The position numbers and the translations under genes are program-made. Below are positions 1 through 64,000 of a stretch of 64,000 nucleotides of DNA, piece after piece; position 1 is the first letter of the stretch, and every line of letters begins with the position of its first letter. The DNA comes from Candidatus Uhrbacteria bacterium (lineage in GTDB: Bacteria > Patescibacteriota > Patescibacteriia > UBA9934 > GWF2-40-263). The DNA lies in contig JACPHX010000006.1 in the NCBI GenBank assembly GCA_016188425.1, positions 28,585-92,584 of the forward strand, in the 5' to 3' direction. The notes beneath the pieces were generated by a model. That model saw nothing but the letters and a program-made list of their open reading frames with translations, was not told the origin of the DNA and made no database searches.

Positions 1-932
1 CGCGTCCAAATCCGCGTCACGGCAGCAGTGAATCTGCACGCCGTCGTCGATCACGCCGTCGCCGTCATTGTCCCGCCCGTCACAAATCTCGTGAGCGTTT
101 GGATGAACAGAGGAGTCGAAATCCGTGCTGACTCCGTCGATGTCGTCGCCATCCTCCAAGGACCAACCGTCGACCTCTTGGGGCAACTCTCCGTCTCGTG
201 TCAGACAGAACTTGTGTCCGTCCGTTTCCGAATTCGGGTCGTTGTATCCGAAGGTGTCCCCATCGTAGTCTGGATACGCGATCACCCCACCCTGAAGGTT
301 GGGGTCGGCGTTGTCGATAAGGTAGTCGCAGTCGTTATCCACGCCGTCGCACACTTCTGGCTGGTTCGGCGCACGATCGGTCCGAAGATCGTCGCAATCC
401 GAATGGTTATCCACGACAGGGACTCCTTCCGGAACCTCTTGCCCGCACCCGAGCGGATACTCGATGTTTCCACCGAATCCGTCGTGATCCGCGTCCACGT
501 AATAGACGTGTGCGGCCGCGGCTTCGGTCGTCGATGGATCGCAGTCGTTGTCGACCCCGTCGCAGAGCTCTTCAGCCCCTGGATGCGTGGCATCGTTGTC
601 GTCGTCGCAGTCGTCCGGCTCGTCGCTTTCTTGATCCTCCCGAAGAACATATCCTCGACGAGGACAGCCGTTGCGGCAATAGTCGCCGCCGAATCCGTCC
701 TTGTCGAGATCGAGGCAATAGAGTCCTCTCTCCTCGTCCGGACAGTCGACCTCATGACCGGCGTCGGTCTGAACCTCGCTCGCGTCCGTCGTTCCTGCGT
801 CTGCAGACGACGGCTGGGCATCGGTCTCGCCCGCGTCCGTCTCTTCTTCCTCTGGGGCTCGCCCGGTTGAGAGCGCGCACGCGCTCATGAGTGAAAGCGT
901 GGCCAGCATGGCCAACGTTGGGATTCTCATCG
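1..932 (-). CDS. Secreted lipoprotein, partial (C-terminus beyond window start), with 4 repeats of a C-x-D-G-V-D-N-D-C-D motif
   Basis: Minus-strand frame, not in the ORF table because it runs off the window edge. ATG at 930-932 (rc). N-terminus MRIPTLAMLATLSLMSAC is a signal peptide with a lipobox. Repeated CDGVDNDCD / CDGRDNDGDG motifs resemble the putative metal-binding Cys repeat of myxobacterial-type secreted proteins. Confidence 0.55.
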
Positions 933-1227
933 TTCCTTGTCTCCTTGGACACTTCCGTGCCCTTTTCTTCACTGGGATCGAAACATGAACCAAACACTGA
1001 AAACAAACGAAAGTACATCGATTGTAAACAACGTTTTTCCGAGGTCGTTTTGACCTCATCTCGTGGCAAACGGCCGCAAAATGAGCCCAAAATGACTCTT
1101 GTTTATATCAGTTTTTGGCCAATCTGTCAATATTTACGGTACAAAAAAGGGATCTGCGATCCGACGCGTCGCTACGGCGTCGGGGCAGACCCCTCAAGGA
1201 GGAGACGAGGGCGGGGCGGAAACAGGA

Positions 1228-2415
1228 TCATCCGTCGATGTCGATCATCGAGAGGCCGGAACGGGTCATCTCGTGCTCGGCGCCGCGGTTGACAGAGCCA
1301 TTGCTCATTCGGAACGTCCGATATCGAGGCTCCACGGGGCGGGAACTTCCTTCGTAGGTGCCGGTGACATCCATGTTTTCAGACACGGACGTTCCGGACC
1401 CGCTCCACACCGCGCCATCAATGACTTGCGATCCGGTCTCGCACTTGAAAGCGATACGGGCTCGCTCGAGCCGCTCGTTCTCACGGAGCGAGACGGTGAG
1501 CGTCCGGGCTCGACGATAGTAGCAGCTGGTGTCGACCCAACGCGTTCCCATGGGGTTCGCGTCGGTTCCGAACTCGCCGATGATGGCGTAGAGCTTGTCA
1601 CACGACCGACCAGCGTCGACCGTGAACCGAACTTCGTAGCTGCCGTTCAGGATCCCGAAGATGCCACCCGAGCAGTCCGACTCTCCCCAATTCGAGGCGC
1701 CGGGGCCGGAGGTGTTGGTTTCGGTTCCGCAGCTGGTTCCTTCCCAACCAATGTCACAACGACATCGGTTGCTGGAATCTTCATAGCCGTGGCCGTTGCA
1801 CTCCACAGTCGTGTTGATACGAGTGCTGCAGGTCGTCCCTTCCCAGCCTGAGTCGCAGTGGCAGTCGCCGTTGTTGTCTTCGTAGCCATGGCCGGAACAC
1901 TCGGCGGTGGTATCGACTCGATCGCCACAGTCGTTTCCCTCCCAATCCGAGTCGCAGTGACAGGTGCCGCTGCGATCTTCGTAGCCGTTCCCCGAGCATT
2001 CCTCGGTGACGACTTTGTGGCTACAAGAAGTGCCCTCCCAACCCGTGTCGCAGTGGCAGGTGCCATTGCGATCCTCGTAGCCGTGGCCGGTGCACTCTTC
2101 GCTGACGCACCCTTCGTCGACGTTGCCGTCGCAGTTGTTGTCGACGTTGTCACACGTATCGTCGGCCGCTCCCGGGTGAACCGACTTGTCGTCGTCCTTG
2201 CAGTCGCAACCCGTCTTGGCGCCGTCGACGCAGGCATCGTGCCCATCGTCGTCGGCGTCGACGGGTTTGCACTCGTCGTCCTTCATGGCGAGCCCGTCCT
2301 TGCAGACACACTCGCCGTCCTTGCGGACTTGGGTGTCGTCACACACCTTGTCCTTGTTTGAAACCGAGCAGCTGGCGGCCAATCCGCACAGCAGCATGAG
2401 GGTAACCAATCGCAT
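1228..2415 (-). CDS. Secreted lipoprotein with 4-5 EGF-like/tenascin-type Cys repeats (EECSGxGYEDxxGxCHCDxGWEGxxC)
   Basis: Internal start MRLVTLMLLCGLAASCS (lipobox) at 2413-2415 is preceded by GGAGGA 4 nt upstream. Regular Cys-spaced repeats; C-terminal ~130-aa domain of unknown type. Confidence 0.6.
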   Translation of the reverse strand: MRLVTLMLLCGLAASCSVSNKDKVCDDTQVRKDGECVCKDGLAMKDDECKPVDADDDGHDACVDGAKTGCDCKDDDKSVHPGAADDTCDNVDNNCDGNVDEGCVSEECTGHGYEDRNGTCHCDTGWEGTSCSHKVVTEECSGNGYEDRSGTCHCDSDWEGNDCGDRVDTTAECSGHGYEDNNGDCHCDSGWEGTTCSTRINTTVECNGHGYEDSSNRCRCDIGWEGTSCGTETNTSGPGASNWGESDCSGGIFGILNGSYEVRFTVDAGRSCDKLYAIIGEFGTDANPMGTRWVDTSCYYRRARTLTVSLRENERLERARIAFKCETGSQVIDGAVWSGSGTSVSENMDVTGTYEGSSRPVEPRYRTFRMSNGSVNRGAEHEMTRSGLSMIDIDG

Positions 2416-2609
2416 GACATCCTCCTTCGGGAACCGCGTCCCAGCACACAAAGAGATGATCTTCGTGGTTTTTGAGAACGGCGGAACCGTAACACGCAAA
2501 CAGCTCATTGTCAAGAGCAAAAACCCCGTTTGCGCGTCAAAAAGAAAAGGGTGGGCTGCCTCGAACCGAAGTCCGTGGCTGCCGCACCCGTAACGCGAGA
2601 AACATGTTG

Positions 2610-3722
2610 TCAGAACGTGATGGCCGCCGACAACTCGACCGGGACACCGTACTGGTCTTCAGGCCCCTCTTTGGCCTTTCCTGCCGGATCATTGTCGATG
2701 TCGGTGATTTCACCACCAACGAGAAGTCGAAAATTGAGCAATGGGAACGGATCCCGAATCTTCCCCTCCTTTGGCTCTCCCCCGAGTGCGATGTCCAGGC
2801 CGAGACCACCCTTGAACTGGTAGTCCACGGAGGCAGAATCTGACGGGAGCCCGTTGTTCGTGGCTCCACTGATCCCCACAAGGAAACCGCCCCAAACCGC
2901 GTCCGACATCTGCCAAAGCATGAACTCGCCCTTAAAACCGATGGCCATGCCGTTGCCGTCGTCGAAATCGTGGCTCAACCCCAGGCCGACCCGGAGATCC
3001 ATATATGAATTCGTCTCCGAGTTGAGGGTTTTGAACCAAACCCCTTGAACTTCAGGAACAAGCGTGAATCCGCCCCGTTCCACGACCTCATAGGTCGGGT
3101 GAACGAAAATACCGAGACCGAGGGCGAAATGGAGGCCGTCGAAGGCGACGACTTGCTTGAGCGTGTCGATATCCTCCAGGGCCTGCTTCCAGACGTCACT
3201 CTCGAAGATGGCGAGCTGCGCCGTCTCCGAGAAGGTTTCCCGAATGTTCTGGATCGCGCCGGGCAAGTCGTAGTCGACCTTGCGCGCGACCGCGATCGCG
3301 GCCGTGGCCGCCCGCTCGAGGTCGGCGATCTTTTCACCCTGCACCTTGTCGCTCTTCTGCAGGTTGGCAATGCTGCCGCCCTGCTTCTTGATCTGCTTGA
3401 GCGCACCCACGAGGTCATCCGCGTCCTTCTCTTCGTCCGACAGAGCCCGTCGAACCGGCTTACAGGTCGCGTCGTCCCAGGTGCAGTACCTCTCCCCCTT
3501 GCACTTGGAGTAGGAGGACTTGTACTCCTTGATCTCCTTTGCCCAGGTCGTCGTGACGGACTTTGCCAAGTCCGCGGCGCACATGTCGACGGGGTCGCTC
3601 AAGACATGACCCAGTTCCGTCAGCTTGCAGTTCGCGAAACTCGAATTGCAAGCATAGGGGTCGCCGTCGGCGTAGGCCGTCGCGGTGAACAGTGAAATGA
3701 AACCGATGATCGTGCCTCGCAT
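2610..3722 (-). CDS. Secreted protein with C-terminal beta-barrel-like region ending in Phe; candidate outer-membrane protein
   Basis: Signal peptide MRGTIIGFISLFTATAYA. Alternating hydrophobic beta-strand-like segments in the last ~200 aa. C-terminal ...SAAITF (terminal aromatic residue typical of OMP beta-barrels). AAGGGAG Shine-Dalgarno upstream. Confidence 0.5.
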   Translation of the reverse strand: MRGTIIGFISLFTATAYADGDPYACNSSFANCKLTELGHVLSDPVDMCAADLAKSVTTTWAKEIKEYKSSYSKCKGERYCTWDDATCKPVRRALSDEEKDADDLVGALKQIKKQGGSIANLQKSDKVQGEKIADLERAATAAIAVARKVDYDLPGAIQNIRETFSETAQLAIFESDVWKQALEDIDTLKQVVAFDGLHFALGLGIFVHPTYEVVERGGFTLVPEVQGVWFKTLNSETNSYMDLRVGLGLSHDFDDGNGMAIGFKGEFMLWQMSDAVWGGFLVGISGATNNGLPSDSASVDYQFKGGLGLDIALGGEPKEGKIRDPFPLLNFRLLVGGEITDIDNDPAGKAKEGPEDQYGVPVELSAAITF

Positions 3723-4086
3723 GACACTCTCCCTTCCCCGTATCGGGGGGTTGTATGCCCCGCGCGGGGCGGTTTGTTGTGTGCGTGAGCGAGTTCGGTA
3801 CTTACGATTGTTAAGGTTCGCACCTTAGAAGGACCGTCCTCGCTTCTTTTTTCGGCCTTCCGTGGTCCGGCCGCCACGCCACAAGGAGGAGATGTGACGG
3901 AACGATCGGACCGCGGAAATCCGGAAAATTGATAGCATGAACCTGCGGCTTTTTCCCTCAAAAAGAGCGAGGCCGAACCGTATCACGCTTTCCGGCCTCT
4001 GTCAACAGTAAAAACCGCGTTTGTGGAAAACCTCCGTTGACGGCAGGGCGCCCGCTGCTAAGATGCGCGCAACAAAAAAGAAGGGT

Positions 4087-4165
4087 TGTGCGGCTTGGTG
4101 CAGCGGTCAGGATGTCTCCTCCTCATCCCGATTTGCCAGACCAAGCCGTGCATTCCTTCTTTTTT
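4087..4165. terminator. Hairpin (gcggcttggt...accaagccg) flanked by A- and T-tracts on both sides; likely bidirectional rho-independent terminator after the Wzz-like gene
   Basis: ~10-bp stem with T-run (ccttcttttttt) on plus and a complementary T-run on minus; located directly 3' of the minus-strand gene ending at 4188. Confidence 0.4.
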
Positions 4166-4187
4166 TGTCTTATCTTTGACGTTTTTT

Positions 4188-4835
4188 CTACCCGACTCCT
4201 CCATGAGTGATTTGATGCCGTCGACGAATACGCTCACTTTTGAGCAAGACAAATCCCACGCCACCGAATAGGCCGATGATAAAACCAGAAAATGCGTTTA
4301 TCAGAAAATTGGGCTTCACGGGAAAACGCGAGTTGAGCGGGGCGTCAATAAGCCGCACCGTGACATTTCCTCCCGATGTGTACTGGCCGACATTCTGGAC
4401 AAAAATCTGCGAGACGGCACGGACGAGCTGTTCTGCTTGCGCCACATCCTGATGATAGGCCGTCAGGGTCAGCACCCCTGTCCCGCGCATGACGGAAGCG
4501 TCTACGGCTTTCTGCCACGCCCGGCGCCGCTCGCGATCACCAGAGGGGAATGTGTTTTGGTCGATAGAAAACCCGGCTTGCATGACTTGGTCGAAAAAGG
4601 TTGTGGTGTAAAGAAGCGTCACCAGATTATCCGCGATCCGTTCCTCGGAACGGCTCGTGGTATACGCATCAACCGAAACTCCCAACTGTTGCTGCACCAA
4701 AAGCCGCGCGGTGGAGGAATACCGCAAGGGTTGGAGAAGGGAAAGAAGCACCGCGAGCACCGCTCCGATCACGGCAAACATGCTGATCGTCGGAAGACCG
4801 CGGCGGACATCGAGAGCTTGAAATGAGGAAGGCAT
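4188..4835 (-). CDS. Wzz/CpsC-like polysaccharide chain-length determinant (short form, 2 TM)
   Basis: N-terminal TM (MFAVIGAVLAVLLSLL), LRYSSTARLLV-type Wzz motif, C-terminal TM (FSGFIIGLFGGVGFVLL). Confidence 0.5.
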   Translation of the reverse strand: MPSSFQALDVRRGLPTISMFAVIGAVLAVLLSLLQPLRYSSTARLLVQQQLGVSVDAYTTSRSEERIADNLVTLLYTTTFFDQVMQAGFSIDQNTFPSGDRERRRAWQKAVDASVMRGTGVLTLTAYHQDVAQAEQLVRAVSQIFVQNVGQYTSGGNVTVRLIDAPLNSRFPVKPNFLINAFSGFIIGLFGGVGFVLLKSERIRRRHQITHGGVG

Positions 4836-4849
4836 AGACGAAGTATAGC

Positions 4850-5917
4850 TTATTGTGTCTTTTCCGACATCAAAGAACCAAGCGTTGCCTCGGTCTCCGT
4901 GAAGACGGTTCCCCGCTTAAAGCGAATGGTTACCGTGGTAAGAGGATCATACGGAAGAAGAAGTTCATCCAAGCTTCGATCGCTTGTCATGGGGACTCCA
5001 TCCACCGACATAATAATATCTCCTGGCTGTATGCCAGCAGCGGCCGCCGCTCCAAACGGGACAACGGTTTTTACTAACGCTCCCCCCGTCTCGGACGTTT
5101 GTTCTTTTGATGACAAAGACCGACCGAGGTCGATAAACGTCAGGCCAAGAGAGGCACGATTGAGAACTCCATTTTTCAACAGTGACCGCAACGAAGGGAG
5201 AATGAAATCGATGGGTAACAATTCTATTCCTGCATCATCAGCAATCATAAGACCGAGCAGCTTCCCTTCAGAGGAAAAAACCGTCGACCCCGGGCCCATG
5301 TCCGCAGAAGAGGAAAGAAGCAAGTGACGGGTTGGCGTATCGGCAGAAAATGATAGTGCCGGCCTCCAGCGCCATCCGTATGCGGTTGAAAAGAATCCAC
5401 CTTGGCTGCTTGGCATGACAAACACTTCCTCTCCCATCGAGAGCGTAAGTGCCTCCCCAAGGGGAACAACCGACGCCTGCGCGGAGGACACCTTCGCATA
5501 CACCACAGGCAGGACATCGTCTTGCACAATCTGCTCGATCGGCAACAATGCGCCTCCAATCAAAATAGAGGCGGTGTTGTAACTCCCCGCTGCCGCCATA
5601 GACGGAAGAAGGATCCAGCCATCAGAACTCAATGCCACCCCATGGGCAAATGCCAACGCCGGAGGAAAATTCTCCCCCACCTGGTCGTTTTGATACACAT
5701 CAACCACACTCCGGCGCACGCGTTCATTCAGCAGCTGGGCTGTGAGAATTGGTGCCTTCCCCACCCCCTGGATCGTCGCCGTGTTAAAGGATGCTAGGAG
5801 CGAATCGGCATACCGATCCAACGACAAGGAAAACACGGACGCCGCGACAAAACCAGAAGCAGCCCCGACCAGCAGGGAAAAAAGAAGCCAAGTAAACGGA
5901 GGGCGAAAAGATGCCAT
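4850..5917 (-). CDS. HtrA-like trypsin-fold plus PDZ protein, probably catalytically degenerate (pseudo-protease)
   Basis: Trypsin-like fold plus C-terminal PDZ-like region (GIQPGDIIMSVDGVPM). Positions that align with the HtrA catalytic His and the GNSGG Ser motif read ILLPSM and ADMGPGS. N-terminal TM. Confidence 0.45.
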   Translation of the reverse strand: MASFRPPFTWLLFSLLVGAASGFVAASVFSLSLDRYADSLLASFNTATIQGVGKAPILTAQLLNERVRRSVVDVYQNDQVGENFPPALAFAHGVALSSDGWILLPSMAAAGSYNTASILIGGALLPIEQIVQDDVLPVVYAKVSSAQASVVPLGEALTLSMGEEVFVMPSSQGGFFSTAYGWRWRPALSFSADTPTRHLLLSSSADMGPGSTVFSSEGKLLGLMIADDAGIELLPIDFILPSLRSLLKNGVLNRASLGLTFIDLGRSLSSKEQTSETGGALVKTVVPFGAAAAAGIQPGDIIMSVDGVPMTSDRSLDELLLPYDPLTTVTIRFKRGTVFTETEATLGSLMSEKTQ

Positions 5918-5918
5918 A

Positions 5919-6683
5919 TCAGTACCACGTTGATGTAGACACAATAAGAGCGATCAAAAAAACAAACGCCGCTGTGTATCTTCTTACCACTGAACGGGAC
6001 AATTTTTCAAGAAAAAACGCGCGCGTAACCCCTAAAAACGCATACGCAATAAGCGTCACGAACAACGCGTTGGTATAAGGGCCAGAAGGGAGAAACGAAA
6101 AAACCAAAAAACTTTCTGCCAACAGGACACTCCCCCCCAAACTCACCATGCGCACCCGTTTCCCTTCCAGCTTACAAGTCCACAACGTCGCCTGCATAAG
6201 AAAATAACCACCGACCAACAAAAAAGGAAGGAACAAAAAAATGGGGGGATGAAGCACGGCCCTCAAAAAAAAGGCGATGCTTTCCATGAAAAAAACCGTC
6301 AGAAGAAGCAGGAGCGTTGAAATATTCTCAATGGCATGCATCTGGTAGCGAACCGGAAGGTGGAAAAAAGTGAAAATATGTTCCGAGAAAAAAAGGACAA
6401 ATAACGCCGCTGTCGCCGCCACCGCGATGCGCATATTTTCCTGCTCGAGCAAAAACACAAACCCAAAACTTGAAAGCAAAAAGAGGATCGGCAGGGACCA
6501 AAGATACCAAAACTCGGACTCACGGATGCGAAAACCAAGCAAACGGCCCGCAAGCAAAGCGCTCACCCCCACACTAACCGCTACCGAAAACAGCGGCGGC
6601 ATCTTTTCCGTGAGCAAAACATAAAATCCCCATGCGGTTATGCCGGCTAAGAAAAACGGAGTGACCCGATGCAATAAGATCAT
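5919..6683 (-). CDS. Polytopic integral membrane protein, unknown function
   Basis: Six or more hydrophobic segments; no recognisable motif. Confidence 0.4.
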   Translation of the reverse strand: MILLHRVTPFFLAGITAWGFYVLLTEKMPPLFSVAVSVGVSALLAGRLLGFRIRESEFWYLWSLPILFLLSSFGFVFLLEQENMRIAVAATAALFVLFFSEHIFTFFHLPVRYQMHAIENISTLLLLLTVFFMESIAFFLRAVLHPPIFLFLPFLLVGGYFLMQATLWTCKLEGKRVRMVSLGGSVLLAESFLVFSFLPSGPYTNALFVTLIAYAFLGVTRAFFLEKLSRSVVRRYTAAFVFLIALIVSTSTWY

Positions 6684-6711
6684 ACTTCCTCCCCACGGGG
6701 AACAGCAATCG

Positions 6712-7425
6712 TCATTCTATATGGATCTCGACCCCGCCCGGATGCACCTGAATATCGGTAAGGTGCGGCACTCCCGCGTTCTCCCCCGAAGGCAAGACAG
6801 AAAAAAGTTTGCGGCTCGATTCCTCTATCGTGCCAGCGAGCATCCAGTTTGGCAACGGCACAGAACCGATCTTCCACGAGACCAGATCCAACCTCCATCC
6901 ACCTCCCACCCCCCCAACCCCCCCTCCGGCAGTGGGGGCTTCCTTTCTGGGTGTCAAGACCACCTCCAGGTGTCCAGGACGGTCATGCAACGGGATGAAT
7001 AATGTGAGCTCCCCTTCCCCTGATTGGATGACCGTTTGATCACGGTCTATATACTCTGATGCGGGAATCGCTCGACGGATGGTCGTGGACAAAATCGCAT
7101 CTGTGAGCACAAACGTTCGCCCCGATGGCGCTTGCCCATTCGTCGAGGATCCGGCAAGGGAGGATCCGCGTAAAGAGGAGAGAAGATATTCCTCTATCCC
7201 ACGCTCATCTGGAATAATCTTGGGAATCGAGCCCGGTGACACAATACGAGAAAAAACCGGCACAGAAAAAACACCAGAGGCAGCAAGGAGCCATCCAGCG
7301 CCACCAGACAACAGGAGCAGAAACACGACGGGAGCCAGACAACAAAACCAACGGCGACGAGATCCAGGAGCCGATGGAGGAACGACCACGGAAACGGCGG
7401 GCACCCCTTTCTCAACGCGCGCCAT
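6712..7425 (-). CDS. Hypothetical membrane-anchored protein
   Basis: ORF with N-terminal TM (LAPVVFLLLLSGGAGWLL). Start chosen at MARVEKG to limit overlap with the upstream gene; start uncertain. Confidence 0.35.
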   Translation of the reverse strand: MARVEKGVPAVSVVVPPSAPGSRRRWFCCLAPVVFLLLLSGGAGWLLAASGVFSVPVFSRIVSPGSIPKIIPDERGIEEYLLSSLRGSSLAGSSTNGQAPSGRTFVLTDAILSTTIRRAIPASEYIDRDQTVIQSGEGELTLFIPLHDRPGHLEVVLTPRKEAPTAGGGVGGVGGGWRLDLVSWKIGSVPLPNWMLAGTIEESSRKLFSVLPSGENAGVPHLTDIQVHPGGVEIHIE

Positions 7426-7855
7426 AGGAAGGGGATGGGATGAGCCACAAAGCATCCTGCCGCACCTGCGAGAGCGCCTGTAATGCAGAAACGGTGTCGC
7501 GGGATTGTTTGAGCGCATCCATGTAGGCGGTGAGTCCGACGATCAGAGCCAAATGCGTCTCGCGATCGTCGGCGCCAACACGCAACGACAACAAGGCCTC
7601 TCGCGCTTGCTCTGTCGCGGAGAGGCGCACTATTGGATCCGACGTGCCCCCGAGCACTTGGTCGAACTGCTCCAACGTTGCATTGGCCGCCTGACGATAC
7701 TCCGAGGCATCTACCTTTTTCTCTGTGACAGGAACCACAGAAGTAGGATGCGGACGCACCTGCAAAATGACCGCAATCAACAGCACCGCGGTCAGAGCGA
7801 TTAAAATAAGCGGGAACAAAAAAGACGGACGATGGGTCGTGCGTAAGATGTTCAT
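7412..7855 (-). CDS. Hypothetical membrane-anchored protein
   Basis: N-terminal TM (FLFPLILIALTAVLLIAVIL) then a soluble domain; 4-nt overlap with upstream transporter gene, suggesting an operon. Confidence 0.4.
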   Translation of the reverse strand: MNILRTTHRPSFLFPLILIALTAVLLIAVILQVRPHPTSVVPVTEKKVDASEYRQAANATLEQFDQVLGGTSDPIVRLSATEQAREALLSLRVGADDRETHLALIVGLTAYMDALKQSRDTVSALQALSQVRQDALWLIPSPSYGAR

Positions 7856-8892
7856 ACGGGGAGAGAATCACGATGATCAATAATATCTTCTACGATAACG
7901 GCTAAGATGGTCGAGAGCGGGATCGCGAGCAATGCCCCTGTGGCCCCGCCCACGCGCGCGCCCACCAGGAGGGCGACGATGCTGACAACGGGATGAAGGC
8001 CAACGGAACGCTGCATGATCTTCGGAACAAGGATATGGTTTTCCACCTGCTGCACCAGGACGTAGAGCACACACACGGCGATCCCCTGCCAGAAACTTTC
8101 CCCAAAACCCAGGAGCGCCGCCGGTAAAAAAGCCAAGAGCGGCCCCGCGTAAGGAATAATCTCAAAGAGCCCAGCCATCAATGCCAACAGAAGGGCGTAT
8201 TCAACGCCGATAAGACGAAGGCCTATGTACACCACGATCCCCAAGGTGAGCCCAAGAAGAAGCTGCGCGCGAAGCCAAGACCCGATGCGCTGCTGCATCT
8301 GGGCAAAGAGACGAGTCACGTAGGGGTGATACTCCTCTGGAAGAAATTGTTTGAAGAATTTCCGCGCGGCGTCTTCTTCAACCACGAGATAAAACGCCAA
8401 CGAGAAGGTAATGAGGAGCGCCGCCACTCCCCCCAAGAATCCTTTCACTGTTGAAAGGAACGGCGAGATGGAATCGGCGGCGGTATTGGGCAAAGACCCA
8501 ATGGTTGCGTGCACACTTTGTGCCAACCCCGATACCCAAGGCCCTTGCAAGGTCTCGGACGACTCCAAACTCCCCAGCGTATCCGCAAGTTGGCTCAAAA
8601 ACGATGACGCTTCCGCGATGATCACCGGAAACAACTGAATAAGGAGAAACACCATGATGAGCCCAAGCACGACATATACCCCGATCGCAGCGAGCGCGCG
8701 AGGAATATGCCGCCGTGCCAGAGCGGAGGCAAACGGATCGATAAGAGCCGCGAGCACGACCGCGCACAAGACGATTGCAAGCACGCCGCGCAAGTACCAC
8801 AGGAGCCAAAATCCCAATACAAACGCCGCCGCACTAAAAAAGGTCGTGGCTGAAATCGTAATCGTTTGTGCCGGCTTGCCGCGTAGGGGCAT
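7852..8892 (-). CDS. AI-2E family transporter (UPF0118/PerM-like)
   Basis: ~345 aa, 7-8 TM, typical AI-2E topology and length. Start at MPLRGK (ATG at 8890-8892 rc). Confidence 0.55.
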   Translation of the reverse strand: MPLRGKPAQTITISATTFFSAAAFVLGFWLLWYLRGVLAIVLCAVVLAALIDPFASALARRHIPRALAAIGVYVVLGLIMVFLLIQLFPVIIAEASSFLSQLADTLGSLESSETLQGPWVSGLAQSVHATIGSLPNTAADSISPFLSTVKGFLGGVAALLITFSLAFYLVVEEDAARKFFKQFLPEEYHPYVTRLFAQMQQRIGSWLRAQLLLGLTLGIVVYIGLRLIGVEYALLLALMAGLFEIIPYAGPLLAFLPAALLGFGESFWQGIAVCVLYVLVQQVENHILVPKIMQRSVGLHPVVSIVALLVGARVGGATGALLAIPLSTILAVIVEDIIDHRDSLPV

Positions 8893-9073
8893 AGATAAAT
8901 GAAGTATAGCAGATTGGTACACAGAAAAAACAAAAGAAAAAGCCAGCTGTTTCAAGCCGACTTGTTCTGCTGGTGGACCACGTACCAAACCTGGTACCTG
9001 GACGGTTGGTGGCAGAGCAACGACGAATGTGGTTGCTCTGCGGTTTAACCAACCATGAACCAGGTTTGGTACG

Positions 9074-9478
9074 TGGTGGAGCTGGGGGGAATCGAACCCC
9101 CGTCTGGAACCGATAAACGGTAGGCACTACGCGTGTAGTCTCATTTTATACCTCCTGCACAGGGAAACGAGACAAACGCATGCAGAAGGGTCGATGAATG
9201 TCAGGACAAAGACATCAACGAGTCTTTGTCCTTAAGCTCGACGCCATATGACACACGCATTCCCCTATCGAGCAGCGCGAAATGCGGGTGGGCTATCCAC
9301 AAGGGACTAAAGTCGTTTTTAGGCGACAGCCAGAGCAAGGGAAGGAACGCGCAAAGCGCTCTTCACCTGGTTCCAAAGATTGGCATGTTTGATGTGTACC
9401 GGTGTGAGTACGAGGGTCGGTACCCCCTCGACACGCTCCTGCCGATGACCAGGCCCCATCGAAGGCCATGTCAGCCCC
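9074..9478 (-). ncRNA. ssrA: tmRNA (ssrA), ~405 nt, tag peptide ANLWNQVKSALRVPSLALAVA*
   Basis: 5' end GGGGCUGACAUGGCCUUCGAUGGGG; 3' end GACGGGGGUUCGAUUCCCCCCAGCUCCACCA. Acceptor stem GGGGCUG/CAGCUCC includes the G3:U70 alanine identity pair. In-frame tag ORF ends in ...LALAVA followed by UAA. Lies directly downstream of smpB on the same strand. Confidence 0.75.
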
Positions 9479-9626
9479 GTACCTTTCCCAAAGACGTTCG
9501 TGGGCAATCGAAAGTATGTCTGTCGACAACGCCTACGGCTTCGGTTGGTGGCGATCCTAACGGGTGGTGTTAGGAAAGGTACGGGGCAGGCCCCTCATTC
9601 GCTTGGGGAAGAGGGACAGTCATGGA

Positions 9627-10079
9627 CTATTCGTCGCGGACGGAACCTTTCATGCGTTCGCGGAGCGTGCGGTTTATTTCTTTTTTCTTGAGCGTGTCGC
9701 GTTTTTCAAATGCCTTCTTCCCGCGGCCGAGCCCGATCTTTATCTTGATGAAAGGCCCCTTACTATAGACCGAAATTGGAACAATTGTCAATCGATCCTG
9801 CTGCTTTTTTGCGGCAAGACGAAGGATTTCATTCTGGTGAAGAAGCAGCTTGCGCTCGCGGATCGGATCTTGTTCGCCGTCGGCCGGCTTGTAGGGAGAA
9901 ATGTGAGCGTTCTTCAAGCAGAGCTCTCCCCTCCTCACGTGGACAAACGCGCCCTGAAGTTTCATTTGCTTCGCGCGGACCGATTTCACCTCGGCGCCTG
10001 TCAACACCAAACCCGCCTCGTACTCTTCGAGGATCTCAAAATCGAGATACGCGGTTTTATTGACGGAGAGGTCGGACAT
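9627..10079 (-). CDS. smpB: SsrA-binding protein SmpB
   Basis: MSDLSVNKTAYLDFEILEEYEAGLVLTGAEVKSVR... is the conserved SmpB N-terminus. ATG at 10077-10079 (rc). Adjacent to tmRNA. Confidence 0.85.
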   Translation of the reverse strand: MSDLSVNKTAYLDFEILEEYEAGLVLTGAEVKSVRAKQMKLQGAFVHVRRGELCLKNAHISPYKPADGEQDPIRERKLLLHQNEILRLAAKKQQDRLTIVPISVYSKGPFIKIKIGLGRGKKAFEKRDTLKKKEINRTLRERMKGSVRDE

Positions 10080-10178
10080 AGGGAAGAGTCGCAAAAGGCG
10101 CAAGGGGCACAGGAGGCGCAAGGGAACGAATGTTTATCTTGCTTTTTTGGCTGATTCCTTTATCATCCAGGACAAGCT

Positions 10179-10730
10179 ATGCGCATTCATCGACATCGAC
10201 AACGTAAACCTAAGTATAACGTCCAAGAGTACCGAGTCAACCAAACCATCACCGCGCCGCAGGTACGGGTCGTCGATGAGGATGGAACGGCCTACGGCGT
10301 TTTGGATATCGCCTCGGCATTGACCCTCGCCGCCCAGAAGGAAAAGGATCTGGTCGAGGTCTCCCCCAAGGGTGATCCGCCGGTCTGCCGTCTCTTGAAC
10401 TACGGTCACTTCCGCTACCAGAAGGAAAAGGAAGCGCGCAAAGCCAAAACGCAGTCCCATGAAGTGGAAGTCAAAGGCGTGCGCCTCACGGTTCGCATGG
10501 GTGAAGGCGACTGGGCCGTTCGGCTAGGCCAGGCAAAAAAATTCCTCGAGCGCGGAGACAAAGTCCGACTCGAACTCATCCTTCGTGGGCGTGAAAAAGC
10601 TCACAAAGAGGTCGGTCAGGATCGCATCAACGAATTCATGGTAGACCTCAAAGGTTTTTTCCCGTTGCGAGTCGAACAGACCGTTACCTTCCAAGCTGGT
10701 CGTTTCATTGCAATTCTAGCTCGGGAATAA
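10179..10730 (+). CDS. infC: Translation initiation factor IF-3
   Basis: ...ITAPQVRVVDEDGTAYGVLDIASALTLAAQKEKDLVEVSPKGDPPVCRLLNYGHFRYQKEKEARKAK... is a classic IF-3 sequence; true start codon may be non-AUG. Confidence 0.8.
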   Translation: MRIHRHRQRKPKYNVQEYRVNQTITAPQVRVVDEDGTAYGVLDIASALTLAAQKEKDLVEVSPKGDPPVCRLLNYGHFRYQKEKEARKAKTQSHEVEVKGVRLTVRMGEGDWAVRLGQAKKFLERGDKVRLELILRGREKAHKEVGQDRINEFMVDLKGFFPLRVEQTVTFQAGRFIAILARE

Positions 10731-10863
10731 AGGGGACAGACGGTTTGACAGGTTCCCTTCGCTCCCCTATGCTTGCAGCGACATACGGATGAATCCACAG
10801 GCGAATGTTTGCGGGCAGTCCGTGGGAGGGTTGCAGACCCGCCCCAACCTCACATTATTTTGT

Positions 10864-11025
10864 ATGAAATTGAAGACACACAAGGCACTGAAACGCCGGG
10901 TTCGGGTGACCAAAACCGGGAAAACCATGAAGCGATACGTTGGGCAGAACCATTTCAACGCCCGCGATACTGGAAAAGCCAGCCGCAAAAAACGCCGCGA
11001 CGTCCAATTCGCGCACAACCACTAA
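10864..11025 (+). CDS. rpmI: Ribosomal protein L35
   Basis: MKLKTHKALKRRVRVTKTGKTMKRYVGQNHFNARDTGK... L35 signature; infC-rpmI-rplT gene order. Confidence 0.8.
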   Translation: MKLKTHKALKRRVRVTKTGKTMKRYVGQNHFNARDTGKASRKKRRDVQFAHNH

Positions 11026-11192
11026 GAGGCTATCTCAAAAATCCTTTTCGACCGGCTCGGGCCAAAACGGCCTGCAATCGGTTCAGGATTCGTCGAAATA
11101 GTCCACACTATTCCTCCTCACCCTTCACCGATTTCGGCTCGTTTTGACCTCGACCCGGTTCGAAAATTATTTTTGAAATAACCTCTTCTATG

Positions 11193-11608
11193 CCACGTGT
11201 AAAACGCGGGATGCTTCACCTGAAGAAGCGCCGCACCATCCTCTCCCGCACCAAAGGGATGAAGTGGGGCCGCAAGTCCAAACTGCGCCTCGCCCGTATC
11301 GCGGCCTCTCCCGCACCAAAGGGATGAAGTGGGGCCGCAAGTCCAAACTGCGCCTCGCCCGTATCGCGGCCATCAAAGCCGGGGTATACGCCCATCGCGA
11401 CCGCCGCAACAACAAACGCAACTTCCGCCGTCTGTGGCAGGTTCGCATCAATGCCGCCGTTCGCCCACACGGGACAACCTATAGCAAATTCATCCACGAA
11501 TTGAGCACGAAAGGCATCATAGTGGATCGCAAAATCCTCGCCCTCCTTGCCAAGGATTACCCAGCCGCTTTTGAGGGAATCGTGAAGCAAGTCATGGCGA
11601 CCAAGTAA
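11193..11608 (+). pseudogene. rplT: Ribosomal protein L20 gene, frameshifted by a perfect 65-bp tandem duplication (intact L20 is restored if one copy is removed)
   Basis: ATG at 11193 gives MPRVKRGMLHLKKRRTILSRTKGMKWGRKSKLRLARIAA, then the duplicated 65 nt shifts frame to a TGA. Second copy continues in another frame as ...IKAGVYAHRDRRNNKRNFRRLWQVRINAAVRPHGTTYSKFIHEL..., the L20 consensus. Confidence 0.75.
11242..11371 (+). repeat. Perfect 2 x 65-bp tandem duplication inside rplT
   Basis: 11242-11306 and 11307-11371 are identical (tctcccgcaccaaagggatgaagtggggccgcaagtccaaactgcgcctcgcccgtatcgcggcc). Confidence 0.9.
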
Positions 11609-11619
11609 ATTTTGGAAAG

Positions 11620-11650
11620 AAAAACCCGTGAAAACGGGTTTTTTGTTTGG
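11620..11650 (+). terminator. Rho-independent terminator after rplT
   Basis: aaacccgtgaaaacgggttttttgttt hairpin plus T-run. Confidence 0.6.
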
Positions 11651-11667
11651 CAATGTTGACTTTTCGT

Positions 11668-11696
11668 AAATTTTCAGCTATATTTACTGGTCCCAA
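11668..11696 (+). promoter_or_regulatory. Sigma70-like promoter (TTGACT-N17-TATATT)
   Basis: ttgacttttcgtaaattttcagctatatt upstream of the gene starting at 11755. Confidence 0.45.
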
Positions 11697-11754
11697 TCCA
11701 CGGCCGTGCCTAAATCCGCGGCAACGATCACAACCAACAGAGGAGGATACTGGG

Positions 11755-12978
11755 ATGGAAATCAGACGATACTCGGGCAAAAACCAGTTCTGGCTCATGA
11801 TCAGGAGCCCGGACATCATCACTGTGGAGATCACAGTGTTCGGAGAAAACGGAAAGGTTATTCAGTCGCCGACGCCGAAGACCCCGCTCCGAGTGGGTCC
11901 CGTCGGCCCCTCGTTCTCGGATCAACACCCCGGCAAAATGGGGTACACCTTCTCCGTTCAGCAGACGAAGAACAACATGACGGTAGGGCCGAACATGACC
12001 TTCTCCTTCAAAAAAGAAGAGGTAGTGAAAGGGGATCAACAATGGCTCGATGATCCGACGCTTCAAGCGCCGGCTCCGATCGCACCCGCGGCTCCGACCA
12101 CCGCGGCCGCAGGATCAGCTCCAACGACCACGGTGTCTCCGCTTCTCACGGGAGCAGCGGTCGTCCCACCGACGGCAGGAGGATCCTCGGCTCTCCCTGA
12201 CCCATTCATCCCAAGCCAGATTTTGGCCGCCATGGGACAACCGGTAGCGGCTGCTCCGACGGAAGCAGATGATGAGGCGAAGGTCGCCGCGGAGGTCGCC
12301 AGGCAAGCGGAAGAGGCGGCATCGTCGCGACCGAAGGTCCCAATGGGGAATCTCTTTCCCAAGAAAGAGCCAGTGGGAACGAAGAAGAAACAAGAGGAAA
12401 AAACAAAAAAAGGAGCAACCGAAACGAACTGGCCCTTCTGGGCTCTTCTCCTTGTGGGAATCTGCATCGGTGGAAAATGGATCTGGGACTCGCAACAGGA
12501 ATCCAAGACACAGGGAACCTTGTTGCTTGGAACCAAGGATGCGGGGACGAACGAAGGGCATGTTCTCACCTTCGAGGACCAGCCAATCAAAGATGCCTCG
12601 CCGCCCCCCGCGCCCGCAGTCGAGTCCCACTCCCCAGACGCTTCCGTCACACCGGAACAACTACGACGGTGCGGGTCGGGGCTTCATCCGACCAACCAAG
12701 GGGTCTCCTGCGAGCCAAGAGGAGAAGGAGCGATCCGTTCGCTTCAACTGGACCAGGGAAACTTCAAGATGGTCTGCCAGAAGGACGGCAAAAAGAGAGC
12801 CGTCCTGATGAGAGACACGGATTTCACGGAAGCGACGGGGATTTACCTCTCCTGCTTCCGAGAGACCTGGCAGTGCGATCCGCAGACCGATGCGGATTGC
12901 CAGAAACGCAAGGATGAGCTGACCAACGGGGGCTGGAAACGTCTCCAGGACTACGCCACCGACCCAGACAAACTGTAA
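11755..12978 (+). CDS. Hypothetical single-pass membrane protein with C-terminal Cys-rich extracytoplasmic domain (VSCEPxGxGxIRS...)
   Basis: Start MEIRRYSGKNQFW with GAGGAGGA 8 nt upstream. Pro/Ala-rich linker, TM (WPFWALLLVGICIGGKWIW), C-terminal Cys domain paralogous to the C-terminus of the next gene. Confidence 0.5.
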   Translation: MEIRRYSGKNQFWLMIRSPDIITVEITVFGENGKVIQSPTPKTPLRVGPVGPSFSDQHPGKMGYTFSVQQTKNNMTVGPNMTFSFKKEEVVKGDQQWLDDPTLQAPAPIAPAAPTTAAAGSAPTTTVSPLLTGAAVVPPTAGGSSALPDPFIPSQILAAMGQPVAAAPTEADDEAKVAAEVARQAEEAASSRPKVPMGNLFPKKEPVGTKKKQEEKTKKGATETNWPFWALLLVGICIGGKWIWDSQQESKTQGTLLLGTKDAGTNEGHVLTFEDQPIKDASPPPAPAVESHSPDASVTPEQLRRCGSGLHPTNQGVSCEPRGEGAIRSLQLDQGNFKMVCQKDGKKRAVLMRDTDFTEATGIYLSCFRETWQCDPQTDADCQKRKDELTNGGWKRLQDYATDPDKL

Positions 12979-13129
12979 CCCGCAGGCGGGTACATGCAGA
13001 CCCGCCATCATCGCAGGGACGATCCGGACATCACGGATCGCCCCTTTTTCATTCTTGGGCTTGACTTTTCCATAAAAATTGGCATGATAAGGGCGGTCCA
13101 CAGAACAAAAACAGGAGAAAAATACGAAA

Positions 13130-15316
13130 ATGGCCAGTAAAGGACCTCTGGACTTCGATCCGGAAGAACAAACCTTGCCGCAAGGGGCTTTCGTTCCCTT
13201 GCTTAAACCCGAAAAGGGAGAAATCGGAGCACGCTACATGTCCGAACCGCCACCGCCCCCACACCCATCCGTTGCTCCCGACCTGTTGGGAGCAGCACCA
13301 CACGATTCCGACGATATCTCCACCGAGTTCGAGAGAGCATTCGCGCAGGATCCGGCGGGAGAGGAGTCGACACAGGAGTTGACAGACCAGGGAATCCTGG
13401 GACCGGCCGGCACGCACGATTCGGTTCCGCCGACGGCAGAGGCGGTCACCAGCGTGGCACAGCGCCTCGTGACCACTACGCTCATGGGAGACAGGGGGAA
13501 GGGGAAATCCTCGATCCCCGACGCGGCCACGGAAGTTGACCCGTCATTGGGTCAGCGAGCGATCCCTCCCTCCAGAACGGGAGCGACGCCGTCCTCCGAA
13601 TTCGCCAAGCTCGAGGAAGCGCGGGCGCAGACGAGCCGCGAACGCAAGAGGTTCGAGGAACTCTACAAACAAGCGACCGAACTGCGCGGAGAGGTCAACG
13701 ACCTGCGAGTGAAGGTGGAGCCGCTCAAAGCGGAACTGCCGGGGCTCGAGGCGCGCGCGAAGGCGGCAAAAGAGGCCGAGGCGAACGCCCGGGCGGAAGT
13801 GGCCCAACTCACCGACCAAGTCGGCCAGCTGGACACCCGGAAGGCGAGGCTCGAGGCCGAGATCGAAGAGATGTCGGTGGTCCTGTCGACCAGTAACAAC
13901 GAACTCAAGGACATCGATTCCACGATCGAGATACGACGCCACGATCTCGGAACCCTCGAGGAGAAGATCGAGACGGGCGCAGACGTGCTCGAGGCGATGG
14001 GCAGGGAAACGGACGCAAGTCTGAAGAAGATGGCGGAGGCGAAGAGCGCCACGGCGGGGGCGGAGACGTATCTCTTGGACCTGTCCAGCCAAATCGAGAA
14101 TCGGGAAGGAAAACGAGATGAGCTTGGCATCGAAATCAGCAAGCTCATTGCTGATCGCAAAGCCGCCGCCTCCAACCTGACGCAGCTCGAAGCGAACCTC
14201 GAGGGTGTGCGCACGGAGCTGAACGCGCAGACAAAGCAGTTGGAAGGGATCGTCGCGAAGAAGGAGGCGGCTCTCGCGGAGCTCTCGGACAAGGTGACGC
14301 AGAAAGAGGCGGCGCTTGCGGCCGCAGAGGAAGGACAAAGGAGAGTGATGGAAGAAACGAAAAAACAGCAAGAAGCCCTGGCGGCAATCAATGCCGAGAT
14401 CGGTGTGATCGAGAAGGACCTGACGGCCAAGAAAGCCCAACGGGACGCCATAGCACAGCAAGTCCAAGAGCAGACGAATGCGTTGGAGTCGCTCAAGTCA
14501 CGTGCCGAGGCCGCGGCACAGAACCCCGTCGCCGTCACCCACGGAAATCTCCTGGATCCGAGCGGAATCCCGAATTTCCCCTTGGGGAAGGACAGCAAGC
14601 CGGCCCCCGCCACGGATCCGAAGCCATCCCAGACCATTGGGACGGCATCGAACCATGGCGGAACGATGGATCAGCGGACGCATCCCGAGCCGCAGCCCTC
14701 GTCGCCGCAGTATTCGTCCGTGACCCGCAACAAGACCGATAAGGAAAACAAGGACATTGAAACCGCGAGCGGCGCCTCGCGTGGCGTTCTGGGCATCGCC
14801 TTCATCCTCGTGATCCTCGGCCTGTTGGGATGGGGTGCCTACTCCATTGCCAAGGATCCGCTCACCGCCTGGTTCAACAAGCCGGCGGCAGTCGTGGTAC
14901 CCCCACCGAGCGAGGCATCCGAAGAGGAGGAGACGGCCACGGAGGAAGCATCGGAGGATTCGGCGCCAGAGGTCATTCCCGCGGCACCGACGAAGGACAG
15001 ACGGCCCATCATTCCGACCCAAGCCCCGACGACGCCATCGGCGACGTCCGCGGTCAGCTGTGAGCCCTACGGGGCGGGCGAGATACGGTCGTTTGACATC
15101 AAAGACGGCCGCGTGCTCCTGCAATGCGGGACGGATTGCTACCGCGCGACGTTCGCGGCGATCGAGAAGCAAACCGGCTCCAAGATCTACGAAGCGCGCA
15201 GGGCGTACCAGTGCACAGAGAATTCCTGTGCCGACGCGCGGAAGCAATTCCGAGAAGCCGGCTGGGATCCCTCGGCCAGCAAAGAAGCATTCAGTTCCTC
15301 GACTGAGTGCAAGTGA
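13130..15316 (+). CDS. Long coiled-coil membrane protein (728 aa) with the same C-terminal Cys-rich domain
   Basis: ~300-aa heptad-like Ala/Glu/Lys/Leu-rich segment (LEARAKAAKEAEANARAEVAQL...), TM (VLGIAFILVILGLLGWGAY), C-terminus VSCEPYGAGEIRSFD.... Confidence 0.55.
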   Translation: MASKGPLDFDPEEQTLPQGAFVPLLKPEKGEIGARYMSEPPPPPHPSVAPDLLGAAPHDSDDISTEFERAFAQDPAGEESTQELTDQGILGPAGTHDSVPPTAEAVTSVAQRLVTTTLMGDRGKGKSSIPDAATEVDPSLGQRAIPPSRTGATPSSEFAKLEEARAQTSRERKRFEELYKQATELRGEVNDLRVKVEPLKAELPGLEARAKAAKEAEANARAEVAQLTDQVGQLDTRKARLEAEIEEMSVVLSTSNNELKDIDSTIEIRRHDLGTLEEKIETGADVLEAMGRETDASLKKMAEAKSATAGAETYLLDLSSQIENREGKRDELGIEISKLIADRKAAASNLTQLEANLEGVRTELNAQTKQLEGIVAKKEAALAELSDKVTQKEAALAAAEEGQRRVMEETKKQQEALAAINAEIGVIEKDLTAKKAQRDAIAQQVQEQTNALESLKSRAEAAAQNPVAVTHGNLLDPSGIPNFPLGKDSKPAPATDPKPSQTIGTASNHGGTMDQRTHPEPQPSSPQYSSVTRNKTDKENKDIETASGASRGVLGIAFILVILGLLGWGAYSIAKDPLTAWFNKPAAVVVPPPSEASEEEETATEEASEDSAPEVIPAAPTKDRRPIIPTQAPTTPSATSAVSCEPYGAGEIRSFDIKDGRVLLQCGTDCYRATFAAIEKQTGSKIYEARRAYQCTENSCADARKQFREAGWDPSASKEAFSSSTECK

Positions 15317-15385
15317 TCCACGGCAGTGTCTGCGCGAAACGAGCCCTTGCTCGTTTCCCAGGCACTGTGTTTTTTATACAGAGGA

Positions 15386-15437
15386 TACAAAAAATCACCT
15401 TTTCAGGTGATTTTTTGGCGGACCGGACGGGATTCCT
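15386..15437 (-). repeat. Duplicate of the tRNA-Asp 3' end (22 nt) plus its terminator hairpin (~48 nt, 1 mismatch)
   Basis: caaaaaatcaccttttcaggtgattttttggcggaccggacgggattc matches 15567-15614 (terminator plus 3' end of the intact tRNA-Asp). Confidence 0.7.
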
Positions 15438-15592
15438 CCTCATCCGTCGTTCGCGGTGCCGGGGCGGCACATGCTCACTCCTCCTTCGGAGCCTGGGGCG
15501 TCCAAAACGTGAAGCAGTTCACGTTTTGGCCGTCCCCTTCGAATCCCGTCCGATCCGCCACACACAAAAAACCACCTTTTCAGGTGATTTTT

Positions 15593-15670
15593 TGGCGGAC
15601 CGGACGGGATTCGAACCCGCGATCTTCTCCGTGACAGGGAGACGTGTTAACCGGGCTACACCACCGATCC
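15593..15670 (-). tRNA. tRNA-Asp (GTC), CCA encoded
   Basis: rc GGATCGGTGGTGTAGCCCGGTTAACACGTCTCCCTGTCACGGAGAAGATCGCGGGTTCGAATCCCGTCCGGTCCGCCA; cloverleaf with anticodon loop CTGTCAC; terminator hairpin caccttttcaggtg plus T-run directly 3'. Confidence 0.85.
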
Positions 15671-15744
15671 ATGTATTTTGGTGGCGGCATGGTAACACGC
15701 GTCTTTTTTCTCTGCAACCAGTGCTTCAATCTCTTTCCACAGCC

Positions 15745-17106
15745 CTAAATCTCCCTCACCTCCAGCTTCCCTCCCGCATATGTTGCCACTTCCATGCTGA
15801 CATCCAGCACCTTCAACCGTTTCAGCTGGGCGATCGCTTCTTTGATAGGATCCCCTTCCCCGGGCTTTACCACGAGAGGGCGCACGCCCCAGCGGAGCAT
15901 GTTCTGGCGGGCGACGACGAGGGAGGGGCAGACGAGGTACAGGGGTACTTCGGGATGTTCACGGAACAAGGTTTCTTCTGTCGTTAGGATCAAATCAACC
16001 TCATCATTTTCCGCCAATGATTTTACGACGTCGACCGGATTTCCTTTCAAACCGTTGGTGCTTCCCCCTTTTACTTCCACGTCGTCGTACATAGATTTCT
16101 CCGCGACTTGGATGATCGTAGACATGGTTTCCACGGCGAGGAGTGGATACTTCCCCGCGGCGGTCTCGCCTGAAAGCATGACCGCGTCGGTGTGATCGAA
16201 GACGGCATTGGCGACATCGGAAACCTCCGCGCGCGTGGGGCGCGACTGGCGTATCATGGAATCGAGCATTTGGGTGGCGACAATGACGGGTTTCCCTGCG
16301 TCCCGACAGATGTCGACGATTTGTTTCTGGCGCACCGGAACTTCCGCGGCCGGAATCTCGATTGCCAAATCTCCCCGCGCCACCATGATGCCATCCGCCA
16401 CCTCCAGGAGCTCGGCGAAGCGGTCGATCGCCTCACGCCGCTCGATCTTGAGCAGGATACGCGGCGGCGTATTTTTCCCCGCGGCGGTTTGGGAGATGCG
16501 CCGCAAGAGCTTCACATCCTTTGGATCGACGACAAAAGAAAGCGCCAGCCAATCGACCCCGAGTTTTGTTAAAAACACCGCATCATCTTTGTCCTTGTCT
16601 GTGAGCGCAGACAGCCCAAGTTTGGTGTCAGGGACATTCATCCCTTTGTGCGAAAGCAGCGTGCCCCCATGTACCACCCGCGCCATCAATTCCCCATTCC
16701 CGACCTTGGTGACCACAAGCTCCAACAACCCATCATCGATAAAAATGCGTTCCCTTTTTTTCATCTCCTGGGACAATTTCTCGTAACTCAAAGGGATCGC
16801 ACTTTCTTTTCCCATGTGCAAAGAAGAAACAAAACGAACCTCCTTCCCTTCCTCCAACATGAGCCCCTCCGCCGGAAGCTCGCCCACACGCAAGCGCGGC
16901 CCCTGAAGATCGCCAAGGATCGCGATCGGCTGGTTCGTTTTTTTCTCTGCCGCTCGGATAGAGCGGACGCGTTCCTCATGATACGCATGCGTACTGTGCG
17001 ACAAATTCAACCGAGCGACCCGCATCCCAGCGCCTATGAGCGATTGGAGTATCTCTGGGCTTTGGCTCGCAGGGCCGATCGTACAAACGATTTTTGTGCG
17101 GGTCAT
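15745..17106 (-). CDS. pyk: Pyruvate kinase
   Basis: MTRTKIVCTIGPAS...MRVARLNLSHS... canonical PK N-terminus and full length. Confidence 0.85.
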   Translation of the reverse strand: MTRTKIVCTIGPASQSPEILQSLIGAGMRVARLNLSHSTHAYHEERVRSIRAAEKKTNQPIAILGDLQGPRLRVGELPAEGLMLEEGKEVRFVSSLHMGKESAIPLSYEKLSQEMKKRERIFIDDGLLELVVTKVGNGELMARVVHGGTLLSHKGMNVPDTKLGLSALTDKDKDDAVFLTKLGVDWLALSFVVDPKDVKLLRRISQTAAGKNTPPRILLKIERREAIDRFAELLEVADGIMVARGDLAIEIPAAEVPVRQKQIVDICRDAGKPVIVATQMLDSMIRQSRPTRAEVSDVANAVFDHTDAVMLSGETAAGKYPLLAVETMSTIIQVAEKSMYDDVEVKGGSTNGLKGNPVDVVKSLAENDEVDLILTTEETLFREHPEVPLYLVCPSLVVARQNMLRWGVRPLVVKPGEGDPIKEAIAQLKRLKVLDVSMEVATYAGGKLEVREI

Positions 17107-17127
17107 AGGGCGCAATAGAACCGAACG

Positions 17128-18306
17128 TTATTTGAAATACTTAGGATCTGCTTCCTGAAGCACGACGGAAATGGCGATGTCCGCTCCCCCACGACGCACA
17201 AGCAGTTCAACGTGATCCGCGGGATGAAACGGAGCCAATGACTGGCTCAAGGTCTTGGCAAACGAAAGCGCTTGGCCGTTTATAGAAACAATAATATCAC
17301 CATCTTTGACTCCTGCCTGCTCCGCCGGAGATCCCGCGAGTACCGCGGCGCCTTCCCCGCCGGAAATCCACGCCCCATGGTCGATATCCAACCCAGCCTG
17401 TGAGGCGATATCCGGGGTGAGCATGATGTAGCGCACGCCAAGCCATGGACGAACGATGCGCCCGAATTGTCGGATATCGGAAACGACGCGGGCGACATCG
17501 TTGGAAGGGATGGCAAACCCGATGGCCTCCCCTTCGTTGTTCACCGCCGTGTTAACGCCAATCACGTTGCCGGACAAATTGATGAGCGGACCGCCCGAAT
17601 TCCCAGGATTAATCGCCGCGTCCGTTTGGATGGCTTGTTCGATAATTTCAGATCGTCCCATCCACATCCCGGCCGCTACGCGACGATTGAGGCCAGAAAT
17701 GACTCCTTTGGTCACGGTGTTTTGATATTCGGACAACGTGTTCCCGATCGCGATCACCGTCTGACCGACCTGCAGGCCGTCTGAATCTCCTAAGGAAACC
17801 ATTGGAAACGGCCCCCCATCTACTTTCAACACTGCCAGGTCGAGAATTGGATCGGTGGCAATGAGCGTGGCGGAGAGTTCCCGCCCTGAATCGGTAATAA
17901 CGACAAATACCTGGTTCTCCTCATCAACGACATGTCGGTTGGTGACGACATACCCATCCCCCGTGACAAAGAACCCCGTGCCGCCCCCTACTTGAATGAG
18001 CGTGTCTGCCCCCGACCCTTCGCTGGACATGTTTCTTCCAAGAACCCGTCGCGGCCGTTTCACCGCAATACTCACCACCGCAGGGGAAACATGTTCAACC
18101 ACAGAAATCGTCGCCCGCTCTTCCTCCGCAAGCAAGGGATCCGTGAGGGAAGAAATACGGGGATCCGCCGTCTTGGGGACAGAAGAAACCCACAACGTCA
18201 CGCCGGTGGCGAACGCCGCGACCAAAGCGCATAAGGCGAGCTGGAACAGAATCCAAGAAACGGGGGGACGCGAAGACATAGGAGAAGATGGGGATAACGA
18301 ATCCAC
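17128..18306 (-). CDS. htrA: HtrA/DegP-family serine protease with PDZ domain (catalytically intact)
   Basis: TGFFVTGDGYVVTNRHVV (His), GNSGGPLINLSGNVIGVNTAV (Ser), N-terminal TM, C-terminal PDZ. GTG start immediately after the nrdR stop. Confidence 0.8.
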   Translation of the reverse strand: MDSLSPSSPMSSRPPVSWILFQLALCALVAAFATGVTLWVSSVPKTADPRISSLTDPLLAEEERATISVVEHVSPAVVSIAVKRPRRVLGRNMSSEGSGADTLIQVGGGTGFFVTGDGYVVTNRHVVDEENQVFVVITDSGRELSATLIATDPILDLAVLKVDGGPFPMVSLGDSDGLQVGQTVIAIGNTLSEYQNTVTKGVISGLNRRVAAGMWMGRSEIIEQAIQTDAAINPGNSGGPLINLSGNVIGVNTAVNNEGEAIGFAIPSNDVARVVSDIRQFGRIVRPWLGVRYIMLTPDIASQAGLDIDHGAWISGGEGAAVLAGSPAEQAGVKDGDIIVSINGQALSFAKTLSQSLAPFHPADHVELLVRRGGADIAISVVLQEADPKYFK

Positions 18307-18780
18307 TTATGAACGTACCTTTTTTTGCCGGCGCCGCTTGCTCAACTCGCGCAGCGCCCGTTCGAACATCTCGACATCCTCGAACGATTGGTAAACGGAG
18401 GCGAAGCGGATGTACGCTACTTTATCAAACTGCCGCAAACGCTTCATGAGCAACTCGCCGATCTGCGCGCTCGTAATTTCCCCTTGGGATTTTTTCTGGA
18501 TGTCGCGCTCCACGCTCTTTACGAGTTGATTGAACTGCTCTTCCGTGTACGGCCGCTTCTCCAGGGCTTTTTTCAACCCATGGACCACCTTCTCACGGGA
18601 ATACTGTTCCCGCCGGCCGTCCCGCTTCACCACGGACAATCCCAAAAGTTCCACTTCTTCCAACGTAGAAAAACGGAACGCGCATTTCAAACACTCGCGG
18701 CGGCGGCGGATGCTGGCGCCATCGCTAGAGAGGCGCGAGTCTACCACCTTCGTTTCGGCGTGGCCGCAGAGGACGCATTG
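18307..18780 (-). CDS. nrdR: Transcriptional repressor NrdR
   Basis: MQCVLCGHAETKVVDSRL... zinc ribbon plus ATP-cone. Confidence 0.85.
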   Translation of the reverse strand, partial: QCVLCGHAETKVVDSRLSSDGASIRRRRECLKCAFRFSTLEEVELLGLSVVKRDGRREQYSREKVVHGLKKALEKRPYTEEQFNQLVKSVERDIQKKSQGEITSAQIGELLMKRLRQFDKVAYIRFASVYQSFEDVEMFERALRELSKRRRQKKVRS

Positions 18781-18798
18781 CATAAAATACAAAGGGGG

Positions 18799-18975
18799 GG
18801 TGAACAAGAGAAACCAAGGGCGAACAAGAGTGAACAGGAGAGATGGAAGAAAACTATCCTAATTGGAACAAACGAACGAAGACGGAGTTCAAAAATCAAA
18901 AATTATCAATGTCTCTTTCCTTCTCCCTTGTTCTCACTTGTTCACCCTTGTCATCCCTTGTTCACCTTCCTCCCC
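18799..18975. repeat. CAAGG-type short-tandem-repeat element, inverted pair (10-mer units GGTGAACAAG) flanking a 65-bp AT-rich spacer
   Basis: Left arm ggtgaacaagagaaaccaagggcgaacaagagtgaacagg; right arm is the imperfect reverse complement (cttgttctcacttgttcacccttgtcatcccttgttcacc). Between the ftsZ stop and nrdR start. Confidence 0.6.
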
Positions 18976-20279
18976 TACATCATTTTCTTCCTAATAAACG
19001 CCGGGATCTCCATGTCTTCTTCTTCGGAATGCGCGGGGGGATTGCTCATGGGCGAGCGAGGAGCATTCGGCCGATCCATGGGAGGGAGAGGTTTTGGACG
19101 AGGCGGTTCCGGGGCGCGCATCGGAGGAGGATCTATTCGGTATTCATTGGGTTTCATCCGTACAGGCATCTGCTTTGGTTGATACGGAGGGATGGAGGGG
19201 GGAGGAGAGGGGGGGGAGGCGGAGGGAGAACGGCGTTCTGGTTCCCTGGGACGCAATAAATTCCCCGGGGTCCAGACGCCTTGGGAAGGAACTTCAACGG
19301 CATCTGGCGTGACCCGACGGCGCTCACGGCTATCGAACCCCGTCGCCACGACAGAGATCCGAATTTCGTCTTTCAAATTCGGGTCAACGTTCGCGCCAAA
19401 AATAACCTTTGCATCTTCATCGGCTGAACCAGTGATGACCTTCGCCGCCTCGGCTACCTCGTGCATACCCATATCTTCCCCACCGGTAATCGTAAACAGG
19501 ATGCCTTTGGCCCCGTCGATGGAAAGCTCCAGCAGTGGACTGGCGACGGCCTGCTTGGCCGCATCCACCGCCCTATTCTCTCCGCTTGCCTTTCCGATAC
19601 CCATAAGGGCGGAACCGGAATTTTCCATAATCGCCTTCACGTCGGCAAAGTCGACATTGATAAGACCCGGGATGGTGATGAGTTCAGAAATGCCTTGCAC
19701 CCCCTGCCGAAGGACATCGTCCACTACGCGGAAGGCGTCTAGGAGCGACGTCTTCTTATCGATAATTTGCAGCACCCGGTCATTGGGGATGGTGATGATC
19801 GCGTCTACATACTGGCTTAACCGCTCATAGGCCTCGTCCGCGATACGGCGCCGCTGCGCCCCTTCAAACCCAAAAGGCTTGGTGACAACCGCCACCGTGA
19901 GCGCCCCGAGGTCTTTGGCGATCTTCGCCACCTCTGGGCCGCCGCCTGAACCAGTGCCACCACCCAGGCCACAGGTGAGGAACACCATGTCTGCTCCGGT
20001 GAGTGCCTCTCGCAACTCGTTCTGATTCTCCTCCGCCGCCCGCTTGCCCACTTCCGGATTCATGCCCGCTCCCAAACCTCGCGTGAGCGTTTTCCCGATG
20101 GCAATCTTCTGCATGGCTAAATTTTGGTTCAAGGCCTGAACATCGGTGTTCACGGCAATGAACTGCACCCCCTTTATTTCGTCACGGATCATGCGATTGA
20201 GCGCGGCTCCCCCACCCCCGCCAATGCCAACAACCTTTATTTTCGCGAAGGTTTCGATATCCGGTTTCACTTCACCCAT
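18975..20279 (-). CDS. ftsZ: Cell division protein FtsZ with Pro-rich C-terminal linker
   Basis: KIKVVGIGGGGGAALNRM...GLGGGTGSGGGP tubulin signature. Confidence 0.9.
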   Translation of the reverse strand: MGEVKPDIETFAKIKVVGIGGGGGAALNRMIRDEIKGVQFIAVNTDVQALNQNLAMQKIAIGKTLTRGLGAGMNPEVGKRAAEENQNELREALTGADMVFLTCGLGGGTGSGGGPEVAKIAKDLGALTVAVVTKPFGFEGAQRRRIADEAYERLSQYVDAIITIPNDRVLQIIDKKTSLLDAFRVVDDVLRQGVQGISELITIPGLINVDFADVKAIMENSGSALMGIGKASGENRAVDAAKQAVASPLLELSIDGAKGILFTITGGEDMGMHEVAEAAKVITGSADEDAKVIFGANVDPNLKDEIRISVVATGFDSRERRRVTPDAVEVPSQGVWTPGNLLRPREPERRSPSASPPSPPPSIPPYQPKQMPVRMKPNEYRIDPPPMRAPEPPRPKPLPPMDRPNAPRSPMSNPPAHSEEEDMEIPAFIRKKMM

Positions 20280-20414
20280 AGTGAGGATCTGATGAACAAT
20301 TCAAGTATTCAAAATGGGAAATTTCTCCCACGAAATCCAGCTAACTGTACCGCCCTGGTGTTCAGAATGTCAAACAAAAATATCCCCGCTGATCTGCGGG
20401 GATATTTTTGTGTC

Positions 20415-21683
20415 TCACGGTTTCATGCCGCGAAAAATTCGTTTCAAGCCGTCTGTCAATTTCCCCCACAACCCACCGATCCCTCGCAACACCCCCCCGC
20501 CTCCCGCTTTCCCGCCTCCCGCCCCTGTCCCCGATTGGTTCCCCCAAAGAGCAAGTCCGACGGCCGTGCTGAATGCAGGATCGGAAATTCGGTCGATAAC
20601 CGATGTTACCAGCTGGGGAGCGGCGATCGCGCAAGGAAGCCGAAGAGATGTCTTGGCGCAATCCAACGCCCCTGTAAGTTTGGACCCGCCCCCTGTGAGA
20701 AGTACTCCGGAGGGAAGCATGCCAGACCGGTCAACCTTACGGAGCTCTTTGTCGACCAAATCGAACATTTCTGAAAGCCGAGCCTCGGTGATATCGGCTA
20801 TGAAGCGCCTTCCCACGATCTCTGGTTCAGAAGAACCGAAATCTGCCAGGTTTATTTCTTCTTCGCGAGCGACGTCATCCGGCCGACACGTCGCCGTCTG
20901 CAACTTTATGGATTCGGCTGTTTCCAAGCTTGTACGAAGCCCGATGGCAATGTCGGAAGTGATGTGATCGCCGCCCACCGGCAAGACGGCCGTATGCAGC
21001 ACGTCGCCTTCCTCGTAGACAACGAGACTGGTTGTGGACGCGCCAATATTCAGTACCGCAACCCCCAACTCACGCTGGCGCGGGGTCGCCACTGCCTCCC
21101 CTGTCGCTAAAATAGAAAATACCAAATCGTTAATATCTATCCCCGTTCTATACACGCACTTGCTCAGGTTTTTTATCTGAGAAGAAAGCCCCTGAATAAT
21201 AAGGGCGTCCACCTCAAGGCGTATCCCGTTCATGCCGATCGGATCCTTGATACCCCGCTGGCCGTCGACAATAAAGCTTTTTGGAAGGACATGGATGATT
21301 TCGTAATTGGTGGGGGTTGCTACGGTTCGAGCTGCCTCCAACGCCCGATCGACATCTTCCTCGCGGATTTCACCGTCGGACCGGCCAACGCCAATGACCC
21401 CGCGGCTTTCCTGGGCGATGATGTGGCTGCCATTGATGCCGACCCAGGCATCGTTTATGGGAACACCCGTGATTCGCTCTGCTTGTTCTATCGCTCGAGA
21501 CACCGAGGACACGGCCTCCTCGAGATTGCTGATGGTTCCTTTTGCAATCCCAGAAGAGGCGACCTCGATCGCGCCGATGATATGCATGAGATCGCGCCCT
21601 TCTTCGGACGGCACTAATTTCCCGACCGCCACGCGGACCGCCGAAGAACCTATATCGATACCTGTATAAATTTCCTCCCGCAT
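20415..21683 (-). CDS. ftsA: Cell division protein FtsA
   Basis: MREEIYTGIDIGSSAVRVAVG... actin-like ATPase; Gly-rich linker plus C-terminal amphipathic helix. Confidence 0.85.
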   Translation of the reverse strand: MREEIYTGIDIGSSAVRVAVGKLVPSEEGRDLMHIIGAIEVASSGIAKGTISNLEEAVSSVSRAIEQAERITGVPINDAWVGINGSHIIAQESRGVIGVGRSDGEIREEDVDRALEAARTVATPTNYEIIHVLPKSFIVDGQRGIKDPIGMNGIRLEVDALIIQGLSSQIKNLSKCVYRTGIDINDLVFSILATGEAVATPRQRELGVAVLNIGASTTSLVVYEEGDVLHTAVLPVGGDHITSDIAIGLRTSLETAESIKLQTATCRPDDVAREEEINLADFGSSEPEIVGRRFIADITEARLSEMFDLVDKELRKVDRSGMLPSGVLLTGGGSKLTGALDCAKTSLRLPCAIAAPQLVTSVIDRISDPAFSTAVGLALWGNQSGTGAGGGKAGGGGVLRGIGGLWGKLTDGLKRIFRGMKP

Positions 21684-21775
21684 AAGACCTGAACGAAGAA
21701 AATAGCTAAGGGGAATAATGGGCACCCCTCACCGTGTTCCCCCTAGTATAAAGGAAGCGGCGTCTGCCGGCAAAA

Positions 21776-22150
21776 TCAACCCGAGACAAAGAGCCCCCAG
21801 AGCCGAGGCAAAAAGATGTTCAACCCGATTATAGCAGCGGCAACGGAAGCGATCAGCACCGCGCCCGCCATAATATCCTTCAATTCTCCCACGATCGGAT
21901 GAATACGCGATTTGAACGTATCGGCAATCCGCTCCAGGGTGCTATTGATAAGCTCCAGCACCAGCACCGAAGGAATCAGCAATAGAATGACAATTCGTTC
22001 CGCCCGGGACAACTCCAAAAGGAAGGAGAAAATGAACGCCAGAACACCGACAAAACATTGAATACGAAAATTCTGTTCACCTCGAAAGACAATGGCAACC
22101 CCATGCAGAGCATGACGAACGCTGCGGACAAACTTTGGAAAATTGATCAT
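21776..22150 (-). CDS. dgkA: Diacylglycerol kinase family membrane protein
   Basis: ~124 aa, 3 TM, DAGK_prokar-like; ybeY-dgkA arrangement. Confidence 0.7.
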   Translation of the reverse strand: MINFPKFVRSVRHALHGVAIVFRGEQNFRIQCFVGVLAFIFSFLLELSRAERIVILLLIPSVLVLELINSTLERIADTFKSRIHPIVGELKDIMAGAVLIASVAAAIIGLNIFLPRLWGLFVSG

Positions 22151-22662
22151 AGACGTGAGTCGATGGAGAGCGATTTCAGAATCCGTTCTTGGAGCGGGAA
22201 CATCTGTTTGGCATCGACGGGACGTTCATGGTCGAATCCGAACAAATGAAGCAGGCCGTGAACAAGGAGGAAGACGACCTCGTCGCGGGTAGCGTGGCCG
22301 CGCTCAAGCGCCTGGCGGCGAGCTTGATCGTAGGAGATGAGGACTTCGCCCACGACCCCCCTGCCCCCCTGCCCCCATTCCGCGGCACCCCCCCTGCCCC
22401 CCTTGGCAGGGGGGTTCTGCAGGGGGAAGGACAGGACGTCGGTGAGGCGGTCCTTTCCGCGGTAGTGGCGATTGATGGATTGCATCTGTTTGGGGCCGAC
22501 GAAGGCGACGGAGACGAGCCAAACCCCCCTGCCCCCCTTTGGAGGGGGGTTCTTCGAAAGGGCAAGGGCGACGGCGTCTGTGGTACGGTGCGCCAAAGCC
22601 AAAGGGAGGCGTTGCCCCCCTTTGAGTATCGACTGGTTTAGGTCCAGATGTATGGTCGGCAT
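22147..22662 (-). CDS. ybeY: Endoribonuclease YbeY (with two in-frame Gly/Pro-rich insertions)
   Basis: HGLLHLFGFDH zinc motif, YRGKDRLTDVLSFP. Two extra NPPxKGGRG segments are encoded by G-run/C-run DNA. Confidence 0.8.
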   Translation of the reverse strand: MPTIHLDLNQSILKGGQRLPLALAHRTTDAVALALSKNPPPKGGRGVWLVSVAFVGPKQMQSINRHYRGKDRLTDVLSFPLQNPPAKGGRGGAAEWGQGGRGVVGEVLISYDQARRQALERGHATRDEVVFLLVHGLLHLFGFDHERPVDAKQMFPLQERILKSLSIDSRL

Positions 22663-22762
22663 AAGGCAGGACGCAAGGGGCGCAAGAGGTCCAAGAGGCG
22701 CAAGGGGAGGAATCTTTGGGTGAGATTTAAACCAACCCGCAGGACGGTTTGGAAACCTGCCG

Positions 22763-23752
22763 TTACGGGATGATTTCGATACTGTTGATCATCATCTGGA
22801 ATGTCTGCAAATAATCGATGGTGGATTTGCCGTCTCCGTCGTAGACCAGGGAATAGGAGCTATTCCCGATGACAACCCAGGCCTTGAGCTGATCCTCGGA
22901 CATGAGCATTGGGTAGCCGTTCTTGGTTTTCGTTTCAAAGATCTTCTCTTGCGGGAATTGCTCATCGTGCCATTTCCGCAAAGAAACGATGTCGTCCTGA
23001 ACGCCCCCCGTGTTTACCGACACGCTCTCTGCGCTTGGGACGACAAATTTTAGCAGAGGTTCCTTCTCGCTTTTCCCATCCACTTTCGTCCAGATCGCGG
23101 GATAGAGCAAACGAATCCCACCCTTTCCAAACGGAACCAGGTCGACGGACTTCACAAGCCCCGTCTGCAACAAAGTGGCGGGGGCGGTCCCGTTGGGATT
23201 GTAGCGGTGGAATACTTCGTTCCCATCCAGGAATCCGTCCTTATCCGTGTCTGGTAACCGAGGATCGGTCTTGTAGATATTATTTTCCTCAACGTCCGTC
23301 AGCCCATCGCTATCGGAATCAATCCCCGGCGTCTTTACCGCGGAGACAGGGGGTTTCACCTCTGGGGGTTTCGGCGGCTCGACGATAGGAGGAACAACAG
23401 GGGGCTTAGGTTGAACGATCGGTGCTGGCTCCGGAGCGAGCCACTTAGGAATAAGAAAAAAGGCGGCGATCCCCCCAGCCACAAGGAACAGAAACAAAAA
23501 CACGACGAAGATCATTTTCTTGGAAGAACCTTTACGAGAAAGCGCAAGGGGCGCAGGAGGCACAGGGGGCGCAAGGGGTTTGGGCGAAGGATGAGGGACT
23601 GGGACGGACGTTTTTGCAGCGGGCTCGACGAGCTTTACCTCGGCTCCGTGGCGGTAAGCGACTGGCATCGTGAAAAGACGCATGCCACCATTGGAAGATG
23701 CGACGGTTTCAGATGCGGGGATTTGAAAGGCCATGGCGCCAGCCCCAGGCAT
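22763..23752 (-). CDS. Membrane protein with Pro-rich N-terminal tail, TM, TSP3-like Ca-binding repeats and C-terminal domain
   Basis: IDSDSDGLTDVEENNIYKTDPRLPDTDKDGFLDGNEVFHRYNP thrombospondin-type-3-like DxDxDG repeats. TM (MIFVVFLFLFLVAGGIAAFFL). N-terminal ...PKPLAPPVPPAPLAL is encoded by a GCGCAAGGG-type DNA repeat. Confidence 0.5.
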   Translation of the reverse strand: MPGAGAMAFQIPASETVASSNGGMRLFTMPVAYRHGAEVKLVEPAAKTSVPVPHPSPKPLAPPVPPAPLALSRKGSSKKMIFVVFLFLFLVAGGIAAFFLIPKWLAPEPAPIVQPKPPVVPPIVEPPKPPEVKPPVSAVKTPGIDSDSDGLTDVEENNIYKTDPRLPDTDKDGFLDGNEVFHRYNPNGTAPATLLQTGLVKSVDLVPFGKGGIRLLYPAIWTKVDGKSEKEPLLKFVVPSAESVSVNTGGVQDDIVSLRKWHDEQFPQEKIFETKTKNGYPMLMSEDQLKAWVVIGNSSYSLVYDGDGKSTIDYLQTFQMMINSIEIIP

Positions 23753-23755
23753 AGG

Positions 23756-24442
23756 TTATGGGGTTACAGGTGCAACAGGAGCCGGAAGAAGCTTCCCTTC
23801 CCCCGCGGGGTTATAGCCGTTTTTTACTTCTGTGCCATCCGCAAACCCATCGCCATCGGAATCGGCATTTTTTGGATTAGTTTTGTATTTCATGATTTCC
23901 TCCCGGTCGGACAACCCGTCTCCGTCGGTATCCGCCACGCTTGGATTCGTCCCGTAAAACGCTTCTTCTTGGTCTGTCAGGCCATCGCCATCCGTATCCG
24001 TAGCGGCCACAGGTGCTGGAGTTGGGGTGGTTATTGGAGCAACTGGAGGAGCTTCTGTCGTCGGTTCCACAACAGGCGGAGTGACTGGCTCTGTGGGAGG
24101 CGCTTGGGTGTTCGGCGGCGCTTGTGGAGCAGGTTGTGGCGTCTGATCGAGAAACGGAATCCCCTTTGACTGTTGTGCCAGCAATGTAAACGCCACGTAT
24201 GCCGCGGCGACAATGACGACTAAAACGCCGACGACAATGAGAATTGCCTTCCATGGGAAACCGCCACGGGAGGACTCTTCCAGGGGCGCAGGGGGCGCAA
24301 GAGGCACAAGGGGCGCAGGGGGTTCGGAAGGGAGGGGGACGGGAGACGGGAGGCGGGGAGCGGAGGGCGTTGGCAAAGCGGGAGGGGCTTCTGTGGTGTC
24401 CGCGAACATATCTTCGGGCTCTGGGGTGAGTTGGTCGGGCAT
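23756..24442 (-). CDS. Membrane protein with TM and three TSP3-like repeats; ends ...NGYNPAGEGKLLP...
   Basis: Paralogue of the downstream gene; DTDGDGLTDQEE..DTDGDGLSDREE..DSDGDGFADGTE. Start uncertain: the ORF extends to 24490 through a repeat arm. Confidence 0.5.
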   Translation of the reverse strand: MPDQLTPEPEDMFADTTEAPPALPTPSAPRLPSPVPLPSEPPAPLVPLAPPAPLEESSRGGFPWKAILIVVGVLVVIVAAAYVAFTLLAQQSKGIPFLDQTPQPAPQAPPNTQAPPTEPVTPPVVEPTTEAPPVAPITTPTPAPVAATDTDGDGLTDQEEAFYGTNPSVADTDGDGLSDREEIMKYKTNPKNADSDGDGFADGTEVKNGYNPAGEGKLLPAPVAPVTP

Positions 24443-24443
24443 A

Positions 24444-24601
24444 GGGGGAAGGGTGACCAAGGGTGAACAAGAGAGAACAAGGGTGAACAAGGGGGGGAAT
24501 TAGTAGGACGTTAACAATCAGAACAAATGAAACAAATCATTTTCATGTTTTTATAAAACTATTCGCTTCCTCCCCTCTTGTTCTATCTTGTTCACCCTCC
24601 T
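24444..24601. repeat. CAAGG-type short-tandem-repeat element, inverted pair (GGTGAACAAG units) flanking a 69-bp AT-rich spacer
   Basis: gggtgaccaagggtgaacaagagagaacaagggtgaacaagg ... cctcttgttctatcttgttcaccctcc. Confidence 0.6.
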
Positions 24602-24607
24602 ATTCTA

Positions 24608-25450
24608 TCACAACCTCCCCGGCCCGGCAGGGCTGTAGCCGCTGCGGACTTCGTCGGCATCTTGGTACCCGTCGCCGTCGGAGTCGACATTCGTGTCGCT
24701 GGAGCCGTATTTTGCTTCGGTATAGGCGTCCAGACCATCACCGTCGCGGTCGCCAGAGCCGACGATGTCCAGACAATCAATACGAATCAGCTCCAGGGCA
24801 ATCTCTTTGCAAAAGTCTGGATTGCGCGCCGCGATGGCCGCCTGTTTCTTGGACAAGCCATCACACACGTCTGCCGGACGGTTCATCTGGTTGCATTGAT
24901 CGATGGTAAGCCCCGTAAAGAAAAACGACTCGCAAGAGACACGACTCGCCTCATCTTTGATGTTCGCGCAGGCATCAATCTTCAACCCATTCGTCGCTTG
25001 GGCGCGATATTGCAGATCGGCACACGCATCTTTCGATTCCTGGGTCGAAAGCCCTTCGCAGGCCGACGCATCCATAGACGCATTCGCCGCTTGCCAAAGG
25101 CACGCATCCTTGAGGTCCGCCGCCAAGTCCTTGCAGGCCCCCACCTTCCCCTGCCCGCCCATGGCTTCCGCTTTCAAACGATCGAGGCAGGCCTGGCGGT
25201 CTATGGCAGCATCACATTCCTGTCCCGATACCTGAGACGCCGCTTGCTGTGCCGCTTCTTTCACGGAGCGCTGCGTGGCGCGCCGGGAGAAGAAGAAAAT
25301 CATCCCAACGACGAGAAGGGCAACAACAAACACCGCCACGCCTACAAGCACAAACGTGCGGCGTCGGGGACCCCCCCAGGCCCCCCCTTTAGGAAGGGGG
25401 GGACTAAGGGGGGGTTCCCAGGCATTGTCGTAGAGCGGTTGGTTGTCCAT
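24608..25450 (-). CDS. Single-pass membrane protein with Cys-rich ectodomain and C-terminal TSP3-like repeats (ends SGYSPAGPGRL)
   Basis: TM VLVGVAVFVVALLVVGMIFFF; many Cys; DRDGDGLDAYTE..DSDGDGYQDADE. Stop lies 3 nt downstream of the giant gene's stop, read in the direction of transcription. Confidence 0.5.
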   Translation of the reverse strand: MDNQPLYDNAWEPPLSPPLPKGGAWGGPRRRTFVLVGVAVFVVALLVVGMIFFFSRRATQRSVKEAAQQAASQVSGQECDAAIDRQACLDRLKAEAMGGQGKVGACKDLAADLKDACLWQAANASMDASACEGLSTQESKDACADLQYRAQATNGLKIDACANIKDEASRVSCESFFFTGLTIDQCNQMNRPADVCDGLSKKQAAIAARNPDFCKEIALELIRIDCLDIVGSGDRDGDGLDAYTEAKYGSSDTNVDSDGDGYQDADEVRSGYSPAGPGRL

Positions 25451-25453
25451 AGA

Positions 25454-28400
25454 TTAGCGGGCCGGGCATGCCGCGGCGCTGACGTTGGAGATGGTGCATC
25501 CGGTGGGACAATCGGCCCGGATATTTATAGGAATCGATGAAACGCCGTCACAGCCCAGAAGTCCCGCAGGAATCGGAATGATTTGTCCGACCCCTTGCGT
25601 CAGGATCCCAACCGATTGCACCGTGTTCCCATCCCTATCCTTCCCTGTCACCGTGACGCTAAACGGCGAGAAAGAGTCGACAATGAACCTGGCGGCGGAG
25701 ATGAATACGCTCTGCGTCCAGGCGGTGTAGGCGTATTCCACGCCGGTGTTTGGCCCGCAGACGCGCGGCGAAGAAAGATCTGTCGATGTGCGGTAGTGCT
25801 GCAGCTGGGTTTGGGTCGGAGTGGTAGGCGACGCGTTCCCCCAAGCGCACAGGTCATTGGTGACGGAAGCCATGACGCCCGCTCGCTCGACTCCCGCCGT
25901 ATCCACCAAAGGATCCATTGTATTCGTGATCGTGAGGGAATACACGCGACGGGCAGGGTTCTTGAGACTGCCGTCGGGATTCTTCACGATGTTCACCAGG
26001 TTCCAGGCAGGAGAGTCTACCGGATCTGAATCGGAGACGATAATCATGACCTGATCCGCCGAACCCGAGAACATGCCATTGGCCACACTCACCCCCGCGT
26101 TGACAAGCGCACTTCCCGCCGCATCTGCCCCGGTGAGGTTCACGACTTTGTTTCTTGCCAGATTGGTATCCGCATCGAGCGCCTGACCGACCGCGGCTCT
26201 GTCACCAAATACCGCCAACCCCACTCGCAAGATTTTCCCAGACCCCTGCCATCGATTCCGCATCAAGTCGATTTGCGCCGCCACCGCATCTCCCGCCTCC
26301 TGCAGACGGGTAGAGCCCCCGAACGCCCTGGACATGCTCGCGGTCTTATCCAGCACGAACACGACATCCGTGTCATGGGGCGCGGGGGCGCCCGGGATGC
26401 GAACGTCCATGGTGAGGGTACTCAACACGGAACACACGGGGAGAAACACTTTCGCATCGTTGGGGAATTGCCCCGAGGCCTGGCTGAAGAGCGTCACGGA
26501 ATCGACCAAGGTGGAGTTTACGATTTCTGGGAGCATCCGAGCTTTTTGGGAAGTGAACACGGGTGGGCAGGTAGACGCGCAATCACCGGCGCATTTGGCA
26601 ACGACGCAGACTCCTCCGCCTCCTACGCAACTCGGGTCCAGCAGGGCGTCGACGCTCGCATCGCGCACACAACGCATCCCCACATTCGTTCCTCCATCAC
26701 AATAGCCGATTTCTTTACAACTTGTGCCGACCGTCGAACATGCTCCGCCTGGGAACGTACAGGCCCCTCCCATCAAAACACCGGGGGACGGAAAAGTAAT
26801 GATCCCGGAACAAATCCCGGCGCTATTCGCCGCCATCAATCCGTCGCAAAGTTCGGTCCCTTCAATGACATTGTTTCCACAAAACGCCCCCGTCACCGTT
26901 TCAAAGCGGCAGTCTCGGGTACAGCCCGTACACACGCCGCCGTAGGGGGCGTTGCAGCCGTTCCCGTTTTGGCTGCCGTTGTCGCAGGATTCGACTCCTA
27001 AATTCACGACATTGTCGCCGCAGACGGCTGTTTTACAGCTATTAGTACATCCATCGTTGTCGTTTCGATTTCCGTCATCGCATTCTTCGGTGCCGGTCTT
27101 CCGCCCGTCGCCGCAATACTGACCGCCGCCGTTTGGTGAACCAACACGATCATATCCTTTGCAGGCATTCGCTCCAGAGGTCGAACAAGTCAATGAATAC
27201 TGGATTGGATACGTTTGAGCGGAACACGATCCTCTCACATAATCGGCATCTCCCGGAACACCCTTGTCGCAATTTTGCGGGATGGAACAGATCCCTCCTA
27301 TCTTCACTGGATCCCCCTGATCACAGACATTTGAAAGGACAGGAAACACGCAGGGTGTTGTGTCGACAGGACAATCGGCCACGCCATCACCTGTACAATA
27401 ATTCGTCGGATCCAGTTCACAATATCCCACCGGCTCTTTTGCATATCGTGTTGCCGGATCATTCGGATCGCAAATTTCATTGTTCGCCGTCTGCACCAGC
27501 CCGTCCCCGCACGACGGACCGACGCCGCGGCAGTCCGCGGCGCACGCAGAACCATACTCGCCGTTTCGCAATGTCCCGCAATGCGCCGCCGTTGCCCAGC
27601 CGCCCAGCGCGGTACTGAACAGGCCGCCGCAGTCACAACTCTCACCAGCGTCCAAAGTTCCATCTCCACAGATGTTCCGCTGTGTCCCCGTCGCGATCTG
27701 ACAATCGGAGGGGCAGTGGCCGTAGGTGCCGTTGAGGAAACCTTCGTCGCAATCCTCGTCTTCATCCGGCACGCCGTTGCCGCATTGGTAGGCGACACAG
27801 GTGGCGGAGGAACCGGTATCCGTTGTGAAGGCGCAGACATTCTGGGTCATGGGGGTACAGGCGGCGCCGGAGACGCCACAGGTGCCGCTTCCCAAACAAT
27901 TGGAGTCGGACACGCAATGCAACCCATCTCGAATTCCACCCGAACAAATCTTGCAATTGGCAGCGACAGCACACGCTCCAAAACTCGGATCTCCTCCACA
28001 GAACAATGTTGCACAATAGAGCGACGCGCTTTCGCAGTCAGCCGTTGTTGTACAGGAACGTTGGTAGGGTAATTGACCAGGAGCGAACGTGACGGCGCAC
28101 AATCCCGCCGTGGGTGCACACGGGACGAGTTTGTGTCCGTCCTTTTCGACCGACCGATCACAGGTAATGCTTGGACAATCGGTCGCCTGCGTCGCCACCG
28201 TACATGTCGTGTTCGCAGCAGCCGTCCCCCCGACGCATTTCAAGGTCGCCGGATCACAGCTTCCTCCAGGCGTCGTCGCGCAATCTGTTGCCTCGGAACA
28301 ATACGACCCGTCGCGCGTCCCTCCTTTGCAATACCCAAGCTTACAATCTACCGGTTTAATCTGCCCGACTTCACAAAACTCATTCGCCCCTTGGATGCCG

Positions 28401-31400
28401 TCGCCGCAGATCGCCGAGGCGCCAACCACCGTTCCTTGACAGAAGGAGTTGGGATAGAAACCGTCAGGGACAGAGGCGGGGGGATCATCTACACAGGCCG
28501 CATTGCCGCCCACCGTACAATCCTCCCCCCCTCGATTCCCTCCCACGCAGGTGGCTCCATTGCAATACCCATGCAGCACGTTGTATTCCGCGCGCAATGA
28601 AGAGTAATCGTTGGTATCCTGGTCGATATTTTCACTCCAAGGATAGTCCCCGTATTCCAGCATCCCTACGAGGTGATAGGCCGTGCTGCCGACGCCCTGG
28701 TACGCATAGATATGCGATCCTGGCGCGCACGCGAACTTCCCCGCCGTCGAATCGAAACAAGTCTCCGGGTCCGGATTGAACCCGCCCGAGCTGTCACAAG
28801 AGGAGAAACGGTTAATCGAATCGATAGGCAGCGTCCCTCCGACCAAGTTCCCGAGTTGCGCCTGCCAGCTGGGCCAGCGGCTGACGCTTTGCGCGCGGAT
28901 GAACGTCCCTTCGGAAAGCGCGGGGATGGAGGGGAGGCAGGCCTCGCCGATCGGACATTCGAAATCGAACCGGCAGGCGATGTCGGAACGAACCTCACAA
29001 TGGCCGTTACGCTGGGCCACGGTGCGTATGGCATCCTCCATCTTCAACAACTCTGTGAGGCGCACGGTATCGCGTCGTAATTTTGGCTTGTCCGCGCCGC
29101 AATACTGCCGGTCGCCGCAATCGCCGTCCCAGCTGCAACCAACCGGCTTGCCATCCGCATCCGTAGCGATCGCCGCCGTCCCCATGCCCACGCACACGTT
29201 AAACGATTCAACATTGGTGTTGAACTTCCAGTTCGCGATCGCTTGGTTGAAAATCTGCACTGCCACGTCGCCCGCATTTGGGTTGGTCGTCACCACGAAA
29301 ATGTTCGGATGCAGCTTGTTGTCGTCCCCCAACGTCGGCGCCGCGATATAAGCGGTATTTCCATCGCGCACCGCATCGTATCCGTCGATCTTGATGGGCT
29401 GCGGGCTCCCTTGGAAATTCTGGACGCGATACCAGTCCATGGCCGACAAATAGCCCGGGTTGCCGAGCACTTTCACGCCCAACGCATCCGTTTTAACGAC
29501 ATGGCTTACGTTCATCTCATCCACGAAAGTCTGGTTGGCAATGTACAAGCTTTCTTTGAACACTCCACGCGCCGTGACAGGCGTCGCGACATGCACGTAC
29601 TCCAAACGGGGCAAATCGTCCGCCGTGCTTGCCGGATCCCCCACATCCGCACAATAGAAGAACTGGTAATAGGTGGGGTCGCTCTCGCCAGGGTCGAACG
29701 TGGTGCCGTCATCGAGTGCGGAGTCGGTATCGCGGAAATAGTAGGGTTGCTCACACAGTGGAGCAAACAAATCCACGGATCCGTTCACGACCTTGGAGGG
29801 GGTCGTGTCGGTTCCCTCAAAGATGCTCGCACTGGCCATCGCCGTGCCCTCGCCCGTCTTTCCAAGGGCTGTATATCGCCGATACTGATCGTTGGTCGCA
29901 TAATCTGGATCCGCATCATTTCCAAAGACGGCTGATGAATCGGAAGGGAGGATAGTCCAGGCGTAGGTCCACGCGTACACGCCCGTGATGGATTGCAACG
30001 GCTGCGTTTGGTTCAACGTAAACGCCGTTGAGAGAAGCCGATGCTCCTCATTCGTTTTTCGGAAGACTTGCGAGTGGAGCGGGAGCCTTGGGTTCCCGGC
30101 GGCCGGAAGCGCGGCTCGATCCCCCAAATCTTGCACCACCACTTGCTCTACTTTGCAAAGTTCCGAAGTGGTCGTGAACGGAATCACATGCACCCCACCC
30201 GCCTCCTTTGGCAAACCAACGCCATGCTCGCTCAAAAGGCCGATCTTCGTGGCAGGATCGCCATCATCGGTATTGATGACGAGCTGGTAGGTTTGGCCTG
30301 CTGCGGTGGGCTCTAATGCTTGGGAAAGTTTTATGTGCATCTGCGCCTTTTCATAAATGGCATCCGGGTCGGGAAGCGTGTCCACCCAGTCCACCACCTC
30401 AAATGTGATGGGCAGGTAGCAGACTGAGCTCTGGGCGGAAACAGAATAGCCAAACAGCCACCGGAAACTAGAAACGATATGATGCCAGGCCTTGGCATAC
30501 CAGGTATTGGGAACGGCCTCCGCTGTGAGATAGCCGGCCGGACACGTCCCTCCAACCAGTTCCAAATGGACATTCTCATCCAACAAGTCTTCCGCCATCG
30601 GCTGATCGAAGTTCACGAAGATATCGGCATTGCGGCAAATCTGCGGAGTGCCAGATAAAGGCGGGAAGGAACTGACAATGGTCGGACGCGGGTAACAGCA
30701 TCCGGTCTCGGCACACGCGTACACCGGTGGAAGCGACGGATCCGGATCGATGCATTGGGTGTCATCCGTACACGTGCAGGAAACACTGTATTTTGCGGTT
30801 CCCTTCACGGTGTTTGCTTCTGCGGTAATCGTGGACGTGGCAATTTTTGTGAGCGGATCCAATTCCACTGCGGCATTCAGATCGATTTTGGCGAGCGTAA
30901 ACGCGGGTGTAAAGACAGCAGTGCCCGCGTACTCGCATTCCTCACCGATCCCCGTGGCCTTGTCGCCGCAGAACGAAGGGGTCGTGTACGTACTCGACGA
31001 CCCTTCTGCCAAGCAGTTCATGGAACAGCCGTCGCCGCTCGTATAGTTGCCATCATCGCAATCTTCTCCAGGATCCACCACCGCCACTCCCGCGCCAGGA
31101 GGATCGCCACAGCAATTCGTCAAATGCGTCGCGTCACAGATACGCAATCCCTCATTGAGACACAAGGAAGAACATCCATCGCCATCCACAGCATTGTTGT
31201 CATCGCAATCTTCTCCTGGTTCTTGCGTCCCATTCCCACAAATCCCGATCAAGGCCGCGGCCGACATGGCGATCGTGCCTTCATGAAGACAAATGGAGGA
31301 ACATCCATCGCCGTTGAACCGGTTCCCATCATCGCACTCTTCCCCGCCAACAGCCGCACTGTAAGCCACGTGGCCATCGCCGCAAGTCGTACGCGCGGCG

Positions 31401-34400
31401 GCCGATCCTTCATTGAGGCAGCGAGAAGAACATCCGTCGCCATTGATGACATTCCCATCATCGCACTCTTCCGGCGCATCTAAAGATCCGTTCCCGCAGG
31501 CGGCGTTTTCTATGCCTATATGGATACACGTAGGTCCGCAGCCAAACGGCAGCGGCCCGCCCGAAAAGGCCGCATCGCAATCTTCCCCCGCTTCAACCAC
31601 GCCGTTTCCGCAATGCGGATCGGTTATTTTAATAAGACTTCCTGTGTGTAAACAGCTTCCCGCACACCCGGCCGGGAGCGAAGCACCTATGGTCAATGTC
31701 GAATCGACCGTAGCAACATCCACGTTCGCATCTGCGGGCGGCACATCGACGTCCGCGCTGCTCCAAGGGGACCACGCCACGTTTGTTTGGAGATATTGCC
31801 CGGTAGGAGAACAGGCATCCGGTGCGCTCTTGGGGAGGCCGATGAATAGCTGCGTATCCCCTATCGATGTGGTTTGCGCCGCCTCCGGCCGCACTTCAAC
31901 GCTCGCCACGTCGCAGCGATCCCCTGTTCCGCTGGTCTTGAACACCCAGGAATAGTCATTGGTATAGCCGTGATTCTGATCGTCGTTGGATCCGTCAATG
32001 GATAAGGCAACGCCGCCGCTGGCATCCGTGATGTTGCCAGAGACGACCACGCGGTAGAACGTATCGGCAATCAGGGAACTGTTGAGGTTGATCCCCACTT
32101 CGCGGCAACCGCTCGCCGCCGGCGAGGTATCCAGACAGACGGGAGTCACGAGATACGCATTGCGATTAATGCGCGCCGCATCGCCATCGACGCACAATTC
32201 ATTCGGACATTGCCACAGGGAGTAATTCCCGGTGGTAAGGGCCTGGGTCGAGTTCATCTCCGTATTGAAACGGACGCCCGCGCTCGCATTGATGCAGGCC
32301 TCGCCGCAATCCGGCCACACATGCTCAACCTGCGGGTTGGGAAACTCCACCGTGATATCTGCCTGGCCGCCGACGGGGGTCGTGATCCCTGTGAGCAAGG
32401 CCACGATATGGGCAGGATCGGGATTGGTTTCCGCAAGAGCGGTGGCGGTGTTATCAAAATTGGTATCAGCCGTGACGACGGAAACGGATCCGGATTGGGT
32501 GCTGGACCAGGCAAATGAATAGGCCGCCGGATTCAGAACCAGACAGCGACCTGCCATGGGCAGTGCGTCATAATCCTGTGTCTTCGCTACAGAAGCAAGC
32601 GTTGTATCTGCGGGAGACACAAGTACGCCGCTGACGTCGCAATCTGTCCCGGCACGAACTTTGAAACGGAAAATGTAATCGCTTCCCAGTTTTTCCCCAA
32701 GCTGCGGGGGAACATCGATAGCCTTAAACAAGTTGCCTCTGAGAGTCACCCTGTAGGTGCTTCCAGCCGCAAACGGAGTCGCGGGCGTCCATAAAAAGAC
32801 TTTCGGTTTTGGATCAGAAGGAGGCGAGACAGCAAATGTCCCCGTCACGGGCGAAACCGTGTCACAGGGGTCATCCCCCGTATCCGTACACGTATCCACC
32901 GCGACGGCCGCGCCGTTAAAGGTGGTCAAATCCATCTTGGTTGTGAACTCCACCCGGATGATCGACGTGGTACAAGCATCCTCTCCCCACGCATCCCACG
33001 GGGAAGGCGATACAACCCGCTTGTCATCCGATGGATTGAGGGTACCGCGCGTGTCGATGGAACACTCTTCCAAGACGCGAGGAATGACAGGCAAGGGCCC
33101 CGTTGCAAACTGATACACAAAACTCGCGGCCACGGGTTGTTTGCACACATCCGCACAACTCCCGTCCGCACAGCACAAGTAGCCGATGCCAAACCCATGG
33201 CAATAATCCGCACTCTCTTCCCGGCAGTCGCTCACCGAAAACGGCAAAGGGTTGCTCGTATAACCGGCTCCCGCCGTTGTCGCCGTGACGGCACCCGTTG
33301 TCGCGCCGACCGGAACTTGCGCCCCGCTGATTTCATCGTTATCCCACGCCGCCACCACGGCAGGAACTCCATTGAAAAAATCCACCGTCCCCGTCGTCGT
33401 CCCAAGATTCTCGCCGTCCAGTTTAACAACGCTACGATTCGCCGCCGTCCATTCAGGCCCCGAAACGGGTGTCAATTTGCACAAAGCCGGCCCAGGTTGG
33501 TCATCGATGACCGTGAATGGCGCCGGGCCAGAACTCTGCGCGTCGGAAGATCGTTGCACGAAAATGTTATGGGTAAGGTATTCGATGGGATCCGGCGGAG
33601 CCACATACGTCGTCGGCACCTTCACAAGAATGGTGCTGTCGTTCCAAAGAGCCGCCCCGCACGCCGGTGGAAAATCTGTATCAGCCAAGGCGAAGACGCC
33701 CCCCCCTTTGTCAAAAGTAACCGTTCCTCCGAATCCGAAATGCGATCCAAGAATGGTGACATACTGCCCTGGTGGCCCCCAATCATTCACTTCCGCGCAA
33801 GAAATGGACGCCCCGCAATCCGCCACGGCATTGGCGACGGAGCAATGCGCTCCATCATTCGCTCCACCTGCACACGCATGCCAGCCAGAGACGACTTCAT
33901 TGATGACCGGCGGGTTGGCATCGGCATCCTGGGTAAAGACAAGTGGGTTGGATCCTTGTCGGAGCGGAAGGCAGACCCCGTCCGCAGGCGCGCACCGGTC
34001 GGTCGCCGAACAAAGTTCTGCCGTATTGATAGAACAGGCGTCCTCCCCAATAAACATCCTCACGTAATGCGATCCGGAACTCAAGAGCGGAGCCGTGGCG
34101 GTGGCGGACGTGCTGGACCATGTGGCTGTGTTGTAGGAAGTCGCTCTTGATGCATCGAAATAGACGGTCGAAGAAGCCGTATACGTCGAACCGAAATTCT
34201 TTCCAGAAAGCGTGACGCTGGACTGCCGCGGCCCGGTGGAAGGACTGATGGAACAAAGCCCGGGACGGACAATCGTGTTCACGTCAAAATCCGCAATGTG
34301 CGGGCCGTAGGTATCATCCGTCTGATCCGTTTTTGTCGGGTCGTCCCCCCGAAGGACTTCGATGGGGCCATCAACCGCTCCCACGGGAACCTCCACGACG

Positions 34401-35911
34401 ATCAACCGGTCCCCCCATTGCGGAGAGCCGCTGCAGACCGCGGCTGATACGGTCTTCTCGTCACCAGAAACAGGTGATCCTAAGAAAACCACTGTGCCCG
34501 CGCTCGCGGTTGGGCCGAAATTGCGGCCGATGATGCTGATGAGGTTTCCGACGGCTCCGTCTCCAGGCGTCACCTGGTCGATCCGCGGCCGCGTGTCTGC
34601 GGCACAGACGCCGGCGACGCACACTTCGTCCGTGCCGCAATCCGTATCGACGGAACAGGCGCCTCCTACGCATGCGCCGCAGTAATACTGGCTGGTCGTG
34701 CTTCCGCCGCAGTTCAGCTCGGTCTCGCCCAAATCCGTATCGATGGCGAGGTTGTTGCAATTGGCCGCGCGCAGGAACACCCTCGACGTCGTACTCGTCT
34801 CATTCGCCGCACAATCAAACCCCTTCATCCCGATCGTATACTGGCGGTTGGTCATGTACCCCGCCGCATCCCACTCCGATCCGTCATCGAAAAACAAACG
34901 CTCCGTGGTCGGGAACGGCTGCCCCGCAACGGGGAATGAATCGCTCGTCGAAAGGTCGGAGGAGGGGGTGAACAAGGTTCCATTGACGGAAAAATCGACG
35001 GCGTCTACCCCGACATCATCTTTGGTATAGGCCTGCAGGTCGATCGGGAACCCCCCCGCAAACACCACCGTGCCGTCCGCGGGCGCGTCGGCATGAACCG
35101 TGGATGGCGGAGCCGTGTCTATCGTTGCCAATGGGTCTATGGCAAACGAATACGTGCAGGGATGGGTCACGTCGCACACCAATGCCCAGCCGTTAGTTGA
35201 ACGGAGGATGGAAGGATCTGCCTTCACCGTATAACTCGTATCCGCCGGCAGACACGGAACCCCGGAACAGGTATTGGCGGGGGTAAACGTTACCCTCGAC
35301 CCAACGAGAGAAAACGTTCCTGGAACATCGTCCGACGTTGCGTCATCAATCACCCGCAACCCGCCGACAAGGGTGCTGTCTGGCAGCTGGATCCTGCTCA
35401 TCTCCGGGGGTCTCGTAAAAGAAAACTGGAGCAGCGTATTGGAAACGAATTCAAAACAATCTACGTTGAGCGGATTAAGCTGGAAGGAACGGCCCGGGGA
35501 CGGAGGGAATACCGGGTCTCTAGCCGGCTCCGATGAAGTCGTTCCCCCGCTGATCGCCGATGACAGGCGGCTGATGACAAAACTCGCAATCCCGTAGGCC
35601 CCCAAAATGAGAACGAGCCCGATCAGTCCGTTTCGAAGGATATCCCTCCCCTTCTTGACCCGCTTCTGATCACCGGCGGAGGTAAGGAACACCCATCCGC
35701 CCCACAGCACGATGAGCACTGCCAAAACTCCCAGGAAACCCAACAGGACGCTGATCAGTTTTGCGACGATCAATGGCACGCTGTCATTCACCCCCAGCCC
35801 CGCGATGTTCGCGAACGTGCCGGTAAGGCCGAAATTCGTTTGCGCCAACGCCACTTGCGGCATAAGCAGCAGAAGGAGTGGGAACAGACGAATGAGAAGG
35901 CGCTTGATCAC
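25454..35911 (-). CDS. Giant (3485 aa) surface protein: signal peptide plus TrbC/VirB2-like pilin membrane module, Ig/IPT-like regions, Myxococcus-type Cys-rich repeats (CGxGxxExGEECDDGN..GDGCS..C), C-terminal vWA domain with MIDAS
   Basis: N-terminus MIKRLLIRLFPLLLLLMPQVALA|QT...VLIVLWGGWVFLTSAGDQKRVKKGRDILRNGLIGLVLILGAYGIASFV. Cys repeats lie in roughly the second quarter of the protein plus a second cluster nearer the C-terminus. vWA DVVFVLDKTASMS...IIVSDSD at ~25860-26370. Confidence 0.7.
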   Translation of the reverse strand: MIKRLLIRLFPLLLLLMPQVALAQTNFGLTGTFANIAGLGVNDSVPLIVAKLISVLLGFLGVLAVLIVLWGGWVFLTSAGDQKRVKKGRDILRNGLIGLVLILGAYGIASFVISRLSSAISGGTTSSEPARDPVFPPSPGRSFQLNPLNVDCFEFVSNTLLQFSFTRPPEMSRIQLPDSTLVGGLRVIDDATSDDVPGTFSLVGSRVTFTPANTCSGVPCLPADTSYTVKADPSILRSTNGWALVCDVTHPCTYSFAIDPLATIDTAPPSTVHADAPADGTVVFAGGFPIDLQAYTKDDVGVDAVDFSVNGTLFTPSSDLSTSDSFPVAGQPFPTTERLFFDDGSEWDAAGYMTNRQYTIGMKGFDCAANETSTTSRVFLRAANCNNLAIDTDLGETELNCGGSTTSQYYCGACVGGACSVDTDCGTDEVCVAGVCAADTRPRIDQVTPGDGAVGNLISIIGRNFGPTASAGTVVFLGSPVSGDEKTVSAAVCSGSPQWGDRLIVVEVPVGAVDGPIEVLRGDDPTKTDQTDDTYGPHIADFDVNTIVRPGLCSISPSTGPRQSSVTLSGKNFGSTYTASSTVYFDASRATSYNTATWSSTSATATAPLLSSGSHYVRMFIGEDACSINTAELCSATDRCAPADGVCLPLRQGSNPLVFTQDADANPPVINEVVSGWHACAGGANDGAHCSVANAVADCGASISCAEVNDWGPPGQYVTILGSHFGFGGTVTFDKGGGVFALADTDFPPACGAALWNDSTILVKVPTTYVAPPDPIEYLTHNIFVQRSSDAQSSGPAPFTVIDDQPGPALCKLTPVSGPEWTAANRSVVKLDGENLGTTTGTVDFFNGVPAVVAAWDNDEISGAQVPVGATTGAVTATTAGAGYTSNPLPFSVSDCREESADYCHGFGIGYLCCADGSCADVCKQPVAASFVYQFATGPLPVIPRVLEECSIDTRGTLNPSDDKRVVSPSPWDAWGEDACTTSIIRVEFTTKMDLTTFNGAAVAVDTCTDTGDDPCDTVSPVTGTFAVSPPSDPKPKVFLWTPATPFAAGSTYRVTLRGNLFKAIDVPPQLGEKLGSDYIFRFKVRAGTDCDVSGVLVSPADTTLASVAKTQDYDALPMAGRCLVLNPAAYSFAWSSTQSGSVSVVTADTNFDNTATALAETNPDPAHIVALLTGITTPVGGQADITVEFPNPQVEHVWPDCGEACINASAGVRFNTEMNSTQALTTGNYSLWQCPNELCVDGDAARINRNAYLVTPVCLDTSPAASGCREVGINLNSSLIADTFYRVVVSGNITDASGGVALSIDGSNDDQNHGYTNDYSWVFKTSGTGDRCDVASVEVRPEAAQTTSIGDTQLFIGLPKSAPDACSPTGQYLQTNVAWSPWSSADVDVPPADANVDVATVDSTLTIGASLPAGCAGSCLHTGSLIKITDPHCGNGVVEAGEDCDAAFSGGPLPFGCGPTCIHIGIENAACGNGSLDAPEECDDGNVINGDGCSSRCLNEGSAAARTTCGDGHVAYSAAVGGEECDDGNRFNGDGCSSICLHEGTIAMSAAALIGICGNGTQEPGEDCDDNNAVDGDGCSSLCLNEGLRICDATHLTNCCGDPPGAGVAVVDPGEDCDDGNYTSGDGCSMNCLAEGSSSTYTTPSFCGDKATGIGEECEYAGTAVFTPAFTLAKIDLNAAVELDPLTKIATSTITAEANTVKGTAKYSVSCTCTDDTQCIDPDPSLPPVYACAETGCCYPRPTIVSSFPPLSGTPQICRNADIFVNFDQPMAEDLLDENVHLELVGGTCPAGYLTAEAVPNTWYAKAWHHIVSSFRWLFGYSVSAQSSVCYLPITFEVVDWVDTLPDPDAIYEKAQMHIKLSQALEPTAAGQTYQLVINTDDGDPATKIGLLSEHGVGLPKEAGGVHVIPFTTTSELCKVEQVVVQDLGDRAALPAAGNPRLPLHSQVFRKTNEEHRLLSTAFTLNQTQPLQSITGVYAWTYAWTILPSDSSAVFGNDADPDYATNDQYRRYTALGKTGEGTAMASASIFEGTDTTPSKVVNGSVDLFAPLCEQPYYFRDTDSALDDGTTFDPGESDPTYYQFFYCADVGDPASTADDLPRLEYVHVATPVTARGVFKESLYIANQTFVDEMNVSHVVKTDALGVKVLGNPGYLSAMDWYRVQNFQGSPQPIKIDGYDAVRDGNTAYIAAPTLGDDNKLHPNIFVVTTNPNAGDVAVQIFNQAIANWKFNTNVESFNVCVGMGTAAIATDADGKPVGCSWDGDCGDRQYCGADKPKLRRDTVRLTELLKMEDAIRTVAQRNGHCEVRSDIACRFDFECPIGEACLPSIPALSEGTFIRAQSVSRWPSWQAQLGNLVGGTLPIDSINRFSSCDSSGGFNPDPETCFDSTAGKFACAPGSHIYAYQGVGSTAYHLVGMLEYGDYPWSENIDQDTNDYSSLRAEYNVLHGYCNGATCVGGNRGGEDCTVGGNAACVDDPPASVPDGFYPNSFCQGTVVGASAICGDGIQGANEFCEVGQIKPVDCKLGYCKGGTRDGSYCSEATDCATTPGGSCDPATLKCVGGTAAANTTCTVATQATDCPSITCDRSVEKDGHKLVPCAPTAGLCAVTFAPGQLPYQRSCTTTADCESASLYCATLFCGGDPSFGACAVAANCKICSGGIRDGLHCVSDSNCLGSGTCGVSGAACTPMTQNVCAFTTDTGSSATCVAYQCGNGVPDEDEDCDEGFLNGTYGHCPSDCQIATGTQRNICGDGTLDAGESCDCGGLFSTALGGWATAAHCGTLRNGEYGSACAADCRGVGPSCGDGLVQTANNEICDPNDPATRYAKEPVGYCELDPTNYCTGDGVADCPVDTTPCVFPVLSNVCDQGDPVKIGGICSIPQNCDKGVPGDADYVRGSCSAQTYPIQYSLTCSTSGANACKGYDRVGSPNGGGQYCGDGRKTGTEECDDGNRNDNDGCTNSCKTAVCGDNVVNLGVESCDNGSQNGNGCNAPYGGVCTGCTRDCRFETVTGAFCGNNVIEGTELCDGLMAANSAGICSGIITFPSPGVLMGGACTFPGGACSTVGTSCKEIGYCDGGTNVGMRCVRDASVDALLDPSCVGGGGVCVVAKCAGDCASTCPPVFTSQKARMLPEIVNSTLVDSVTLFSQASGQFPNDAKVFLPVCSVLSTLTMDVRIPGAPAPHDTDVVFVLDKTASMSRAFGGSTRLQEAGDAVAAQIDLMRNRWQGSGKILRVGLAVFGDRAAVGQALDADTNLARNKVVNLTGADAAGSALVNAGVSVANGMFSGSADQVMIIVSDSDPVDSPAWNLVNIVKNPDGSLKNPARRVYSLTITNTMDPLVDTAGVERAGVMASVTNDLCAWGNASPTTPTQTQLQHYRTSTDLSSPRVCGPNTGVEYAYTAWTQSVFISAARFIVDSFSPFSVTVTGKDRDGNTVQSVGILTQGVGQIIPIPAGLLGCDGVSSIPINIRADCPTGCTISNVSAAACPAR

Positions 35912-35923
35912 AAACGATGAAGG

Positions 35924-37726
35924 TTAGTAAGGCAGTCCGCCACCCAAAGGAGCCGCCGCATTGCAGGCACCGGAACGAGCCGTCAAAAGAGGTGACGGCT
36001 CGGTTCCCTCGCTGCAACAGTTCGGGTTGGTCGAATCGCTGGCGCACACAGGAAGCGTTCCTCCGCTCAAAGCCGGATACATACAAAACTGATTGGATCC
36101 TTTCAATCCATGGGTGATTTCCTGGAAATACGCCAATCCTCCATCCATATCTGAAATAAGGGGAGGATGTTCAATGAGAGCAATGTTGGGAGTGATGCCA
36201 AGCGCTCCGGTAAACCAGACCGAGTAATCTGGAAGAGAGGTGGAGGGATGGAAAATCAGGTTTGAATTACTTACGGTGGAAGGTTGCAGATTTCGATTAA
36301 ACGTAATCGTGATGGGATCATTCAGACTGGCAAATGACTTGTTGATGGCCGGGCTCAATCCGACCACCGCTGGCGTGGCTGTATCGATGAAGTTTGTTGT
36401 TGTAAATGACCAAGGAAAATCGTCACCAGCAGTTCCATCCCCTCCAATGACACCGCCATCAAGCGAGTTTCCTGCCGCATCCACGACCCCGTCATAGGGG
36501 ACGACGGACTGAACGGTATTGGTGGGATCAATCGACGTATCGATGGTCGCCGCGGTCGCGAGACCCGAGATGGTTGCCGCCCCTGGAAGGCAATAGACCG
36601 TGTTCCCGCACGGATCCGTCGCACATCCCTGGGCAGGGATAAACTCGACCGTGCGATACCCGTTGCTGATTTGCCAAACCCCCACCACGGGCGTGCCTCC
36701 GTTGTCTAACACAAGGTTTGTAAACGGAAGCGTGTGTCCTGTCGTTGCCACCGGATTCATGGCCTCGTTGAACGTGATCGACGCAATGGTATTTTTATCG
36801 ACCGCAGGCGACGACGGCGCCGGGACCCGCGACACCACATACGGAGGAGTCAGGTCGACCGTGGTTCCAACCTCGAAGGTCCAAGAGTAGCCAGCTGGGT
36901 ACCCAGCAAACGCATCCGCCGTATCGTCTTTTTTGATATCCGAAGTTAGATGCACGGTATAGTTGGTGTCCTGCACACCATCACCCAGCCAATTCACCGG
37001 ATCAAACGTATACACTTTGTGATCCTTCGTGACGAACACCTTGACGTCCGCGGGAAGAAACTTAGAAGTGATGTCGGCTGATTTGAAAAACTCCACCGAA
37101 GTATCGGCTATTTGGCCGGATCCGGATCCGTCCCCGTTATCGACGAACCCAACCATAACCGTGTTGGGGTCGACGGCCTCTTTGAAGGTGAGGAAAACGT
37201 TTGTATTCCTCGCCACATCAAGCGCGCCCCGGGGCGGATAGTGATCCTGCACGATCCCCAGCCCAAGCGGGCCGGAGAGCGGATCCGTATACCGGCCAGC
37301 CAGATCCGTCCGTGTGCCCACACCCGTCAGGACATTTACGCCCAGCAGGCGGAAGATGAATACGACGATGGCCCAGGATGCCAAAATGATGATAAGGCCG
37401 ATGACCGCATTTTTGAGCACGTTGCGGCCCTGCTCTACCCGACGTGCGTCCCCCGCCGACGTCATGATGACGTACCCGGCATACAAGATCATGACAACGG
37501 CGATGATGCCGATAATGCTCAAGAAGGCGAGAATCAACAGTTCGATGATTTCAATAAGCGGCCGCTGCCCCAAGAGCGTCGCCTGCGTGCCAACCTGTTC
37601 GAGCGCAGACGATTGGGCCAGGGCCGGAGACGCAGAAAAAAAGAAGCCAAAGATACCAAAAGCAACCGAACCAAAAAGGGAACGAAGCGTCCGTGTCCGT
37701 AAATGAAGAAAAGAAAAAACGCGCAT
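35924..37726 (-). CDS. 600-aa surface protein: signal peptide plus the same TrbC/VirB2-like pilin module, followed by bacterial Ig-like (Big_5-type) domains
   Basis: SASPALA|QSS...ILYAGYVIMTSAGDARRVEQGRNVLKNAVIGLIIILASWAIVVFIF; 12-nt gap to the giant gene. Confidence 0.65.
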   Translation of the reverse strand: MRVFSFLHLRTRTLRSLFGSVAFGIFGFFFSASPALAQSSALEQVGTQATLLGQRPLIEIIELLILAFLSIIGIIAVVMILYAGYVIMTSAGDARRVEQGRNVLKNAVIGLIIILASWAIVVFIFRLLGVNVLTGVGTRTDLAGRYTDPLSGPLGLGIVQDHYPPRGALDVARNTNVFLTFKEAVDPNTVMVGFVDNGDGSGSGQIADTSVEFFKSADITSKFLPADVKVFVTKDHKVYTFDPVNWLGDGVQDTNYTVHLTSDIKKDDTADAFAGYPAGYSWTFEVGTTVDLTPPYVVSRVPAPSSPAVDKNTIASITFNEAMNPVATTGHTLPFTNLVLDNGGTPVVGVWQISNGYRTVEFIPAQGCATDPCGNTVYCLPGAATISGLATAATIDTSIDPTNTVQSVVPYDGVVDAAGNSLDGGVIGGDGTAGDDFPWSFTTTNFIDTATPAVVGLSPAINKSFASLNDPITITFNRNLQPSTVSNSNLIFHPSTSLPDYSVWFTGALGITPNIALIEHPPLISDMDGGLAYFQEITHGLKGSNQFCMYPALSGGTLPVCASDSTNPNCCSEGTEPSPLLTARSGACNAAAPLGGGLPY

Positions 37727-37803
37727 GGGATATCTTCATTTTACAACATCTCGGCGCGCAGGGCGAGGAGAGACCCCATGTGGACAAGATTGTTACGACC
37801 CCC

Positions 37804-38547
37804 CTACATCATCTCCATGATCCGCGCGGACACCACGACAAACACCGCCATCACAAGCACGCTTCCCAAGATTCCCATAAAGACCTGTTTTTTAGCTTTT
37901 GTATACGTCTCATCCGCTCCACTTGCCACCATCCAATTGAAAGACCCCAGAAGGACCAGGTTCGCACAGACAATTCCCATCATAAGAACAAGCACCCGCG
38001 CGCTCCGAAGGAGCATGAGCCCGCTTTCTTTCCCAGCGGAGACCGCGGAAGCGGCAAACGTTTGATCGGCAAAAGCGAGCGCTCCGACTGATACAAGAAC
38101 GAACAAAGGAAGCAACGACTGCACGAGGTCACGCACCCGTCCGCCATCCGCCCTGCCCGCGACCGCCTTCATGGCGATCCCCATCGCCTTTCCAAAATCC
38201 GCCTTGCTGCTCGCCCCAGAGGCCGCAAGCGATTCTTGCACGATCGCGCGCAATTCATCTTCCGGAAGTTGGGCGGGGAGATACGCCTCCAACAGCAAAA
38301 TTTCCCCTTCTGCCTTGGTGACCAATTCTGCGCGGCCTGCGCCGCGGGCGATCTCCAACGCTTCCTGCAGCTGCTTGAGCTGCCCCTTGACGATCGCCAA
38401 CGTTTCCTCGTCTGTGAGCGGATGCATCAGTTCGATTTGGCGGTTCTTGAGCGCCGATTTCAACAACCGCAGGGTAGAAACCCGCTCTGCCTGCTGTGCC
38501 TTATAGGCCGTCTTAAAATCGGCATCGATGCGCTCAAGGATAGTCAT
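37804..38547 (-). CDS. YqeY (GatB/YqeY domain) protein fused in-frame to a C-terminal TrbC/VirB2-like pilin module
   Basis: Residues 1-~150 match B. subtilis YqeY (...GASSKADFGKAMGIAMKAVAGRADGGRVRDLVQSLL). No stop follows; reading continues into PLFVLVSVGALAFA|DQT...LLGSFNWMVASGADETYTKAKKQVFMGILGSVLVMAVFVVV. Confidence 0.55.
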   Translation of the reverse strand: MTILERIDADFKTAYKAQQAERVSTLRLLKSALKNRQIELMHPLTDEETLAIVKGQLKQLQEALEIARGAGRAELVTKAEGEILLLEAYLPAQLPEDELRAIVQESLAASGASSKADFGKAMGIAMKAVAGRADGGRVRDLVQSLLPLFVLVSVGALAFADQTFAASAVSAGKESGLMLLRSARVLVLMMGIVCANLVLLGSFNWMVASGADETYTKAKKQVFMGILGSVLVMAVFVVVSARIMEMM

Positions 38548-38608
38548 AAAAGAAAAAGATTCATCTACAGGATAGGACAACTGGGCAAGGAAGACAACGG
38601 ACAAACGT

Positions 38609-38709
38609 AAAGGTCGAAGGTCAAAGTTCGAAGGCCGAAGGAAGGTTTTGTCTTTTTTAAAACAATGCCTTCTTCCAACCTTCGACCTTCAGAATTCGAC
38701 CTTCGACCT
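38609..38709. repeat. GAAGG-type short-tandem-repeat element, inverted pair (GTCGAAG 7-mer units) flanking ttttgtcttttttaaaacaatg
   Basis: aaggtcgaaggtcaaagttcgaaggccgaaggaagg ... ccttcttccaaccttcgaccttcagaattcgaccttcgacctt. Confidence 0.65.
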
Positions 38710-38733
38710 TATTTCTCAGCGATGTCTTCCCTT

Positions 38734-38988
38734 TTATCGCCGTCCTGGTTTCTTTTTCACCGCCAAATCCGCTTCGCTGACCCGTCCGCTCTTGATAAGC
38801 CACTCTCGCTGGGTTCCCTTCTTGATGCGGCGCAAGGCGCTTTTACGGGCGGCGTTTTTGGTTGGGGATCCGCCATGGAAACGGCGTTTCCGCGCCTCCA
38901 ACAACCGTCCGCTTTCCGAAATACGGCGGCTAAAGCGTCGCAGCACTCCTTCAAAACTTTCATTTCTACGTCGTTTTACTTCTGCCAC
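38734..38988 (-). CDS. rpsU: Ribosomal protein S21
   Basis: GTG start with AAGGAT upstream. ...AEVKRRRNESFEGVLRRFSRRISESGRLLEARKRRFHGGSPTKNAARKSALRR matches the S21 consensus. Confidence 0.7.
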   Translation of the reverse strand: MAEVKRRRNESFEGVLRRFSRRISESGRLLEARKRRFHGGSPTKNAARKSALRRIKKGTQREWLIKSGRVSEADLAVKKKPGRR

Positions 38989-39043
38989 AGAGATGATTTT
39001 TATCCTTAATATGGCGTTAGAATGCCCGTCCCTCTGGAACCTG

Positions 39044-40414
39044 TCAACTCTCCGCCTCCACAGAGCCACCGGAAAGCTTCTTCTCCATCATGGGAACGAT
39101 TTTGAGGATATCAACGGTTTCCTGCGCCCCGGATTCCATATCGCGCACAAGTATCGTGCCGTCCAGCACTTCCTTCTGACCCAAGATGAGCGCATACGCA
39201 ACGCCAAGCTTATTGGCGGCCTCAAGTTGAGACTTGAGGGCGTTCTTCCCCGAGGCCTCGGCGATCAGCACATGGGCCTTGCGGAACTCTTCAAACACGC
39301 GCAAGCCGACCCGGCGCGCGGCATCGCCCAGCTGGGCAAAAAAAATCTTGGGGCGGTTGCGGAGCTCGGGCGCGGAACCGGATTCTGTCATGGCGCGCAC
39401 GGCACGCTCTATCCCAAAGGCAAACCCGCAGGCTGGAGCCGGCCGCTCCCCTCCCATCACCTCCACCAGACGGTCGTACCGGCCGCCGCCGCACAGCGAG
39501 TTCTGCGCGCGGTCACCCGCGTCCCCTTCCTGCCAGATTTCAAAAACCGTGTGGGTATAGTAATCGAGCCCGCGAACCAGGTGCGGGTTCAGGACATACG
39601 GAACTTGCACTTCATCTAGGTACTCAATCACCTTCATGAAATGATTTTTGGAATCTTCATCCAGCCAATCCAAAATTTGCGGGGCCGCCGCCAACAGCTC
39701 GATCGTTTGCGGATCCTTGCTATCCAAGAGGCGCAACGGATTTTTTTGCAGACGATGCTTGTCTTCTTCGCTCAACTTCGCGCGATGCGTACGGAAGTAC
39801 GCCGTCAGCTGGGTGAGATACGCCTGGCGGCTCTCGGGCGTCCCGATCGAGTTCAGCTGGACGCTTACTTTTATCCCCAAATCCTGAAAGAGACGCGTGG
39901 CGATCAGGATAAGCTGCGCGTCTACCACGGGGTCTTGCACCCCAAGCACCTCAAACCCGATCTGCTGGTGCTGGCGATACCGGCCCGCCTGCGGCCGATC
40001 GTGGCGGAACATGGGCAAGTCGTACCAAAGCTTCACGGGCTGGGGCAGGTTCCACATGCCGTGGTTGATATAGGCGCGCGCAATGGAAGCCGTCCCTTCC
40101 GGCCGCAGGGCGACTTGCGTCTCGGAAGGGTCGATGAAGGTATACATCTCTTTTTCAACGACGTCCGTATGTTTCCCCAGCGTACGCGTCCACAAATCGG
40201 CCCGTTCCAGCACGGGGAGTTCGATACGGCCAAAACTGTAGGCATCTGCCATGCCGCGCGCTTGGTCGCGCACGGCATCCCACTTCGCTTGCTCCTCCGG
40301 CAATACGTCGCGGAACCCGCGCAGCAATTCAGGAGGGGCTTTTTTCTTTTTTCCATCGAGGGACAGTTTCTTTTCCTCCTTCACCACTGGTTTTTTGTTG
40401 AACATAGGAATCAA
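39044..40414 (-). CDS. hisS: Histidyl-tRNA synthetase
   Basis: Class II aaRS motifs (GFRDVLPEE..., ...RYDRLVEVMGG...). 4-nt overlap with lepB. Confidence 0.85.
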   Translation of the reverse strand: MIPMFNKKPVVKEEKKLSLDGKKKKAPPELLRGFRDVLPEEQAKWDAVRDQARGMADAYSFGRIELPVLERADLWTRTLGKHTDVVEKEMYTFIDPSETQVALRPEGTASIARAYINHGMWNLPQPVKLWYDLPMFRHDRPQAGRYRQHQQIGFEVLGVQDPVVDAQLILIATRLFQDLGIKVSVQLNSIGTPESRQAYLTQLTAYFRTHRAKLSEEDKHRLQKNPLRLLDSKDPQTIELLAAAPQILDWLDEDSKNHFMKVIEYLDEVQVPYVLNPHLVRGLDYYTHTVFEIWQEGDAGDRAQNSLCGGGRYDRLVEVMGGERPAPACGFAFGIERAVRAMTESGSAPELRNRPKIFFAQLGDAARRVGLRVFEEFRKAHVLIAEASGKNALKSQLEAANKLGVAYALILGQKEVLDGTILVRDMESGAQETVDILKIVPMMEKKLSGGSVEAES

Positions 40415-41031
40415 TCTAAAAATTGGTAAACGGGTCCCTCAAAGACGCGAAGGCGGGAGATGGGAAGGCCTCGTACCCATACCCGGCCGACGATATCGGA
40501 ACGGCGAATGGGACCGAAGCTGCGTGAATCGAGACTTTCATCACGATTATCTCCGAGCACATAATATTCGTCTTCCGCGAGCGTTTCCCGACGTTTCCCG
40601 AATGTCTCGACGCTGTCCAGATACGTCTCTGACAGAACTATTCCGTTAGGGTAATCCGTATTGGAAATCGTCACCTTTCCTTCACTTACCTCTATCGTTT
40701 CCCCTGGAAGCGCAATCACCCGCTTGATGAAATATTGCTTGGAATCCGTTGGCGGCCGGAACACCACGATCTCCCCCCGGTCCGGATGGCGGAACCGGTA
40801 GGAAAGCTCGTCGATGATGAGGTATTCGTGGTCATAAAAATTGGGCTCCATAGACGCCCCCTTCACATAAAACGGCTGGATCAAGAAGTACCGGATGGGC
40901 AAGATGATGGCAACCGCGATAATCAGGATCTCGACAATCTGGATGAAAAACAAACTGACCGCTCCGAGGGTGGGCCCAAAACGCTCAAACAAAAACGAAC
41001 GGTTCGGGGGTTTCTCGATGCCCTCATGCAT
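40411..41031 (-). CDS. lepB: Signal peptidase I
   Basis: VKGASMEPNF (Ser box), YFIKRVIALPGE, YYVLGDNRDESLDSR boxes. Confidence 0.8.
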   Translation of the reverse strand: MHEGIEKPPNRSFLFERFGPTLGAVSLFFIQIVEILIIAVAIILPIRYFLIQPFYVKGASMEPNFYDHEYLIIDELSYRFRHPDRGEIVVFRPPTDSKQYFIKRVIALPGETIEVSEGKVTISNTDYPNGIVLSETYLDSVETFGKRRETLAEDEYYVLGDNRDESLDSRSFGPIRRSDIVGRVWVRGLPISRLRVFEGPVYQFLD

Positions 41032-41129
41032 AGTGGTTGCTAGCGTATCACTCGGAAAGGGAAAAATCAAAAGGTGACGGATTCCCTGGAATCCTGCTAA
41101 ACTATTTTACAAATAAACCCCTCTTTCCT

Positions 41130-41399
41130 ATGGACCAGAGTTTTGTGTGGATCAGCATCCTTTTTTCCATCGTCATGTTCGTGGTAGGCATCGCCGCCTT
41201 CGTCTTCTGGGTGTACACCCTCATTCACGCGATCAAGCACGATAATAAGGACAAGGCGCTCTGGATCGTCCTCATCGTCTTCACGGGTGTCGTAGGCTCG
41301 CTCATCTACTACTTCGTCGTGATGCGCGCGACCACAAGCACGCCAACAGGAATGTCCGGGCATCATATGCCCCCGACGTCGATGCCGCCTTCGGCGTAG
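41130..41399 (+). CDS. Small membrane protein, PLD-nuclease N-terminal (PLDc_N)-like
   Basis: MDQSFVWISILFSIVMFVVGIAAFVFWVYTLIHAIKHDNKDKALWIVLIVFTGVVGSLIYYFV. Confidence 0.5.
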   Translation: MDQSFVWISILFSIVMFVVGIAAFVFWVYTLIHAIKHDNKDKALWIVLIVFTGVVGSLIYYFVVMRATTSTPTGMSGHHMPPTSMPPSA

Positions 41400-41421
41400 A
41401 CACAAAAGAAATACATAAAAA

Positions 41422-41457
41422 ATACCCAACTCATCGGTTGGGTATTTTTTATGGTGG
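41422..41457. terminator. Bidirectional terminator hairpin (aaaaaatacccaactcatcggttgggtatttttt)
   Basis: Perfect stem flanked by A-run and T-run, between the convergent PLDc_N gene and tRNA-Val. Confidence 0.6.
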
Positions 41458-41528
41458 GCGTGAGAGGATTCGAACCTCTGACTTCTGTCGTGTGAGGACA
41501 GCGCTCTAACCAGCTGAGCTACACGCCC
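41453..41528 (-). tRNA. tRNA-Val (CAC), CCA encoded
   Basis: rc GGGCGTGTAGCTCAGCTGGTTAGAGCGCTGTCCTCACACGACAGAAGTCAGAGGTTCGAATCCTCTCACGCCCACCA. Confidence 0.85.
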
Positions 41529-41622
41529 GTATTTGTGGGCAGAGCATAACAAGGGGGAAGAAAAGGTTCAAGCAGCGCGGTTGAAAAAATGCGACAGGCG
41601 CGCTACACTTCTTCTTGCTATG

Positions 41623-43179
41623 GACCACCCGCAAATCGACTTTCTCAAAAAGAAATACGAACTCGATGAAGCGCGACGCCGGCCGTTTCTTTTTTTTGGG
41701 AAGGGGCTCGCGGTCCTCCTGGTCGTGGTCGCCGTCGCCGCCAGCGCCTTTTCCTACAAAATTGCAACCACGGCCGAAAGCCGCGGGTTCCTTGCTTCGA
41801 TCCCTCTGTTTCGACACATCACGAATATTGTCAGTGCGAATGAACAGAAACTGAAAGGAGAGGAAGAAGATCGCGTCAATATTCTGCTTCTGGGCATCGG
41901 GGGCGCCGGGCACGATGGCCCACAGCTTTCCGATACCAACATGCTTGTGAGTCTCCGCCCCTCCGATAAACGAGTCGCACTGCTTTCCATCCCCCGCGAC
42001 ATGGCCGTCCCGGTTCCCAACCATGGAACCGTAAAAATAAATAGCGCCAATGCCTATGGGGAAGCCCAGGAGGCCGGGGAAGGACCGGCGCTGGCAAGTG
42101 CCGTGGTGGCAGACGTATTCGCCCAACCCGTACATTATTATGTCCGTGTCGATTTCAGCGGATTCGCCGATCTGATCGATTCCTTGGGCGGCATCGATGT
42201 TGAGGTTGAACAGTCTTTCATGGATCCACAATATCCAACCCCAGGAAAAGAAGACGCCAATTGCGGTACCACCGAAACGATTCTGGATGAAAACCAACAA
42301 CCCCTCGAGGTGCCAACCTACGGATGCCGTTTCGAGGTACTCACGTTCAAAAAGGGGGAAAAGCACATGAACGGGCAGACCGCCCTCAAATTCGTACGCT
42401 CGCGCCACGGCAGCAACGGGGAGGGATCCGACTTCGCCCGCGCCCGTCGTCAACAGCTTGTGCTTGACGCCGTCAAACGAAAAATATTCTCGGCCTCCAC
42501 CCTTTTGAATCCCGCCAAAATCAGCGCGCTGCTTTCAACATTCAAAGCCAACATCAAAACCGATCTTGAACCGTGGGAAATTCTCCGCCTCGCCAACACA
42601 TTCGGAGAGGTAAAACGCGAAGAAATCATCAGCCACGTATTGGACGCCTCCCCAACGTCGCCCCTCTACGCCACCTCTTCTGCCACCGGTGCCTATATCC
42701 TCGCCCCCAAAAGCGGTGATTGGGACGCCGTGCGGGCCCTCACCGCCCAGCTGTTTGAACAAGAGCCGGACCTGTCGGCCGCCTCTTCTGTTTCGAAGGC
42801 CGCCCCCCTGCAAACACTGGCTCGCGTGTTCATTGAAAATGGAACACCGACCGTTGGGCTGGCAGGGCTCATGGAAAACGTCTTAAGCCCCGAAGGTTTC
42901 GCGGTGGAAGGGGTAGGCAATGCCCCCAGCCGTGACCACGACGCAACACTTGTGTACGTGCTCAATAACCAAAAAGCTGACGCCTTGGCCGTCTTGCGGG
43001 AACTGACAGGAACGGTCGTCATTATTGATGAAAACGGATGGTCTACCAAGGAGGACAATTTACCAACAACCATCACCAGAGACGCCGCTCGTTTCCCGGC
43101 GCTCAAGGAACAAAAGAAGGTTGACTTTGTGGTCATTTTAGGCAATGATGCGGCGAAGCGACTCTCGACCCAAGAATAA
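41623..43179 (+). CDS. LytR-CpsA-Psr (LCP) family cell-envelope phosphotransferase with C-terminal LytR_C-like domain
   Basis: N-terminal TM, VNILLLGIGGAGHDGPQLSDTNMLVSLRP...LLSIPRDMAV LCP core. Confidence 0.75.
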   Translation, partial: DHPQIDFLKKKYELDEARRRPFLFFGKGLAVLLVVVAVAASAFSYKIATTAESRGFLASIPLFRHITNIVSANEQKLKGEEEDRVNILLLGIGGAGHDGPQLSDTNMLVSLRPSDKRVALLSIPRDMAVPVPNHGTVKINSANAYGEAQEAGEGPALASAVVADVFAQPVHYYVRVDFSGFADLIDSLGGIDVEVEQSFMDPQYPTPGKEDANCGTTETILDENQQPLEVPTYGCRFEVLTFKKGEKHMNGQTALKFVRSRHGSNGEGSDFARARRQQLVLDAVKRKIFSASTLLNPAKISALLSTFKANIKTDLEPWEILRLANTFGEVKREEIISHVLDASPTSPLYATSSATGAYILAPKSGDWDAVRALTAQLFEQEPDLSAASSVSKAAPLQTLARVFIENGTPTVGLAGLMENVLSPEGFAVEGVGNAPSRDHDATLVYVLNNQKADALAVLRELTGTVVIIDENGWSTKEDNLPTTITRDAARFPALKEQKKVDFVVILGNDAAKRLSTQE

Positions 43180-43205
43180 TCGTTATCCGAAATCCGCTTC
43201 ATTGT

Positions 43206-44582
43206 ATGACCACCCAGCCGATGCCAACCGTGGCACTCGTCGGCCGCACCAATGTTGGAAAATCCACCCTCTTCAACCGCCTCACCGAAGGCCAGGATGC
43301 CATCACCAGCAAAGAACCTGGCACCACTCGCGACCGCAAGGAAGGGCGCGTGCTGTGGCGCGGCAAACTCTTGCGTCTCATCGATACCGGAGGATTGGAT
43401 GCGGGAACCGAAAACGACATTGATACGTCCGTCATCAAACAAGCCCACATCGCGATGAAAGAAGCGGATGTCGTTTTGTTTTTGGTCGACGCCAAGACCG
43501 GCCCGCTTCCCCAGGATGTCACGCTCGCGCGCACCCTCAAGCGAATGAAACTGAATGTATATCTTGTCCTAAACAAAGCAGACACGACCGGCGACCAGAT
43601 GACGATCCATAACAAGGAATGGATCAATCTTGGGCTGGGCGTCCCCATGGCCATTTCCGCCATCCGCAGCATCAGCTTGGGCGACCTGTTGGATCTGGTT
43701 CACACCGAACTGGATCGCCTGGGCAAACAACCGACGGAACCGTCAGAAGTGGAGGCGGTAAAAGTGGCCGTGCTTGGGCGCCCCAATGTCGGCAAGTCGT
43801 CTTTGCTGAACGCGATCATCGGCGGCGAGCGGTTCATCGCGACCCCGATTGCACACACCACTCGCGAGCCCAATGACACACTCATAGAGCACAACGGGAA
43901 GAACTATCTCTTTATCGACACCGCTGGTATTCGCAAGATGGGCAAAGGAGGAAAGGAACGACAGCTTGATAATGAGGGGTTGGAGAAGACAAAAGAAACC
44001 GTCCGTAACGCCGATGTCATCCTGCTCGTCCTGGATAGCTCGGAGCAACTTTCCGCATCCGACCGCCATCTGGGATCCATCATCGCGGACTCGCGCGCAG
44101 CCGTGATCGTGGTTGCCAACAAGTGGGACTTGCTGCCAGACAAAGACCCGACCACGCAAAACAAGTTCATCAAATACATCGCGGCGCACTTTACCCTCCT
44201 CACCTGGGCGCCGATCATCTTCACGAGCGCCAAGACCGGCCAACGCGTGGAGAAACTTTTTGATTTGATCGACAAGGTTGAATCTGCACGTCACCAAGTG
44301 CTGGACGAGGAACAGATGGAAAACTTCTGGCGCAAGGCGATCGTCCACCACAAGCCCGCCAAAAGCAAAGGGCCGAAACCCCCGAAGGTCCTGGGCATGC
44401 GCCAGACGCGCACCGCCCCGCCTACCTTCAACCTCCTCCTCAAAGCCAGCCGTCGGGACATGCTCCACCCCACCTACCTCCGCTACCTCGAAAACCGCAT
44501 GCGCGAGCACTTCGACCTCACCGGCACCCCGGTGCGCATCAACATCGAACTTCCGAGGGCACGCGCGAGTCAGCAGGCATAA
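43206..44582 (+). CDS. der: GTPase Der/EngA (tandem G domains plus KH-like C-terminus)
   Basis: Two GxxxxGKS P-loops (VALVGRTNVGKST; VAVLGRPNVGKSS), DTAG motifs. Confidence 0.85.
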   Translation: MTTQPMPTVALVGRTNVGKSTLFNRLTEGQDAITSKEPGTTRDRKEGRVLWRGKLLRLIDTGGLDAGTENDIDTSVIKQAHIAMKEADVVLFLVDAKTGPLPQDVTLARTLKRMKLNVYLVLNKADTTGDQMTIHNKEWINLGLGVPMAISAIRSISLGDLLDLVHTELDRLGKQPTEPSEVEAVKVAVLGRPNVGKSSLLNAIIGGERFIATPIAHTTREPNDTLIEHNGKNYLFIDTAGIRKMGKGGKERQLDNEGLEKTKETVRNADVILLVLDSSEQLSASDRHLGSIIADSRAAVIVVANKWDLLPDKDPTTQNKFIKYIAAHFTLLTWAPIIFTSAKTGQRVEKLFDLIDKVESARHQVLDEEQMENFWRKAIVHHKPAKSKGPKPPKVLGMRQTRTAPPTFNLLLKASRRDMLHPTYLRYLENRMREHFDLTGTPVRINIELPRARASQQA

Positions 44583-44687
44583 AAAAGAGACCCCCCGAGC
44601 CAAGTCGAGGGGTCTTTTTGTTTGTAAGATCTCATTTTTTTTGGTTCAATGCGCTCAATCCAACCCTAATCCGTAACGTCTGTTCCT

Positions 44688-45263
44688 ATGCACCTCATCC
44701 TCGGCCTGGGCAATCCGGAACCAAAATACGTCTCCACCCGCCACAACCTCGGGTTCCTTACGGTGGATGCGTTTGCGAAGGAACATTCGTTTTCCTTTAC
44801 ATCGAAAGACTCGATGTCTGCCGACGTAGCAGAAGGACGCATCAATGAAGAGAAGGTCGTCTTGGCAAAACCAACGACGCATATGAATTTGAGCGGCGAG
44901 GCAGTGAAGAAGCTCGTGGAGAAGTACCGCGTCGCGCCAGACCAAATCATCGTCGTCTACGACGATGCAGACCTTCCGTTTGGCATGATCCGCACCGGCG
45001 TCAACAAAAGCGCCGGCGGGCACAATGGTGTGCAATCCATCATCGAGAACCTCCCCGCCGAGGCCCCGTTCCTGCGTGTCCGCATGGGCATCGGCCGTCC
45101 GACGGATACAAGCATCCCCCTGGATGTTTGGGTGTTAAGCAAGTGGACAGATGAGGAACAAAAGGCGTTGCCGGAATTGATTGCGCGCGGAACGCAAGCC
45201 ATTGACGCGCTCCGAACATCACCTCCCCCCCCCTCTCCTCAACGAGGAGAGAAACCAAATTGA
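44688..45263 (+). CDS. pth: Peptidyl-tRNA hydrolase
   Basis: MHLILGLGNPEPKYVSTRHNLGF... canonical Pth. Confidence 0.85.
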   Translation: MHLILGLGNPEPKYVSTRHNLGFLTVDAFAKEHSFSFTSKDSMSADVAEGRINEEKVVLAKPTTHMNLSGEAVKKLVEKYRVAPDQIIVVYDDADLPFGMIRTGVNKSAGGHNGVQSIIENLPAEAPFLRVRMGIGRPTDTSIPLDVWVLSKWTDEEQKALPELIARGTQAIDALRTSPPPPSPQRGEKPN

Positions 45264-45295
45264 CGTCCCCTTCCTTTTTCTCCCCCCTCTCAGAG

Positions 45296-45413
45296 TCCTG
45301 TCCTACAGGCATATAAGTGAATATTTATTAACTCGCTTCTCGCGCGATATGAAGATGTGCGCTCGTACGCTCAAACAGAATAAATATTCACTCATATGCC
45401 TGTAGGACAGGAC
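45296..45413 (+). ncRNA. Hairpin element family, copy 1 (candidate structured RNA/cis-regulatory element): 35-bp near-perfect inverted arms around a 49-nt core
   Basis: Arms gtcctgtcctacaggcatataagtgaatatttatt / aataaatattcactcatatgcctgtaggacaggac (1 mismatch). Core AACTCGCTTCTCGC...AGATGTG...GCTCGTACGCTCAAACAG is shared with the copy at 60883-61011, whose arms are unrelated in sequence but equally self-complementary. Confidence 0.5.
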
Positions 45414-46487
45414 GACCTCCCCTTCTGGCTCGGCTTCGCCCGTTTCTCCCGCTTTGGCCCCAAGAGCATGGAGAGGATCCTCAATTCCTTCCCTTCCATG
45501 GAATCCGCATGGCGCGCGCCGGCGGATCGTCTTGTGATGATCGGCCTTCGAACGCCGACGGTAGAAAAATTTATCCTTGAGCGCGAAGGTATCAATTTGG
45601 ATCAGGAGATGGAACTTTTGCAAACCCACGGCCTTCGTATTGTGACCAGGCGGGACGCCGATTACCCGAAACCATTCACGCACCTCCATGACGCGCCCGC
45701 GTATTTCTTTTTGCGTGGCTCGCTCCCCAACCCGAAACTTCCAACCCTCGCGGTCGTCGGCTCGCGCACCGCCACAAGCTACGCCCACGCGGCGATGCGT
45801 ATCCTCGTGGAACCAGTCGCCGAAAACGGCGTCGTTATCGTGAGCGGTCTCGCGCGCGGCATAGACACGCTCGCGCATGAATGCGCGTTGCGCATGGGCG
45901 CGCCCACGATCGCTGTCATCGGCTCCGGCCTGGATCGCGCCAGCATGTATCCGGCACAAAATCGCGACCTTGCAGAGAGGATCGTCAAAAGCGGCGGCGC
46001 CGTCATCTCGGAATACCCGGTAGGAAAAGAGGCACACCCTGAGCATTTCCCCATCCGCAACCGCCTCATCGCGGCCCTGGGGAAAGCGACGCTTGTTGTA
46101 GAGGGCGCTATCAAATCCGGCTCGCTCATCACCGCCAAAGAGACGCTCGACGTCGGCCGTGACGTCCTTGCGGTCCCCGGCCCCATCACCTCCCCGCTCT
46201 CGGAAGGACCAAACGCCCTCATTCGCGCCGGCGCCGTCCCCGCCACCAAACCGGAAGACATCTACCACTCGCTTGGCGTCACGCCCCTGGAAGAAAAGAC
46301 AACTGCCGTCGCCGAGAACCCAACCGAAGAGGCCATCCTTGCCTCTCTCTCGCAGGTCGCGATTCATGTAGACGACCTCATCCGACAAACAAAACTACCT
46401 GCGATGACCGTTTTGAGCACGCTCACGATATTGGAAATGAGGGGAGCGGCGAGGTCGCTGTTGGGGAAAATGTATACGCGTGGGTAA
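45396..46487 (+). CDS. dprA: DNA processing protein DprA (Smf)
   Basis: ...FWLGFARFSRFGPKSMERILNSF... N-terminal SAM-like region; Rossmann-like core LAVVGSRTATSYAH...VVISGLARGIDT. Start codon lies inside the right arm of the upstream hairpin element. Confidence 0.8.
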   Translation: MPVGQDDLPFWLGFARFSRFGPKSMERILNSFPSMESAWRAPADRLVMIGLRTPTVEKFILEREGINLDQEMELLQTHGLRIVTRRDADYPKPFTHLHDAPAYFFLRGSLPNPKLPTLAVVGSRTATSYAHAAMRILVEPVAENGVVIVSGLARGIDTLAHECALRMGAPTIAVIGSGLDRASMYPAQNRDLAERIVKSGGAVISEYPVGKEAHPEHFPIRNRLIAALGKATLVVEGAIKSGSLITAKETLDVGRDVLAVPGPITSPLSEGPNALIRAGAVPATKPEDIYHSLGVTPLEEKTTAVAENPTEEAILASLSQVAIHVDDLIRQTKLPAMTVLSTLTILEMRGAARSLLGKMYTRG

Positions 46488-46578
46488 CAAGTTTCAAGGG
46501 TCGCAAGGGCGACAAGGGTTTCAAGAGCAAATGATTTAAGACAAACGCCCTTGCGACCCTTATAACACTTGAAACCCT
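46481..46578. repeat. CAAGG-type short-tandem-repeat element, inverted pair (9-mers GTTTCAAGG/GTCGCAAGG/GCGACAAGG)
   Basis: tttcaagggtcgcaagggcgacaagggtttcaagag ... gcccttgcgacccttataacacttgaaacccttgcaacccc; between convergent dprA and ABC exporter genes. Confidence 0.65.
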
Positions 46579-46592
46579 TGCAACCCCTCTCT

Positions 46593-48365
46593 TTATTCCA
46601 AGAACCCTCCCGACTGTATCTCCCACAACTTCCGATACGTCCCTCCTTTTGCAAGCAACTCCTGATGCGATCCTGATTCCACGACTTGGCCTTGGTCTAC
46701 GACGATGACTCGGTCCATCTTGAGGATCGTCGACAGGCGGTGCGCGATGACGACCGCGGTTTTGTTTTCCATGAGCTCGATGAAGGCCTCTTGGATAAGG
46801 TGTTCGGATTCGGAGTCCAGGGATGACGTCGCTTCATCGAGAACAAGAATGGGCGCGTCTTTGAGGATCGCGCGGGCGATGGCGACGCGCTGGCGTTCAC
46901 CGCCGGAGAGTTTTATGCCACGCTCGCCCACCGGCGTGTTATATCCGTCGGGCATGTCCGTGATGAAGTCGTGGCAACGCGCTTCCTTGGCCGCCTGGAT
47001 GACTTCCTCGTCGGTCGCGTCGCGGCGGCCGTAGCGGATATTTTCCATGAGGGTGCGGTGGAACAAGATCGACTCTTGCGGGACGAGCGCGACTTGTTGA
47101 CGGAGACTCTCTTGTGTGACGCGCGCGATGTTCTGGCCGTCGATGAGGATGCGACCCTTCTGTAGGTCATGGAAACGCATCAGCAACTTCACAATGGTTG
47201 ATTTGCCCGCTCCAGACGAACCCACGATCGCCACCTTTTCCTTGGGACGGATGCTCAAATTGAACTGGTCGAGGACCTTCCGTTTGTTGGTATAAGCGAA
47301 GACGACATCCTGGAAATCGATGCGGGCGTTTTTCACCTTCAAAACATCCGCCCCGCGACGGTCGCGGATCTCCTGGGGCATCTTGATGATCTCCACCATC
47401 TCTTTGGACTGGGCCACTGCCTCGTACAAGCGACGCACCATCTTTCCCAGGTCGCCGCTGCGCCAGAAGAGAACCGTGAGATACCCTTGGAACAGCGCGA
47501 AGTCCCCGACCGTCAGCAGCCCCTTCTGCCAGAGGCCAACCGCGTAGTACAGCATGAAAAACTCGATCATGATGATGAGCCCCCATTGGATGGTTTGGTT
47601 CACCTCCGCGATGTTCCAGCTCAAGGTCTGCAGGCGGCGCAGGTCGTCGGTGCGATCCGCGAAGAGACGGCGCTCGTATCCTTGCCCGCCGAAAATCTTC
47701 ACGTTGAGGATGTTCGTCACGGCATCCGACGCGAGGCCGGTGACATCCGCGTCCGCCTTGGCGCTTGCTTCGTCGAATTTCGATTTGTACTTGAATACGT
47801 AGTGGTTCAGCACGGTGAGGACGACGAGCCACGCCAGCACCGCGCCGGAGATGAGCGCGCTCCTAGACCACATGACCACGATGGAACCAGTGACGAAGAT
47901 GAACAGCGGCCAGAGGTTCCAGATGATTTCCTCGGTAACGTCTTCGTAGGAGCGCGAGAGGCGGCGCAGCTTGCGGATCAGGGAACCGACGAACGTGTTG
48001 GCGAAAAACTTTGTCGAGTGGCCAAGGAGGGAGCTGAACCCCGTCCGTTCCAGGTCACGCATGACAAGCGGGGTCGTGTAATTCCAGAGCACGGTCGCGA
48101 CGCGGATGACGAGCCAGCCACCCACGTGGAAGACGAAGATAATGAGCAAGGAATGGATGAGCGCCTGCGCGACATCAGGCGTGGCTGCCGGCGCATCGTA
48201 GAGCGTATCGAAAAACTTCTTGTAATAAATGGGCGCGAACAAGCTCAACGCCTCCCCGATCCCTACCGCCGCGATGATGGCAAATTCCAACCAGAACACC
48301 TCGGCACGGTGCTTCAAAAAAAGCCGCCAGACATCTTGTGCTCTCACGCGGGGTTTCATGCGCAC
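46593..48365 (-). CDS. ABC exporter, fused permease plus ATPase (MsbA/lipid-multidrug type)
   Basis: 6 TM N-terminal domain; Walker A GSSGAGKST, signature LSGGERQRVAIARA, Walker B ILVLDEATS. Confidence 0.8.
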   Translation of the reverse strand: MRMKPRVRAQDVWRLFLKHRAEVFWLEFAIIAAVGIGEALSLFAPIYYKKFFDTLYDAPAATPDVAQALIHSLLIIFVFHVGGWLVIRVATVLWNYTTPLVMRDLERTGFSSLLGHSTKFFANTFVGSLIRKLRRLSRSYEDVTEEIIWNLWPLFIFVTGSIVVMWSRSALISGAVLAWLVVLTVLNHYVFKYKSKFDEASAKADADVTGLASDAVTNILNVKIFGGQGYERRLFADRTDDLRRLQTLSWNIAEVNQTIQWGLIIMIEFFMLYYAVGLWQKGLLTVGDFALFQGYLTVLFWRSGDLGKMVRRLYEAVAQSKEMVEIIKMPQEIRDRRGADVLKVKNARIDFQDVVFAYTNKRKVLDQFNLSIRPKEKVAIVGSSGAGKSTIVKLLMRFHDLQKGRILIDGQNIARVTQESLRQQVALVPQESILFHRTLMENIRYGRRDATDEEVIQAAKEARCHDFITDMPDGYNTPVGERGIKLSGGERQRVAIARAILKDAPILVLDEATSSLDSESEHLIQEAFIELMENKTAVVIAHRLSTILKMDRVIVVDQGQVVESGSHQELLAKGGTYRKLWEIQSGGFLE

Positions 48366-48397
48366 ATTTTATCACGGAACAAAACAAAAATCCCTTT

Positions 48398-49252
48398 TTA
48401 TCGCTGACGTTTCCGTCTCTGTTCATATCGCAACAACGCCTCTGGCGTAGAAACCCAATCCCTCCCCTCTTTGTGCGCTTCCAACTTTCCGGAGCGGGCA
48501 AGCAAATTCAAATATTTTGCCGAGTAGTCACTCTGCCTGCTGAGCGCCTCCAATGCAATGTATCGCTCGCTCTTTTTTGAAGTGGGGCTCAAAGCCCGCA
48601 GATACATATCCAAGGAGCGTTCCGCGCATTGCGCTATGAATCGAACAAGGGGTTCCTTTTTCCCCTCATCCGCTTGCGCAAGCACGCGATCATATTTCTT
48701 TCGATCGTTTTTTAACACGATCGTCAGCGGAAAACCCTCTCGAAGCAACAGTACGTTCATGAGCAGGCGAGAGGTGCGCCCGTTTCCATCAAAAAATGGA
48801 TGGATGGCGGTAAGTTGATGGTGCACCAGCGCGGCGAGCTCGATCGGGTGCAATTCGGTTTGCTGTTTGGTAATCCAGCGAACCAGCTCATGCATCATGC
48901 CGGAAACATCGGTCGCCTCAGGAGGGCGATGCTTCGCACCCGTGATCGCCACCGGGCCATTCCGATACACCCCCGCCCATTCCGGATCGTTCTTTTGCAG
49001 CACCAATTGATGCAACTGCCGAATCAACCGCTCGGAGACCGTCGCGCGATGATCTTTCGCGATCAGCTCATATAAAAACTCCAAAGCGAGCTGATGATCC
49101 TTCGCCTCCAAATGATCTTTCAACGGTTTCCCCTTAATTGTGATCCCCTCCTGGATAACCAGGAACGTCTCATGGAGCGTAAGACTGTTCCCCTCGATGC
49201 CATTTGAATTGTAGGTCATTTCAATTTGAAATTGCTCCTGCAATTTCTTCAC
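48398..49252 (-). CDS. fic: Fic-family protein (class II, intramolecular inhibitory helix), probable AMPylase
   Basis: HPFFDGNGRTSR Fic motif; N-terminal SNGIEGN matches the (S/T)xxxE(G/N) inhibitory motif; C-terminal wHTH-like region. Confidence 0.8.
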   Translation of the reverse strand: MKKLQEQFQIEMTYNSNGIEGNSLTLHETFLVIQEGITIKGKPLKDHLEAKDHQLALEFLYELIAKDHRATVSERLIRQLHQLVLQKNDPEWAGVYRNGPVAITGAKHRPPEATDVSGMMHELVRWITKQQTELHPIELAALVHHQLTAIHPFFDGNGRTSRLLMNVLLLREGFPLTIVLKNDRKKYDRVLAQADEGKKEPLVRFIAQCAERSLDMYLRALSPTSKKSERYIALEALSRQSDYSAKYLNLLARSGKLEAHKEGRDWVSTPEALLRYEQRRKRQR

Positions 49253-49698
49253 GGCCGAGGAAGAAGCGGCCGAAGCGTATTCAATCGTTTCAGCTTTTCA
49301 TCGATCCTCTCTCGTAATTGCTCTGAGATAAGTGCCATAATCCTTAATATGGTTTACTTGCTTTTTGACACTATACCATATTAAGGAAAACAGCTCAATA
49401 CTCGCGATAACTCGTTCATCTTCACACAAAACAAAAATCCCTTCCGCGCACATCACCAAAGTGACGAGCGAGGAAGGGATCCCGACCGGCGCGTTCAAGA
49501 CGATGAGCGTGTGGTGCCAATCGGGAACGAGATGGTAATTGAAGAATGCAGGAGTACCTCGTCACTGCCATGTGGCAGACAGCTATTGGGGAAAATGCCC
49601 AGCAAAATGAAGAAAGGATGGCTTTTCCTCCTTCAGCGGGATTCCCCAATAAGCTAGTAAAATAGCATAAAATGGGGGGTTTATCAATCGGCGGGGAT

Positions 49699-49784
49699 GG
49701 TTCGCAAGGGTTTCAAGGGTGACAAGAGTCTCAAGGGCATGTTTTTCCAAGTGCGCTTGCAACCCTTGAAACCCTTCCCCCTCC
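49699..49784. repeat. CAAGG-type short-tandem-repeat element, inverted pair, immediately upstream of the topA promoter
   Basis: ggttcgcaagggtttcaagggtgacaagagtctcaagggc ... gcgcttgcaacccttgaaacccttccccctcc; followed by TTGACT-N16-TAGAAT. Confidence 0.65.
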
Positions 49785-49857
49785 TTCCTTGACTTCCCCT
49801 CTCCTCTACGTAGAATCTCCTCCCATCGGGTACAATGTCCTCCAATAACCGCTCCAC

Positions 49858-52158
49858 ATGTACAAACTTCTCATCGTCGAGTCTCCGACAAAAGCCAAAA
49901 CGATTTCCAAATACCTCGGGAAGGACTACAGGGTCCTTTCTTCCTTTGGCCATGTCCGTGACTTGCCAAAAAACGAAACCGGGGTCGATACAGAGCATGG
50001 ATTCACGCCCACCTATATCGTCCCGGACAAGAGCAAAGGACATGTTGCAGAACTCAAAGCCGCTGCCAAGAACGCGAGCGAAATCCTCCTGGCGACCGAC
50101 GAAGACCGCGAAGGGGAAGCGATTGCCTGGCATATAGCCAGTATTCTGGATGTTCCCACCTCCAAAATGAAACGCATCACGTTCCATGAAATCACCAAGG
50201 CCGCGGTGGACAAGGCCGTGGAGCATCCGCGCGCCATCGATGAGAATCTGGTGAACGCCCAGCAGGCGCGTCGCATCGTCGACCGCCTGGTTGGCTACGA
50301 GCTCTCCCCTCTTTTATGGACCTTCGTGCAACGCGGGCTTTCCGCCGGACGCGTGCAATCCGTCGCGATGCGCATCATCGTGGAACGCGAGCGCGAACGC
50401 AATGCGTTTAAGAAAGATGAGTACTGGACGATCGATGCGATGTTTGCAAAAGACGCGCAGGAGTTTGAAGGAAAGCTTCAGTCCATCGATGGGAAGGCGC
50501 TGGAGAAACTGACGATCGGGAATGAGATAGACGCGAAAAAAATCGAGTCCGACCTTCAGGGGGCGACATACTCGGTCGCCAACATTGAAAAGAAGGAGGT
50601 AAAAAAATCCCCGGTTCCTCCGTTCACCACTTCCACGCTCCAAATCGAAGGCAACAACAAGCTTGGCTTCTCCGCGAAGCAGACGATGATGTACGCGCAG
50701 CACCTCTACGAAACCGGCCGCATCACCTACATGCGTACCGATTCGGTGAACATGTCCGATGCGTTCATCGACGCGACGCAAACGTACGCGAAAAAACATT
50801 TCGGTGAGGCGTATGTCACGGGGGGTCAACGGTACAAGACCAACAAGAAGGGCGCCCAGGAAGCCCACGAAGCGATCCGTCCTTCCAACGTCGAGGACTC
50901 CCCGCTCTCGCTCAAGAGTTCTTTGGTTGGCAATGAATGGAAACTCTACGACCTCATCTGGCGCCGCGCCGTGGGTTCCCAGCTTCCGCCGGCCGTCATG
51001 GAACGCACCGCGGTCGACATCAAAGCCAGGCAATACAACTTCCGCGCCAACGGCAATACCGTCGTCTTCGACGGCTTTACGAAAGTCTACCGCGCCGGAA
51101 AAGAAACCTTCCTCCCTCCGCTCGCGCTCGGCGACGCGGTCGATTTGAGGTCCCTCAAGCCAGAGCAGCATTTCACCGAACCTCCTCCGCGATACTCTGA
51201 CGCTTCCCTCGTCAAACTCCTTGAAGAGCATGGGGTCGGCCGTCCGTCGACCTACGCGCCGACCATCAGCACCGTGATCGACCGCGGATACGTCGAACGC
51301 GATGAACAGAAGAAGCTGTTCCCGACCGACACCGCCTTTGTGGTGAACGACCTCCTTGTTGCCCACTTCCCCTCAATCGTCGATATCGGCTTCACCTCCA
51401 AGCTGGAAGGCCAGCTCGACGAAGTCGCCGACGGCGAGCTCGCGTGGGTGCCGATGCTTGAGGCGTTCTACACTCCCTTCCATCAACAGATCGAAACGAA
51501 AAAAACCAATCTCAAACGCACGGACGCCATGAAGGAAAAAACGCTCGGCGATGACCCGGCAACGAAGCTCCCCATCTACGTGAAGACCGGCAAGTTTGGA
51601 ACGTACCTTCAAATCGGTGAGGCCGTGAAGGGACAACCGAAACCCAAATCCATCACGCTCCCTAAACCTTACTCCTACGAGACCGTCACCTTTTCCGATG
51701 CGATCACCTTCCTCTCCCTCCCGCGCGCGCTTGGGAACACAACCGAAGGCGAACCTATGGAAGCAACGATTGGCCGCTTTGGCCCTTACATCAAAGCAGG
51801 AAAAGTGAATGCGTCGATCCCGCCCGAGAAGGATCTCTTTGCGCTCACCCACGAGGAAGCGCTCCAAATCCTCAAAGACGCGATCGAGCTCAAGCGCCAG
51901 CAGACCACCCCCATGAATACGCTCGGCACAGACCCCGCCGGCGCCACTATCCTGGTCAAGAACGGCCGCTTCGGCCCGTATGTGACGGATGGGACGACGA
52001 ACTGCTCCGTGCCCAAGGCGATAGACCCGATGTCAATCACGCTCGAGAAAGCGCTGGACATGCTCCAAAAGAAGCGGGAGAAAGGGCCAAGCCGATGGGG
52101 GAACCGAGGAGGAGCGAAGAAGAAAGCGGAAGCGACAAAGAAGAGAAAGAAGGAATAA
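49858..52158 (+). CDS. topA: DNA topoisomerase I (no C-terminal zinc-ribbon cluster; Lys-rich tail)
   Basis: MYKLLIVESPTKAKTISKYLG...Toprim plus catalytic Tyr region; ends KKKAEATKKRKKE. Confidence 0.9.
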   Translation: MYKLLIVESPTKAKTISKYLGKDYRVLSSFGHVRDLPKNETGVDTEHGFTPTYIVPDKSKGHVAELKAAAKNASEILLATDEDREGEAIAWHIASILDVPTSKMKRITFHEITKAAVDKAVEHPRAIDENLVNAQQARRIVDRLVGYELSPLLWTFVQRGLSAGRVQSVAMRIIVERERERNAFKKDEYWTIDAMFAKDAQEFEGKLQSIDGKALEKLTIGNEIDAKKIESDLQGATYSVANIEKKEVKKSPVPPFTTSTLQIEGNNKLGFSAKQTMMYAQHLYETGRITYMRTDSVNMSDAFIDATQTYAKKHFGEAYVTGGQRYKTNKKGAQEAHEAIRPSNVEDSPLSLKSSLVGNEWKLYDLIWRRAVGSQLPPAVMERTAVDIKARQYNFRANGNTVVFDGFTKVYRAGKETFLPPLALGDAVDLRSLKPEQHFTEPPPRYSDASLVKLLEEHGVGRPSTYAPTISTVIDRGYVERDEQKKLFPTDTAFVVNDLLVAHFPSIVDIGFTSKLEGQLDEVADGELAWVPMLEAFYTPFHQQIETKKTNLKRTDAMKEKTLGDDPATKLPIYVKTGKFGTYLQIGEAVKGQPKPKSITLPKPYSYETVTFSDAITFLSLPRALGNTTEGEPMEATIGRFGPYIKAGKVNASIPPEKDLFALTHEEALQILKDAIELKRQQTTPMNTLGTDPAGATILVKNGRFGPYVTDGTTNCSVPKAIDPMSITLEKALDMLQKKREKGPSRWGNRGGAKKKAEATKKRKKE

Positions 52159-52176
52159 AATCTTCTCTTCATCAAA

Positions 52177-52210
52177 TAGGCGGGGTCCCCAGACCCCGCC
52201 TATTTTTTGT
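52177..52210 (+). terminator. Rho-independent terminator after topA
   Basis: aataggcggggtccccagaccccgcctattttttgtg. Confidence 0.7.
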
Positions 52211-52471
52211 GCATCGTTTTCGCAATACTCAGATCACTATAAACCACCACCCAATCCATCTTGCACACCACACCGAGAGCCGGTAGGTAATGGCTCCAAA
52301 TGACGTGTACGCCGGATCCGCATTCGTCACGAGCACCTCCGCCTCAAGCCCCCCCAGACCTTGTCCTTATCGCCAGGACTTTGTATGTTGGATGTATTGC
52401 TGTGGTTTTATTTTTCCCAAACCAACATTTCAACCCTTTCTCCCCTTTCCGCCCTTTCAGCCCTTGCTTTT

Positions 52472-53992
52472 ATGTCCGAAATCCTCCGCACCTACCCAGA
52501 ACTCGCGGCCCTCATCGAAAAACGGTACAAACAACCGGACCTTGATTTGGTTGCGCGCGCGTACCAGCTGGCCGCCAAGGCGCACGGGGACGAAAAACGG
52601 TCGTCTGGGACGCCCTACATCATCCATCCGCTCGCAGTGGCATACAAATTGGCAGATATGGGCATCCACCTCAATGTGGTCGCCGCAGGACTCTTACACG
52701 ATGTCGTGGAGGACACCGGCGTCACGCTCGAGGACGTACGAAGGGAGTTCGGAGATGACATCGCGATGCTGGTGGACAGCGTCACCAAGCTCAAGCATGT
52801 CCGCTACCAAGGGGTAGAGCGCTATGTCGAGAACATGCGCAAGATGTTCCTCGCCATGGCCAGCGACGTGCGCGTGGTGTTCATCAAGTTCGCCGACCGC
52901 CTCCACAACATGCAGACGCTCTACGCGATGCCCAAGCACACCCAGCAACGCACCGCGGCCGAGACGATGGAAATATACGCCCCGATCGCCGGACGTCTCG
53001 GCATGGGTGAATTCAAGGGGGAAATGGAGGACCTGTCGTTTGCGTATCTGCATCCAAAAGAATACGAACGGATGCAACGCATCATGCAGACGCGGGTCCG
53101 CGAAAAAGGGGTGTATGTAAGCCGCATCATCGACCATACGGAAAAACTCCTCGAAGGGTCCGGGGTCGTGGATGCGCAAGTGCATGGCCGCATCAAACGC
53201 CTGTGGAGCTTATACAAAAAACTGAATAAATATCACGACGAAATCTCCAAGGTCTACGATATCATCGCGGTGCGCGTCATCGTGAAGGATGTGGAGGAAT
53301 GCTATATCGTCCTTGGGATCATCCATCAAAAATGGCGTCCCGTCCCCGGCCGTATCAAAGACTATATCTCCCAGCCCAAACCCAACGGCTACCAATCGCT
53401 CCACACCACTGTCTTTGCCAGCGACGGGGAAATCGTCGAGTTCCAGATACGCACGACGGAAATGCACGACCAGGCCGAATACGGTATTGCGTCCCACTGG
53501 AGCTACAAAGAAGATGAAAAATCCCCCAAGCGCCTCAAATGGATGCAGGAACTCGCCTCATTGCAAAAGGCGCTCGATAACAAGAAAGAATTCCTCGACC
53601 AGCTCGAGCATATGAAAATTGACGTGTTCCGCGACCGTATCTTCGTCTTCACGCCCGGCGGCGACGTCATCGACCTCCCGGAAGGGGCCACGCCGGTGGA
53701 TTTCGCCTATGCGATCCACACCGATATCGGCAACGCATGCACGGCCGTCAAGATAAACACCGTCGTGAAAAACCTCGATACGCCGCTGCGTTCAAGCGAC
53801 ATGGTGGAAATCATCACGGACAAAAATCGCAAAAGCCCGAATGCGGATTGGTTGAAATTCGTCAAAACGCGCCATGCAGCCAAAAAAATCCAGGAGGCGA
53901 CAAAAATAGGCGTCAAACGGTGGTTTGTGAATGTCCTGCGCCGAGGAAAAAGGACGTCGGAAAAACAGCCGCCTGCTCATCAAACGCCATGA
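52472..53992 (+). CDS. rel: Bifunctional (p)ppGpp synthetase/hydrolase, RSH family (HD plus synthetase plus TGS; no ACT domain)
   Basis: HD motif HPLAVAYKLADMGIHLNVVAAGLLHDVVED; synthetase RVKDYISQPKPNGYQSLHTTV; TGS DRIFVFTPGGDVIDLPEGATPVDFAY. Confidence 0.85.
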   Translation: MSEILRTYPELAALIEKRYKQPDLDLVARAYQLAAKAHGDEKRSSGTPYIIHPLAVAYKLADMGIHLNVVAAGLLHDVVEDTGVTLEDVRREFGDDIAMLVDSVTKLKHVRYQGVERYVENMRKMFLAMASDVRVVFIKFADRLHNMQTLYAMPKHTQQRTAAETMEIYAPIAGRLGMGEFKGEMEDLSFAYLHPKEYERMQRIMQTRVREKGVYVSRIIDHTEKLLEGSGVVDAQVHGRIKRLWSLYKKLNKYHDEISKVYDIIAVRVIVKDVEECYIVLGIIHQKWRPVPGRIKDYISQPKPNGYQSLHTTVFASDGEIVEFQIRTTEMHDQAEYGIASHWSYKEDEKSPKRLKWMQELASLQKALDNKKEFLDQLEHMKIDVFRDRIFVFTPGGDVIDLPEGATPVDFAYAIHTDIGNACTAVKINTVVKNLDTPLRSSDMVEIITDKNRKSPNADWLKFVKTRHAAKKIQEATKIGVKRWFVNVLRRGKRTSEKQPPAHQTP

Positions 53993-54837
53993 AGCGTCCG
54001 CAACAGCTCCACGAGCTCCTCGGGCGAATAATATTCGATTTCCACTTTCCCTTTCCCCCCCTTATCTGCAATCGTCACTTTTGTGCCGTATTTTTCACGT
54101 AACTGCTGTTCGTGCGCCAGGATGTTCGCACCTTTCTCTTGGATGAGGCGTGGATTCTTCCGATTCCCTGGAGACGAAGCAACCTTCGCCGCCATCGATT
54201 GCACCGTCATACCGCCATCAAGAAGACAGGCAAAGAGATGGTTCCGCTTGTCCGCATCAAGTTCCGAGAGCAGCGTGCGCCCCTGGGATTTGCTGATGCG
54301 CCCGTCGCGCACGGCCTCAACCATCTCGGGCGGGAGATCCAGAAGGCGCATCGTATTGGCGATGACCGGACGGCTCTTTCCCACCCGCGACGCGACTTGA
54401 TCTTGTGTGAGGTTGAATTCGTCGATGAGGGCGCGATAAGCGATCGCTTCTTCGATGGCATTCAAATCCTGCCGCTGGATGTTTTCGATAAGCGCCAGCT
54501 CCAATTTATCCTGCTCCCCCGCCTCACGCACGATTACCGGAATCGTCTTCTGCTGCGCGAGCTTGGAGGAACGCAAACGCCGTTCACCCGCGATCAGCTC
54601 GTACCGGCCGTCCATCTTTTTCGTCACGATGATCGGCTGCAACACTCCATGCTCTTTGATGGAGGCGACGAGGTTCTCCAAATCCTCCGGCGCAAAATCG
54701 TGCCGCGGCTGGCGCGGGTTAGGGTCGATCAGCATCGGGTCAACCTCAAGGATCTCCCGCCGCGACTGCGGGAGCACCTGTTCCGTCATCGTCTGCTTTT
54801 GCGGGATCAAGGAACCGAGGCCACGACCGAGAGCCAT
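53980..54837 (-). CDS. parB: Chromosome partitioning protein ParB
   Basis: MALGRGLGSLIP... canonical ParB start; ParB-box region GERRLRSSKLAQ; HTH. The ORF upstream extension runs through a repeat arm. Confidence 0.8.
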   Translation of the reverse strand: MALGRGLGSLIPQKQTMTEQVLPQSRREILEVDPMLIDPNPRQPRHDFAPEDLENLVASIKEHGVLQPIIVTKKMDGRYELIAGERRLRSSKLAQQKTIPVIVREAGEQDKLELALIENIQRQDLNAIEEAIAYRALIDEFNLTQDQVASRVGKSRPVIANTMRLLDLPPEMVEAVRDGRISKSQGRTLLSELDADKRNHLFACLLDGGMTVQSMAAKVASSPGNRKNPRLIQEKGANILAHEQQLREKYGTKVTIADKGGKGKVEIEYYSPEELVELLRTLHGV

Positions 54838-54847
54838 ATGGGTGAAA

Positions 54848-54986
54848 ATTAAGGGCGCAAAGGGCGCAGGAGGTCCAAGGGGCGCAAGGGGAGGGATGAG
54901 AAACACGAAGTCGAAAGTGTAATGCGCGCTTGCTCGCCTATATTCCTGCGCCCCTTGGACCCCTTGCGCCTCTTGCGCCTTCCTTA
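54848..54986. repeat. CAAGG-type short-tandem-repeat element, inverted pair (GGGCGCAAG 9-mers) between parA and parB
   Basis: aagggcgcaaagggcgcaggaggtccaaggggcgcaagggg ... cctgcgccccttggaccccttgcgcctcttgcgcc. Confidence 0.65.
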
Positions 54987-55751
54987 TCCTCCATCCTTCA
55001 TCAAAAACTCCTGCGCCAACCGTTCGTACGCGCGCGCGGCTTTTGAGTACTTATCATACCCCAAAATCGTCTTTCCAAACGAGGGGGCCTCGGCGAGACG
55101 GACGCTTCTTGGGATGACAGAGCGAAAGATGCGATTGGGAAAATACTTGTAGAGCTCTTCCAGGACTTCTTTGGAAAGCCGTGTACGCGAGTCGTACATG
55201 GTAATGACCGCCCCCATAACCACGAGTTCCGGGCGTAATCCACCCTGGATAAGACCGATTGTCTCCATCAGTTGTCCAAGCCCCTCAAGGGCGTAGTATT
55301 CCGCTTGAACCGGGATGAGAACGGAATCGGATGCAACGAACCCATTGAGCGTGATGAGACCCAGGGAAGGAGGCAGGTCGATGAAAATGTAATCGTAGTT
55401 GTTACGGATCTCCCGCAGGGCGTTACGGACGTACTGTTCTCGGTTCTCCGCCGTGACCAATTCGACCGCAGCCGCAGCGAGAGCCGCTGTAGAGGGGAGA
55501 ATGTGCAGACCTTCATGTGGTGTCTCATGGATGATATCCGCGGCCTTGCAACTCCCCGAGAGACATTCGTAAATCCCCTGCGTGAGCGCCTTATGGTCTA
55601 TCCCCAGCCCCGAAGATGCATTCGCCTGCGGATCCAAATCGACGACCAATACGAACTTCCCCAGTTCAGCCAAAAAAGCCGCCAAATTCACCGTGGTGGT
55701 AGTTTTCCCCACCCCCCCCTTCTGGTTCGCAACCGCAATCACATGTGCCAT
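54984..55751 (-). CDS. parA: Chromosome partitioning ATPase ParA/Soj
   Basis: IAVANQKGGVGKTTTTVNLAAFLA deviant Walker A; full-length ParA. Confidence 0.85.
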   Translation of the reverse strand: MAHVIAVANQKGGVGKTTTTVNLAAFLAELGKFVLVVDLDPQANASSGLGIDHKALTQGIYECLSGSCKAADIIHETPHEGLHILPSTAALAAAAVELVTAENREQYVRNALREIRNNYDYIFIDLPPSLGLITLNGFVASDSVLIPVQAEYYALEGLGQLMETIGLIQGGLRPELVVMGAVITMYDSRTRLSKEVLEELYKYFPNRIFRSVIPRSVRLAEAPSFGKTILGYDKYSKAARAYERLAQEFLMKDGG

Positions 55752-55815
55752 ACGGGGGCATTATAGGAGAGAGGGAGGGAAAAGGGAATACAAAAACATT
55801 CTTCGTTGAAGAAGA

Positions 55816-55836
55816 ATGTTTTTGGTAGCTGGGGTG
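55816..55836 (-). repeat. 21-nt duplicate of the tRNA-Met 3' end (CGATTCCCACCCCAGCTACCA)
   Basis: tggtagctggggtgggaatcg identical to 55926-55946; flanked by two terminator-like perfect hairpins (55792-55824 and 55882-55915). Confidence 0.7.
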
Positions 55837-55925
55837 GGAATCGCCAGGCGAAGCCTGGTCCGGCTCCGCCGGAAACCCACGACATGGACATAATAAAACC
55901 CCTGTCATAAGACAGAGGTTTTATT

Positions 55926-56002
55926 TGGTAGCTGGGGTGGGAATCGAACCCACGACCTCGGGCTTATGAGTCCCGCGCTCTAACCGATTGAGCTACCCAG
56001 CC
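55926..56002 (-). tRNA. tRNA-Met (CAT), elongator-type, CCA encoded
   Basis: rc GGCTGGGTAGCTCAATCGGTTAGAGCGCGGGACTCATAAGCCCGAGGTCGTGGGTTCGATTCCCACCCCAGCTACCA; resembles E. coli elongator tRNA-Met. Confidence 0.8.
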
Positions 56003-56088
56003 GCGCATCATGTAGGGTGCACGGCAAGCCGTGGACCCGGTGGGGAGTACAACTGTTACATGGCGTGCCATGGACCCTACGTGGTCCG

Positions 56089-56176
56089 TGGTGCCGGAAG
56101 AGGGAATCGAACCCTCATGATGTTGCCATCGCAGGATTTTGAGTCCTGTGCGTCTACCAATTCCGCCATCCCGGCA
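56089..56176 (-). tRNA. tRNA-Leu (CAA), long variable arm, CCA encoded
   Basis: rc GCCGGGATGGCGGAATTGGTAGACGCACAGGACTCAAAATCCTGCGATGGCAACATCATGAGGGTTCGATTCCCTCTTCCGGCACCA. Confidence 0.85.
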
Positions 56177-56228
56177 TGGTGACAGGATACTAACAAAATA
56201 TGAGGATCCGTGTCCAGGTGTTTTTCCT

Positions 56229-56257
56229 TGACATCCCCCCCTTCTTCCCCGATACTA
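56229..56257 (+). promoter_or_regulatory. Sigma70-like promoter TTGACA-N17-GATACT for initiator tRNA
   Basis: cttgacatcccccccttcttccccgatact, about 5 nt upstream of the tRNA 5' end. Confidence 0.5.
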
Positions 56258-56261
56258 CCGG

Positions 56262-56338
56262 CGCGGGGTAGAGCAGCCTGGCAGCTCGTTTGGCTCATAA
56301 CCAAAAGGTCGTCGGTTCAAATCCGACCCCCGCAACCA
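56262..56338 (+). tRNA. Initiator tRNA-fMet (CAT), CCA encoded
   Basis: CGCGGGGTAGAGCAGCCTGGCAGCTCGTTTGGCTCATAACCAAAAGGTCGTCGGTTCAAATCCGACCCCCGCAACCA; C1 opposite A72 (unpaired) is the initiator hallmark; terminator hairpin follows. Confidence 0.8.
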
Positions 56339-56572
56339 AAAATACCCATCCGAAAGGACGGGTATTTTTGTTTTACGCCATCACATTCAATAATCTTTCT
56401 CTCTTCCCATCGCCCTGCCTGGAACCGGGACGTTGCAGGCAACGTCCCTACATTCTTTCCAGTCCTTTCTCGTCATCTCTACTCCTTCCCAATCCTTTTC
56501 CCACATCCCTTTCTAGCCCTTCCCTCACCCCCTTCTCATCCTCCTCATTTTCCCCTACAATCCCCTTTGAAT

Positions 56573-57037
56573 ATGACCCTCACCACCCACGCCGTCATGG
56601 GAGCCGTTATCGGCCAGGCCGTCGGCCACCCCGTGTTAGGATTCACGCTGGCCTTCGCGACCCATCTGCTCATCGACATGATCCCGCATGGGGATTCGAA
56701 GATGGCAGAGAATTTCCATGTCCATAAAGTCAAACAAAAACAAGCGATCGCCTACGTCATGGTTGATGCGATCACGGCAATTTTTATCGTGCTCATCCTC
56801 GCAAATACCAAGGACGTAGAAAGTCTGCGCGCCTACACCTGGGGCATCGCGGGTGGCATCCTTCCCGATCTCATGGTCGGGGCAGCGGATATCTTCAAAA
56901 CTCCCTTCTTAGACAAGTTCCACAAATTTCATTTCTTCTTCCACAACTTCTTCACCAAGCGCTTCGGCGACGTGCCGCTCGCCCATGCCCTCTTGGCACA
57001 GATTGTTTTCATCGTGATCCTGCAGCGCGTCCTCTAA
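56573..57037 (+). CDS. Membrane-bound metal-dependent hydrolase, YdjM/DUF457-like
   Basis: MTLTTHAVMGAVIG...ATHLLIDMIPHGD motifs; 3-4 TM; preceded by a ~190-nt C/T-rich leader. Confidence 0.5.
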   Translation: MTLTTHAVMGAVIGQAVGHPVLGFTLAFATHLLIDMIPHGDSKMAENFHVHKVKQKQAIAYVMVDAITAIFIVLILANTKDVESLRAYTWGIAGGILPDLMVGAADIFKTPFLDKFHKFHFFFHNFFTKRFGDVPLAHALLAQIVFIVILQRVL

Positions 57038-57051
57038 GGGACACGCTTTTT

Positions 57052-58023
57052 TTATTGGGCATCCGACCACGCGTACGCATCAAACGACCACGCCGCGAGA
57101 GCTTCGGCATCAAAGAAACGGTCGTCTTTTCCCGGCGCGCCCAGGACGACCACGATAAGATCACCACCGTTCTCTTCTCTCACGGCCGCGGCGAGACAAT
57201 ACCCTGCCGTTGGAAGATATCCCGTTTTCCCAGAAAGGATCTGGTAGGGTTCCTCGTCCAAAAAACTACTGAAAAGCTCGTTGGTATTCGCAAGCTTGAT
57301 CGTCCTTCCTCGAGACGTCGTAAGCGTCAATTCCCGTTTGGTGACGAACTCCGTGATCTGGGGCTGCTCCATGGCGGCATTGAGAAGGAGAGCGACATCA
57401 AACGCCGACGAACGGTTCTCGGGAAGGATCCCGGAAGGATCAGCGAACGTCGTCTGGTCCATGTGGAGTTCTTGCGCTTTGGCGTTCATCTTCTCGATGA
57501 ACTGTTCGGGCGAAAGCCCGCTCGCGCGCGCCAAGGCCGCGGTCGCGGAATTATCCGACGCGATGAGGCTCGAAGCCAGCAGGTCGCGCACGCGTACCGG
57601 ATCGTTGGGAGGGATATGTTCCAATCCGCCGTAGATGACATCCTCTGAATAAATCTGATCCTGTCCCGCCAAATCCATGCCACTCTCAAGCGCCACCAGC
57701 GCGGTCATGAGCTTCGTAATACTGCCGATCGACCGCACGTCCCCCCCGCCTTTTTCATAGAGGACGGCCTGGGTGCGCCGATCCATCACCAGCACGCTGC
57801 GAGCCGCGGTTTCTATCCCCAAACGGGACGGATCGATTTTGAGAGGCGCGTGTTCTGGGAGACGCAACGCAAGGTCGCGTCCAAGACGCGTTTGAGTCTG
57901 AACGATACCAACAGGAACAAACATAGAGGCAGGCGGATGCTCGAGCGCCCGGCCGTCCATGGGGACAACGACAAAACTCAACGAGAGAAGCCACGTGTGG
58001 AAAAGGGAGGCGAAGGCATTCAT
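57052..58023 (-). CDS. D-alanyl-D-alanine carboxypeptidase (S11, PBP5/6-like)
   Basis: Signal anchor; SITKLMT (SxxK), SDNSAT (SxN), KTG-like motif in order. Confidence 0.75.
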   Translation of the reverse strand: MNAFASLFHTWLLSLSFVVVPMDGRALEHPPASMFVPVGIVQTQTRLGRDLALRLPEHAPLKIDPSRLGIETAARSVLVMDRRTQAVLYEKGGGDVRSIGSITKLMTALVALESGMDLAGQDQIYSEDVIYGGLEHIPPNDPVRVRDLLASSLIASDNSATAALARASGLSPEQFIEKMNAKAQELHMDQTTFADPSGILPENRSSAFDVALLLNAAMEQPQITEFVTKRELTLTTSRGRTIKLANTNELFSSFLDEEPYQILSGKTGYLPTAGYCLAAAVREENGGDLIVVVLGAPGKDDRFFDAEALAAWSFDAYAWSDAQ

Positions 58024-58595
58024 ACGGTTGGTTCCTCGTGTGCCCGTACCAGCATGTCGGTTATCTTTTTATGGTCATTGAAACGCGTGAAGTCGGGCAA
58101 TTCCTGGATAGAATGCAGGCCCATATGACGGAGAAAGTCTGCAGAAACGGAATAAACCGCCTGCAACTTCGTGGCATCATCACGTTCCTCGATGAGGCCC
58201 CGCATCAGAAGGTTCCGCAAAATGAGGGAGCAATTGACTCCACGGATCTCTTCAATTTCTGGCCGCGTCACCGGGCCCCGGTACGCGATGATCGTCAGCG
58301 TCTCAAGCGATGGCCGTGTCAGCTCCCCCGCCACTTCCTGCCGGAACGCATCTTGAAGAAACGCAGACGCCGCCGGATTCGTCACCAGCTGGACCTGGTC
58401 CTGCGTCTCCAGCACATGGATGCCCGACTCTGGTGCATTCATCGTCTTCGCCCAAGCCCCGACCTCTCCCCTCACCTCCCCCTCCTCCACCCCCAGCGCC
58501 CGCGCCAATGCCAAAAATCCCACCGGTTTTCCAGCGGCAAACAAATACGATTGTAGGTGCATCTTATTCATAGTGTTTGTCTTCTTCCCTCCCAT
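58020..58595 (-). CDS. scpB: Segregation and condensation protein B
   Basis: Tandem wHTH; ...TRPSLETLTIIAYRGPVTRPEIEEIRGVNCSLILRNLLMRGLIEE. Confidence 0.8.
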   Translation of the reverse strand: MGGKKTNTMNKMHLQSYLFAAGKPVGFLALARALGVEEGEVRGEVGAWAKTMNAPESGIHVLETQDQVQLVTNPAASAFLQDAFRQEVAGELTRPSLETLTIIAYRGPVTRPEIEEIRGVNCSLILRNLLMRGLIEERDDATKLQAVYSVSADFLRHMGLHSIQELPDFTRFNDHKKITDMLVRAHEEPTV

Positions 58596-58630
58596 TGCGC
58601 CCCTTGGACCCCCTGCGCCCCTTGCGCCCT
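58590..58630. repeat. GGGGCGCAAG-type short-tandem-repeat element, single arm (4 units)
   Basis: cccattgcgccccttggaccccctgcgccccttgcgccc between scpA stop and scpB start. Confidence 0.6.
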
Positions 58631-59333
58631 TAGTCTACCCTCTTTATCTCAATCTCCCCAAACGCTCCCGCTTGTACTGCCTGCACTGATCGAGAACGCA
58701 ATAGCTCCAAGAGAGCCAAGAAACTGACGACTACGTCAACTTTTCTCGACGCCCCTTTCACGACGTCCGAGAACAACATCCACGCCTTCCCCAAGATCGC
58801 TCCCCGCAGCGCCTCCATCCGTTCCTGTACCGTTGCCACCCGCGCAACCAGTCTCGTTTCCAGAGCAAAAAATGGTTCAAGCCGTTTGAGGATATCTTGG
58901 AAGCAAGAAGAGAGCTTGGAGGGATTCACGGAAGGAGGAGGGAAAAAACCGGAGAGCTTGGGGAGGGACATTCGGTCTCTGGCAAACATCGTCTGCGAGT
59001 GCGCGCCGAAGAGATTCTCGATATTCTTTGATGCCTCGATATACTGCTCATACAAACGCAGGCGTGCCGCGAGATCACCTTCTGGCTCATCTTCCATGAC
59101 GACAGACGGCATGAGCGCCCGCGCTTTTATGAGAAGGAGGGCGCAGGCCACCGTAAGAAAGTCTGCAATCTCCGTCGACGGGACTTCGTGAGCGTCCAGG
59201 TAACGCAGATACTCCTCTGTGACTTGGGAGAGGGAGACGTCGGTGATTGGCAGTCTGTTCTCACGGACAATCTCAAGCAAGAGGTGAAGGGGGCCGGAGA
59301 ATTGTTCGGTCGAAATTTCAAATGGCACAAGTG
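58630..59333 (-). CDS. scpA: Segregation and condensation protein A
   Basis: ...PFEISTEQFSGPLHLLLEIVRENRLPITDVSLSQVTEEYLRYL... ScpA N-terminus; probable GTG start ~59333. The ORF upstream extension is encoded by a repeat element. Confidence 0.7.
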
Positions 59334-59444
59334 AAGGGTTGAAAGGGCGGAAAGGCCTGAAAGGGCGGAAAGGTTCGATCAAAGCGAGACGACAGACCCG
59401 TTTCCTTTCCGCCGTCTCCGCCCTTTCAGGCCTTTCCGCCTTCG
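59332..59444. repeat. GAAAGG-type short-tandem-repeat element, near-perfect inverted pair (GCGGAAAGG 9-mers)
   Basis: gaagggttgaaagggcggaaaggcctgaaagggcggaaagg / tcctttccgccgtctccgccctttcaggcctttccgccttcgc around a 29-nt spacer; between aspS stop and scpA start. Confidence 0.7.
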
Positions 59445-59446
59445 CA

Positions 59447-60856
59447 TTAGTTCTCTTCCGGCTTGCGGACAAGGATATTCGCCTCCTTAAGCGATTTCTC
59501 CGAGAGGACGCTGGGCGCGTCCATGACGGCCGTGTGACCCGATCCCGTCATGGGGAATGCCTGCACTTCGCGCAGGTACGACTCGCCCGTGAGGTTCATG
59601 ATGTTGCGCTCAATGCCCAACCCAATGCCGCCATGCGGGGGCGCGCCGTACTTGAACGCCTCAAGCATGTGGCCGACCGATTCTTTCACTTCTTCCTGTG
59701 TGTACCCCATCGTCTTGTACGTAGCTCCCAACACGGCCGGATCATGGGCGCGAATGCTTCCCCCACCGCTCTCGTAGCCGTTGCAGACCAAGTCGTACTG
59801 GGTCGTAAGAATGTGCTCGATATTACGGCCCGCGAGATGGTCTTCCAGGAATTCTGGTTTTGGCTGGGAGAATGGGTTGTGCGTAAACGTCCAGCCACCC
59901 TCCTCTGTTTTCTCAAAGAAAGGAAAGTCAACAACCCAAGCGTAAGCGAGGACTCCTTTTTGCTTATCCTCCTCTGTGCGCAAGTCGAACTTATCGGCTC
60001 CGTACTTCGCCATCGATTCCTGGTACGTTACACGCGGGAATGGCTTTTGTTTGATTGTATACCCCATGGATTCGACGGTATGCGTGATCATCAATTCAAC
60101 CATGTGCATCACGTCCTCGCGCTCCACAAAACTCATCTCGATATCAATTTGTGTGTGCTCGAATCCGCGATCCGCACGCGGATCCTCGTCTCGGAAACAA
60201 CGCGCGGTCTGGAAATATCGTTCAACACCCGCGACCATCAATAGCTGTTTGTACTGCTGCGGGCTCTGCGGGAGTGCAAAGAACTTCCCTGGCTGCAGAC
60301 GCGAAGGAACGATAAAATCACGGGATCCTTCTGGCGTCGCTTTGGTGAGGTACGGCGTCTCGATTTCCGTGAAGCGATTTCCAAGAAGGAATTGGCGGCA
60401 GTTCTGGATAAACGTATTGCGCACCGTCAGGTTGCGGTACAGACGGTCGCTGCGTAAGTCGAGATATCGATGCTTGAGACGCAACTCTTCGTTGATGCCG
60501 CTTGTGTCCTTGTCGATCTCAAACGGCAGCGGTTCACATCGGTTCAAGATGACAACCCGTTTGGCCGCCAGCTCGATTGTTCCTGTCGGCTGGTCGGCGC
60601 GAACTTGCTTCGCGCCGCGCGTTTTTATTTCCCCCTCGATCTCCAGGACGTACTCCGTCTTAATTTCCCCCACCAGCGCCGCGATCTCTCCCGAGAGATC
60701 GGGTTTATAGCAGACAACCTGCAAGACGCCAGATGCATCCCGCAAATCGATAAACGCAAGTTTGTCCCCCATCACCCTCACCGTCCTCACCCATCCTTTG
60801 ACGATGACGTTCTTCCCCGTCATCGTCGGCGTCTCACTAATCCATGTTCGTTGCAT
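59447..60856 (-). CDS. aspS: Aspartyl-tRNA synthetase, bacterial-type motifs but short (no GAD insertion)
   Basis: OB-fold N-terminus, ALPQSPQQYKQLLMVAGVERYFQTARCFRDEDPRADRGFEHTQIDIEMSF motif 2, GGGSIRAHD..GLGIERN motif 3; ~470 aa. Confidence 0.85.
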   Translation of the reverse strand: MQRTWISETPTMTGKNVIVKGWVRTVRVMGDKLAFIDLRDASGVLQVVCYKPDLSGEIAALVGEIKTEYVLEIEGEIKTRGAKQVRADQPTGTIELAAKRVVILNRCEPLPFEIDKDTSGINEELRLKHRYLDLRSDRLYRNLTVRNTFIQNCRQFLLGNRFTEIETPYLTKATPEGSRDFIVPSRLQPGKFFALPQSPQQYKQLLMVAGVERYFQTARCFRDEDPRADRGFEHTQIDIEMSFVEREDVMHMVELMITHTVESMGYTIKQKPFPRVTYQESMAKYGADKFDLRTEEDKQKGVLAYAWVVDFPFFEKTEEGGWTFTHNPFSQPKPEFLEDHLAGRNIEHILTTQYDLVCNGYESGGGSIRAHDPAVLGATYKTMGYTQEEVKESVGHMLEAFKYGAPPHGGIGLGIERNIMNLTGESYLREVQAFPMTGSGHTAVMDAPSVLSEKSLKEANILVRKPEEN

Positions 60857-60882
60857 ATGTTGAAGCGCGTAGAGGGCGTGGC

Positions 60883-61011
60883 CTGTTCTGCCGGAGGATT
60901 GTTTATTCGTGTTCGAGCGTACGAGCCGAGCCCACATCTCTACGCAGGGCGACAGCGAGAAGCGAGTTAATAAACAATCCGGAGGCAGAACAGGCCACGC
61001 CCGTAGCTATG
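60883..61011 (-). ncRNA. Hairpin element family, copy 2 (opposite orientation): 34-bp inverted arms around a 61-nt core
   Basis: Arms gggcgtggcctgttctgccggaggattgtttatt / aataaacaatccggaggcagaacaggccacgccc. Core rc = AACTCGCTTCTCGC...GAGATGTG...GCTCGTACGCTCGAACACG, matching copy 1's conserved blocks. Lies in the asnS-aspS intergenic region, in the sense orientation of both genes. Confidence 0.5.
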
Positions 61012-62305
61012 GCGTAATTCGATTAATCAATCGTGGGAACGGAATCGTCTCGCGGATATGTTCGAGGCCGCAGATCCAAGCAGTGATGCGTTCCAAACCA
61101 TACCCGAAACCCGAGTGCGGGACCGATCCGTATTTGCGCAGATCCAAATACCAGTTGAACGGCTCGACCGGAAGGTTGTGCTCCTTGATCCGGGCGAGCA
61201 ACATATCGTAATCGTCCTCGCGTTGGCTTCCGCCGATAATTTCGCCGTAGCCCTCTGGAGCGAGCAGATCCGCATTCAGCACGCGCGTGGCGTCCTGCGG
61301 GTCGCGCTTCATGTAGAACGCTTTGACGACGGCTGGATACTTCTCCACAAATATGGGACGGTCGTAGAGCTTTGTGAGCATCGTCTCATCATCCGCACCC
61401 AGGTCATCGATATCTTTGATGTCGGATCCCATCCCGCGCAACTTCGCGACCGCTTCCGCGTGCGTCATGCGCACAAAAGGGGCCTGAACCTTCTCGAGCG
61501 CCTCGATGTTCCTCTCGAGAATCGCGAGTTCCTTCCGGTTCTGCGTGAGGACGTCTTTGACAATCCGGAGGATTAGTCCTTCCTGAATAGCAAGGTTCCC
61601 TTCGTGCTCAACAAATGCCGCCTCTGCATCCATCATCCAGAATTCCGTGAGATGGCGGCGGGTCTTGGATTTCTCGGCGCGGAAAACAGGACCGAAGTCG
61701 AAACAACGGCCGAGGCTCATGACCGCGGCTTCCAGATACAGCTGGCCGGATTGGGAGAGATACGCCTTCGTCCATTCAAAGTAGTCGATCTCAAAAAGCT
61801 CGGTCGTCCCTTCGCAGGCATTGGGTGTGAGGATCGGGGAGTCGATCTTGATGAAACCGATCTCGTTTAGGTACGCGAACGTCGCGTTGATGATCGTATT
61901 GCGTACGCGCTGTATCGCCCATTGCTTTTCGCTGCGCAACCACAAATGACGGTTGTCCAAGAGGAAATCGGGGCCATGCTCCTTCTTCCCAATCGGATAA
62001 TCGTCTGGAGCGAGTTGGATGACTCGCAGCGACATCCCGTCGAGCTCAAACCCGGAGGGCGAACGGCTGTCCTCTTTGACCTTGCCGGCCAAGACGACCG
62101 ATGACTCGATGCGGAGCGACTGGAGGGCATTCCACACCTCCTCCGAGGTACCTGCTTTGGAAAAGACCGCCTGGATACGCCCCGTGCCGTCACGGAATTG
62201 CAGGAAAAAAATCTTCCCGCTGGAGCGGAAATTGTAGACCCACCCCTTCAACTCAATTTCCTGGCCAACATGTTCCGACACCCTAGAAATAAAGGAGGAA
62301 ATCAT
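61007..62305 (-). CDS. asnS: Asparaginyl-tRNA synthetase
   Basis: FRAEKSKTRRHLTEFWMMDAE (AsnRS motif 2), GGSQRED, GFGYGLERI motif 3. Confidence 0.85.
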   Translation of the reverse strand: MISSFISRVSEHVGQEIELKGWVYNFRSSGKIFFLQFRDGTGRIQAVFSKAGTSEEVWNALQSLRIESSVVLAGKVKEDSRSPSGFELDGMSLRVIQLAPDDYPIGKKEHGPDFLLDNRHLWLRSEKQWAIQRVRNTIINATFAYLNEIGFIKIDSPILTPNACEGTTELFEIDYFEWTKAYLSQSGQLYLEAAVMSLGRCFDFGPVFRAEKSKTRRHLTEFWMMDAEAAFVEHEGNLAIQEGLILRIVKDVLTQNRKELAILERNIEALEKVQAPFVRMTHAEAVAKLRGMGSDIKDIDDLGADDETMLTKLYDRPIFVEKYPAVVKAFYMKRDPQDATRVLNADLLAPEGYGEIIGGSQREDDYDMLLARIKEHNLPVEPFNWYLDLRKYGSVPHSGFGYGLERITAWICGLEHIRETIPFPRLINRITP

Positions 62306-62350
62306 AGTGGAAGTAGTGTATCCAAGGGGGAATCGGTTGGCAAACCATGC

Positions 62351-63127
62351 TTAATCCTTGAGGCACGCCTCCCGCATCGAGTTGAGCGGCACGGTTGGGA
62401 AATGCGAGACGATTAATGATTCGACGGCCTCATGGAACTGTCCCAAGGACTCTCCAGGAAGATGCGGGCGCAGCTGGTTTTCGAATGTCTCTCCCAGAGC
62501 GAACCGGAGGAGTTTCGCGATGCGATCCTCCATTGGCCGGGCCGCAAACCAAGTCTCCTGGTCCGCGATGGAACAGGGATCGCAGACCACCCCACCTTTG
62601 AGCGCATGCCAACGAAAAGTCTTGGAAGCGATGGGGTCTTTGCATTGCAGACAGAAAAACAACTCGGGGCGGTAGCCGGACATCGCGAGGAGCTTGAGAG
62701 CGAAAGAAGCGAGAAGATATCCGCTCCGCTCGGCGGTGAGTGGCGGGGAGGCGTCGACGAAGATGAGGAACTTTTTGAGCTCGTAATACAAAACGGGATC
62801 CGGCTCCGCCTCGCGCGTGCCAATGTCGATAAGATGCAGGGCGCTTTGGGCCAGCACCGACCGGCGATGGTCCTGATACAAATTCGGGAACGTGTGCCAT
62901 CGCTCCACGCCCGCCAGCGTGTACATGCTGCGCCCCCGCACGATCATGAGATCGGCTTCGCAGACAAATTCCAAATGCGGCGACAGCTTGGCCAAGGGCT
63001 TGTTGCCGCCCCGGCCAACGACCTGTACCTTCCCTTCTTCCTTGGTGAGGATCGTGTACAAACGATCAACTTCCCTCCAATGTTTCTGACGAAGCGGAAT
63101 GCCCCGTGTCTGAAAGACGACTGACAT
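62351..63127 (-). CDS. recO: DNA repair protein RecO
   Basis: N-terminal OB fold; C-terminal CLQC...CDPC zinc finger. Confidence 0.8.
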   Translation of the reverse strand: MSVVFQTRGIPLRQKHWREVDRLYTILTKEEGKVQVVGRGGNKPLAKLSPHLEFVCEADLMIVRGRSMYTLAGVERWHTFPNLYQDHRRSVLAQSALHLIDIGTREAEPDPVLYYELKKFLIFVDASPPLTAERSGYLLASFALKLLAMSGYRPELFFCLQCKDPIASKTFRWHALKGGVVCDPCSIADQETWFAARPMEDRIAKLLRFALGETFENQLRPHLPGESLGQFHEAVESLIVSHFPTVPLNSMREACLKD

Positions 63128-63503
63128 AGGATTGAACCATAATCATGGCAGCCAGCGCATCCTCGTCCGCCTCCGCCCCCTCTTCCCGCTGGAGACGAAT
63201 GCTGTCCTTGGTGGTAAACGATTCGTCTTCCTCATCGACGGGGACGGAAACGACCTTTCGCAGCGCCTCGATGAACGCACGGGTCTTTTGAAGTTGTTCG
63301 GGGCCGAACCGTCCACCAGTCGGCAATGGGACACCGACGACGATCCGATCAATCTGTTCCGATTCGACCCGTCGCGCCAATGCCTTCAACGTGAATGCTC
63401 CGTCGTTTCTGATGACATCCAAAGGCAGCGCCACCTGGGAACCAAAATCCCCAAACGCAAGCCCTATTTTTTTATCTCCATAGTCGATGCCTAAAATCCT
63501 CAT
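63066..63503 (-). CDS. ruvX: Holliday-junction resolvase-like RuvX/YqgF
   Basis: MRILGIDYGDKKIGLAFGD... RNase H fold start; 62-nt overlap with recO. Confidence 0.8.
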   Translation of the reverse strand: MRILGIDYGDKKIGLAFGDFGSQVALPLDVIRNDGAFTLKALARRVESEQIDRIVVGVPLPTGGRFGPEQLQKTRAFIEALRKVVSVPVDEEDESFTTKDSIRLQREEGAEADEDALAAMIMVQSYVSRLSDTGHSASSETLEGS

Positions 63504-63509
63504 ACGTTT

Positions 63510-64000
63510 CTACACAGGCAACGGTGTCAAAATATCCGCCCCTTCTTGCGTCACCCCTACGGTCACTTCGAAATGCGCGCTTGGCTTCCCGTCCGCCATC
63601 GCCACCGTCCAGCCGTCATCGAGCGTGCTAACTTTGTGCGTCCCCATGCCAATCATCGGTTCGATCGCGAGACACATCCCAACTTCCATTTTAATATCCT
63701 CAAACTTCGCATCGTAATAATTCGGCACATGCGGGGCTTCATGGACCTTGTGGCCGACCCCGTGGCCGACGAGCGCCCGCACGATTCCGTATCCATGAGG
63801 TTTAATAACCGATTCGACTGCCTTCCCCACCTCCGCAATCGTCGCCCCCGCCTTCACGATGGCCACGGCCGCCAGCAGAGACTTCTTCGTCGCCTCCATC
63901 AGTTCCAAGCGGTCGTGGGAGACGCGGCCGACCGGTACTGTCGCGGCCATGTCCGTGCACAATCCTTTCAACCAAAGGCCGATGTCCAAACCAACAATGT
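63510..64000 (-). CDS. map: Methionine aminopeptidase type I, partial (N-terminus beyond window end)
   Basis: ...VGHGVGHKVHEAPHVPNYYD... MetAP metal-binding motifs; ORF open to the window edge. Confidence 0.8.
   Translation of the reverse strand, partial: IVGLDIGLWLKGLCTDMAATVPVGRVSHDRLELMEATKKSLLAAVAIVKAGATIAEVGKAVESVIKPHGYGIVRALVGHGVGHKVHEAPHVPNYYDAKFEDIKMEVGMCLAIEPMIGMGTHKVSTLDDGWTVAMADGKPSAHFEVTVGVTQEGADILTPLPV

What the first reader, a model, noticed from the sequence alone, without database searches (positions are those of the whole stretch)
10093..59444. Dispersed family (~13 loci in 64 kb) of short-tandem-repeat elements built from 9-10-nt CAAGG/GAAGG/GAAAGG units, usually as inverted pairs around a short AT-rich spacer
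Each element is 4-5 tandem 9-10-mers. Unit flavours are GGGCGCAAG, GGTGAACAAG, GTTTCAAGG/GTCGCAAGG, GTCGAAG and GCGGAAAGG. Elements occur either as a single arm or as two arms in inverted orientation able to form a 35-45-bp hairpin. Loci: 10093-10124, 18799-18975, 22669-22716, 23547-23590, 24281-24326, 24444-24601, 38609-38709, 46481-46578, 49699-49784, 52430-52470, 54848-54986, 58590-58630 and 59332-59444. Different loci use different unit sequences but keep the same architecture and the shared (C/G)AAGG core. I do not recognise these as REP/BIME, CRISPR or other described repeat classes. The window's density, roughly one per 5 kb, is striking. ORF callers will translate several as spurious N-terminal extensions (SmpB, ParB, ScpA, ScpB and the gene at 23756-24490).
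Basis: seen in the sequence. Interest (0 to 1): 0.7.

Follow-up and report, generated by a model that had tools for sequence, protein, structure and literature searches.

The report
Tandem-repeat hairpins filling gene junctions
A genome of an uncultured "Candidatus Uhrbacteria" bacterium carries an undescribed set of long hairpin-forming repeats, built from 7-10-base tandem units, that fill about a fifth of the DNA between its genes; they look like this lineage's own version of the intergenic palindromes known from other bacteria, and their function is untested.

Summary
The window (a Candidatus Uhrbacteria contig, CPR/Patescibacteria) has 21 tandem arrays of period 7-10, against 0.27 expected. 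Of the 20 arms of the family, 18 lie in the 9.9% of sequence that is intergenic (P~1e-16).

Seven loci are paired. A purine-rich arm abuts the upstream gene end. A locus-specific core follows, AT-rich at five of the seven. A complementary pyrimidine-rich arm abuts the next gene. All seven fold into long hairpins on either strand (MFE -36 to -82 kcal/mol, z -4.4 to -9.9). Two listed loci (23547, 24281) lie inside coding Pro-rich tails.

Arms of one flavour share unit order, so they are copies. Spacers are unrelated. I found no target duplications, transposase, Cas or Tas gene.

Three related genomes have the same architecture with other units, some lacking AAGG. The purine-to-pyrimidine polarity holds in 16 of 16 paired elements. 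The ParA|ParB gap is 2-19 nt in eight relatives. It is 119-146 nt, with three unrelated palindromes, in the window and two relatives.

Best reading: lineage-specific, fast-turnover, REP/BIME-like junction palindromes that act as RNA boundary hairpins. This is inferred. They are not CRISPR, TIGR, canonical REP/REPIN or G-quadruplex elements. The kind is a new variant of a known one; interest is moderate.

The parts
10093..10124 (-). Single arm of 3 units, GCGCA flavour (GCACA subtype). It is pyrimidine-rich in the sense of smpB and ends 13 nt before the smpB ATG (10079). It lies in the divergent smpB/infC gap.
18796..18974 (-). Paired element, GGTGAACAAG flavour (period 10), between the ftsZ stop (18975) and the nrdR start (18783). 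Arms 18796-18846 and 18912-18974; 65-nt spacer with 31% GC.
   Evidence: (MFE -77.6 sense, -67.0 antisense; z -7.5 and -7.2)
22669..22713 (-). Single arm, GCGCA flavour (unit order GCGCA, GCGCA, GTCCA, GCGCA). It is pyrimidine-rich in the sense strand and ends 6 nt before the ybeY ATG (22662). It is 89% identical to the arm before parB.
23539..23584 (-). GCGCA-flavour copy (GCACA subtype), probably inside a coding region. It encodes ...PKPLAPPVPPAPLAL... just before the basic stretch and transmembrane helix of the TSP3-repeat paralog at 22763-23755.
24274..24328 (-). GCGCA-flavour copy (GCACA subtype) in frame inside the gene at 23756-24442. It encodes ...EPPAPLVPLAPPAPLEE... There is no in-frame start between it and the transmembrane helix.
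24446..24601 (-). Paired element, GGTGAACAAG flavour. The left arm (24446-24497) ends 1 nt before the ATG at 24442. The right arm is 24568-24601. The 70-nt spacer has 26% GC. The gene to the right is probably 24608-25450 on the minus strand, whose stop is adjacent.
   Evidence: (z -4.7 and -4.8)
38609..38710 (-). Paired element, GTCGAAG flavour (period 7), in the 496-nt gap between hisS and a yqeY-like gene. Arms 38609-38644 and 38674-38710.
   Evidence: (MFE -55.4, z -9.9 in sense)
46488..46590 (.). Paired element, GTTTCAAGG/GTCGCAAGG flavour (period 9). It fills the whole gap between the convergent dprA stop (46487) and the ABC-transporter stop (46593).
49693..49786 (.). Paired element, GTTTCAAGG flavour, in the divergent fic-side/topA gap. 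Consensus promoter-like sites flank it on both sides and point outwards (49687-49659 on the minus strand, 49789-49816 on the plus strand).
52426..52470 (+). Single pyrimidine-rich arm, complement of the GCGGAAAGG flavour (period 9). It ends 1 nt before the relA/spoT ATG (52472).
54851..54986 (-). Paired element, GCGCA flavour, between the parA stop (54984-54986, overlapped by the arm) and the parB ATG (54837). Arms 54851-54894 and 54944-54986. The purine-rich repeats run into the last parA codons, whose C-terminus differs from all relatives.
   Evidence: (MFE -78.8 and -81.7; z -9.2 and -6.6)
58590..58630 (-). Single arm, GCGCA flavour, purine-rich in the sense strand. It starts at the scpA stop codon (58630-58632) and ends about 20 nt before the scpB ATG (58571). 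It is 94% identical to the arm after parA.
59332..59444 (-). Paired element, GCGGAAAGG flavour (period 9). It fills the gap between the stop (59447) of the lysS-like class II aaRS gene and the scpA GTG start (59328). Arms 59332-59374 and 59402-59444.
   Evidence: (MFE -65.1 and -67.2; z -6.4 and -6.9)

Best explanation
These are non-coding gene-junction palindromes specific to a clade of higher-GC Uhrbacteria (CPR bacteria). They play the same role in the genome as REP/BIME-type elements but are built differently.

Anatomy. A full element has three parts: a purine-rich arm of 3-5 imperfect tandem units (7-10 nt) that starts at or inside the stop codon of the upstream gene; a locus-specific core, AT-rich at five of the seven paired loci; and a complementary pyrimidine-rich arm that ends 1-16 nt (in two cases about 65-75 nt) before the next start codon, or at the facing stop codon between convergent genes. 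Half elements (single arms) also occur.

Origin (inferred). The arms grow by slippage and are copied between junctions as modules of about 40 nt.

Proposed mechanism (inferred). The element is transcribed with its neighbours and folds into a hairpin with 24-67 predicted base pairs. The hairpin marks a transcript boundary. It blocks or pauses read-through and protects the upstream 3' end, as REP/BIME and bidirectional terminators do. In read-through RNA it also sequesters the G-poor leader of the downstream gene. That gene would then be expressed from its own promoter in the core, or only when ribosomes finishing the upstream gene open the base of the stem.

Polarity. Only the purine-first polarity is tolerated, because in this lineage, which uses almost no Shine-Dalgarno sequences, the region before start codons must stay G-poor.

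Shown versus inferred. Shown: anatomy, copy relationships, hairpin potential, polarity, and the derived, patchy distribution. Inferred: transcription, boundary or insulation function, and mode of spread.
For: - Arrays far above chance and strongly intergenic: 18 of 20 arms, P~1e-16; 18.7% of intergenic DNA; 11 of 31 gaps of at least 30 nt.
- Every paired locus folds to a long hairpin on both strands, z -4.4 to -9.9 in the window and -2.6 to -8.6 in relatives. Single arms barely fold.
- Arms abut stop and start codons. Ortholog alignments confirm the true ParB, ScpA and ScpB starts and the altered ParA C-terminus.
- Arms of one flavour share the same unit order and are 89-94% identical between loci, while their spacers do not align.
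- The same architecture, with other units, occurs in relatives L028, L030 and L186. Polarity is 16 of 16.
- In L028 the cores hold a canonical terminator (7339-7434, 12952-13074) or an extended -10 box, TGGTATAAT (3316-3383).
- The ParA|ParB gap is 2-19 nt in 8 relatives but 119-146 nt with three unrelated tandem-arm palindromes in the window, L030 and L186. L028 and L030 (ParB 81% identical) differ at three junctions.
- Window genes lack Shine-Dalgarno motifs (1 of 20) and have G-poor upstream regions (17% G).
- No transposase, Cas or Nop domain in 43 ORFs.
Against: - There is no expression data, so transcription and any RNA role are inferred.
- The sense strand is not favoured energetically (3 of 9 co-directional elements), so there is no G-U signature of a strand-specific RNA structure.
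- Consensus scans place 49693-49786 between two outward-facing promoter-like sites, where it might not be transcribed.
- None of the elements is followed by the T-run of a canonical intrinsic terminator, and canonical terminators exist elsewhere in the window.
- Presence or absence among close relatives and the tight ancestral junctions fit selfish or neutral insertion as well as function.
- Polarity follows automatically from palindromy once an element type exists, so 16 of 16 counts element types, not independent gene-relative choices.
- The sample is 64 kb plus eight related regions (five of about 20 kb and three short contigs of 2-7 kb), not whole genomes.
Confidence: 0.45

Rival explanations
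1. Selfish non-autonomous mobile DNA (MITE/REPIN-like). The about 40-nt arms are terminal inverted repeats or transposase-binding modules, mobilised in trans by an enzyme encoded elsewhere in the genome. Any effect on genes is incidental.
For: - Multiple copies share unit order and are 89-94% identical.
- The structure is palindromic and sits at intergenic sites.
- Presence differs between relatives with 81% identical ParB, and the occupied junctions are derived from tight ancestral ones.
- Two in-frame coding copies recall Rickettsia palindromic elements.
- Single arms resemble decayed REP singlets.
Against: - Spacers of same-flavour copies are unrelated.
- There are no target-site duplications, no GTAG/CGTC tag, and the arms are not palindromic on their own.
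- No transposase was found in 43 ORFs of the window.
- In L186 each of five junctions carries a different unit, which points to local origin.
- The exact arm sequence is absent from 185,579 species-representative genomes and from JGI metagenomes.
Confidence: 0.25
2. Neutral mutational by-product. Replication slippage plus template switching in a repair-poor CPR genome creates tandem arrays and then quasi-palindromes wherever selection is weak. There is no function and no mobility.
For: - Units are diverse, lineage-specific and even junction-specific.
- Other short-unit arrays sit in disordered coding segments (FtsZ linker 19189-19229, YbeY insertion 22356-22403, Pro-rich tails).
- Turnover is fast.
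- The native purine-rich end of parA (GAAGAAGG) could seed the arms in the window and L030.
Against: - Identical unit order at loci tens of kb apart cannot arise independently.
- Polarity is 16 of 16.
- The elements make up 18.7% of intergenic DNA in an otherwise tightly packed genome. That such genomes tend to lose useless DNA is general knowledge and was not tested here.
Confidence: 0.15
3. Binding arrays. The periodic purine core (AAGG and similar) or its complement is read by an oligomeric RNA- or DNA-binding protein (CsrA/TRAP-like, Rho, a nucleoid protein), or by the ribosome as Shine-Dalgarno and anti-Shine-Dalgarno mimics. The hairpin is the alternative, unbound state of a switch.
For: - There are 3-5 regularly spaced units per arm.
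- In the window, L028 and L030 the unit core resembles Shine-Dalgarno sequences (AAGGGG, AGGAGG, GAAGG) and the other arm resembles CCUCC/CCUU.
- The arms lie exactly at stop and start codons.
Against: - The period varies (7, 9 and 10 nt within one genome), and L186 uses unrelated cores (AAACGAC, AGTAGTA, CTACGAAC).
- The genome hardly uses Shine-Dalgarno sequences.
- No candidate binding protein was identified.
Confidence: 0.08
4. G-quadruplex or i-motif elements, or guide-RNA arrays of the CRISPR or TIGR type, or ordinary coding low-complexity DNA.
For: - GCGCA-flavour arms have 4-5 G-runs.
- TIGR arrays occur in CPR bacteria and use 8-12-nt repeats (PMC12045711).
- Nine-nt units are open in all six frames, and two copies are translated.
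Against: - The canonical G3+N1-7 motif fits only about 3 of 20 arms, and the other flavours and relatives have GG or no G-runs.
- There are no variable spacers between units, only 3-5 units, the loci are dispersed, and no Cas or Nop-domain gene is present.
- Periods of 7 and 10 nt and the intergenic enrichment exclude coding for 18 of 20 arms.
Confidence: 0.03

Closest known systems
REP/BIME and REPIN elements of proteobacteria (REP doublets forming hairpins; PMC3116915, PMC3733652)
   Same: They are short, non-coding, high-density extragenic repeats at gene junctions and 3' ends. They occur as inverted pairs that form hairpins, plus single remnants. The families are lineage-specific. The proposed roles are in termination and mRNA stabilisation.
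   Different: Each REP is itself a 20-40-bp imperfect palindrome tagged by GTAG or CGTC and is linked to a RAYT transposase. Here each arm is a direct tandem array that does not fold alone, carries no tag, has a locus-specific spacer, and no RAYT was seen.
MITEs co-transcribed with neighbouring genes, e.g. Neisseria Correia elements and enterobacterial ERIC (own knowledge; not verified in the paper library)
   Same: They have terminal inverted repeats that fold into long RNA hairpins within operon transcripts, insert close to coding sequences, and can carry promoter-like sequence. Reported effects are on RNA processing and stability.
   Different: Those elements have a conserved internal sequence and target-site duplications (TA for Correia). 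Here the internal region is not conserved, there is no duplication, and the arms are tandem repeats.
Bidirectional intrinsic terminators (A-tract, stem-loop, T-tract)
   Same: They share the purine-5', pyrimidine-3' polarity on both strands and the position between convergent genes. In L028 two elements enclose a canonical terminator hairpin.
   Different: There is no T-run after the stem. The stems are many times longer. The elements also lie between co-directional and divergent genes, directly against start codons.
Rickettsia palindromic elements (RPE) and mycobacterial MIRU (own knowledge)
   Same: RPE insert in frame into coding regions, as the copies at 23539 and 24274 appear to. MIRU are tandem repeats in intercistronic gaps of operons that touch the flanking stop and start codons.
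   Different: RPE are about 100-150-bp units without tandem substructure. MIRU units are 40-100 bp, are directly repeated, and do not form inverted pairs.
TIGR arrays of TIGR-Tas systems (PMC12045711)
   Same: They are found in CPR bacteria, are built from very short (8-12 nt) repeats, and some variants form stem-loops.
   Different: TIGR arrays alternate two repeats with 9-nt variable spacers, have 5-15 units of about 36 nt, and lie next to a Nop-domain Tas gene. None of this applies here (Pfam).

Membership tests
REP / REPIN (RAYT-associated) | Each repeat unit is itself a 20-40-bp imperfect palindrome | tested here: not met
   Single arms fold weakly or not at all (0 to -13.7 kcal/mol, 0-12 pairs). 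They are direct tandem arrays.
REP / REPIN (RAYT-associated) | GTAG or CGTC tetranucleotide tag at one end (PMC3733652) | tested here: not met
   A tag lies within 6 nt of an arm end in only 2 of 20 arms, with no consistent position.
REP / REPIN (RAYT-associated) | Extragenic, abundant, inverted doublets forming hairpins, with singlets as well | tested here: met
   18 of 20 arms are intergenic. There are 7 doublets and 4 intergenic singlets. Hairpin z-scores are -4.4 to -9.9.
REP / REPIN (RAYT-associated) | A RAYT (Y1 transposase) gene flanked by the repeats | not testable with these tools
   None was found among 43 ORFs of the window. The rest of the genome could not be fetched.
MITE | Terminal inverted repeats | tested here: met
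   The arms are 71-95% complementary.
MITE | Target-site duplication flanking the element | tested here: not met
   The longest shared flanking word is 2-4 nt and differs at every locus.
MITE | Internal sequence conserved among copies of a family | tested here: not met
   Spacers of same-flavour copies do not align.
CRISPR array | Repeats of 25-36 nt separated by unique spacers of similar size; cas genes nearby | tested here: not met
   Units are 7-10 nt, contiguous, and number 3-5 per arm. There are no Cas domains.
TIGR array (TIGR-Tas) | Two alternating 8-12-nt repeats interspaced by about 9-nt variable spacers, 5-15 units, adjacent to a Nop-domain Tas gene (PMC12045711) | tested here: not met
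   There is one unit type per arm with no variable spacers, the loci are dispersed, no Nop-domain hit was found, and my reading of the spacers found no box C/D motifs.
Canonical intrinsic terminator | Short GC-rich stem-loop followed by a T-run | tested here: not met
   None of the elements appears among the terminator-like sites in the two scanned stretches (9-26 kb and 37-57 kb). Loci 58590 and 59332 were outside those scans. Canonical terminators exist elsewhere, e.g. 41453-41414 and 55824-55791.
G-quadruplex motif | Four G3+ tracts with loops of 1-7 nt | tested here: not met
   The motif is present in about 3 of 20 arms (58590, 52430, part of 24281). It is absent from the other flavours and from most relatives' arms.
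Any Rfam family | Score at or above the family gathering threshold | tested here: not met
   Only tmRNA and tRNAs pass. The elements give sub-threshold hits (24-40 bits against thresholds of 64-137) to eukaryotic miRNA-precursor models, which are generic long hairpins.

The most novel reading that the evidence does not exclude
Higher-GC Uhrbacteria have repeatedly evolved a dedicated gene-boundary device. It is a purine-first, pyrimidine-last tandem-repeat palindrome that couples or insulates neighbouring genes. It would work at the RNA level in a lineage that initiates translation without Shine-Dalgarno sequences and often without leaders. On this reading the independent appearance of three unrelated versions at the same parA|parB junction reflects selection, not parasitism. 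The pyrimidine arm would be a functional leader, and the purine arm its anti-leader or 3'-end protector.
Probability: 0.25. Interest if true: 0.7.

Novelty: new variant of a known kind. Interest (0 to 1): 0.5.

Why it matters
CPR/Patescibacteria genomes are small and tightly packed, and their non-coding DNA has hardly been studied. Here about a fifth of the intergenic DNA in 55 kb is one kind of structured repeat that touches the stop and start codons of core genes (ftsZ, nrdR, parA, parB, scpA, scpB, topA, relA, smpB).

If the elements are functional, they point to an unstudied way of setting transcript and translation boundaries in organisms that largely lack Shine-Dalgarno sequences. If they are selfish or neutral, they show rapid gain of DNA at junctions that are otherwise 2-19 nt long.

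There is also a practical consequence. Because 9-nt units are open in all frames, they cause wrong start-codon calls and false N-terminal extensions in MAG annotation.

Tried and rejected
- Fetching the source genome failed. Exact-protein look-ups for a window protein and for ParB found nothing.
Both returned only single, unrelated hits in coding repeats of Streptomyces, Burkholderiales and others. A genome-wide census was therefore impossible.
I took this as noise, presumably from 9-nt-period coding repeats such as collagen-like genes; the hits were not inspected.
- A strand-specific RNA signature (more G-U pairs or better energy on the sense strand) was not found.
- Promoters inside spacers: consensus scans gave only scattered sites. 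An extended -10 box sits in one L028 loop and just 5' of the L030 element, so the placement is inconsistent.
- The mRNA circularisation idea (5' pyrimidine arm pairing with a 3' purine arm of the same gene) was rejected, because the two ends of scpA carry different flavours.
- DNA uptake sequences were rejected, because five different units occur within 64 kb.
- Phase-variable contingency repeats were judged unlikely, because the units are imperfect (68-91% matches) and sit next to housekeeping genes.
- IS91 target motifs (GAAC/CAAG) were noted in two flavours but are absent from the others.
- The literature search found no description of such elements in Uhrbacteria or CPR bacteria.

Full report
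SOURCE AND CONTEXT

The window is a contig of an uncultured Candidatus Uhrbacteria bacterium (CPR/Patescibacteria). Its ParB is 100% identical to an NCBI protein so named on a 112-kb contig. The next-closest ParB in 5.8 billion proteins is only about 63-64% identical.

Pfam annotation shows housekeeping genes: smpB, infC, nrdR, ftsZ, ftsA, ybeY, hisS, engA, pth, dprA, topA, relA/spoT, parA, parB, scpA, scpB and two class II aaRS genes. It also shows a 3485-aa ORF, which was not itself scanned against Pfam. No transposase, Cas or Nop domain appears. Rfam finds only tmRNA and five tRNAs at gathering score.

OBSERVATION CHECK

TRF finds the arrays at the listed coordinates, with period 7, 9 or 10, 3.7-4.7 copies and 68-91% matches. 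Two right arms are weaker: 49756-49776 has 2.3 copies, and 59402-59444 has no TRF row and rests. Reading the sequence confirms the unit flavours.

Merged arrays of period 7-10 with at least three copies number 21, against a mean of 0.27 in block-wise dinucleotide shuffles. The inverted-repeat finder recovers seven paired loci.

With a curated gene map, 9.9% of positions 9000-64000 are intergenic. Even so, 18 of the 20 arms of the family are intergenic (binomial P = 1.4e-16). The elements make up 18.7% of intergenic DNA and occupy 11 of 31 gaps of at least 30 nt.

The two exceptions are 23539-23584 and 24274-24328. They are in frame in the Pro-rich N-terminal tails (…PLAPPVPPAPL…, …PPAPLVPLAPPAPL…) of two tandem paralogous TSP3-repeat membrane proteins. 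For the second protein no in-frame start exists between the arm and the transmembrane helix.

ANATOMY

Each full element has a purine-rich arm, a spacer of 18-70 nt, and a complementary pyrimidine-rich arm. The arms sit against coding sequence.
- The purine arm begins at or within a few bases of the stop codon of ftsZ, parA, the lysS-like aaRS gene, scpA and dprA.
- The pyrimidine arm ends 1-16 nt before the start of the gene at 24442, relA, scpA, ybeY, nrdR, smpB and parB.
- Alignment of ortholog termini confirms the true starts of ParB, ScpA and ScpB. It also shows that the last ParA residues (…MKDGG*) differ from the conserved …MREEGVI* of seven relatives. The repeats therefore run into the gene end.
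- All seven paired loci fold into hairpins with 24-67 predicted pairs on both strands (MFE -36 to -82 kcal/mol, z -4.4 to -9.9). Single arms hardly fold.

COPIES, NOT INDEPENDENT SLIPPAGE PRODUCTS

Seven GCGCA-flavour arms match one 24-mer pattern exactly, against 0.00 expected. They keep the same order of variant units: GCGCA, GCGCA, GTCCA or GCACA, GCGCA. The arm before ybeY is 89% identical to the arm before parB, and the arm after parA is 94% identical to the arm after scpA. Homology stops at the arm ends, and spacers of same-flavour copies do not align. There are no target-site duplications and no GTAG/CGTC tags.

RELATIVES

Synteny around parB is conserved in eight related genomes.
- Three of them (L028 and L030 at 62-63% GC, L186 at 57% GC) show the same architecture at gene junctions, but with their own units: GAAGGC/CCTGAGGCC-type in L028 and xAAGG in L030.
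- L186 has five different units: AAACGAC, GGTTTGGGA, CTACGAAC, GTTGTAAGG and AGTAGTA. The AAGG core therefore does not define the class.
- L026 (54% GC) has tight junctions and no tandem arrays. The three low-GC relatives (41-47% GC) mostly have ordinary terminators, although L033 and L034 also carry a few long non-tandem inverted repeats. The three short contigs L184, L185 and L187 (42-65% GC) show only tight gaps or simple terminator hairpins.
- The ParA|ParB gap is 2-19 nt in eight relatives. It is 146, 119 and 131 nt, filled by three unrelated tandem-arm palindromes, in the window, L030 and L186.
- L028 and L030, whose ParB proteins are 81% identical, differ in presence at three junctions.

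The occupied state is thus derived and turns over quickly. In L028 two elements between convergent genes enclose a canonical terminator hairpin, and one operon-internal element has TGGTATAAT in its loop. This suggests that the arms flank native signals.

POLARITY

In all 16 paired elements (7 in the window, 6 in L028, 1 in L030, 2 in L186) the 5' arm is purine-rich (62-85% purine) and the 3' arm pyrimidine-rich, on either strand. Because the elements are palindromes, this is the same as saying that the pyrimidine version faces start codons and the purine version faces stop codons, at every junction type.

Six of seven intergenic single arms (window plus L186) also place the pyrimidine version, in sense, just before a start codon.

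Genes in the window without an arm also have G-poor upstream regions (17% G). Only 1 of 20 has a Shine-Dalgarno-like 4-mer, and several have a -10-like box 8-11 nt before the ATG. I infer that purine-rich or Shine-Dalgarno-like sequence directly before start codons is selected against in this lineage. That would filter out the opposite polarity.

WHAT IT IS NOT

- CRISPR and TIGR arrays need variable spacers and associated genes (PMC12045711). Neither is present.
- Canonical REP/REPIN need self-palindromic, tagged units and a RAYT gene (PMC3116915, PMC3733652). The first two were tested and not met. The RAYT could not be tested genome-wide.
- The MITE criteria of target duplication and conserved interior are not met.
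- The canonical G-quadruplex motif fits only about three arms.
- Rfam at relaxed thresholds gives only far sub-threshold matches to miRNA-precursor models, which are generic long hairpins.
- No element has a T-run like an intrinsic terminator in the two scanned stretches; loci 58590 and 59332 were not scanned.

MECHANISM

Best reading (confidence 0.45): these are REP/BIME-like junction palindromes of a new build. They are transcribed with their neighbours and fold into long hairpins that delimit transcripts, stabilise upstream 3' ends and sequester the downstream leader in read-through RNA. The arms grow by slippage and spread as modules of about 40 nt. The function is inferred. There are no expression data, there is no sense-strand energetic bias (3 of 9), and one element may lie between outward-facing promoters.

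Rivals:
- Selfish MITE/REPIN-like DNA (0.25).
- Neutral slippage and template-switch by-product (0.15).
- Protein- or ribosome-binding arrays (0.08).
- G-quadruplex, guide-array or coding readings (0.03).

LIMITS

The rest of the genome and any close relatives could not be obtained. All counts therefore come from 64 kb plus eight related regions: five of about 20 kb and three short contigs of 2-7 kb. No literature describing such elements in CPR bacteria was found.

Noticed in passing
window 45295-45413 (+) and 60874-61002 (-): A second, different hairpin family. Locus-specific 34-35-nt inverted arms (97% and 91% complementary) end in ...TTTATT / AATAAA.... They enclose a conserved loop that begins TTATTAACTCGCTTCTCGC (19 of 19 identical, 0 expected by chance) and ends CTCGTACGCTCRAACA. 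The loop carries an ATG and similar short peptides (MKMCARTLKQNKYS / MWARLVRSNTNKQS). One 3' arm contains the dprA start codon. The other element spans the gap between the two aaRS genes and runs into the 5' end of the lysS-like gene.
   Followed up: partly
window 11240-11369: A perfect 65-nt x 2 tandem duplication lies in the ORF after infC where rplT is expected (assignment by gene order and my reading of the peptide; no Pfam test). Its length is not a multiple of three, so it would break the frame. It is either an assembly artefact or a recent duplication.
   Followed up: no
window 22356-22403 (ybeY), 19189-19229 (ftsZ linker), 20496-20523 (ftsA 3' end), 24334-24357: Other short-unit arrays lie inside coding regions: (CCCCCCTG)n with a small internal hairpin gives a Gly/Arg-rich insertion in YbeY; (GGGAGGAGGG)n sits near the 3' end of ftsZ; and (CCCGCCT)n sits near the end of ftsA.
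   Followed up: partly
window, start regions of about 28 genes (e.g. parA 55751, asnS-like aaRS 62305): Almost no Shine-Dalgarno motifs (1 of 20 arm-less genes) and G-poor, C/T-rich upstream regions. Several genes have a -10-like box 8-11 nt before the ATG, preceded by a CCCTCC-type tract. The same holds before parA in four relatives, which suggests leaderless mRNAs.
   Followed up: partly
window 15388-15670: The 3' part of tRNA-Asp (15593-15670, minus strand) is partly duplicated 177 nt away (15411-15440 against 15588-15617, 87% identity). The terminator-like hairpin is also repeated (15388-15417 and 15565-15594). This could be the remnant of an integration site.
   Followed up: no
window 25454-35911 (-) and 1228-2520 (-): A 3485-aa ORF has internal 129-nt repeats (31023-31480). 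A neighbouring protein has 96-99-nt repeats and EGF/teneurin-like Pfam hits. Both are probably large surface proteins.
   Followed up: no
window 38711-39043 and 49253-49692: Two unusually long stretches for this genome have no supported gene, although the first is spanned by an unsupported 323-aa ORF (38648-39619, no Pfam hit). They lie next to elements 38609 and 49693. The second holds a 96-aa ORF without Pfam hits upstream of a Fic-domain gene, possibly its antitoxin.
   Followed up: no
L034 15952-16100; L033 1529-1648 and 10853-11168 / 13506-13900: Low-GC relatives carry other palindromic or dispersed repeats at the same junctions. One example is TGTCATTGCGAGGAG...CTCGCAATGACA. Another is an about 300-nt repeat present twice in L033.
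   Followed up: no
L186 3907-4941 and 17247-18287: The relative with five differently built tandem-arm junction elements also has a phage-type integrase gene and a reverse-transcriptase (RVT_1) gene in the same 20 kb. No link to the repeats was tested.
   Followed up: no
L012 87-110, L017 6173-6223, L007/L167 3492-3515: The GCGCA 24-mer also occurs in short or long GGCGCAAGG-type arrays in unrelated MAGs (Desulfovibrio, Burkholderiales, a termite-gut spirochaete). Some look non-coding, but their context was not examined.
   Followed up: no

What the first reader, a model, noticed from the sequence alone, without database searches (positions are those of the whole stretch)
11242..11371. Perfect 65-bp tandem duplication frameshifts the essential ribosomal protein L20 gene
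Positions 11242-11306 are repeated exactly at 11307-11371. 65 is not a multiple of 3, so rplT (ATG 11193) hits TGA after 45 codons, and the remainder of L20 continues in another frame. Deleting one copy restores a textbook 118-aa L20. Because L20 is essential, this is most likely an assembly/consensus artefact or a minority variant. If real, it would require programmed frameshifting or a second rplT copy elsewhere.
Basis: seen in the sequence. Interest (0 to 1): 0.55.

Follow-up and report, generated by a model that had tools for sequence, protein, structure and literature searches.

The report
Likely assembly duplication in L20 gene
The exact 65-base duplication that breaks the essential ribosomal protein L20 gene exists only in the deposited metagenome-assembled genome, while three independent assemblies of the same groundwater bacterium show a normal intact gene, so it is most likely a local assembly error or at most a rare variant.

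Summary
The perfect 65-nt tandem duplication is really in the sequence (period-65 identity 11240-11371). It splits rplT into a 45-aa ORF and a 94-aa ORF, and removing one copy gives a full-length 117-aa L20. The window is a Candidatus Uhrbacteria (CPR) MAG, where NCBI annotates the pieces as a 'hypothetical protein' and a short 'L20'. Independent Logan assemblies of three sequencing runs (SRR12113420/21/22) match the window almost perfectly: 2 SNPs and no other indel over about 41 kb. All three carry one copy of the 65-mer. They also show two further MAG-only lesions within about 300 nt: a 36-nt in-frame deletion of the conserved L35 C-terminus and an orphan 161-nt hairpin insertion between rpmI and rplT. 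Three relatives share the intact layout. No product specific to the broken form exists elsewhere in public data. The MAG came from an uncurated MEGAHIT plus IDBA-UD-scaffolding pipeline, for which the same laboratory has described such local errors. Best reading: a local assembly or scaffolding error at a strain-variable spot. Less likely: a real but defective minority haplotype. Recoding (an A_AAG_GGA-UGA slip site, or ATGA reinitiation) is possible on paper but poorly supported. Read mapping would settle it. Low interest.

The parts
10179..10730 (+). infC (IF3, 183 aa), first gene of the infC-rpmI-rplT operon. Identical in the Logan assemblies.
   Evidence: Pfam IF3_N and IF3_C. The exact protein is found in SRR12113421 and SRR12113422.
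10745..10773 (+). Promoter-like site (TTGACA-17-TATGCT) upstream of rpmI.
   Evidence: Consensus scan. Similar TTGACA...TATACT motifs are visible upstream of rpmI in relatives L010 and L011 (seen in sequence).
10864..11025 (+). rpmI (L35) in the shortened 53-aa MAG form. 36 nt (12 codons, QIHRRTLPALLPY region) are missing at 11015|11016 compared with the 65-aa form in the Logan assemblies.
   Evidence: Alignment A1. NCBI MBI2550990.1 is this 53-aa protein. The 65-aa form passes the Pfam L35 cut-off (29.6 bits) and the 53-aa form does not (27.2 bits against a cut-off of 28.9). Relatives keep the C-terminal tail.
11026..11186 (.). 161-nt MAG-only insertion between the rpmI stop and the rplT start. 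It is an imperfect palindrome or long hairpin with 28-nt terminal inverted repeats, 47.8% GC, and no relatives found.
   Evidence: Absent from L001-L004 and L009. Inverted repeat arms 86% complementary. Folding energy -66.4 kcal/mol, z = -8.5. No other copy in the window. No Rfam family. No real match in GTDB representatives, JGI metagenomes, IMG/VR, phages or plasmids.
11190..11327 (+). 5' fragment of rplT: a 45-codon ORF (L20 residues 1-38 plus SPAPKG, then TGA). Annotated at NCBI as hypothetical protein HYV73_01440.
11240..11304 (+). Copy 1 of the 65-nt unit.
   Evidence: TRF, the repeat finder and a direct string comparison.
11305..11371 (+). Copy 2 of the 65-nt unit (11305-11369) plus the 2-nt CC junction microhomology (11370-11371). 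This copy is absent from all three Logan assemblies.
11318..11327 (+). In frame 0 the second copy reads A_AAG_GGA followed by TGA: an X_XXY_YYZ heptamer, then a stop. The stop overlaps ATG 11324-11326 as ATGA. A -1 shift or a reinitiation here would enter the L20 frame.
   Evidence: Read from the sequence. The heptamer class is listed as shift-prone in E. coli by PMC4066793. No notable downstream structure.
11324..11608 (+). 3' part of rplT: a 94-aa ORF (L20 residues 24-117). Annotated at NCBI as 50S ribosomal protein L20 (MBI2550992.1).
   Evidence: (PF00453, profile positions 24-105).
11620..11645 (+). Hairpin followed by a T-run after rplT (AAAAACCCG-TGAAAA-CGGGTTTTT), the probable operon terminator.
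   Evidence: Seen in the sequence only. The consensus scan did not list it.

Best explanation
The 65-nt duplication is not a property of the organism's genome. The window comes from an uncurated short-read MAG (Candidatus Uhrbacteria, groundwater project PRJNA640378), built with MEGAHIT and then IDBA-UD scaffolding. At the rpmI-rplT junction the deposited scaffold carries a local assembly or scaffolding error. The probable setting is a strain-variable spot where one path carried a 161-nt hairpin insertion. On that reading, two overlapping contig ends were joined without merging their 65-nt overlap, which gives an exact head-to-tail repeat. The real gene is a single uninterrupted 117-aa rplT, starting 3 nt after a full-length 65-aa rpmI. 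The annotated 45-aa 'hypothetical protein' and 94-aa 'L20' are by-products of the error. Shown: the duplication, its effect on the reading frame, and its absence from three independent assemblies and from relatives. Inferred: the actual mechanism of the error, and that the MAG belongs to the same project as the runs.
For: (1) Logan assemblies of SRR12113422, SRR12113421 and SRR12113420 cover the locus. All three have one copy of the 65-mer, a 117-aa L20, a 65-aa L35 and a TAA-TCT-ATG junction. (2) Over about 41 kb the MAG and the SRR12113421 contigs differ by 2 SNPs and no indel other than three structural changes, all inside 11016-11306. Three random events would fall that close together with P of about 2e-4, so this is one local problem and not scattered mutation. 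(3) The k=31 Logan contigs stop 30 nt into the 40-nt repeat at 15396. The inference is that they would also stop at a true 65-nt repeat, yet they run straight through. (4) Eight ORF products specific to the broken form are absent from about 15 billion proteins, while a control ORF of the intact form is present. The 45-, 94- and 53-aa products occur only in the NCBI MAG. (5) All L20 homologues listed are 106-125 aa and none has the 22-residue insertion. Three relatives have the intact layout. (6) The methods describe MEGAHIT plus IDBA-UD scaffolding with no local error correction. The same laboratory reports that local errors are prominent with IDBA-UD, including duplicate sequence at scaffold joins and wrong repeat numbers, with 13 errors found in one 1.13-Mb CPR genome. 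(7) The shared stretch between the end of the insert and the duplication junction is 118-120 nt. That equals k-1 for k=119, a value in MEGAHIT's default k list as I recall it. This is suggestive only.
Against: A de Bruijn graph cannot invent the junction CGCGG|CCTCT from a 2-nt overlap, so a non-graph step (a scaffolder butt-join) or real reads must have produced it. I could not show which. An overlap of 65 nt is not k or k-1 for any default k, and I cannot explain why the second contig would start at 11240. The 161-nt insert looks like evolved DNA: its arms are about 77% identical with indels, and its GC is lower than the window's. It must therefore exist in some reads. The MAG also differs from the run-level consensus at 2 SNPs, so it may come from a slightly different subpopulation or sample in which the haplotype could be real. 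I could not identify the MAG's source run.
Confidence: 0.68

Rival explanations
1. The duplication is a real but defective haplotype. On this reading a subpopulation of this Uhrbacteria strain carries three linked lesions on one molecule: the L35 tail deletion, the hairpin-element insertion, and a recent slipped-strand tandem duplication at a CC microhomology. The assembler followed this branch. The cells carrying it would be non-viable, transient, or reverting quickly by loss of one repeat copy.
For: The junction has the 2-nt microhomology typical of spontaneous tandem duplications. The insert looks biological rather than synthetic. The insert and the duplication junction are only 118-120 nt apart, so 141-mers and 150-nt reads could link them. 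The MAG differs from the run consensus at 2 SNPs, which hints at a distinct subpopulation.
Against: The haplotype is not seen in any of three independent run assemblies or in any other gene call in public data. All three lesions damage conserved parts of an essential operon. A dominant strain with a broken rplT is far less likely a priori than one of the roughly ten local errors per Mb reported for such assemblies.
Confidence: 0.24
2. The duplication is real and functional through recoding or a split protein. L20 would be made from the broken gene in one of two ways. Either a -1 slip on A_AAG_GGA before UGA gives a 139-aa L20 with a 22-residue internal repeat, or termination-reinitiation at the ATGA overlap gives a 94-aa L20 lacking residues 1-23, perhaps together with the 45-aa N-terminal peptide.
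For: The required shift is -1. The frame-0 sequence at 11318-11327 is an X_XXY_YYZ heptamer followed by a stop that overlaps an in-frame ATG. A_AA.G_GG.A is listed among the shift-prone heptamers in E. coli.
Against: Without a stimulator even the best heptamers shift at about 0.3%, and no significant downstream structure is present (z = -1.7). The motif is just native coding sequence read out of frame. The arrangement is absent from relatives and from the same population. The N-terminal extension of L20 is the part needed for 50S assembly, and its truncation leads to accumulation of 50S precursors.
Confidence: 0.04
3. This locus is a decaying extra copy (pseudogene), and an intact rpmI-rplT elsewhere in the genome supplies the proteins.
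For: Three independent damaging lesions in one operon resemble pseudogene decay.
Against: The flanks are identical over more than 4 kb on each side to the locus that holds the intact genes in the Logan assemblies, so both forms sit at the same chromosomal position. The synteny (smpB, infC, rpmI, rplT) is the standard single-copy one in relatives. There is no second rplT or rpmI in the 64-kb window. I could not search the rest of the genome.
Confidence: 0.03

Closest known systems
Local assembly and scaffolding errors in short-read MAGs, as described by Chen et al. 2020, Genome Res (PMC7111523)
   Same: The change is confined to a few hundred bases of an otherwise correct scaffold. It duplicates sequence exactly and corrupts a protein-coding gene. 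It comes from the same laboratory pipeline family (IDBA-UD scaffolding) in an uncurated CPR genome.
   Different: There is no run of Ns at the join. The 65-nt overlap does not equal a default k or k-1. Lack of read support, which is the defining criterion, could not be tested here.
Spontaneous microhomology-mediated (slipped-strand) tandem duplication in a bacterial gene
   Same: Exact head-to-tail copies with a 2-nt microhomology at the junction, not a multiple of three in length, and readily reversible.
   Different: It would inactivate an essential gene, and the same population assembled independently does not carry it.
Programmed -1 ribosomal frameshifting (dnaX, IS3/IS911 type)
   Same: An X_XXY_YYZ heptamer (A_AAG_GGA) sits in the 0 frame, and a -1 shift there restores the downstream frame.
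   Different: No stimulatory structure or upstream Shine-Dalgarno sequence was found. The site is not conserved in relatives. It arose only because native coding sequence is read out of frame after the duplication.
MITE- or ERIC-like intergenic palindromic elements (comparison for the 161-nt insert only)
   Same: Small, non-coding, with terminal inverted repeats. It folds into one long imperfect hairpin and sits between two genes of an operon.
   Different: No target-site duplication is visible, and no second copy was found in the window or in any searchable collection.
Bacterial infC-rpmI-rplT operon and ribosomal protein bL20 (Pfam PF00453)
   Same: The gene order, a promoter-like site before rpmI, the tight rpmI/rplT junction in the intact form, and a full-length L20 once one copy is removed.
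   Different: As deposited, the L20 ORF is split (45 aa plus 94 aa), L35 lacks its conserved C-terminus, and rplT is separated from rpmI by 164 nt.

Membership tests
Ribosomal protein bL20 (Pfam PF00453) | Full-length match to the family profile above the curated cut-off | tested here: met
   With one copy removed: 109 bits against a cut-off of 30.8, profile positions 1-105 of 107. The sequence is 100% identical to the 117-aa protein P0121 called in the Logan assemblies.
Ribosomal protein bL20 (Pfam PF00453) | Encoded as one uninterrupted ORF of about 115 aa | tested here: not met
   As deposited the gene is split into 45-aa and 94-aa ORFs. The listed homologues are 106-125 aa and none has the insertion.
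Ribosomal protein bL20 (Pfam PF00453) | Position in the infC-rpmI-rplT operon | tested here: met
Programmed -1 ribosomal frameshift site | Slippery heptamer X_XXY_YYZ in the 0 frame, with -1 leading into the downstream ORF | tested here: met
   A_AAG_GGA at 11318-11324, and a -1 shift gives the L20 frame. The heptamer class is listed in PMC4066793.
Programmed -1 ribosomal frameshift site | Stimulatory element (downstream hairpin or pseudoknot, or an upstream SD-like sequence) | tested here: inconclusive
   The fold of 11300-11420 is not unusual (z = -1.74; 16 of 200 shuffles fold as well). Pseudoknots were not examined.
Programmed -1 ribosomal frameshift site | Conservation of the two-frame arrangement among relatives | tested here: not met
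   Relatives, and the same population, have a single in-frame ORF.
MITE-like mobile element (161-nt insert) | Terminal inverted repeats on a short non-coding element | tested here: met
   28-nt arms, 86% complementary. The whole element folds at -66.4 kcal/mol, z = -8.5.
MITE-like mobile element (161-nt insert) | Target-site duplication | tested here: not met
   The insertion lies between TAA and TCTATG with unambiguous borders and no flanking direct repeat (read from the alignment).
MITE-like mobile element (161-nt insert) | Several copies in the genome or in related genomes | tested here: not met
   No other copy in the 64-kb window. Only chance 24-nt matches in GTDB representative genomes. 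Nothing in JGI metagenomes, IMG/VR, phages or plasmids. The rest of this MAG could not be searched.
Local assembly error (criteria of PMC7111523) | The consensus in the region lacks perfect support by reads | not testable with these tools
   Raw reads cannot be mapped here.
Local assembly error (criteria of PMC7111523) | Not reproduced when the same population is assembled independently | tested here: met
   Three Logan run assemblies give the intact form. No variant-specific product exists elsewhere.
Natural slipped-strand tandem duplication | Exact head-to-tail copies with short junction microhomology | tested here: met
   Period-65 identity over 132 nt, with CC at the junction. This does not distinguish it from a butt-join artefact.

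The most novel reading that the evidence does not exclude
The three-lesion haplotype is real and dominant in its source sample. On this reading, this ultra-small CPR bacterium lives with a split L20. A 45-aa N-terminal peptide and a 94-aa C-terminal protein would be made by termination-reinitiation at the ATGA overlap, or a 139-aa protein by -1 slippage on A_AAG_GGA-UGA. The trigger would be insertion of a hairpin mobile element that uncoupled rplT from rpmI.
Probability: 0.04. Interest if true: 0.6.

Novelty: not a real feature. Interest (0 to 1): 0.1.

Why it matters
The main value is as a data-quality flag. An essential ribosomal protein gene of a public CPR genome is recorded in NCBI nr as three wrong products: a 53-aa L35, a 45-aa hypothetical protein and a 94-aa L20. 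These could mislead studies of ribosomal protein loss or shortening in CPR bacteria. If reads were to support the haplotype, it would instead be a rare natural case of a bacterium tolerating, or recoding around, a broken L20 gene, together with a new hairpin insertion element. The present evidence makes that unlikely.

Tried and rejected
(1) Exact-product look-ups of the 114-aa GTG ORF and of P0001 found no indexed contig. The NCBI contig itself is not in the position index, so the MAG's own flanks beyond the window could not be fetched. (2) I looked for other copies of the 161-nt insert. blastn within the window found none. An arm-consensus pattern in GTDB representative genomes gave four hits that match only the 24-nt pattern, so they are chance matches, and the MAG itself is not in that set. 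The insert core is absent from IMG/VR. The arm pattern is absent from JGI metagenomes (one search was a syntax error). blastn against phages and plasmids found nothing. (3) This species' rplT 5' 30-mer is absent from JGI metagenomes. (4) Rfam at a permissive E-value over 10650-11700 gave only sub-threshold chance hits, with no L20 leader and no family for the hairpin. (5) I tested whether the insert is related to the second palindrome at 15417-15563. It is not (alignment z = 0.15 and 1.2). (6) I tried to identify the MAG's source sample and coverage from the He et al. supplement. Several Ag-site Uhrbacteria MAGs with 55-56% GC are listed, some from co-assemblies, but nothing maps them to locus tag HYV73 or to SRR numbers. 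(7) Guillier et al. 2005 on N-terminal truncations of L20 is not held. I used secondary citations instead. (8) A perfect fold-back (palindromic contig) artefact was rejected as the origin of the insert, because its arms are only about 77-86% matched and contain indels. (9) Simple k-mer overlap concatenation was rejected as a full explanation of the duplication, because 65 is not a default k or k-1.

Full report
**Observation.** The repeat is real. Positions 11242-11306 and 11307-11371 are identical. TRF gives one array at 11240-11371 with period 65, 2.0 copies, 100% matches and score 264, and nothing else like it in the window. The period-65 identity covers 132 nt, so the junction carries a 2-nt CC microhomology. 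The copies can equally be written 11240-11304 and 11305-11369. The rplT ATG is at 11190, not 11193. Frame 0 reaches TGA at 11325-11327 after 45 codons. The rest of L20 continues in the -1 (+2) frame from ATG 11324, or from GTG 11264, to 11608. Removing one copy gives a 117-aa protein that matches Pfam PF00453 over profile positions 1-105 of 107 at 109 bits.

**Context.** The gene lies in a standard infC (10179-10730), rpmI (10864-11025), rplT operon, next to smpB and tmRNA on the other strand. The nearest database protein is a 94-aa '50S ribosomal protein L20 [Candidatus Uhrbacteria bacterium]' on a 112,077-bp NCBI contig. Exact look-ups show that NCBI annotated the locus as three products: L35 of 53 aa (MBI2550990.1), 'hypothetical protein HYV73_01440' of 45 aa (MBI2550991.1), and L20 of 94 aa (MBI2550992.1). 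The window therefore reproduces a deposited CPR MAG faithfully.

**Independent assemblies.** The identical IF3 is encoded on Logan contigs assembled from runs SRR12113422 and SRR12113421, and a short contig from SRR12113420 covers rpmI-rplT. All three are collinear with the window and carry only one copy of the 65-mer, with a 117-aa L20.

They also reveal two more MAG-only differences just upstream:
- The window lacks 36 nt (12 codons) at 11015|11016. L35 therefore ends ...FAHNH instead of ...FAQIHRRTLPALLPYNH.
- The window has 161 extra nt (11026-11186) between the rpmI stop and the rplT start. The Logan contigs read TAA-TCT-ATG at that point.

Over about 41 kb covered by SRR12113421 contigs, the MAG otherwise differs by only 2 SNPs (6242 and 39305) and no indel. 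Three random events would fall within 290 nt of 41 kb with a probability of about 2e-4. The three changes are therefore one local phenomenon.

**Polarity.** Three relatives (L20 identity 67-73%) share the smpB/infC-rpmI-rplT synteny and have rplT starting 1-3 nt after rpmI. Their L35 is 64-65 aa with the C-terminal ...LIP(Y)N tail, and none has an insertion in L20. The 120 best homologues are 106-125 aa. The 65-aa L35 passes the Pfam cut-off and the 53-aa form falls just below it. The Logan form is therefore ancestral, and all three MAG-specific changes are derived and damaging.

**Is the broken form seen anywhere else?** Eight ORF products that only the broken form could encode are absent from the roughly 15-billion-protein collection. 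A control ORF of the intact form (a spurious antisense ORF called in one Logan contig) is present. The 45-, 94- and 53-aa products occur only in the NCBI MAG. The Logan contigs (k = 31) end 30 nt into the 40-nt repeat at 15396, which shows that they break at true repeats. I infer that a true 65-nt repeat would have broken them as well, yet they run straight through rplT.

**The insert.** It is an imperfect palindrome with 28-nt terminal arms that are 86% complementary. The whole element folds at -66.4 kcal/mol (z = -8.5). Its GC is 47.8% against 56.2% for the window, and the arms are about 77% identical with small indels. It has no target-site duplication and no second copy in the window. It matches no Rfam family. 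It has no relative in GTDB representative genomes, JGI metagenomes, IMG/VR, GenBank phages or PLSDB plasmids. It looks like evolved DNA and not a perfect fold-back artefact, so it probably exists in some reads, perhaps as a strain variant. It carries only a weak promoter-like match.

**How the MAG was made.** SRR12113421 belongs to BioProject PRJNA640378, the groundwater study of He et al. 2021. That the MAG comes from this project is my inference, based on the near-identity to those runs. The methods are 150-bp paired reads, MEGAHIT 1.2.9 with default settings, and then the IDBA-UD scaffolding function. Curation was at the level of bins only, with no local error correction. Chen et al. 2020, from the same laboratory, make several relevant statements:
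- Scaffolding can leave duplicate sequence where flanking contigs overlap.
- Wrong repeat numbers can be incorporated.
- One 1.13-Mb CPR genome held 13 such errors, which is roughly 0.7 per 64 kb.

One further hint: the shared stretch between the end of the insert and the duplication junction is 118-120 nt. That is k-1 for k = 119, which is in MEGAHIT's default k list (from my own knowledge). A unitig of insert-specific k-mers would end exactly at 11304, the last base of copy 1. This fits a butt-join of overlapping contig ends at the edge of a variant branch. It does not explain why the next contig would begin at 11240, so I treat it as suggestive only.

**Biological alternatives.** The shift needed to restore the frame is -1. 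In frame 0 the second copy reads CCA AAG GGA TGA. That is the X_XXY_YYZ heptamer A_AAG_GGA followed by a stop, and the stop overlaps ATG 11324 as ATGA. A_AA.G_GG.A is listed as shift-prone in E. coli, but even the best heptamers shift at about 0.3% without a stimulator. The downstream fold is unremarkable (z = -1.7). A slip would give a 139-aa L20 with a 22-residue repeat inside the N-terminal extension. Reinitiation would give a 94-aa protein lacking residues 1-23. The cationic N-terminal extension is the part of L20 that penetrates the 23S rRNA and is needed for 50S assembly, and its truncation leads to accumulation of 50S precursors. Neither route is likely to supply a stoichiometric ribosomal protein. 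The motif is also simply native coding sequence read out of frame. No second rplT or rpmI lies in the window. The broken and intact forms occupy the same chromosomal position, because their flanks are identical. This argues against a pseudogene with a working copy elsewhere.

**Verdict.** My estimates are:
- A local assembly or scaffolding error at a strain-variable spot in an uncurated MAG: about 0.68.
- A real but defective linked haplotype that the assembler happened to follow: about 0.24.
- Functional recoding or a split protein: about 0.04.
- A decaying extra copy: about 0.03.

Whichever of these holds, the population's rplT is an ordinary intact single-copy gene. Only read mapping can separate artefact from minority variant. 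The finding matters mainly as a correction to three mis-annotated NCBI proteins.

Noticed in passing
window 18802-18966, 22672-22704, 23542-23578, 24282-24493, 38610-38710, 46491-46586, 49705-49776, 54851-54979, 58591-58629, 59341-59373: Many spots carry arrays of 3-5 head-to-tail 9-10-nt units of the type NNNCAAGGG (for example GCGCAAGGG GCGCAAGAG GTCCAAGAG GCGCAAGGG). They often occur as an inverted pair of arrays flanking a 20-60-nt AT-richer centre. The period is about one helical turn. They could be binding-site arrays at divergent promoters or terminators of this CPR genome.
   Followed up: partly
window 15396-15435 and 15573-15612; 15417-15563: An exact 40-nt direct repeat made of a terminator-like hairpin plus the 3' end of tRNA-Asp (the gene is at 15593-15670, minus strand). 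Between the copies lies a 147-nt palindrome bounded by inverted tRNA-3'-end-like arms (-83.3 kcal/mol). It may be the scar of an element integrated at tRNA-Asp. It is not related to the 161-nt rpmI-rplT insert. The Logan contigs break here.
   Followed up: partly
window 11026-11186: An orphan 161-nt hairpin insert between rpmI and rplT, present only in the MAG. If reads support it, it would be a new small palindromic insertion element in a CPR bacterium, independent of the duplication.
   Followed up: yes
window 10864-11025: The L35 gene of the MAG lacks 12 conserved C-terminal codons compared with the same population assembled independently and with relatives. NCBI holds the 53-aa form as '50S ribosomal protein L35'.
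   Followed up: yes
window 25454-35911 (-) and 35924-37726 (-): A 3485-aa ORF followed by a 600-aa ORF. Both have weak or faint Pfam hits to T4SS_pilin, Big, TIG and VWA domains, which suggests giant surface proteins of the kind common in CPR genomes.
   Followed up: no
window 6242 and 39305: These are the only two base substitutions between the MAG and the SRR12113421 contigs over about 41 kb (T vs A and G vs A). They suggest the MAG consensus comes from a slightly different subpopulation or read set.
   Followed up: partly
L009 8102-8461 (SRR12113421 contig): On an intact rplT, the collection's gene caller missed L20 and instead called a spurious 119-aa antisense ORF (P0125). This shows that the absence of a gene call in these assemblies is weak evidence on its own.
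   Followed up: yes

What the first reader, a model, noticed from the sequence alone, without database searches (positions are those of the whole stretch)
22763..38547. ~16-kb minus-strand surface-protein locus: three consecutive proteins share a TrbC/VirB2-like pilin membrane module, followed by three TSP3-repeat membrane proteins
A ~60-aa module is repeated in three adjacent genes. Each has a cleavable signal peptide (AxA|Q or AFA|D), hydrophobic helix 1, a (T/A)S(A/G)(G/A)D turn, a basic stretch (xRVxxGRxxL / KAKKQVF) and hydrophobic helix 2. The three carriers are the YqeY fusion (37804-38547), a 600-aa Ig-like protein (35924-37726) and a 3485-aa giant (25454-35911). Intergenic gaps are 12 and 3 nt. 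Immediately after come three membrane proteins with thrombospondin-type-3-like DxDxDGxxDxxE Ca-binding repeats; two of them end in a shared GY(N/S)PAG(E/P)G(K/R)L motif. The two-helix layout resembles conjugative/T4SS pilins (TrbC/VirB2), and similar pilin-like N-termini on very large surface proteins are reported for some small-genome episymbiont bacteria. No VirB4/VirD4/VirB6 genes are present in this window. This looks like a dedicated giant-adhesin (attachment) system that uses a pilin-like anchor, and I do not recognise it as a described operon.
Basis: partly seen in the sequence, partly recalled or inferred. Interest (0 to 1): 0.85.

Follow-up and report, generated by a model that had tools for sequence, protein, structure and literature searches.

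The report
Giant surface proteins on pilin-like anchors
An uncultured ultra-small bacterium (Candidatus Uhrbacteria) has a conserved operon in which a pilin-like membrane hairpin, known from type IV secretion systems, anchors a 600-residue and a 3,485-residue surface protein; this use of a known pilin family has not been described.

Summary
Six co-directional minus-strand genes lie between rpsU and ybeY.

**Pilin module.** Three genes carry one copy each of a two-helix membrane module, Pfam PF18895 (T4SS_pilin). This is the VirB2-like pilin family already described in Patescibacteria. The 600-aa protein (M) scores 38.7 bits and the 3,485-aa giant (G) 25–28 bits. The copy at the C-terminus of YqeY (S) is remote, but profile-profile comparison gives 97.7 %, E 2e-12.

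**TSP3 genes.** Three single-pass Ca-binding TSP3 proteins follow.

**Origin.** The window is from a Candidatus Uhrbacteria MAG (GTDB class ABY1). The locus is not an island. The block lepB-hisS-rpsU-yqeY-M-G-TSP3-ybeY-dgkA-ftsA-ftsZ recurs in all 12 related loci and in 61 of 80 metagenome loci.

**New elements.**
- Huge ectodomains are grafted onto the pilin hairpin.
- The locus sits among housekeeping genes.
- YqeY::hairpin is a precursor-like fusion with a conserved internal signal-peptidase site (Ala at −1 in 52/56).

**T4SS link.** No T4SS gene is nearby. Two genomes carrying the locus are listed as lacking VirB4.

**Best reading.** This is a hairpin-anchored adhesin or envelope complex that works without a T4SS. 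Display on a pilus remains a live rival. Fold searches did not discriminate. I rate it a new variant of a known kind.

The parts
38734..39069 (-). rpsU (ribosomal protein S21) ORF. It marks the upstream boundary, and the classical rpsU-yqeY pair is retained.
   Evidence: The translation contains '...VKRRRNESFEGVLRRF...'. Orthologous loci have PF01165 S21 genes at this position. The exact start codon was not determined.
37804..38547 (-). S: the YqeY::hairpin fusion (247 aa). It has a cytoplasmic YqeY domain, an internal signal-peptide-like segment and a cargo-less pilin-like hairpin.
   Evidence: Pfam YqeY 141.6 bits; PF18895 22.8 bits. 56 fusion orthologues were found. AF2 pLDDT is 88.
38110..38547 (-). 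YqeY domain of S (aa 1-146).
   Evidence: PF09424 covers aa 5-146.
38053..38109 (-). Internal signal-peptide-like segment of S (aa 147-165). It has a short hydrophobic core followed by ALAFA|DQTFA|A.
   Evidence: Across 56 orthologues, position -1 is Ala in 52 and Ser in 2. Position -3 is a small or aliphatic residue in 56/56, with Pro/Ser at -4. The AF2 model has a low-pLDDT hinge here.
37807..38025 (-). Hairpin module of S (aa 175-247).
   Evidence: hhalign against short PF18895 pilins gives 97.7 %, E 2.4e-12. The S-type HMM hits only PF18895-type ORFs. Free-standing 81-86-aa versions exist in L013 and L014.
35924..37726 (-). M: a 600-aa protein with a signal peptide (to ALA|Q, aa 37), a PF18895 hairpin, three Big_5 Ig-like domains and a Cys-containing C-terminal region.
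   Evidence: Orthologues of 525-1,163 aa occur in 54 of 80 metagenome loci.
37322..37564 (-). Hairpin module of M (aa 55-135).
   Evidence: PF18895 38.7 bits against GA 26.6. AF2 predicts a helical hairpin, H21-52/H58-97 of the 98-aa model, pLDDT 83.
25454..35911 (-). G: a 3,485-aa giant with a GTG start, a signal peptide (ALA|Q, aa 23), a PF18895 hairpin and a 3,370-aa ectodomain. The ectodomain holds Big_7, TIG, Big_5, five or more Cys-rich DUF4215/TIGR02232 repeats, a roughly 1,000-aa unannotated region and a C-terminal VWA domain. It contains 178 Cys.
   Evidence: Orthologues of 1,600-3,635 aa follow M in all related loci.
35561..35785 (-). Hairpin module of G (aa 43-117).
   Evidence: PF18895 scores 25.2 bits on the full protein and 28.4 bits on the N-terminal 350 aa. 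It is 40 % identical to M's module, E 1e-19.
26012..26368 (-). VWA domain near the C-terminus of G (aa 3182-3300).
   Evidence: PF13519 VWA_2 scores 28.5-32.8 bits.
24608..25450 (-). p280: a single-pass (N-in) membrane protein. Its ectodomain is Cys-rich and helical (12 Cys), with TSP3 repeats and a ...GYSPAGPGRL end.
   Evidence: Orthologues of 279-291 aa lie directly after G in L011 and L012.
23756..24442 (-). p244: a single-pass membrane protein with a Pro-rich linker and three TSP3_bac repeats. The mechanical ORF extends to the TTG at 24490, but orthologues indicate the ATG at 24442 as the start.
   Evidence: PF18884 76 bits.
22763..23752 (-). p329: a single-pass membrane protein with a conserved cytoplasmic 'F(T/V)MP..YRHGA' motif, a Pro-rich linker, two TSP3 units and a conserved C-terminal domain of about 130 aa of unknown fold.
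   Evidence: It has 445 homologues in Uhrbacteria/Patescibacteria. It always sits just before ybeY.
22147..22662 (-). ybeY, the downstream boundary of the block. It is followed by dgkA, ftsA and ftsZ.
   Evidence: PF02130 120 bits.

Best explanation
This is a vertically inherited surface-protein operon of Candidatus Uhrbacteria (GTDB class ABY1).

**M and G.** M (600 aa) and G (3,485 aa) are exported by Sec and cut by signal peptidase I after AxA. They are then held in the cytoplasmic membrane by an N-terminal VirB2-like (PF18895) helical hairpin. The short N-tail is outside, helix 1 crosses inward, a basic loop (TSAGDxxRVxxGR) sits in the cytoplasm, and helix 2 crosses outward. From helix 2 the ectodomains project away from the cell. 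These are Ig-like, disulfide-rich and end in a VWA domain; they measure 470 aa in M and 3,370 aa in G.

**S.** S is a cargo-less paralogous hairpin. In this lineage it is made as a YqeY::hairpin precursor and most likely released by signal-peptidase cleavage at a conserved internal signal peptide.

**Assembly and function.** The three hairpins associate side by side in the membrane, as pilin subunits do in their membrane pool, and form the base of a giant fibre. The three single-pass TSP3 proteins are Ca2+-binding partners that brace it or link it to the wall. The complex serves attachment to a host cell or surface, or envelope architecture. It does so without extraction of the hairpins into a T4SS pilus.

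**Shown:** family membership, topology signals, domain content, tight gene spacing, deep conservation of gene order, and absence of T4SS genes nearby.

**Inferred:** cleavage of S, lateral association of the hairpins, adhesion, and independence from a T4SS.
For: **Family membership.**
- PF18895 matches all three proteins. G also scores 28.4 bits on its N-terminal piece.
- NF045849, a pilin-like conjugal-transfer protein, hits M and G.
- Profile-profile and HMM cross-recognition with zero off-targets tie S to the family.

**Topology.**
- Signal peptides and two hydrophobic helices around a K/R-rich loop are present.
- AF2 predicts hairpins.

**Extracellular cargo.** Big_5, Big_7, TIG, DUF4215/TIGR02232 and VWA domains, with 178 Cys in G.

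**C-terminal extensions are tolerated in this family.** P0123 is one signal peptide followed by six hairpins joined by external linkers.

**Operon-like spacing.** Gaps of 12, 3 and 3 nt.

**Conservation.**
- The same order recurs in L002, L007-L015 and L017.
- 61 of 80 metagenome loci have this context.
- All 6 loci that extend past G have TSP3 genes next, and 5 of those then have ybeY.

**Internal signal peptide.** Ala at -1 in 52/56 and a small residue at -3 in 56/56.

**No T4SS link.**
- No T4SS genes in the window or among large neighbours of M-G loci.
- The published table lists GCA_001791305.1 (= L008) and GCA_001790825.1 (source of P0051) as VirB4-negative.
- Only 18 of 36 Uhrbacteria in the part of the table read are VirB4-positive.
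Against: - No expression, localisation or binding data exist.
- VirB4 absence rests on draft MAGs and on another group's HMM thresholds. T4SS genes may lie elsewhere in this genome, since only 64 kb of a 112-kb contig was seen.
- The module is a canonical member of a family whose short members sit in essential T4SS clusters. A pilus role is therefore the default expectation for the family.
- Adjacency of the TSP3 genes could reflect the generally frozen gene order of this lineage rather than function.
- Cleavage of the YqeY fusion is inferred from sequence only.
- A complex of exactly three hairpins is speculation. Most relatives have only M and G.
Confidence: 0.5

Rival explanations
1. **Modular T4SS pilins.** S (where present), or another short PF18895 pilin encoded elsewhere, is the shaft subunit of a VirB2-type pilus built by a chromosomal T4SS. 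M and G enter the filament through their homologous hairpins and display their ectodomains at the tip or along the shaft. This would be the T4SS counterpart of the modular type IV pilins.
For: - M and G carry canonical PF18895 modules.
- The family lies next to virB4 in 1,135 assemblies and is essential in S. epibionticum.
- The cargo is attached to the C-terminus, which is outside the membrane.
- Three adjacent paralogues resemble the published 2-11-gene pilin arrays.
- The best-probability Foldseek hit is a conjugative pilin, 8dfu, with prob 0.69, TM 0.53/0.60, but E 1.5.
- A functional precedent exists: S. sanguinis PilB carries a vWA module on a type IV pilin (PMC8179133).
Against: - No T4SS gene lies within 64 kb here, nor within +/-10 kb in about 60 related loci.
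- Locus-bearing genomes are listed as VirB4-negative, and VirB4 is present in only half of the Uhrbacteria examined.
- Most relatives have no cargo-less hairpin in the locus.
- Free S proteins lack a signal peptide.
- Packing a 3,370-aa cargo on every subunit is sterically implausible, so at most single copies could be incorporated.
Confidence: 0.27
2. **Envelope or division scaffold rather than adhesin.** M, G and the TSP3 proteins are structural components of the cell envelope, for example wall-spanning fibres or S-layer tethers. Their conserved position next to ybeY-dgkA-ftsA-ftsZ and lepB/LytR would reflect a housekeeping role in envelope growth.
For: - The block is universal, strictly vertical and syntenic in a large clade and sits among core genes.
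- It shows no sign of horizontal transfer in base composition.
- Ca-binding TSP3 repeats and Cys-rich repeats are typical of structural matrix proteins.
Against: - VWA and Ig-like arrays are more typical of ligand-binding adhesins.
- The neighbouring genes are functionally unrelated, and their order is conserved across the whole region, so position says little.
- Nothing distinguishes this reading from adhesion computationally.
Confidence: 0.15
3. **Generic signal-anchor.** The three 'modules' are unrelated hydrophobic hairpins that resemble pilins only by composition.
For: - Pairwise S versus M gives E 1.7.
- Only 5 of 56 fusion proteins hit PF18895.
- There are no PDB sequence relatives.
Against: - M versus G gives E 1e-19.
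- M is above the Pfam gathering score.
- hhalign gives 97.7 % with the loop motifs aligned.
- Both HMMs hit only each other's family among 3,016 and 2,580 ORFs, which include many other membrane proteins.
- An independent NCBIfam pilin-like model also hits.
Confidence: 0.04

Closest known systems
VirB2-like pilins (Pfam PF18895, T4SS_pilin) and their tandem arrays in Patescibacteria T4SS loci (Wang et al. 2023, PMC10633639; Quinonero-Coronel et al. 2025, PMC12102498)
   Same: - The sequence family is the same.
- The layout is the same: signal peptide, helix, (T/A)xGD-basic loop, helix.
- Several divergent paralogues are encoded side by side.
- The host phylum is the same.
   Different: - Published members are short proteins of about 125-160 aa, often beside virB4.
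- Here the hairpin carries ectodomains of 470 and 3,370 aa, and a third copy is fused behind cytoplasmic YqeY.
- The locus sits among housekeeping genes with no T4SS gene nearby.
- Genomes with the locus are listed as VirB4-negative.
Modular type IV pilins, e.g. Streptococcus sanguinis PilB (pilin module + vWA module; PMC8179133)
   Same: The concept is the same: a functional adhesive module, including vWA, grafted onto the C-terminal, outward-facing end of a pilin module.
   Different: - The pilin superfamily is unrelated: type IV pilins have a class III signal peptide, an N-methylated N-terminus and a single N-terminal helix.
- No PF07963/N_methyl signature is present here.
- Processing is of the signal peptidase I type (AxA).
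- The cargo here is up to ten times larger.
Classical TrbC/VirB2/TraA conjugative pilins (PF04956) and archaeal Ced/Ted pilins (e.g. PDB 8dfu)
   Same: They share the two-helix hairpin with both ends outside and the loop inside. The best-probability Foldseek hit is 8dfu.
   Different: - The PF04956 match is not significant (14 bits, E 0.06).
- No fold-search hit is significant.
- Classical pilins carry no cargo. Some are cyclised head-to-tail, which would preclude cargo (from memory).
Mycoplasma ICE 'Mbov_0395 family pilin-like conjugal transfer protein' (NCBIfam NF045849)
   Same: The 80-aa hairpin profile matches M (E 1.4e-9) and G (E 3.9e-7) across nearly its full length. It comes from a monoderm MPF-FATA-type context, like the Patescibacteria T4SS.
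   Different: - Scores are just below the curated cut-off (37.5 against 40).
- The ICE protein is a stand-alone component of a mobile element.
- This locus is chromosomal, non-mobile and cargo-bearing.
Myxococcus TSP3/VWA adhesion proteins (CglD, MtsC/MtsD)
   Same: Ca-binding thrombospondin-type-3 repeats, a VWA domain and 'myxo' Cys-rich acidic repeats (TIGR02232) occur together in one cell-surface adhesion context.
   Different: - Matches cover only the repeats (scores 17-39 bits against cut-offs of 350-800).
- Anchoring and architecture differ.
- There is no orthology.

Membership tests
PF18895 T4SS_pilin (Patescibacteria VirB2-like pilin) | Match to the family HMM at or above the gathering score (26.6 bits) | tested here: met
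   M scores 38.7 bits. G scores 25.2 bits on the full protein and 28.4 bits on its N-terminal 350 aa. S scores 22.8 bits, below the cut-off, but is linked by hhalign at 97.7 %, E 2.4e-12 and by reciprocal HMM hits with no off-targets.
PF18895 T4SS_pilin (Patescibacteria VirB2-like pilin) | Sec signal peptide followed by two hydrophobic helices joined by a short basic loop | tested here: met
   In S the signal peptide is internal. In the free S proteins of L013 and L014 it is absent.
PF18895 T4SS_pilin (Patescibacteria VirB2-like pilin) | Small stand-alone protein (about 125-160 aa) with no other domain | tested here: not met
   M is 600 aa, G is 3,485 aa and S is fused to YqeY. Typical members in the same scan have a median length of about 135-164 aa.
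PF18895 T4SS_pilin (Patescibacteria VirB2-like pilin) | Encoded in or next to a T4SS cluster (virB4, virB6, virB3/prgI) | tested here: not met
   No T4SS genes lie in the 64-kb window or within +/-10 kb of related loci. The paper itself finds only 1,135 of 1,948 assemblies with pilins near virB4. The rest of this genome was not available.
PF18895 T4SS_pilin (Patescibacteria VirB2-like pilin) | Polymerises into an extracellular pilus | not testable with these tools
   According to the 2025 review, this has not been shown experimentally even for the short family members; it speaks only of a 'potential to elaborate conjugative pili'.
PF04956 TrbC/VirB2 classical conjugative pilin | Significant match to the family HMM | tested here: not met
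   M scores 14 bits, E 0.06, against a cut-off of 27.9. G and S give no hit.
PF04956 TrbC/VirB2 classical conjugative pilin | Specific structural similarity to solved conjugative pilins | tested here: inconclusive
NCBIfam NF045849 Mbov_0395 pilin-like conjugal transfer protein | Score at or above the curated cut-off (40 bits) | tested here: not met
   M scores 37.5 bits and G 29.6 bits. They are related but not equivalogs.
Type IV (class III signal peptide) modular pilins | N-terminal prepilin-peptidase motif / N_methyl domain | tested here: not met
   No PF07963 hit was found, and the cleavage motifs are AxA, i.e. signal peptidase I type. This is a functional analogy only.
PF18884 TSP3_bac repeat proteins | Match at or above the gathering score (25 bits) | tested here: met
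   p244 scores 76 bits with three repeats. p280 (17.3 bits) and p329 (17.8 bits) are below the cut-off individually. They contain DxDxDGxxDxxE units, and their orthologues carry PF18884 hits.
PF09424 YqeY | Full-length match to the YqeY domain | tested here: met
   141.6 bits over aa 5-146.

The most novel reading that the evidence does not exclude
The PF18895 hairpin may be a self-sufficient assembly module. S, M and G, or M and G alone, could polymerise or bundle without any VirB4-type machine. The result would be a new kind of membrane-rooted fibre carrying a 3,400-residue adhesin, the principal host-attachment organelle of a large Patescibacteria clade. The shaft or base subunit would be produced by an unusual route: signal-peptidase cleavage of an internal signal peptide out of a fusion with the cytoplasmic housekeeping protein YqeY.
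Probability: 0.15. Interest if true: 0.85.

Novelty: new variant of a known kind. Interest (0 to 1): 0.6.

Why it matters
Patescibacteria are a large share of bacterial diversity. Where cultivated, they live attached to other microbes. Apart from type IV pili in Saccharibacteria, how they attach is largely unknown.

This locus shows three things:
- The VirB2-like pilin family, so far discussed only as short T4SS pilus subunits, is also used as the membrane module of very large, adhesin-like proteins.
- This happens in a core, vertically inherited operon of a whole clade (Uhrbacteria/ABY1).
- This use appears to persist in genomes without a T4SS ATPase.

The consequences are practical:
- It gives a concrete candidate for the attachment or envelope structure of this uncultured group.
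- PF18895 hits should not be counted as evidence of a T4SS pilus without checking protein length and context.
- It offers a natural test of whether VirB2-type hairpins can function outside a T4SS.
- The YqeY::hairpin fusion, with its conserved internal signal-peptidase site, is a rare bacterial example of a possible polyprotein-like membrane precursor.

Tried and rejected
- **Module-only homology search.** The word-indexed search with the 94-aa module found only 2 hits. It was replaced by a full HMM scan and a metagenome scan.
- **Metagenome scan with G's C-terminal 398 aa.** No relative was found.
- **PDB sequence searches with module profiles.** Only chance TM or designed-protein hits came back.
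- **Promoter/terminator consensus scan.** It found no more sites than shuffled sequence, so it gives no operon evidence beyond gene spacing.
- **Extending the contig.** Look-ups of proteins at the window ends failed, so the rest of the genome could not be searched for a T4SS.
- **M versus G ectodomains.** There is no significant similarity beyond the hairpin, so G is not simply an expanded M.
- **Pfam scan of large neighbours of 15 short-pilin arrays.** It was intended as a positive control for T4SS adjacency. No T4SS family appeared among the 25 families listed of 43. This is inconclusive because the list is truncated.
- **Mobile island or horizontal acquisition.** Rejected, because composition is uniform and synteny is conserved.
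- **Assembly or frameshift artefact as the cause of the YqeY fusion.** Rejected, because 56 divergent orthologues keep the same architecture.


Full report
**1. What is there**

The region holds six co-directional minus-strand ORFs exactly as described:
- a 247-aa YqeY fusion (37804-38547), here called S;
- a 600-aa protein (35924-37726), M;
- a 3,485-aa protein (25454-35911), G;
- three smaller proteins: p280, p244 and p329.

The gaps are 77, 12, 3, 117 (or 165 from the likelier ATG start of p244) and 3 nt.

Pfam scans of 46 ORFs across the 64-kb window show that everything around the locus is housekeeping. Upstream lie lepB, hisS and an unannotated rpsU ORF. Downstream lie ybeY, dgkA, ftsA, ftsZ, nrdR, htrA and pyk. 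Elsewhere are der, pth, dprA, topA, relA, parAB, scpAB and aminoacyl-tRNA synthetases. There is no VirB4, VirD4 or VirB6, and base composition is uniform.

**2. The shared module**

M and G share a clearly homologous N-terminal module (40 % identity over 95 aa, E 1e-19). The module is Pfam PF18895, 'T4SS_pilin':
- M scores 38.7 bits against a gathering score of 26.6.
- G scores 25.2 bits on the full protein and 28.4 bits on its first 350 aa.
- The C-terminal part of the YqeY fusion scores 22.8 bits.

An independent curated model, NCBIfam NF045849 (a Mycoplasma ICE 'pilin-like conjugal transfer protein'), also hits M (E 1.4e-9) and G (E 3.9e-7), just under its cut-off. The classical TrbC/VirB2 model does not match significantly (14 bits, E 0.06).

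The S module is too diverged for pairwise detection (E 1.7), and only 5 of 56 orthologues reach PF18895 on their own. Profile methods settle the question:
- A profile of the 56 orthologous C-terminal modules aligns to a profile of bona fide short pilins with 97.7 % probability, E 2.4e-12. The 'GGFxYMTxSGRD' and 'GGFLWMTAxGDE' loops are in register.
- An HMM of the S module hit 171 of 2,580 ORFs in 80 metagenome loci. All 171 are PF18895-type ORFs, and none is another membrane protein.
- In the window itself only the three proteins carry the module.

**3. Structure**

AlphaFold2 models the module as a long helical hairpin (pLDDT 83). It models the fusion as a YqeY domain, a low-confidence hinge at the AxA site, and a hairpin (pLDDT 88).

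Pilin identity therefore rests on sequence-family membership and on the literature for that family, not on structure.

**4. What is already known about the family**

PF18895 proteins are the 'VirB2-like pilins' of Patescibacteria. Quinonero-Coronel et al. 2025 report:
- detection in 1,948 assemblies;
- location next to virB4 in 1,135 of these;
- 441 tandem arrays of 2-11 genes.

A series of such pilins inside the T4SS cluster is essential in Southlakia epibionticum (Wang et al. 2023). A 2025 review describes only a 'potential to elaborate conjugative pili'.

A full HMM scan found 62,836 representative proteins with the module. Typical members are about 125-160 aa.

None of the papers that mention the family discusses cargo-bearing members or a YqeY fusion. 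No paper combines giant proteins or DUF4215 with these bacteria in this sense.

**5. Source and conservation**

S and p329 are 100 % identical to proteins of a Candidatus Uhrbacteria MAG on a 112-kb contig. Uhrbacteria belong to GTDB class ABY1.

The locus is strikingly conserved:
- In L002, L007-L010, L013-L015 and L017 the order is lepB-hisS-(rpsU)-yqeY(::S)-M(614-641 aa)-G(3,305-3,460 aa).
- L011 and L012 show G (3,509-3,635 aa), a TSP3 protein of 279-291 aa, a TSP3 protein of 220-240 aa and a 351-354-aa protein, followed by ybeY-dgkA-ftsA-ftsZ-nrdR-htrA-pyk.

A metagenome scan with the module profile returned 80 loci:
- 61 have this housekeeping context.
- 54 contain an M-ectodomain homologue (525-1,163 aa), normally followed by a G of 1,600 to more than 3,467 aa.
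- Each M and G carries a single N-terminal module.
- All six loci that extend beyond G have TSP3 genes next, and five of those then have ybeY.
- The other 19 loci are short-pilin loci, 15 of them arrays of three to ten genes.

The sample is biased towards modules similar to M. Even so, it shows that the M-G pair is a widespread, vertically inherited core feature of a large clade and not an island.

**6. The third hairpin and the YqeY fusion**

In most of the wider family, yqeY is unfused and M follows within 7-60 nt, with no S gene.

In the window's sub-clade a cargo-less hairpin appears in two forms:
- as a separate 81-86-aa gene 6-8 nt after yqeY, lacking any signal peptide (L013 and L014; in L013 a single in-frame TAG separates it from yqeY);
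- fused to YqeY, in 56 cluster representatives at 37-57 % identity.

The fused form contains an extra segment with every hallmark of a cleavable signal peptide. It has a 12-15-residue hydrophobic core, Pro/Ser at −4 to −6, a small residue at −3 in 56/56 and Ala at −1 in 52/56 (plus 2 Ser). The flanking residues vary freely.

Topologically this segment is needed to carry the chain from cytoplasmic YqeY to the outside, where a pilin N-terminus belongs. Its conservation suggests that signal peptidase I releases a free hairpin. Cleavage itself is an inference.

**7. Cargo and partners**

M has three Big_5 Ig-like domains.

G has Big_7, TIG and Big_5 domains and at least five Cys-rich acidic DUF4215/TIGR02232 repeats. 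It also has about 1,000 residues without any family match and a C-terminal VWA domain. It contains 178 cysteines. The ectodomains of M and G are not detectably related to each other.

p280, p244 and p329 are single-pass, N-in membrane proteins with Pro-rich linkers and TSP3 Ca-binding repeats. The shared 'GY(N/S)PAGxGxL' ending is the tail of the last TSP3 unit and is conserved in orthologues. p329 belongs to a family of 445 proteins with a conserved cytoplasmic motif and a C-terminal domain of unknown fold.

**8. Relation to a T4SS**

No T4SS gene occurs in the window, in the flanks of the related loci, or among the large neighbours of M-G loci. Those neighbours are RelA/SpoT, UvrD, TopA and similar.

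The published genome table (Table S1) gives further evidence:
- GCA_001791305.1 (the source of L008) is listed as VirB4-negative.
- GCA_001790825.1 (the named source of P0051) is listed as VirB4-negative.
- So is an assembly with the same organism name as L002.
- Of the 36 Uhrbacteria in the part of the table I read, 18 have VirB4 and 18 do not.

These are draft MAGs, so absence is not proven. Still, the locus looks universal while VirB4 looks patchy.

**9. Interpretation**

The best-supported reading (about 0.5) is that the VirB2-like hairpin has been taken over as the membrane module of two large surface proteins. After Sec export and signal-peptidase cleavage, the hairpin sits N-out, loop-in, C-out and the ectodomain projects outward. 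The paralogous hairpins, including S where present, associate in the membrane. The TSP3 proteins act as Ca-dependent partners. The complex mediates attachment or envelope architecture without pilus extrusion.

Rivals:
- The main rival (about 0.27) is that M and G are modular T4SS pilins displayed on a VirB2-type pilus. This would be analogous to the vWA-bearing type IV pilin PilB of S. sanguinis (PMC8179133).
- A purely structural envelope role (about 0.15) cannot be separated from adhesion computationally.

One supporting observation is that natural poly-hairpin proteins exist: one signal peptide followed by six hairpins in P0123, and 16 modules in P0160. The C-terminus of a hairpin can therefore be extended outside the membrane, and hairpins work side by side.

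**10. Verdict**

The module belongs to a known, published pilin family, and tandem paralogues are known. The following have not been described, as far as the searchable literature shows:
- the grafting of very large ectodomains onto the hairpin;
- the deeply conserved housekeeping-embedded operon with TSP3 partners;
- the apparent independence from T4SS genes;
- the YqeY::hairpin precursor-like fusion.

I rate it a new variant of a known kind, with interest about 0.6.

Noticed in passing
window 38053-38109 (aa 147-165 of the YqeY fusion); alignment A2: There is an internal, signal-peptide-like segment between cytoplasmic YqeY and the hairpin. Across 56 divergent fusion proteins, position -1 is Ala in 52 and position -3 is a small residue in all 56. 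This suggests a polyprotein-like precursor cut by signal peptidase I. lepB lies three genes upstream in all loci.
   Followed up: partly
L013 10001-10699; L014 436-1148: Close relatives have an unfused yqeY followed 6-8 nt later by a free 81-86-aa hairpin gene that lacks any signal peptide. In L013 a single in-frame TAG separates the two ORFs, so fusion and fission of this pair has happened within the clade.
   Followed up: partly
P0123 (552 aa), P0160 (1,775 aa), P0271 (1,147 aa) and many others: Single polypeptides contain 2-16 tandem PF18895 hairpins. P0123 has one signal peptide and six hairpins joined by short external linkers. I found no mention of such 'poly-pilin' proteins in the papers read.
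   Followed up: partly
Supplementary Table S1 of PMC12102498, part 11: VirB4 is reported in only 18 of the 36 Uhrbacteria genomes listed there. Nearly all Woesebacteria and Wolfebacteria in the same part are positive. Two genomes shown here to carry the M-G locus are listed as negative.
   Followed up: partly
L007/L008 3289-9471: In one Uhrbacteria lineage a type IV pilus gene set is inserted between hisS and rpsU, immediately upstream of the yqeY-M-G block. It comprises an N_methyl pilin, T2SSE/PilB, T2SSF/PilC, four unknown genes and a prepilin peptidase.
   Followed up: no
L019, L023, L026, L028, L032, L033, L034, L040, L046, L054, L056, L065, L089 (upstream of M): In 13 M-G loci a RelA/SpoT-family gene (482-510 aa) on the opposite strand sits directly upstream of M. 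Most of these loci lack yqeY between hisS and M.
   Followed up: no
window 38734-39069 (-): A ribosomal protein S21 (rpsU) ORF lies in the 496-nt 'gap' between hisS and yqeY. The start codon is unclear.
   Followed up: partly
window 1-2520 (-): Two Cys-rich secreted-type proteins with MopE metal-binding motifs and teneurin-like EGF repeats lie at the window start. They are further disulfide-rich surface proteins in the same genome.
   Followed up: no
window 9074-9478 (-); 15593-15670, 41452-41528, 55926-56338: tmRNA (115.6 bits) and five tRNA genes (Asp, Val, Met, Leu, Met). The mechanical ORF at 9226-9573 overlaps the tmRNA and is probably not a gene.
   Followed up: no
window 13130-15316 (+) and 11647-12978 (+): A 728-aa protein has only weak coiled-coil family hits, and a 443-aa protein has no Pfam match. 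Both are uncharacterised.
   Followed up: no
window 22763-23752 (p329) and 445 homologues: This protein family has a conserved cytoplasmic N-terminal motif, F(T/V)MP..YRHGA, and a conserved C-terminal domain of about 130 aa ending ...DYLQTFQMM(I/L)NS. Neither matches any family. One source names a member 'cytoskeletal protein RodZ'.
   Followed up: no
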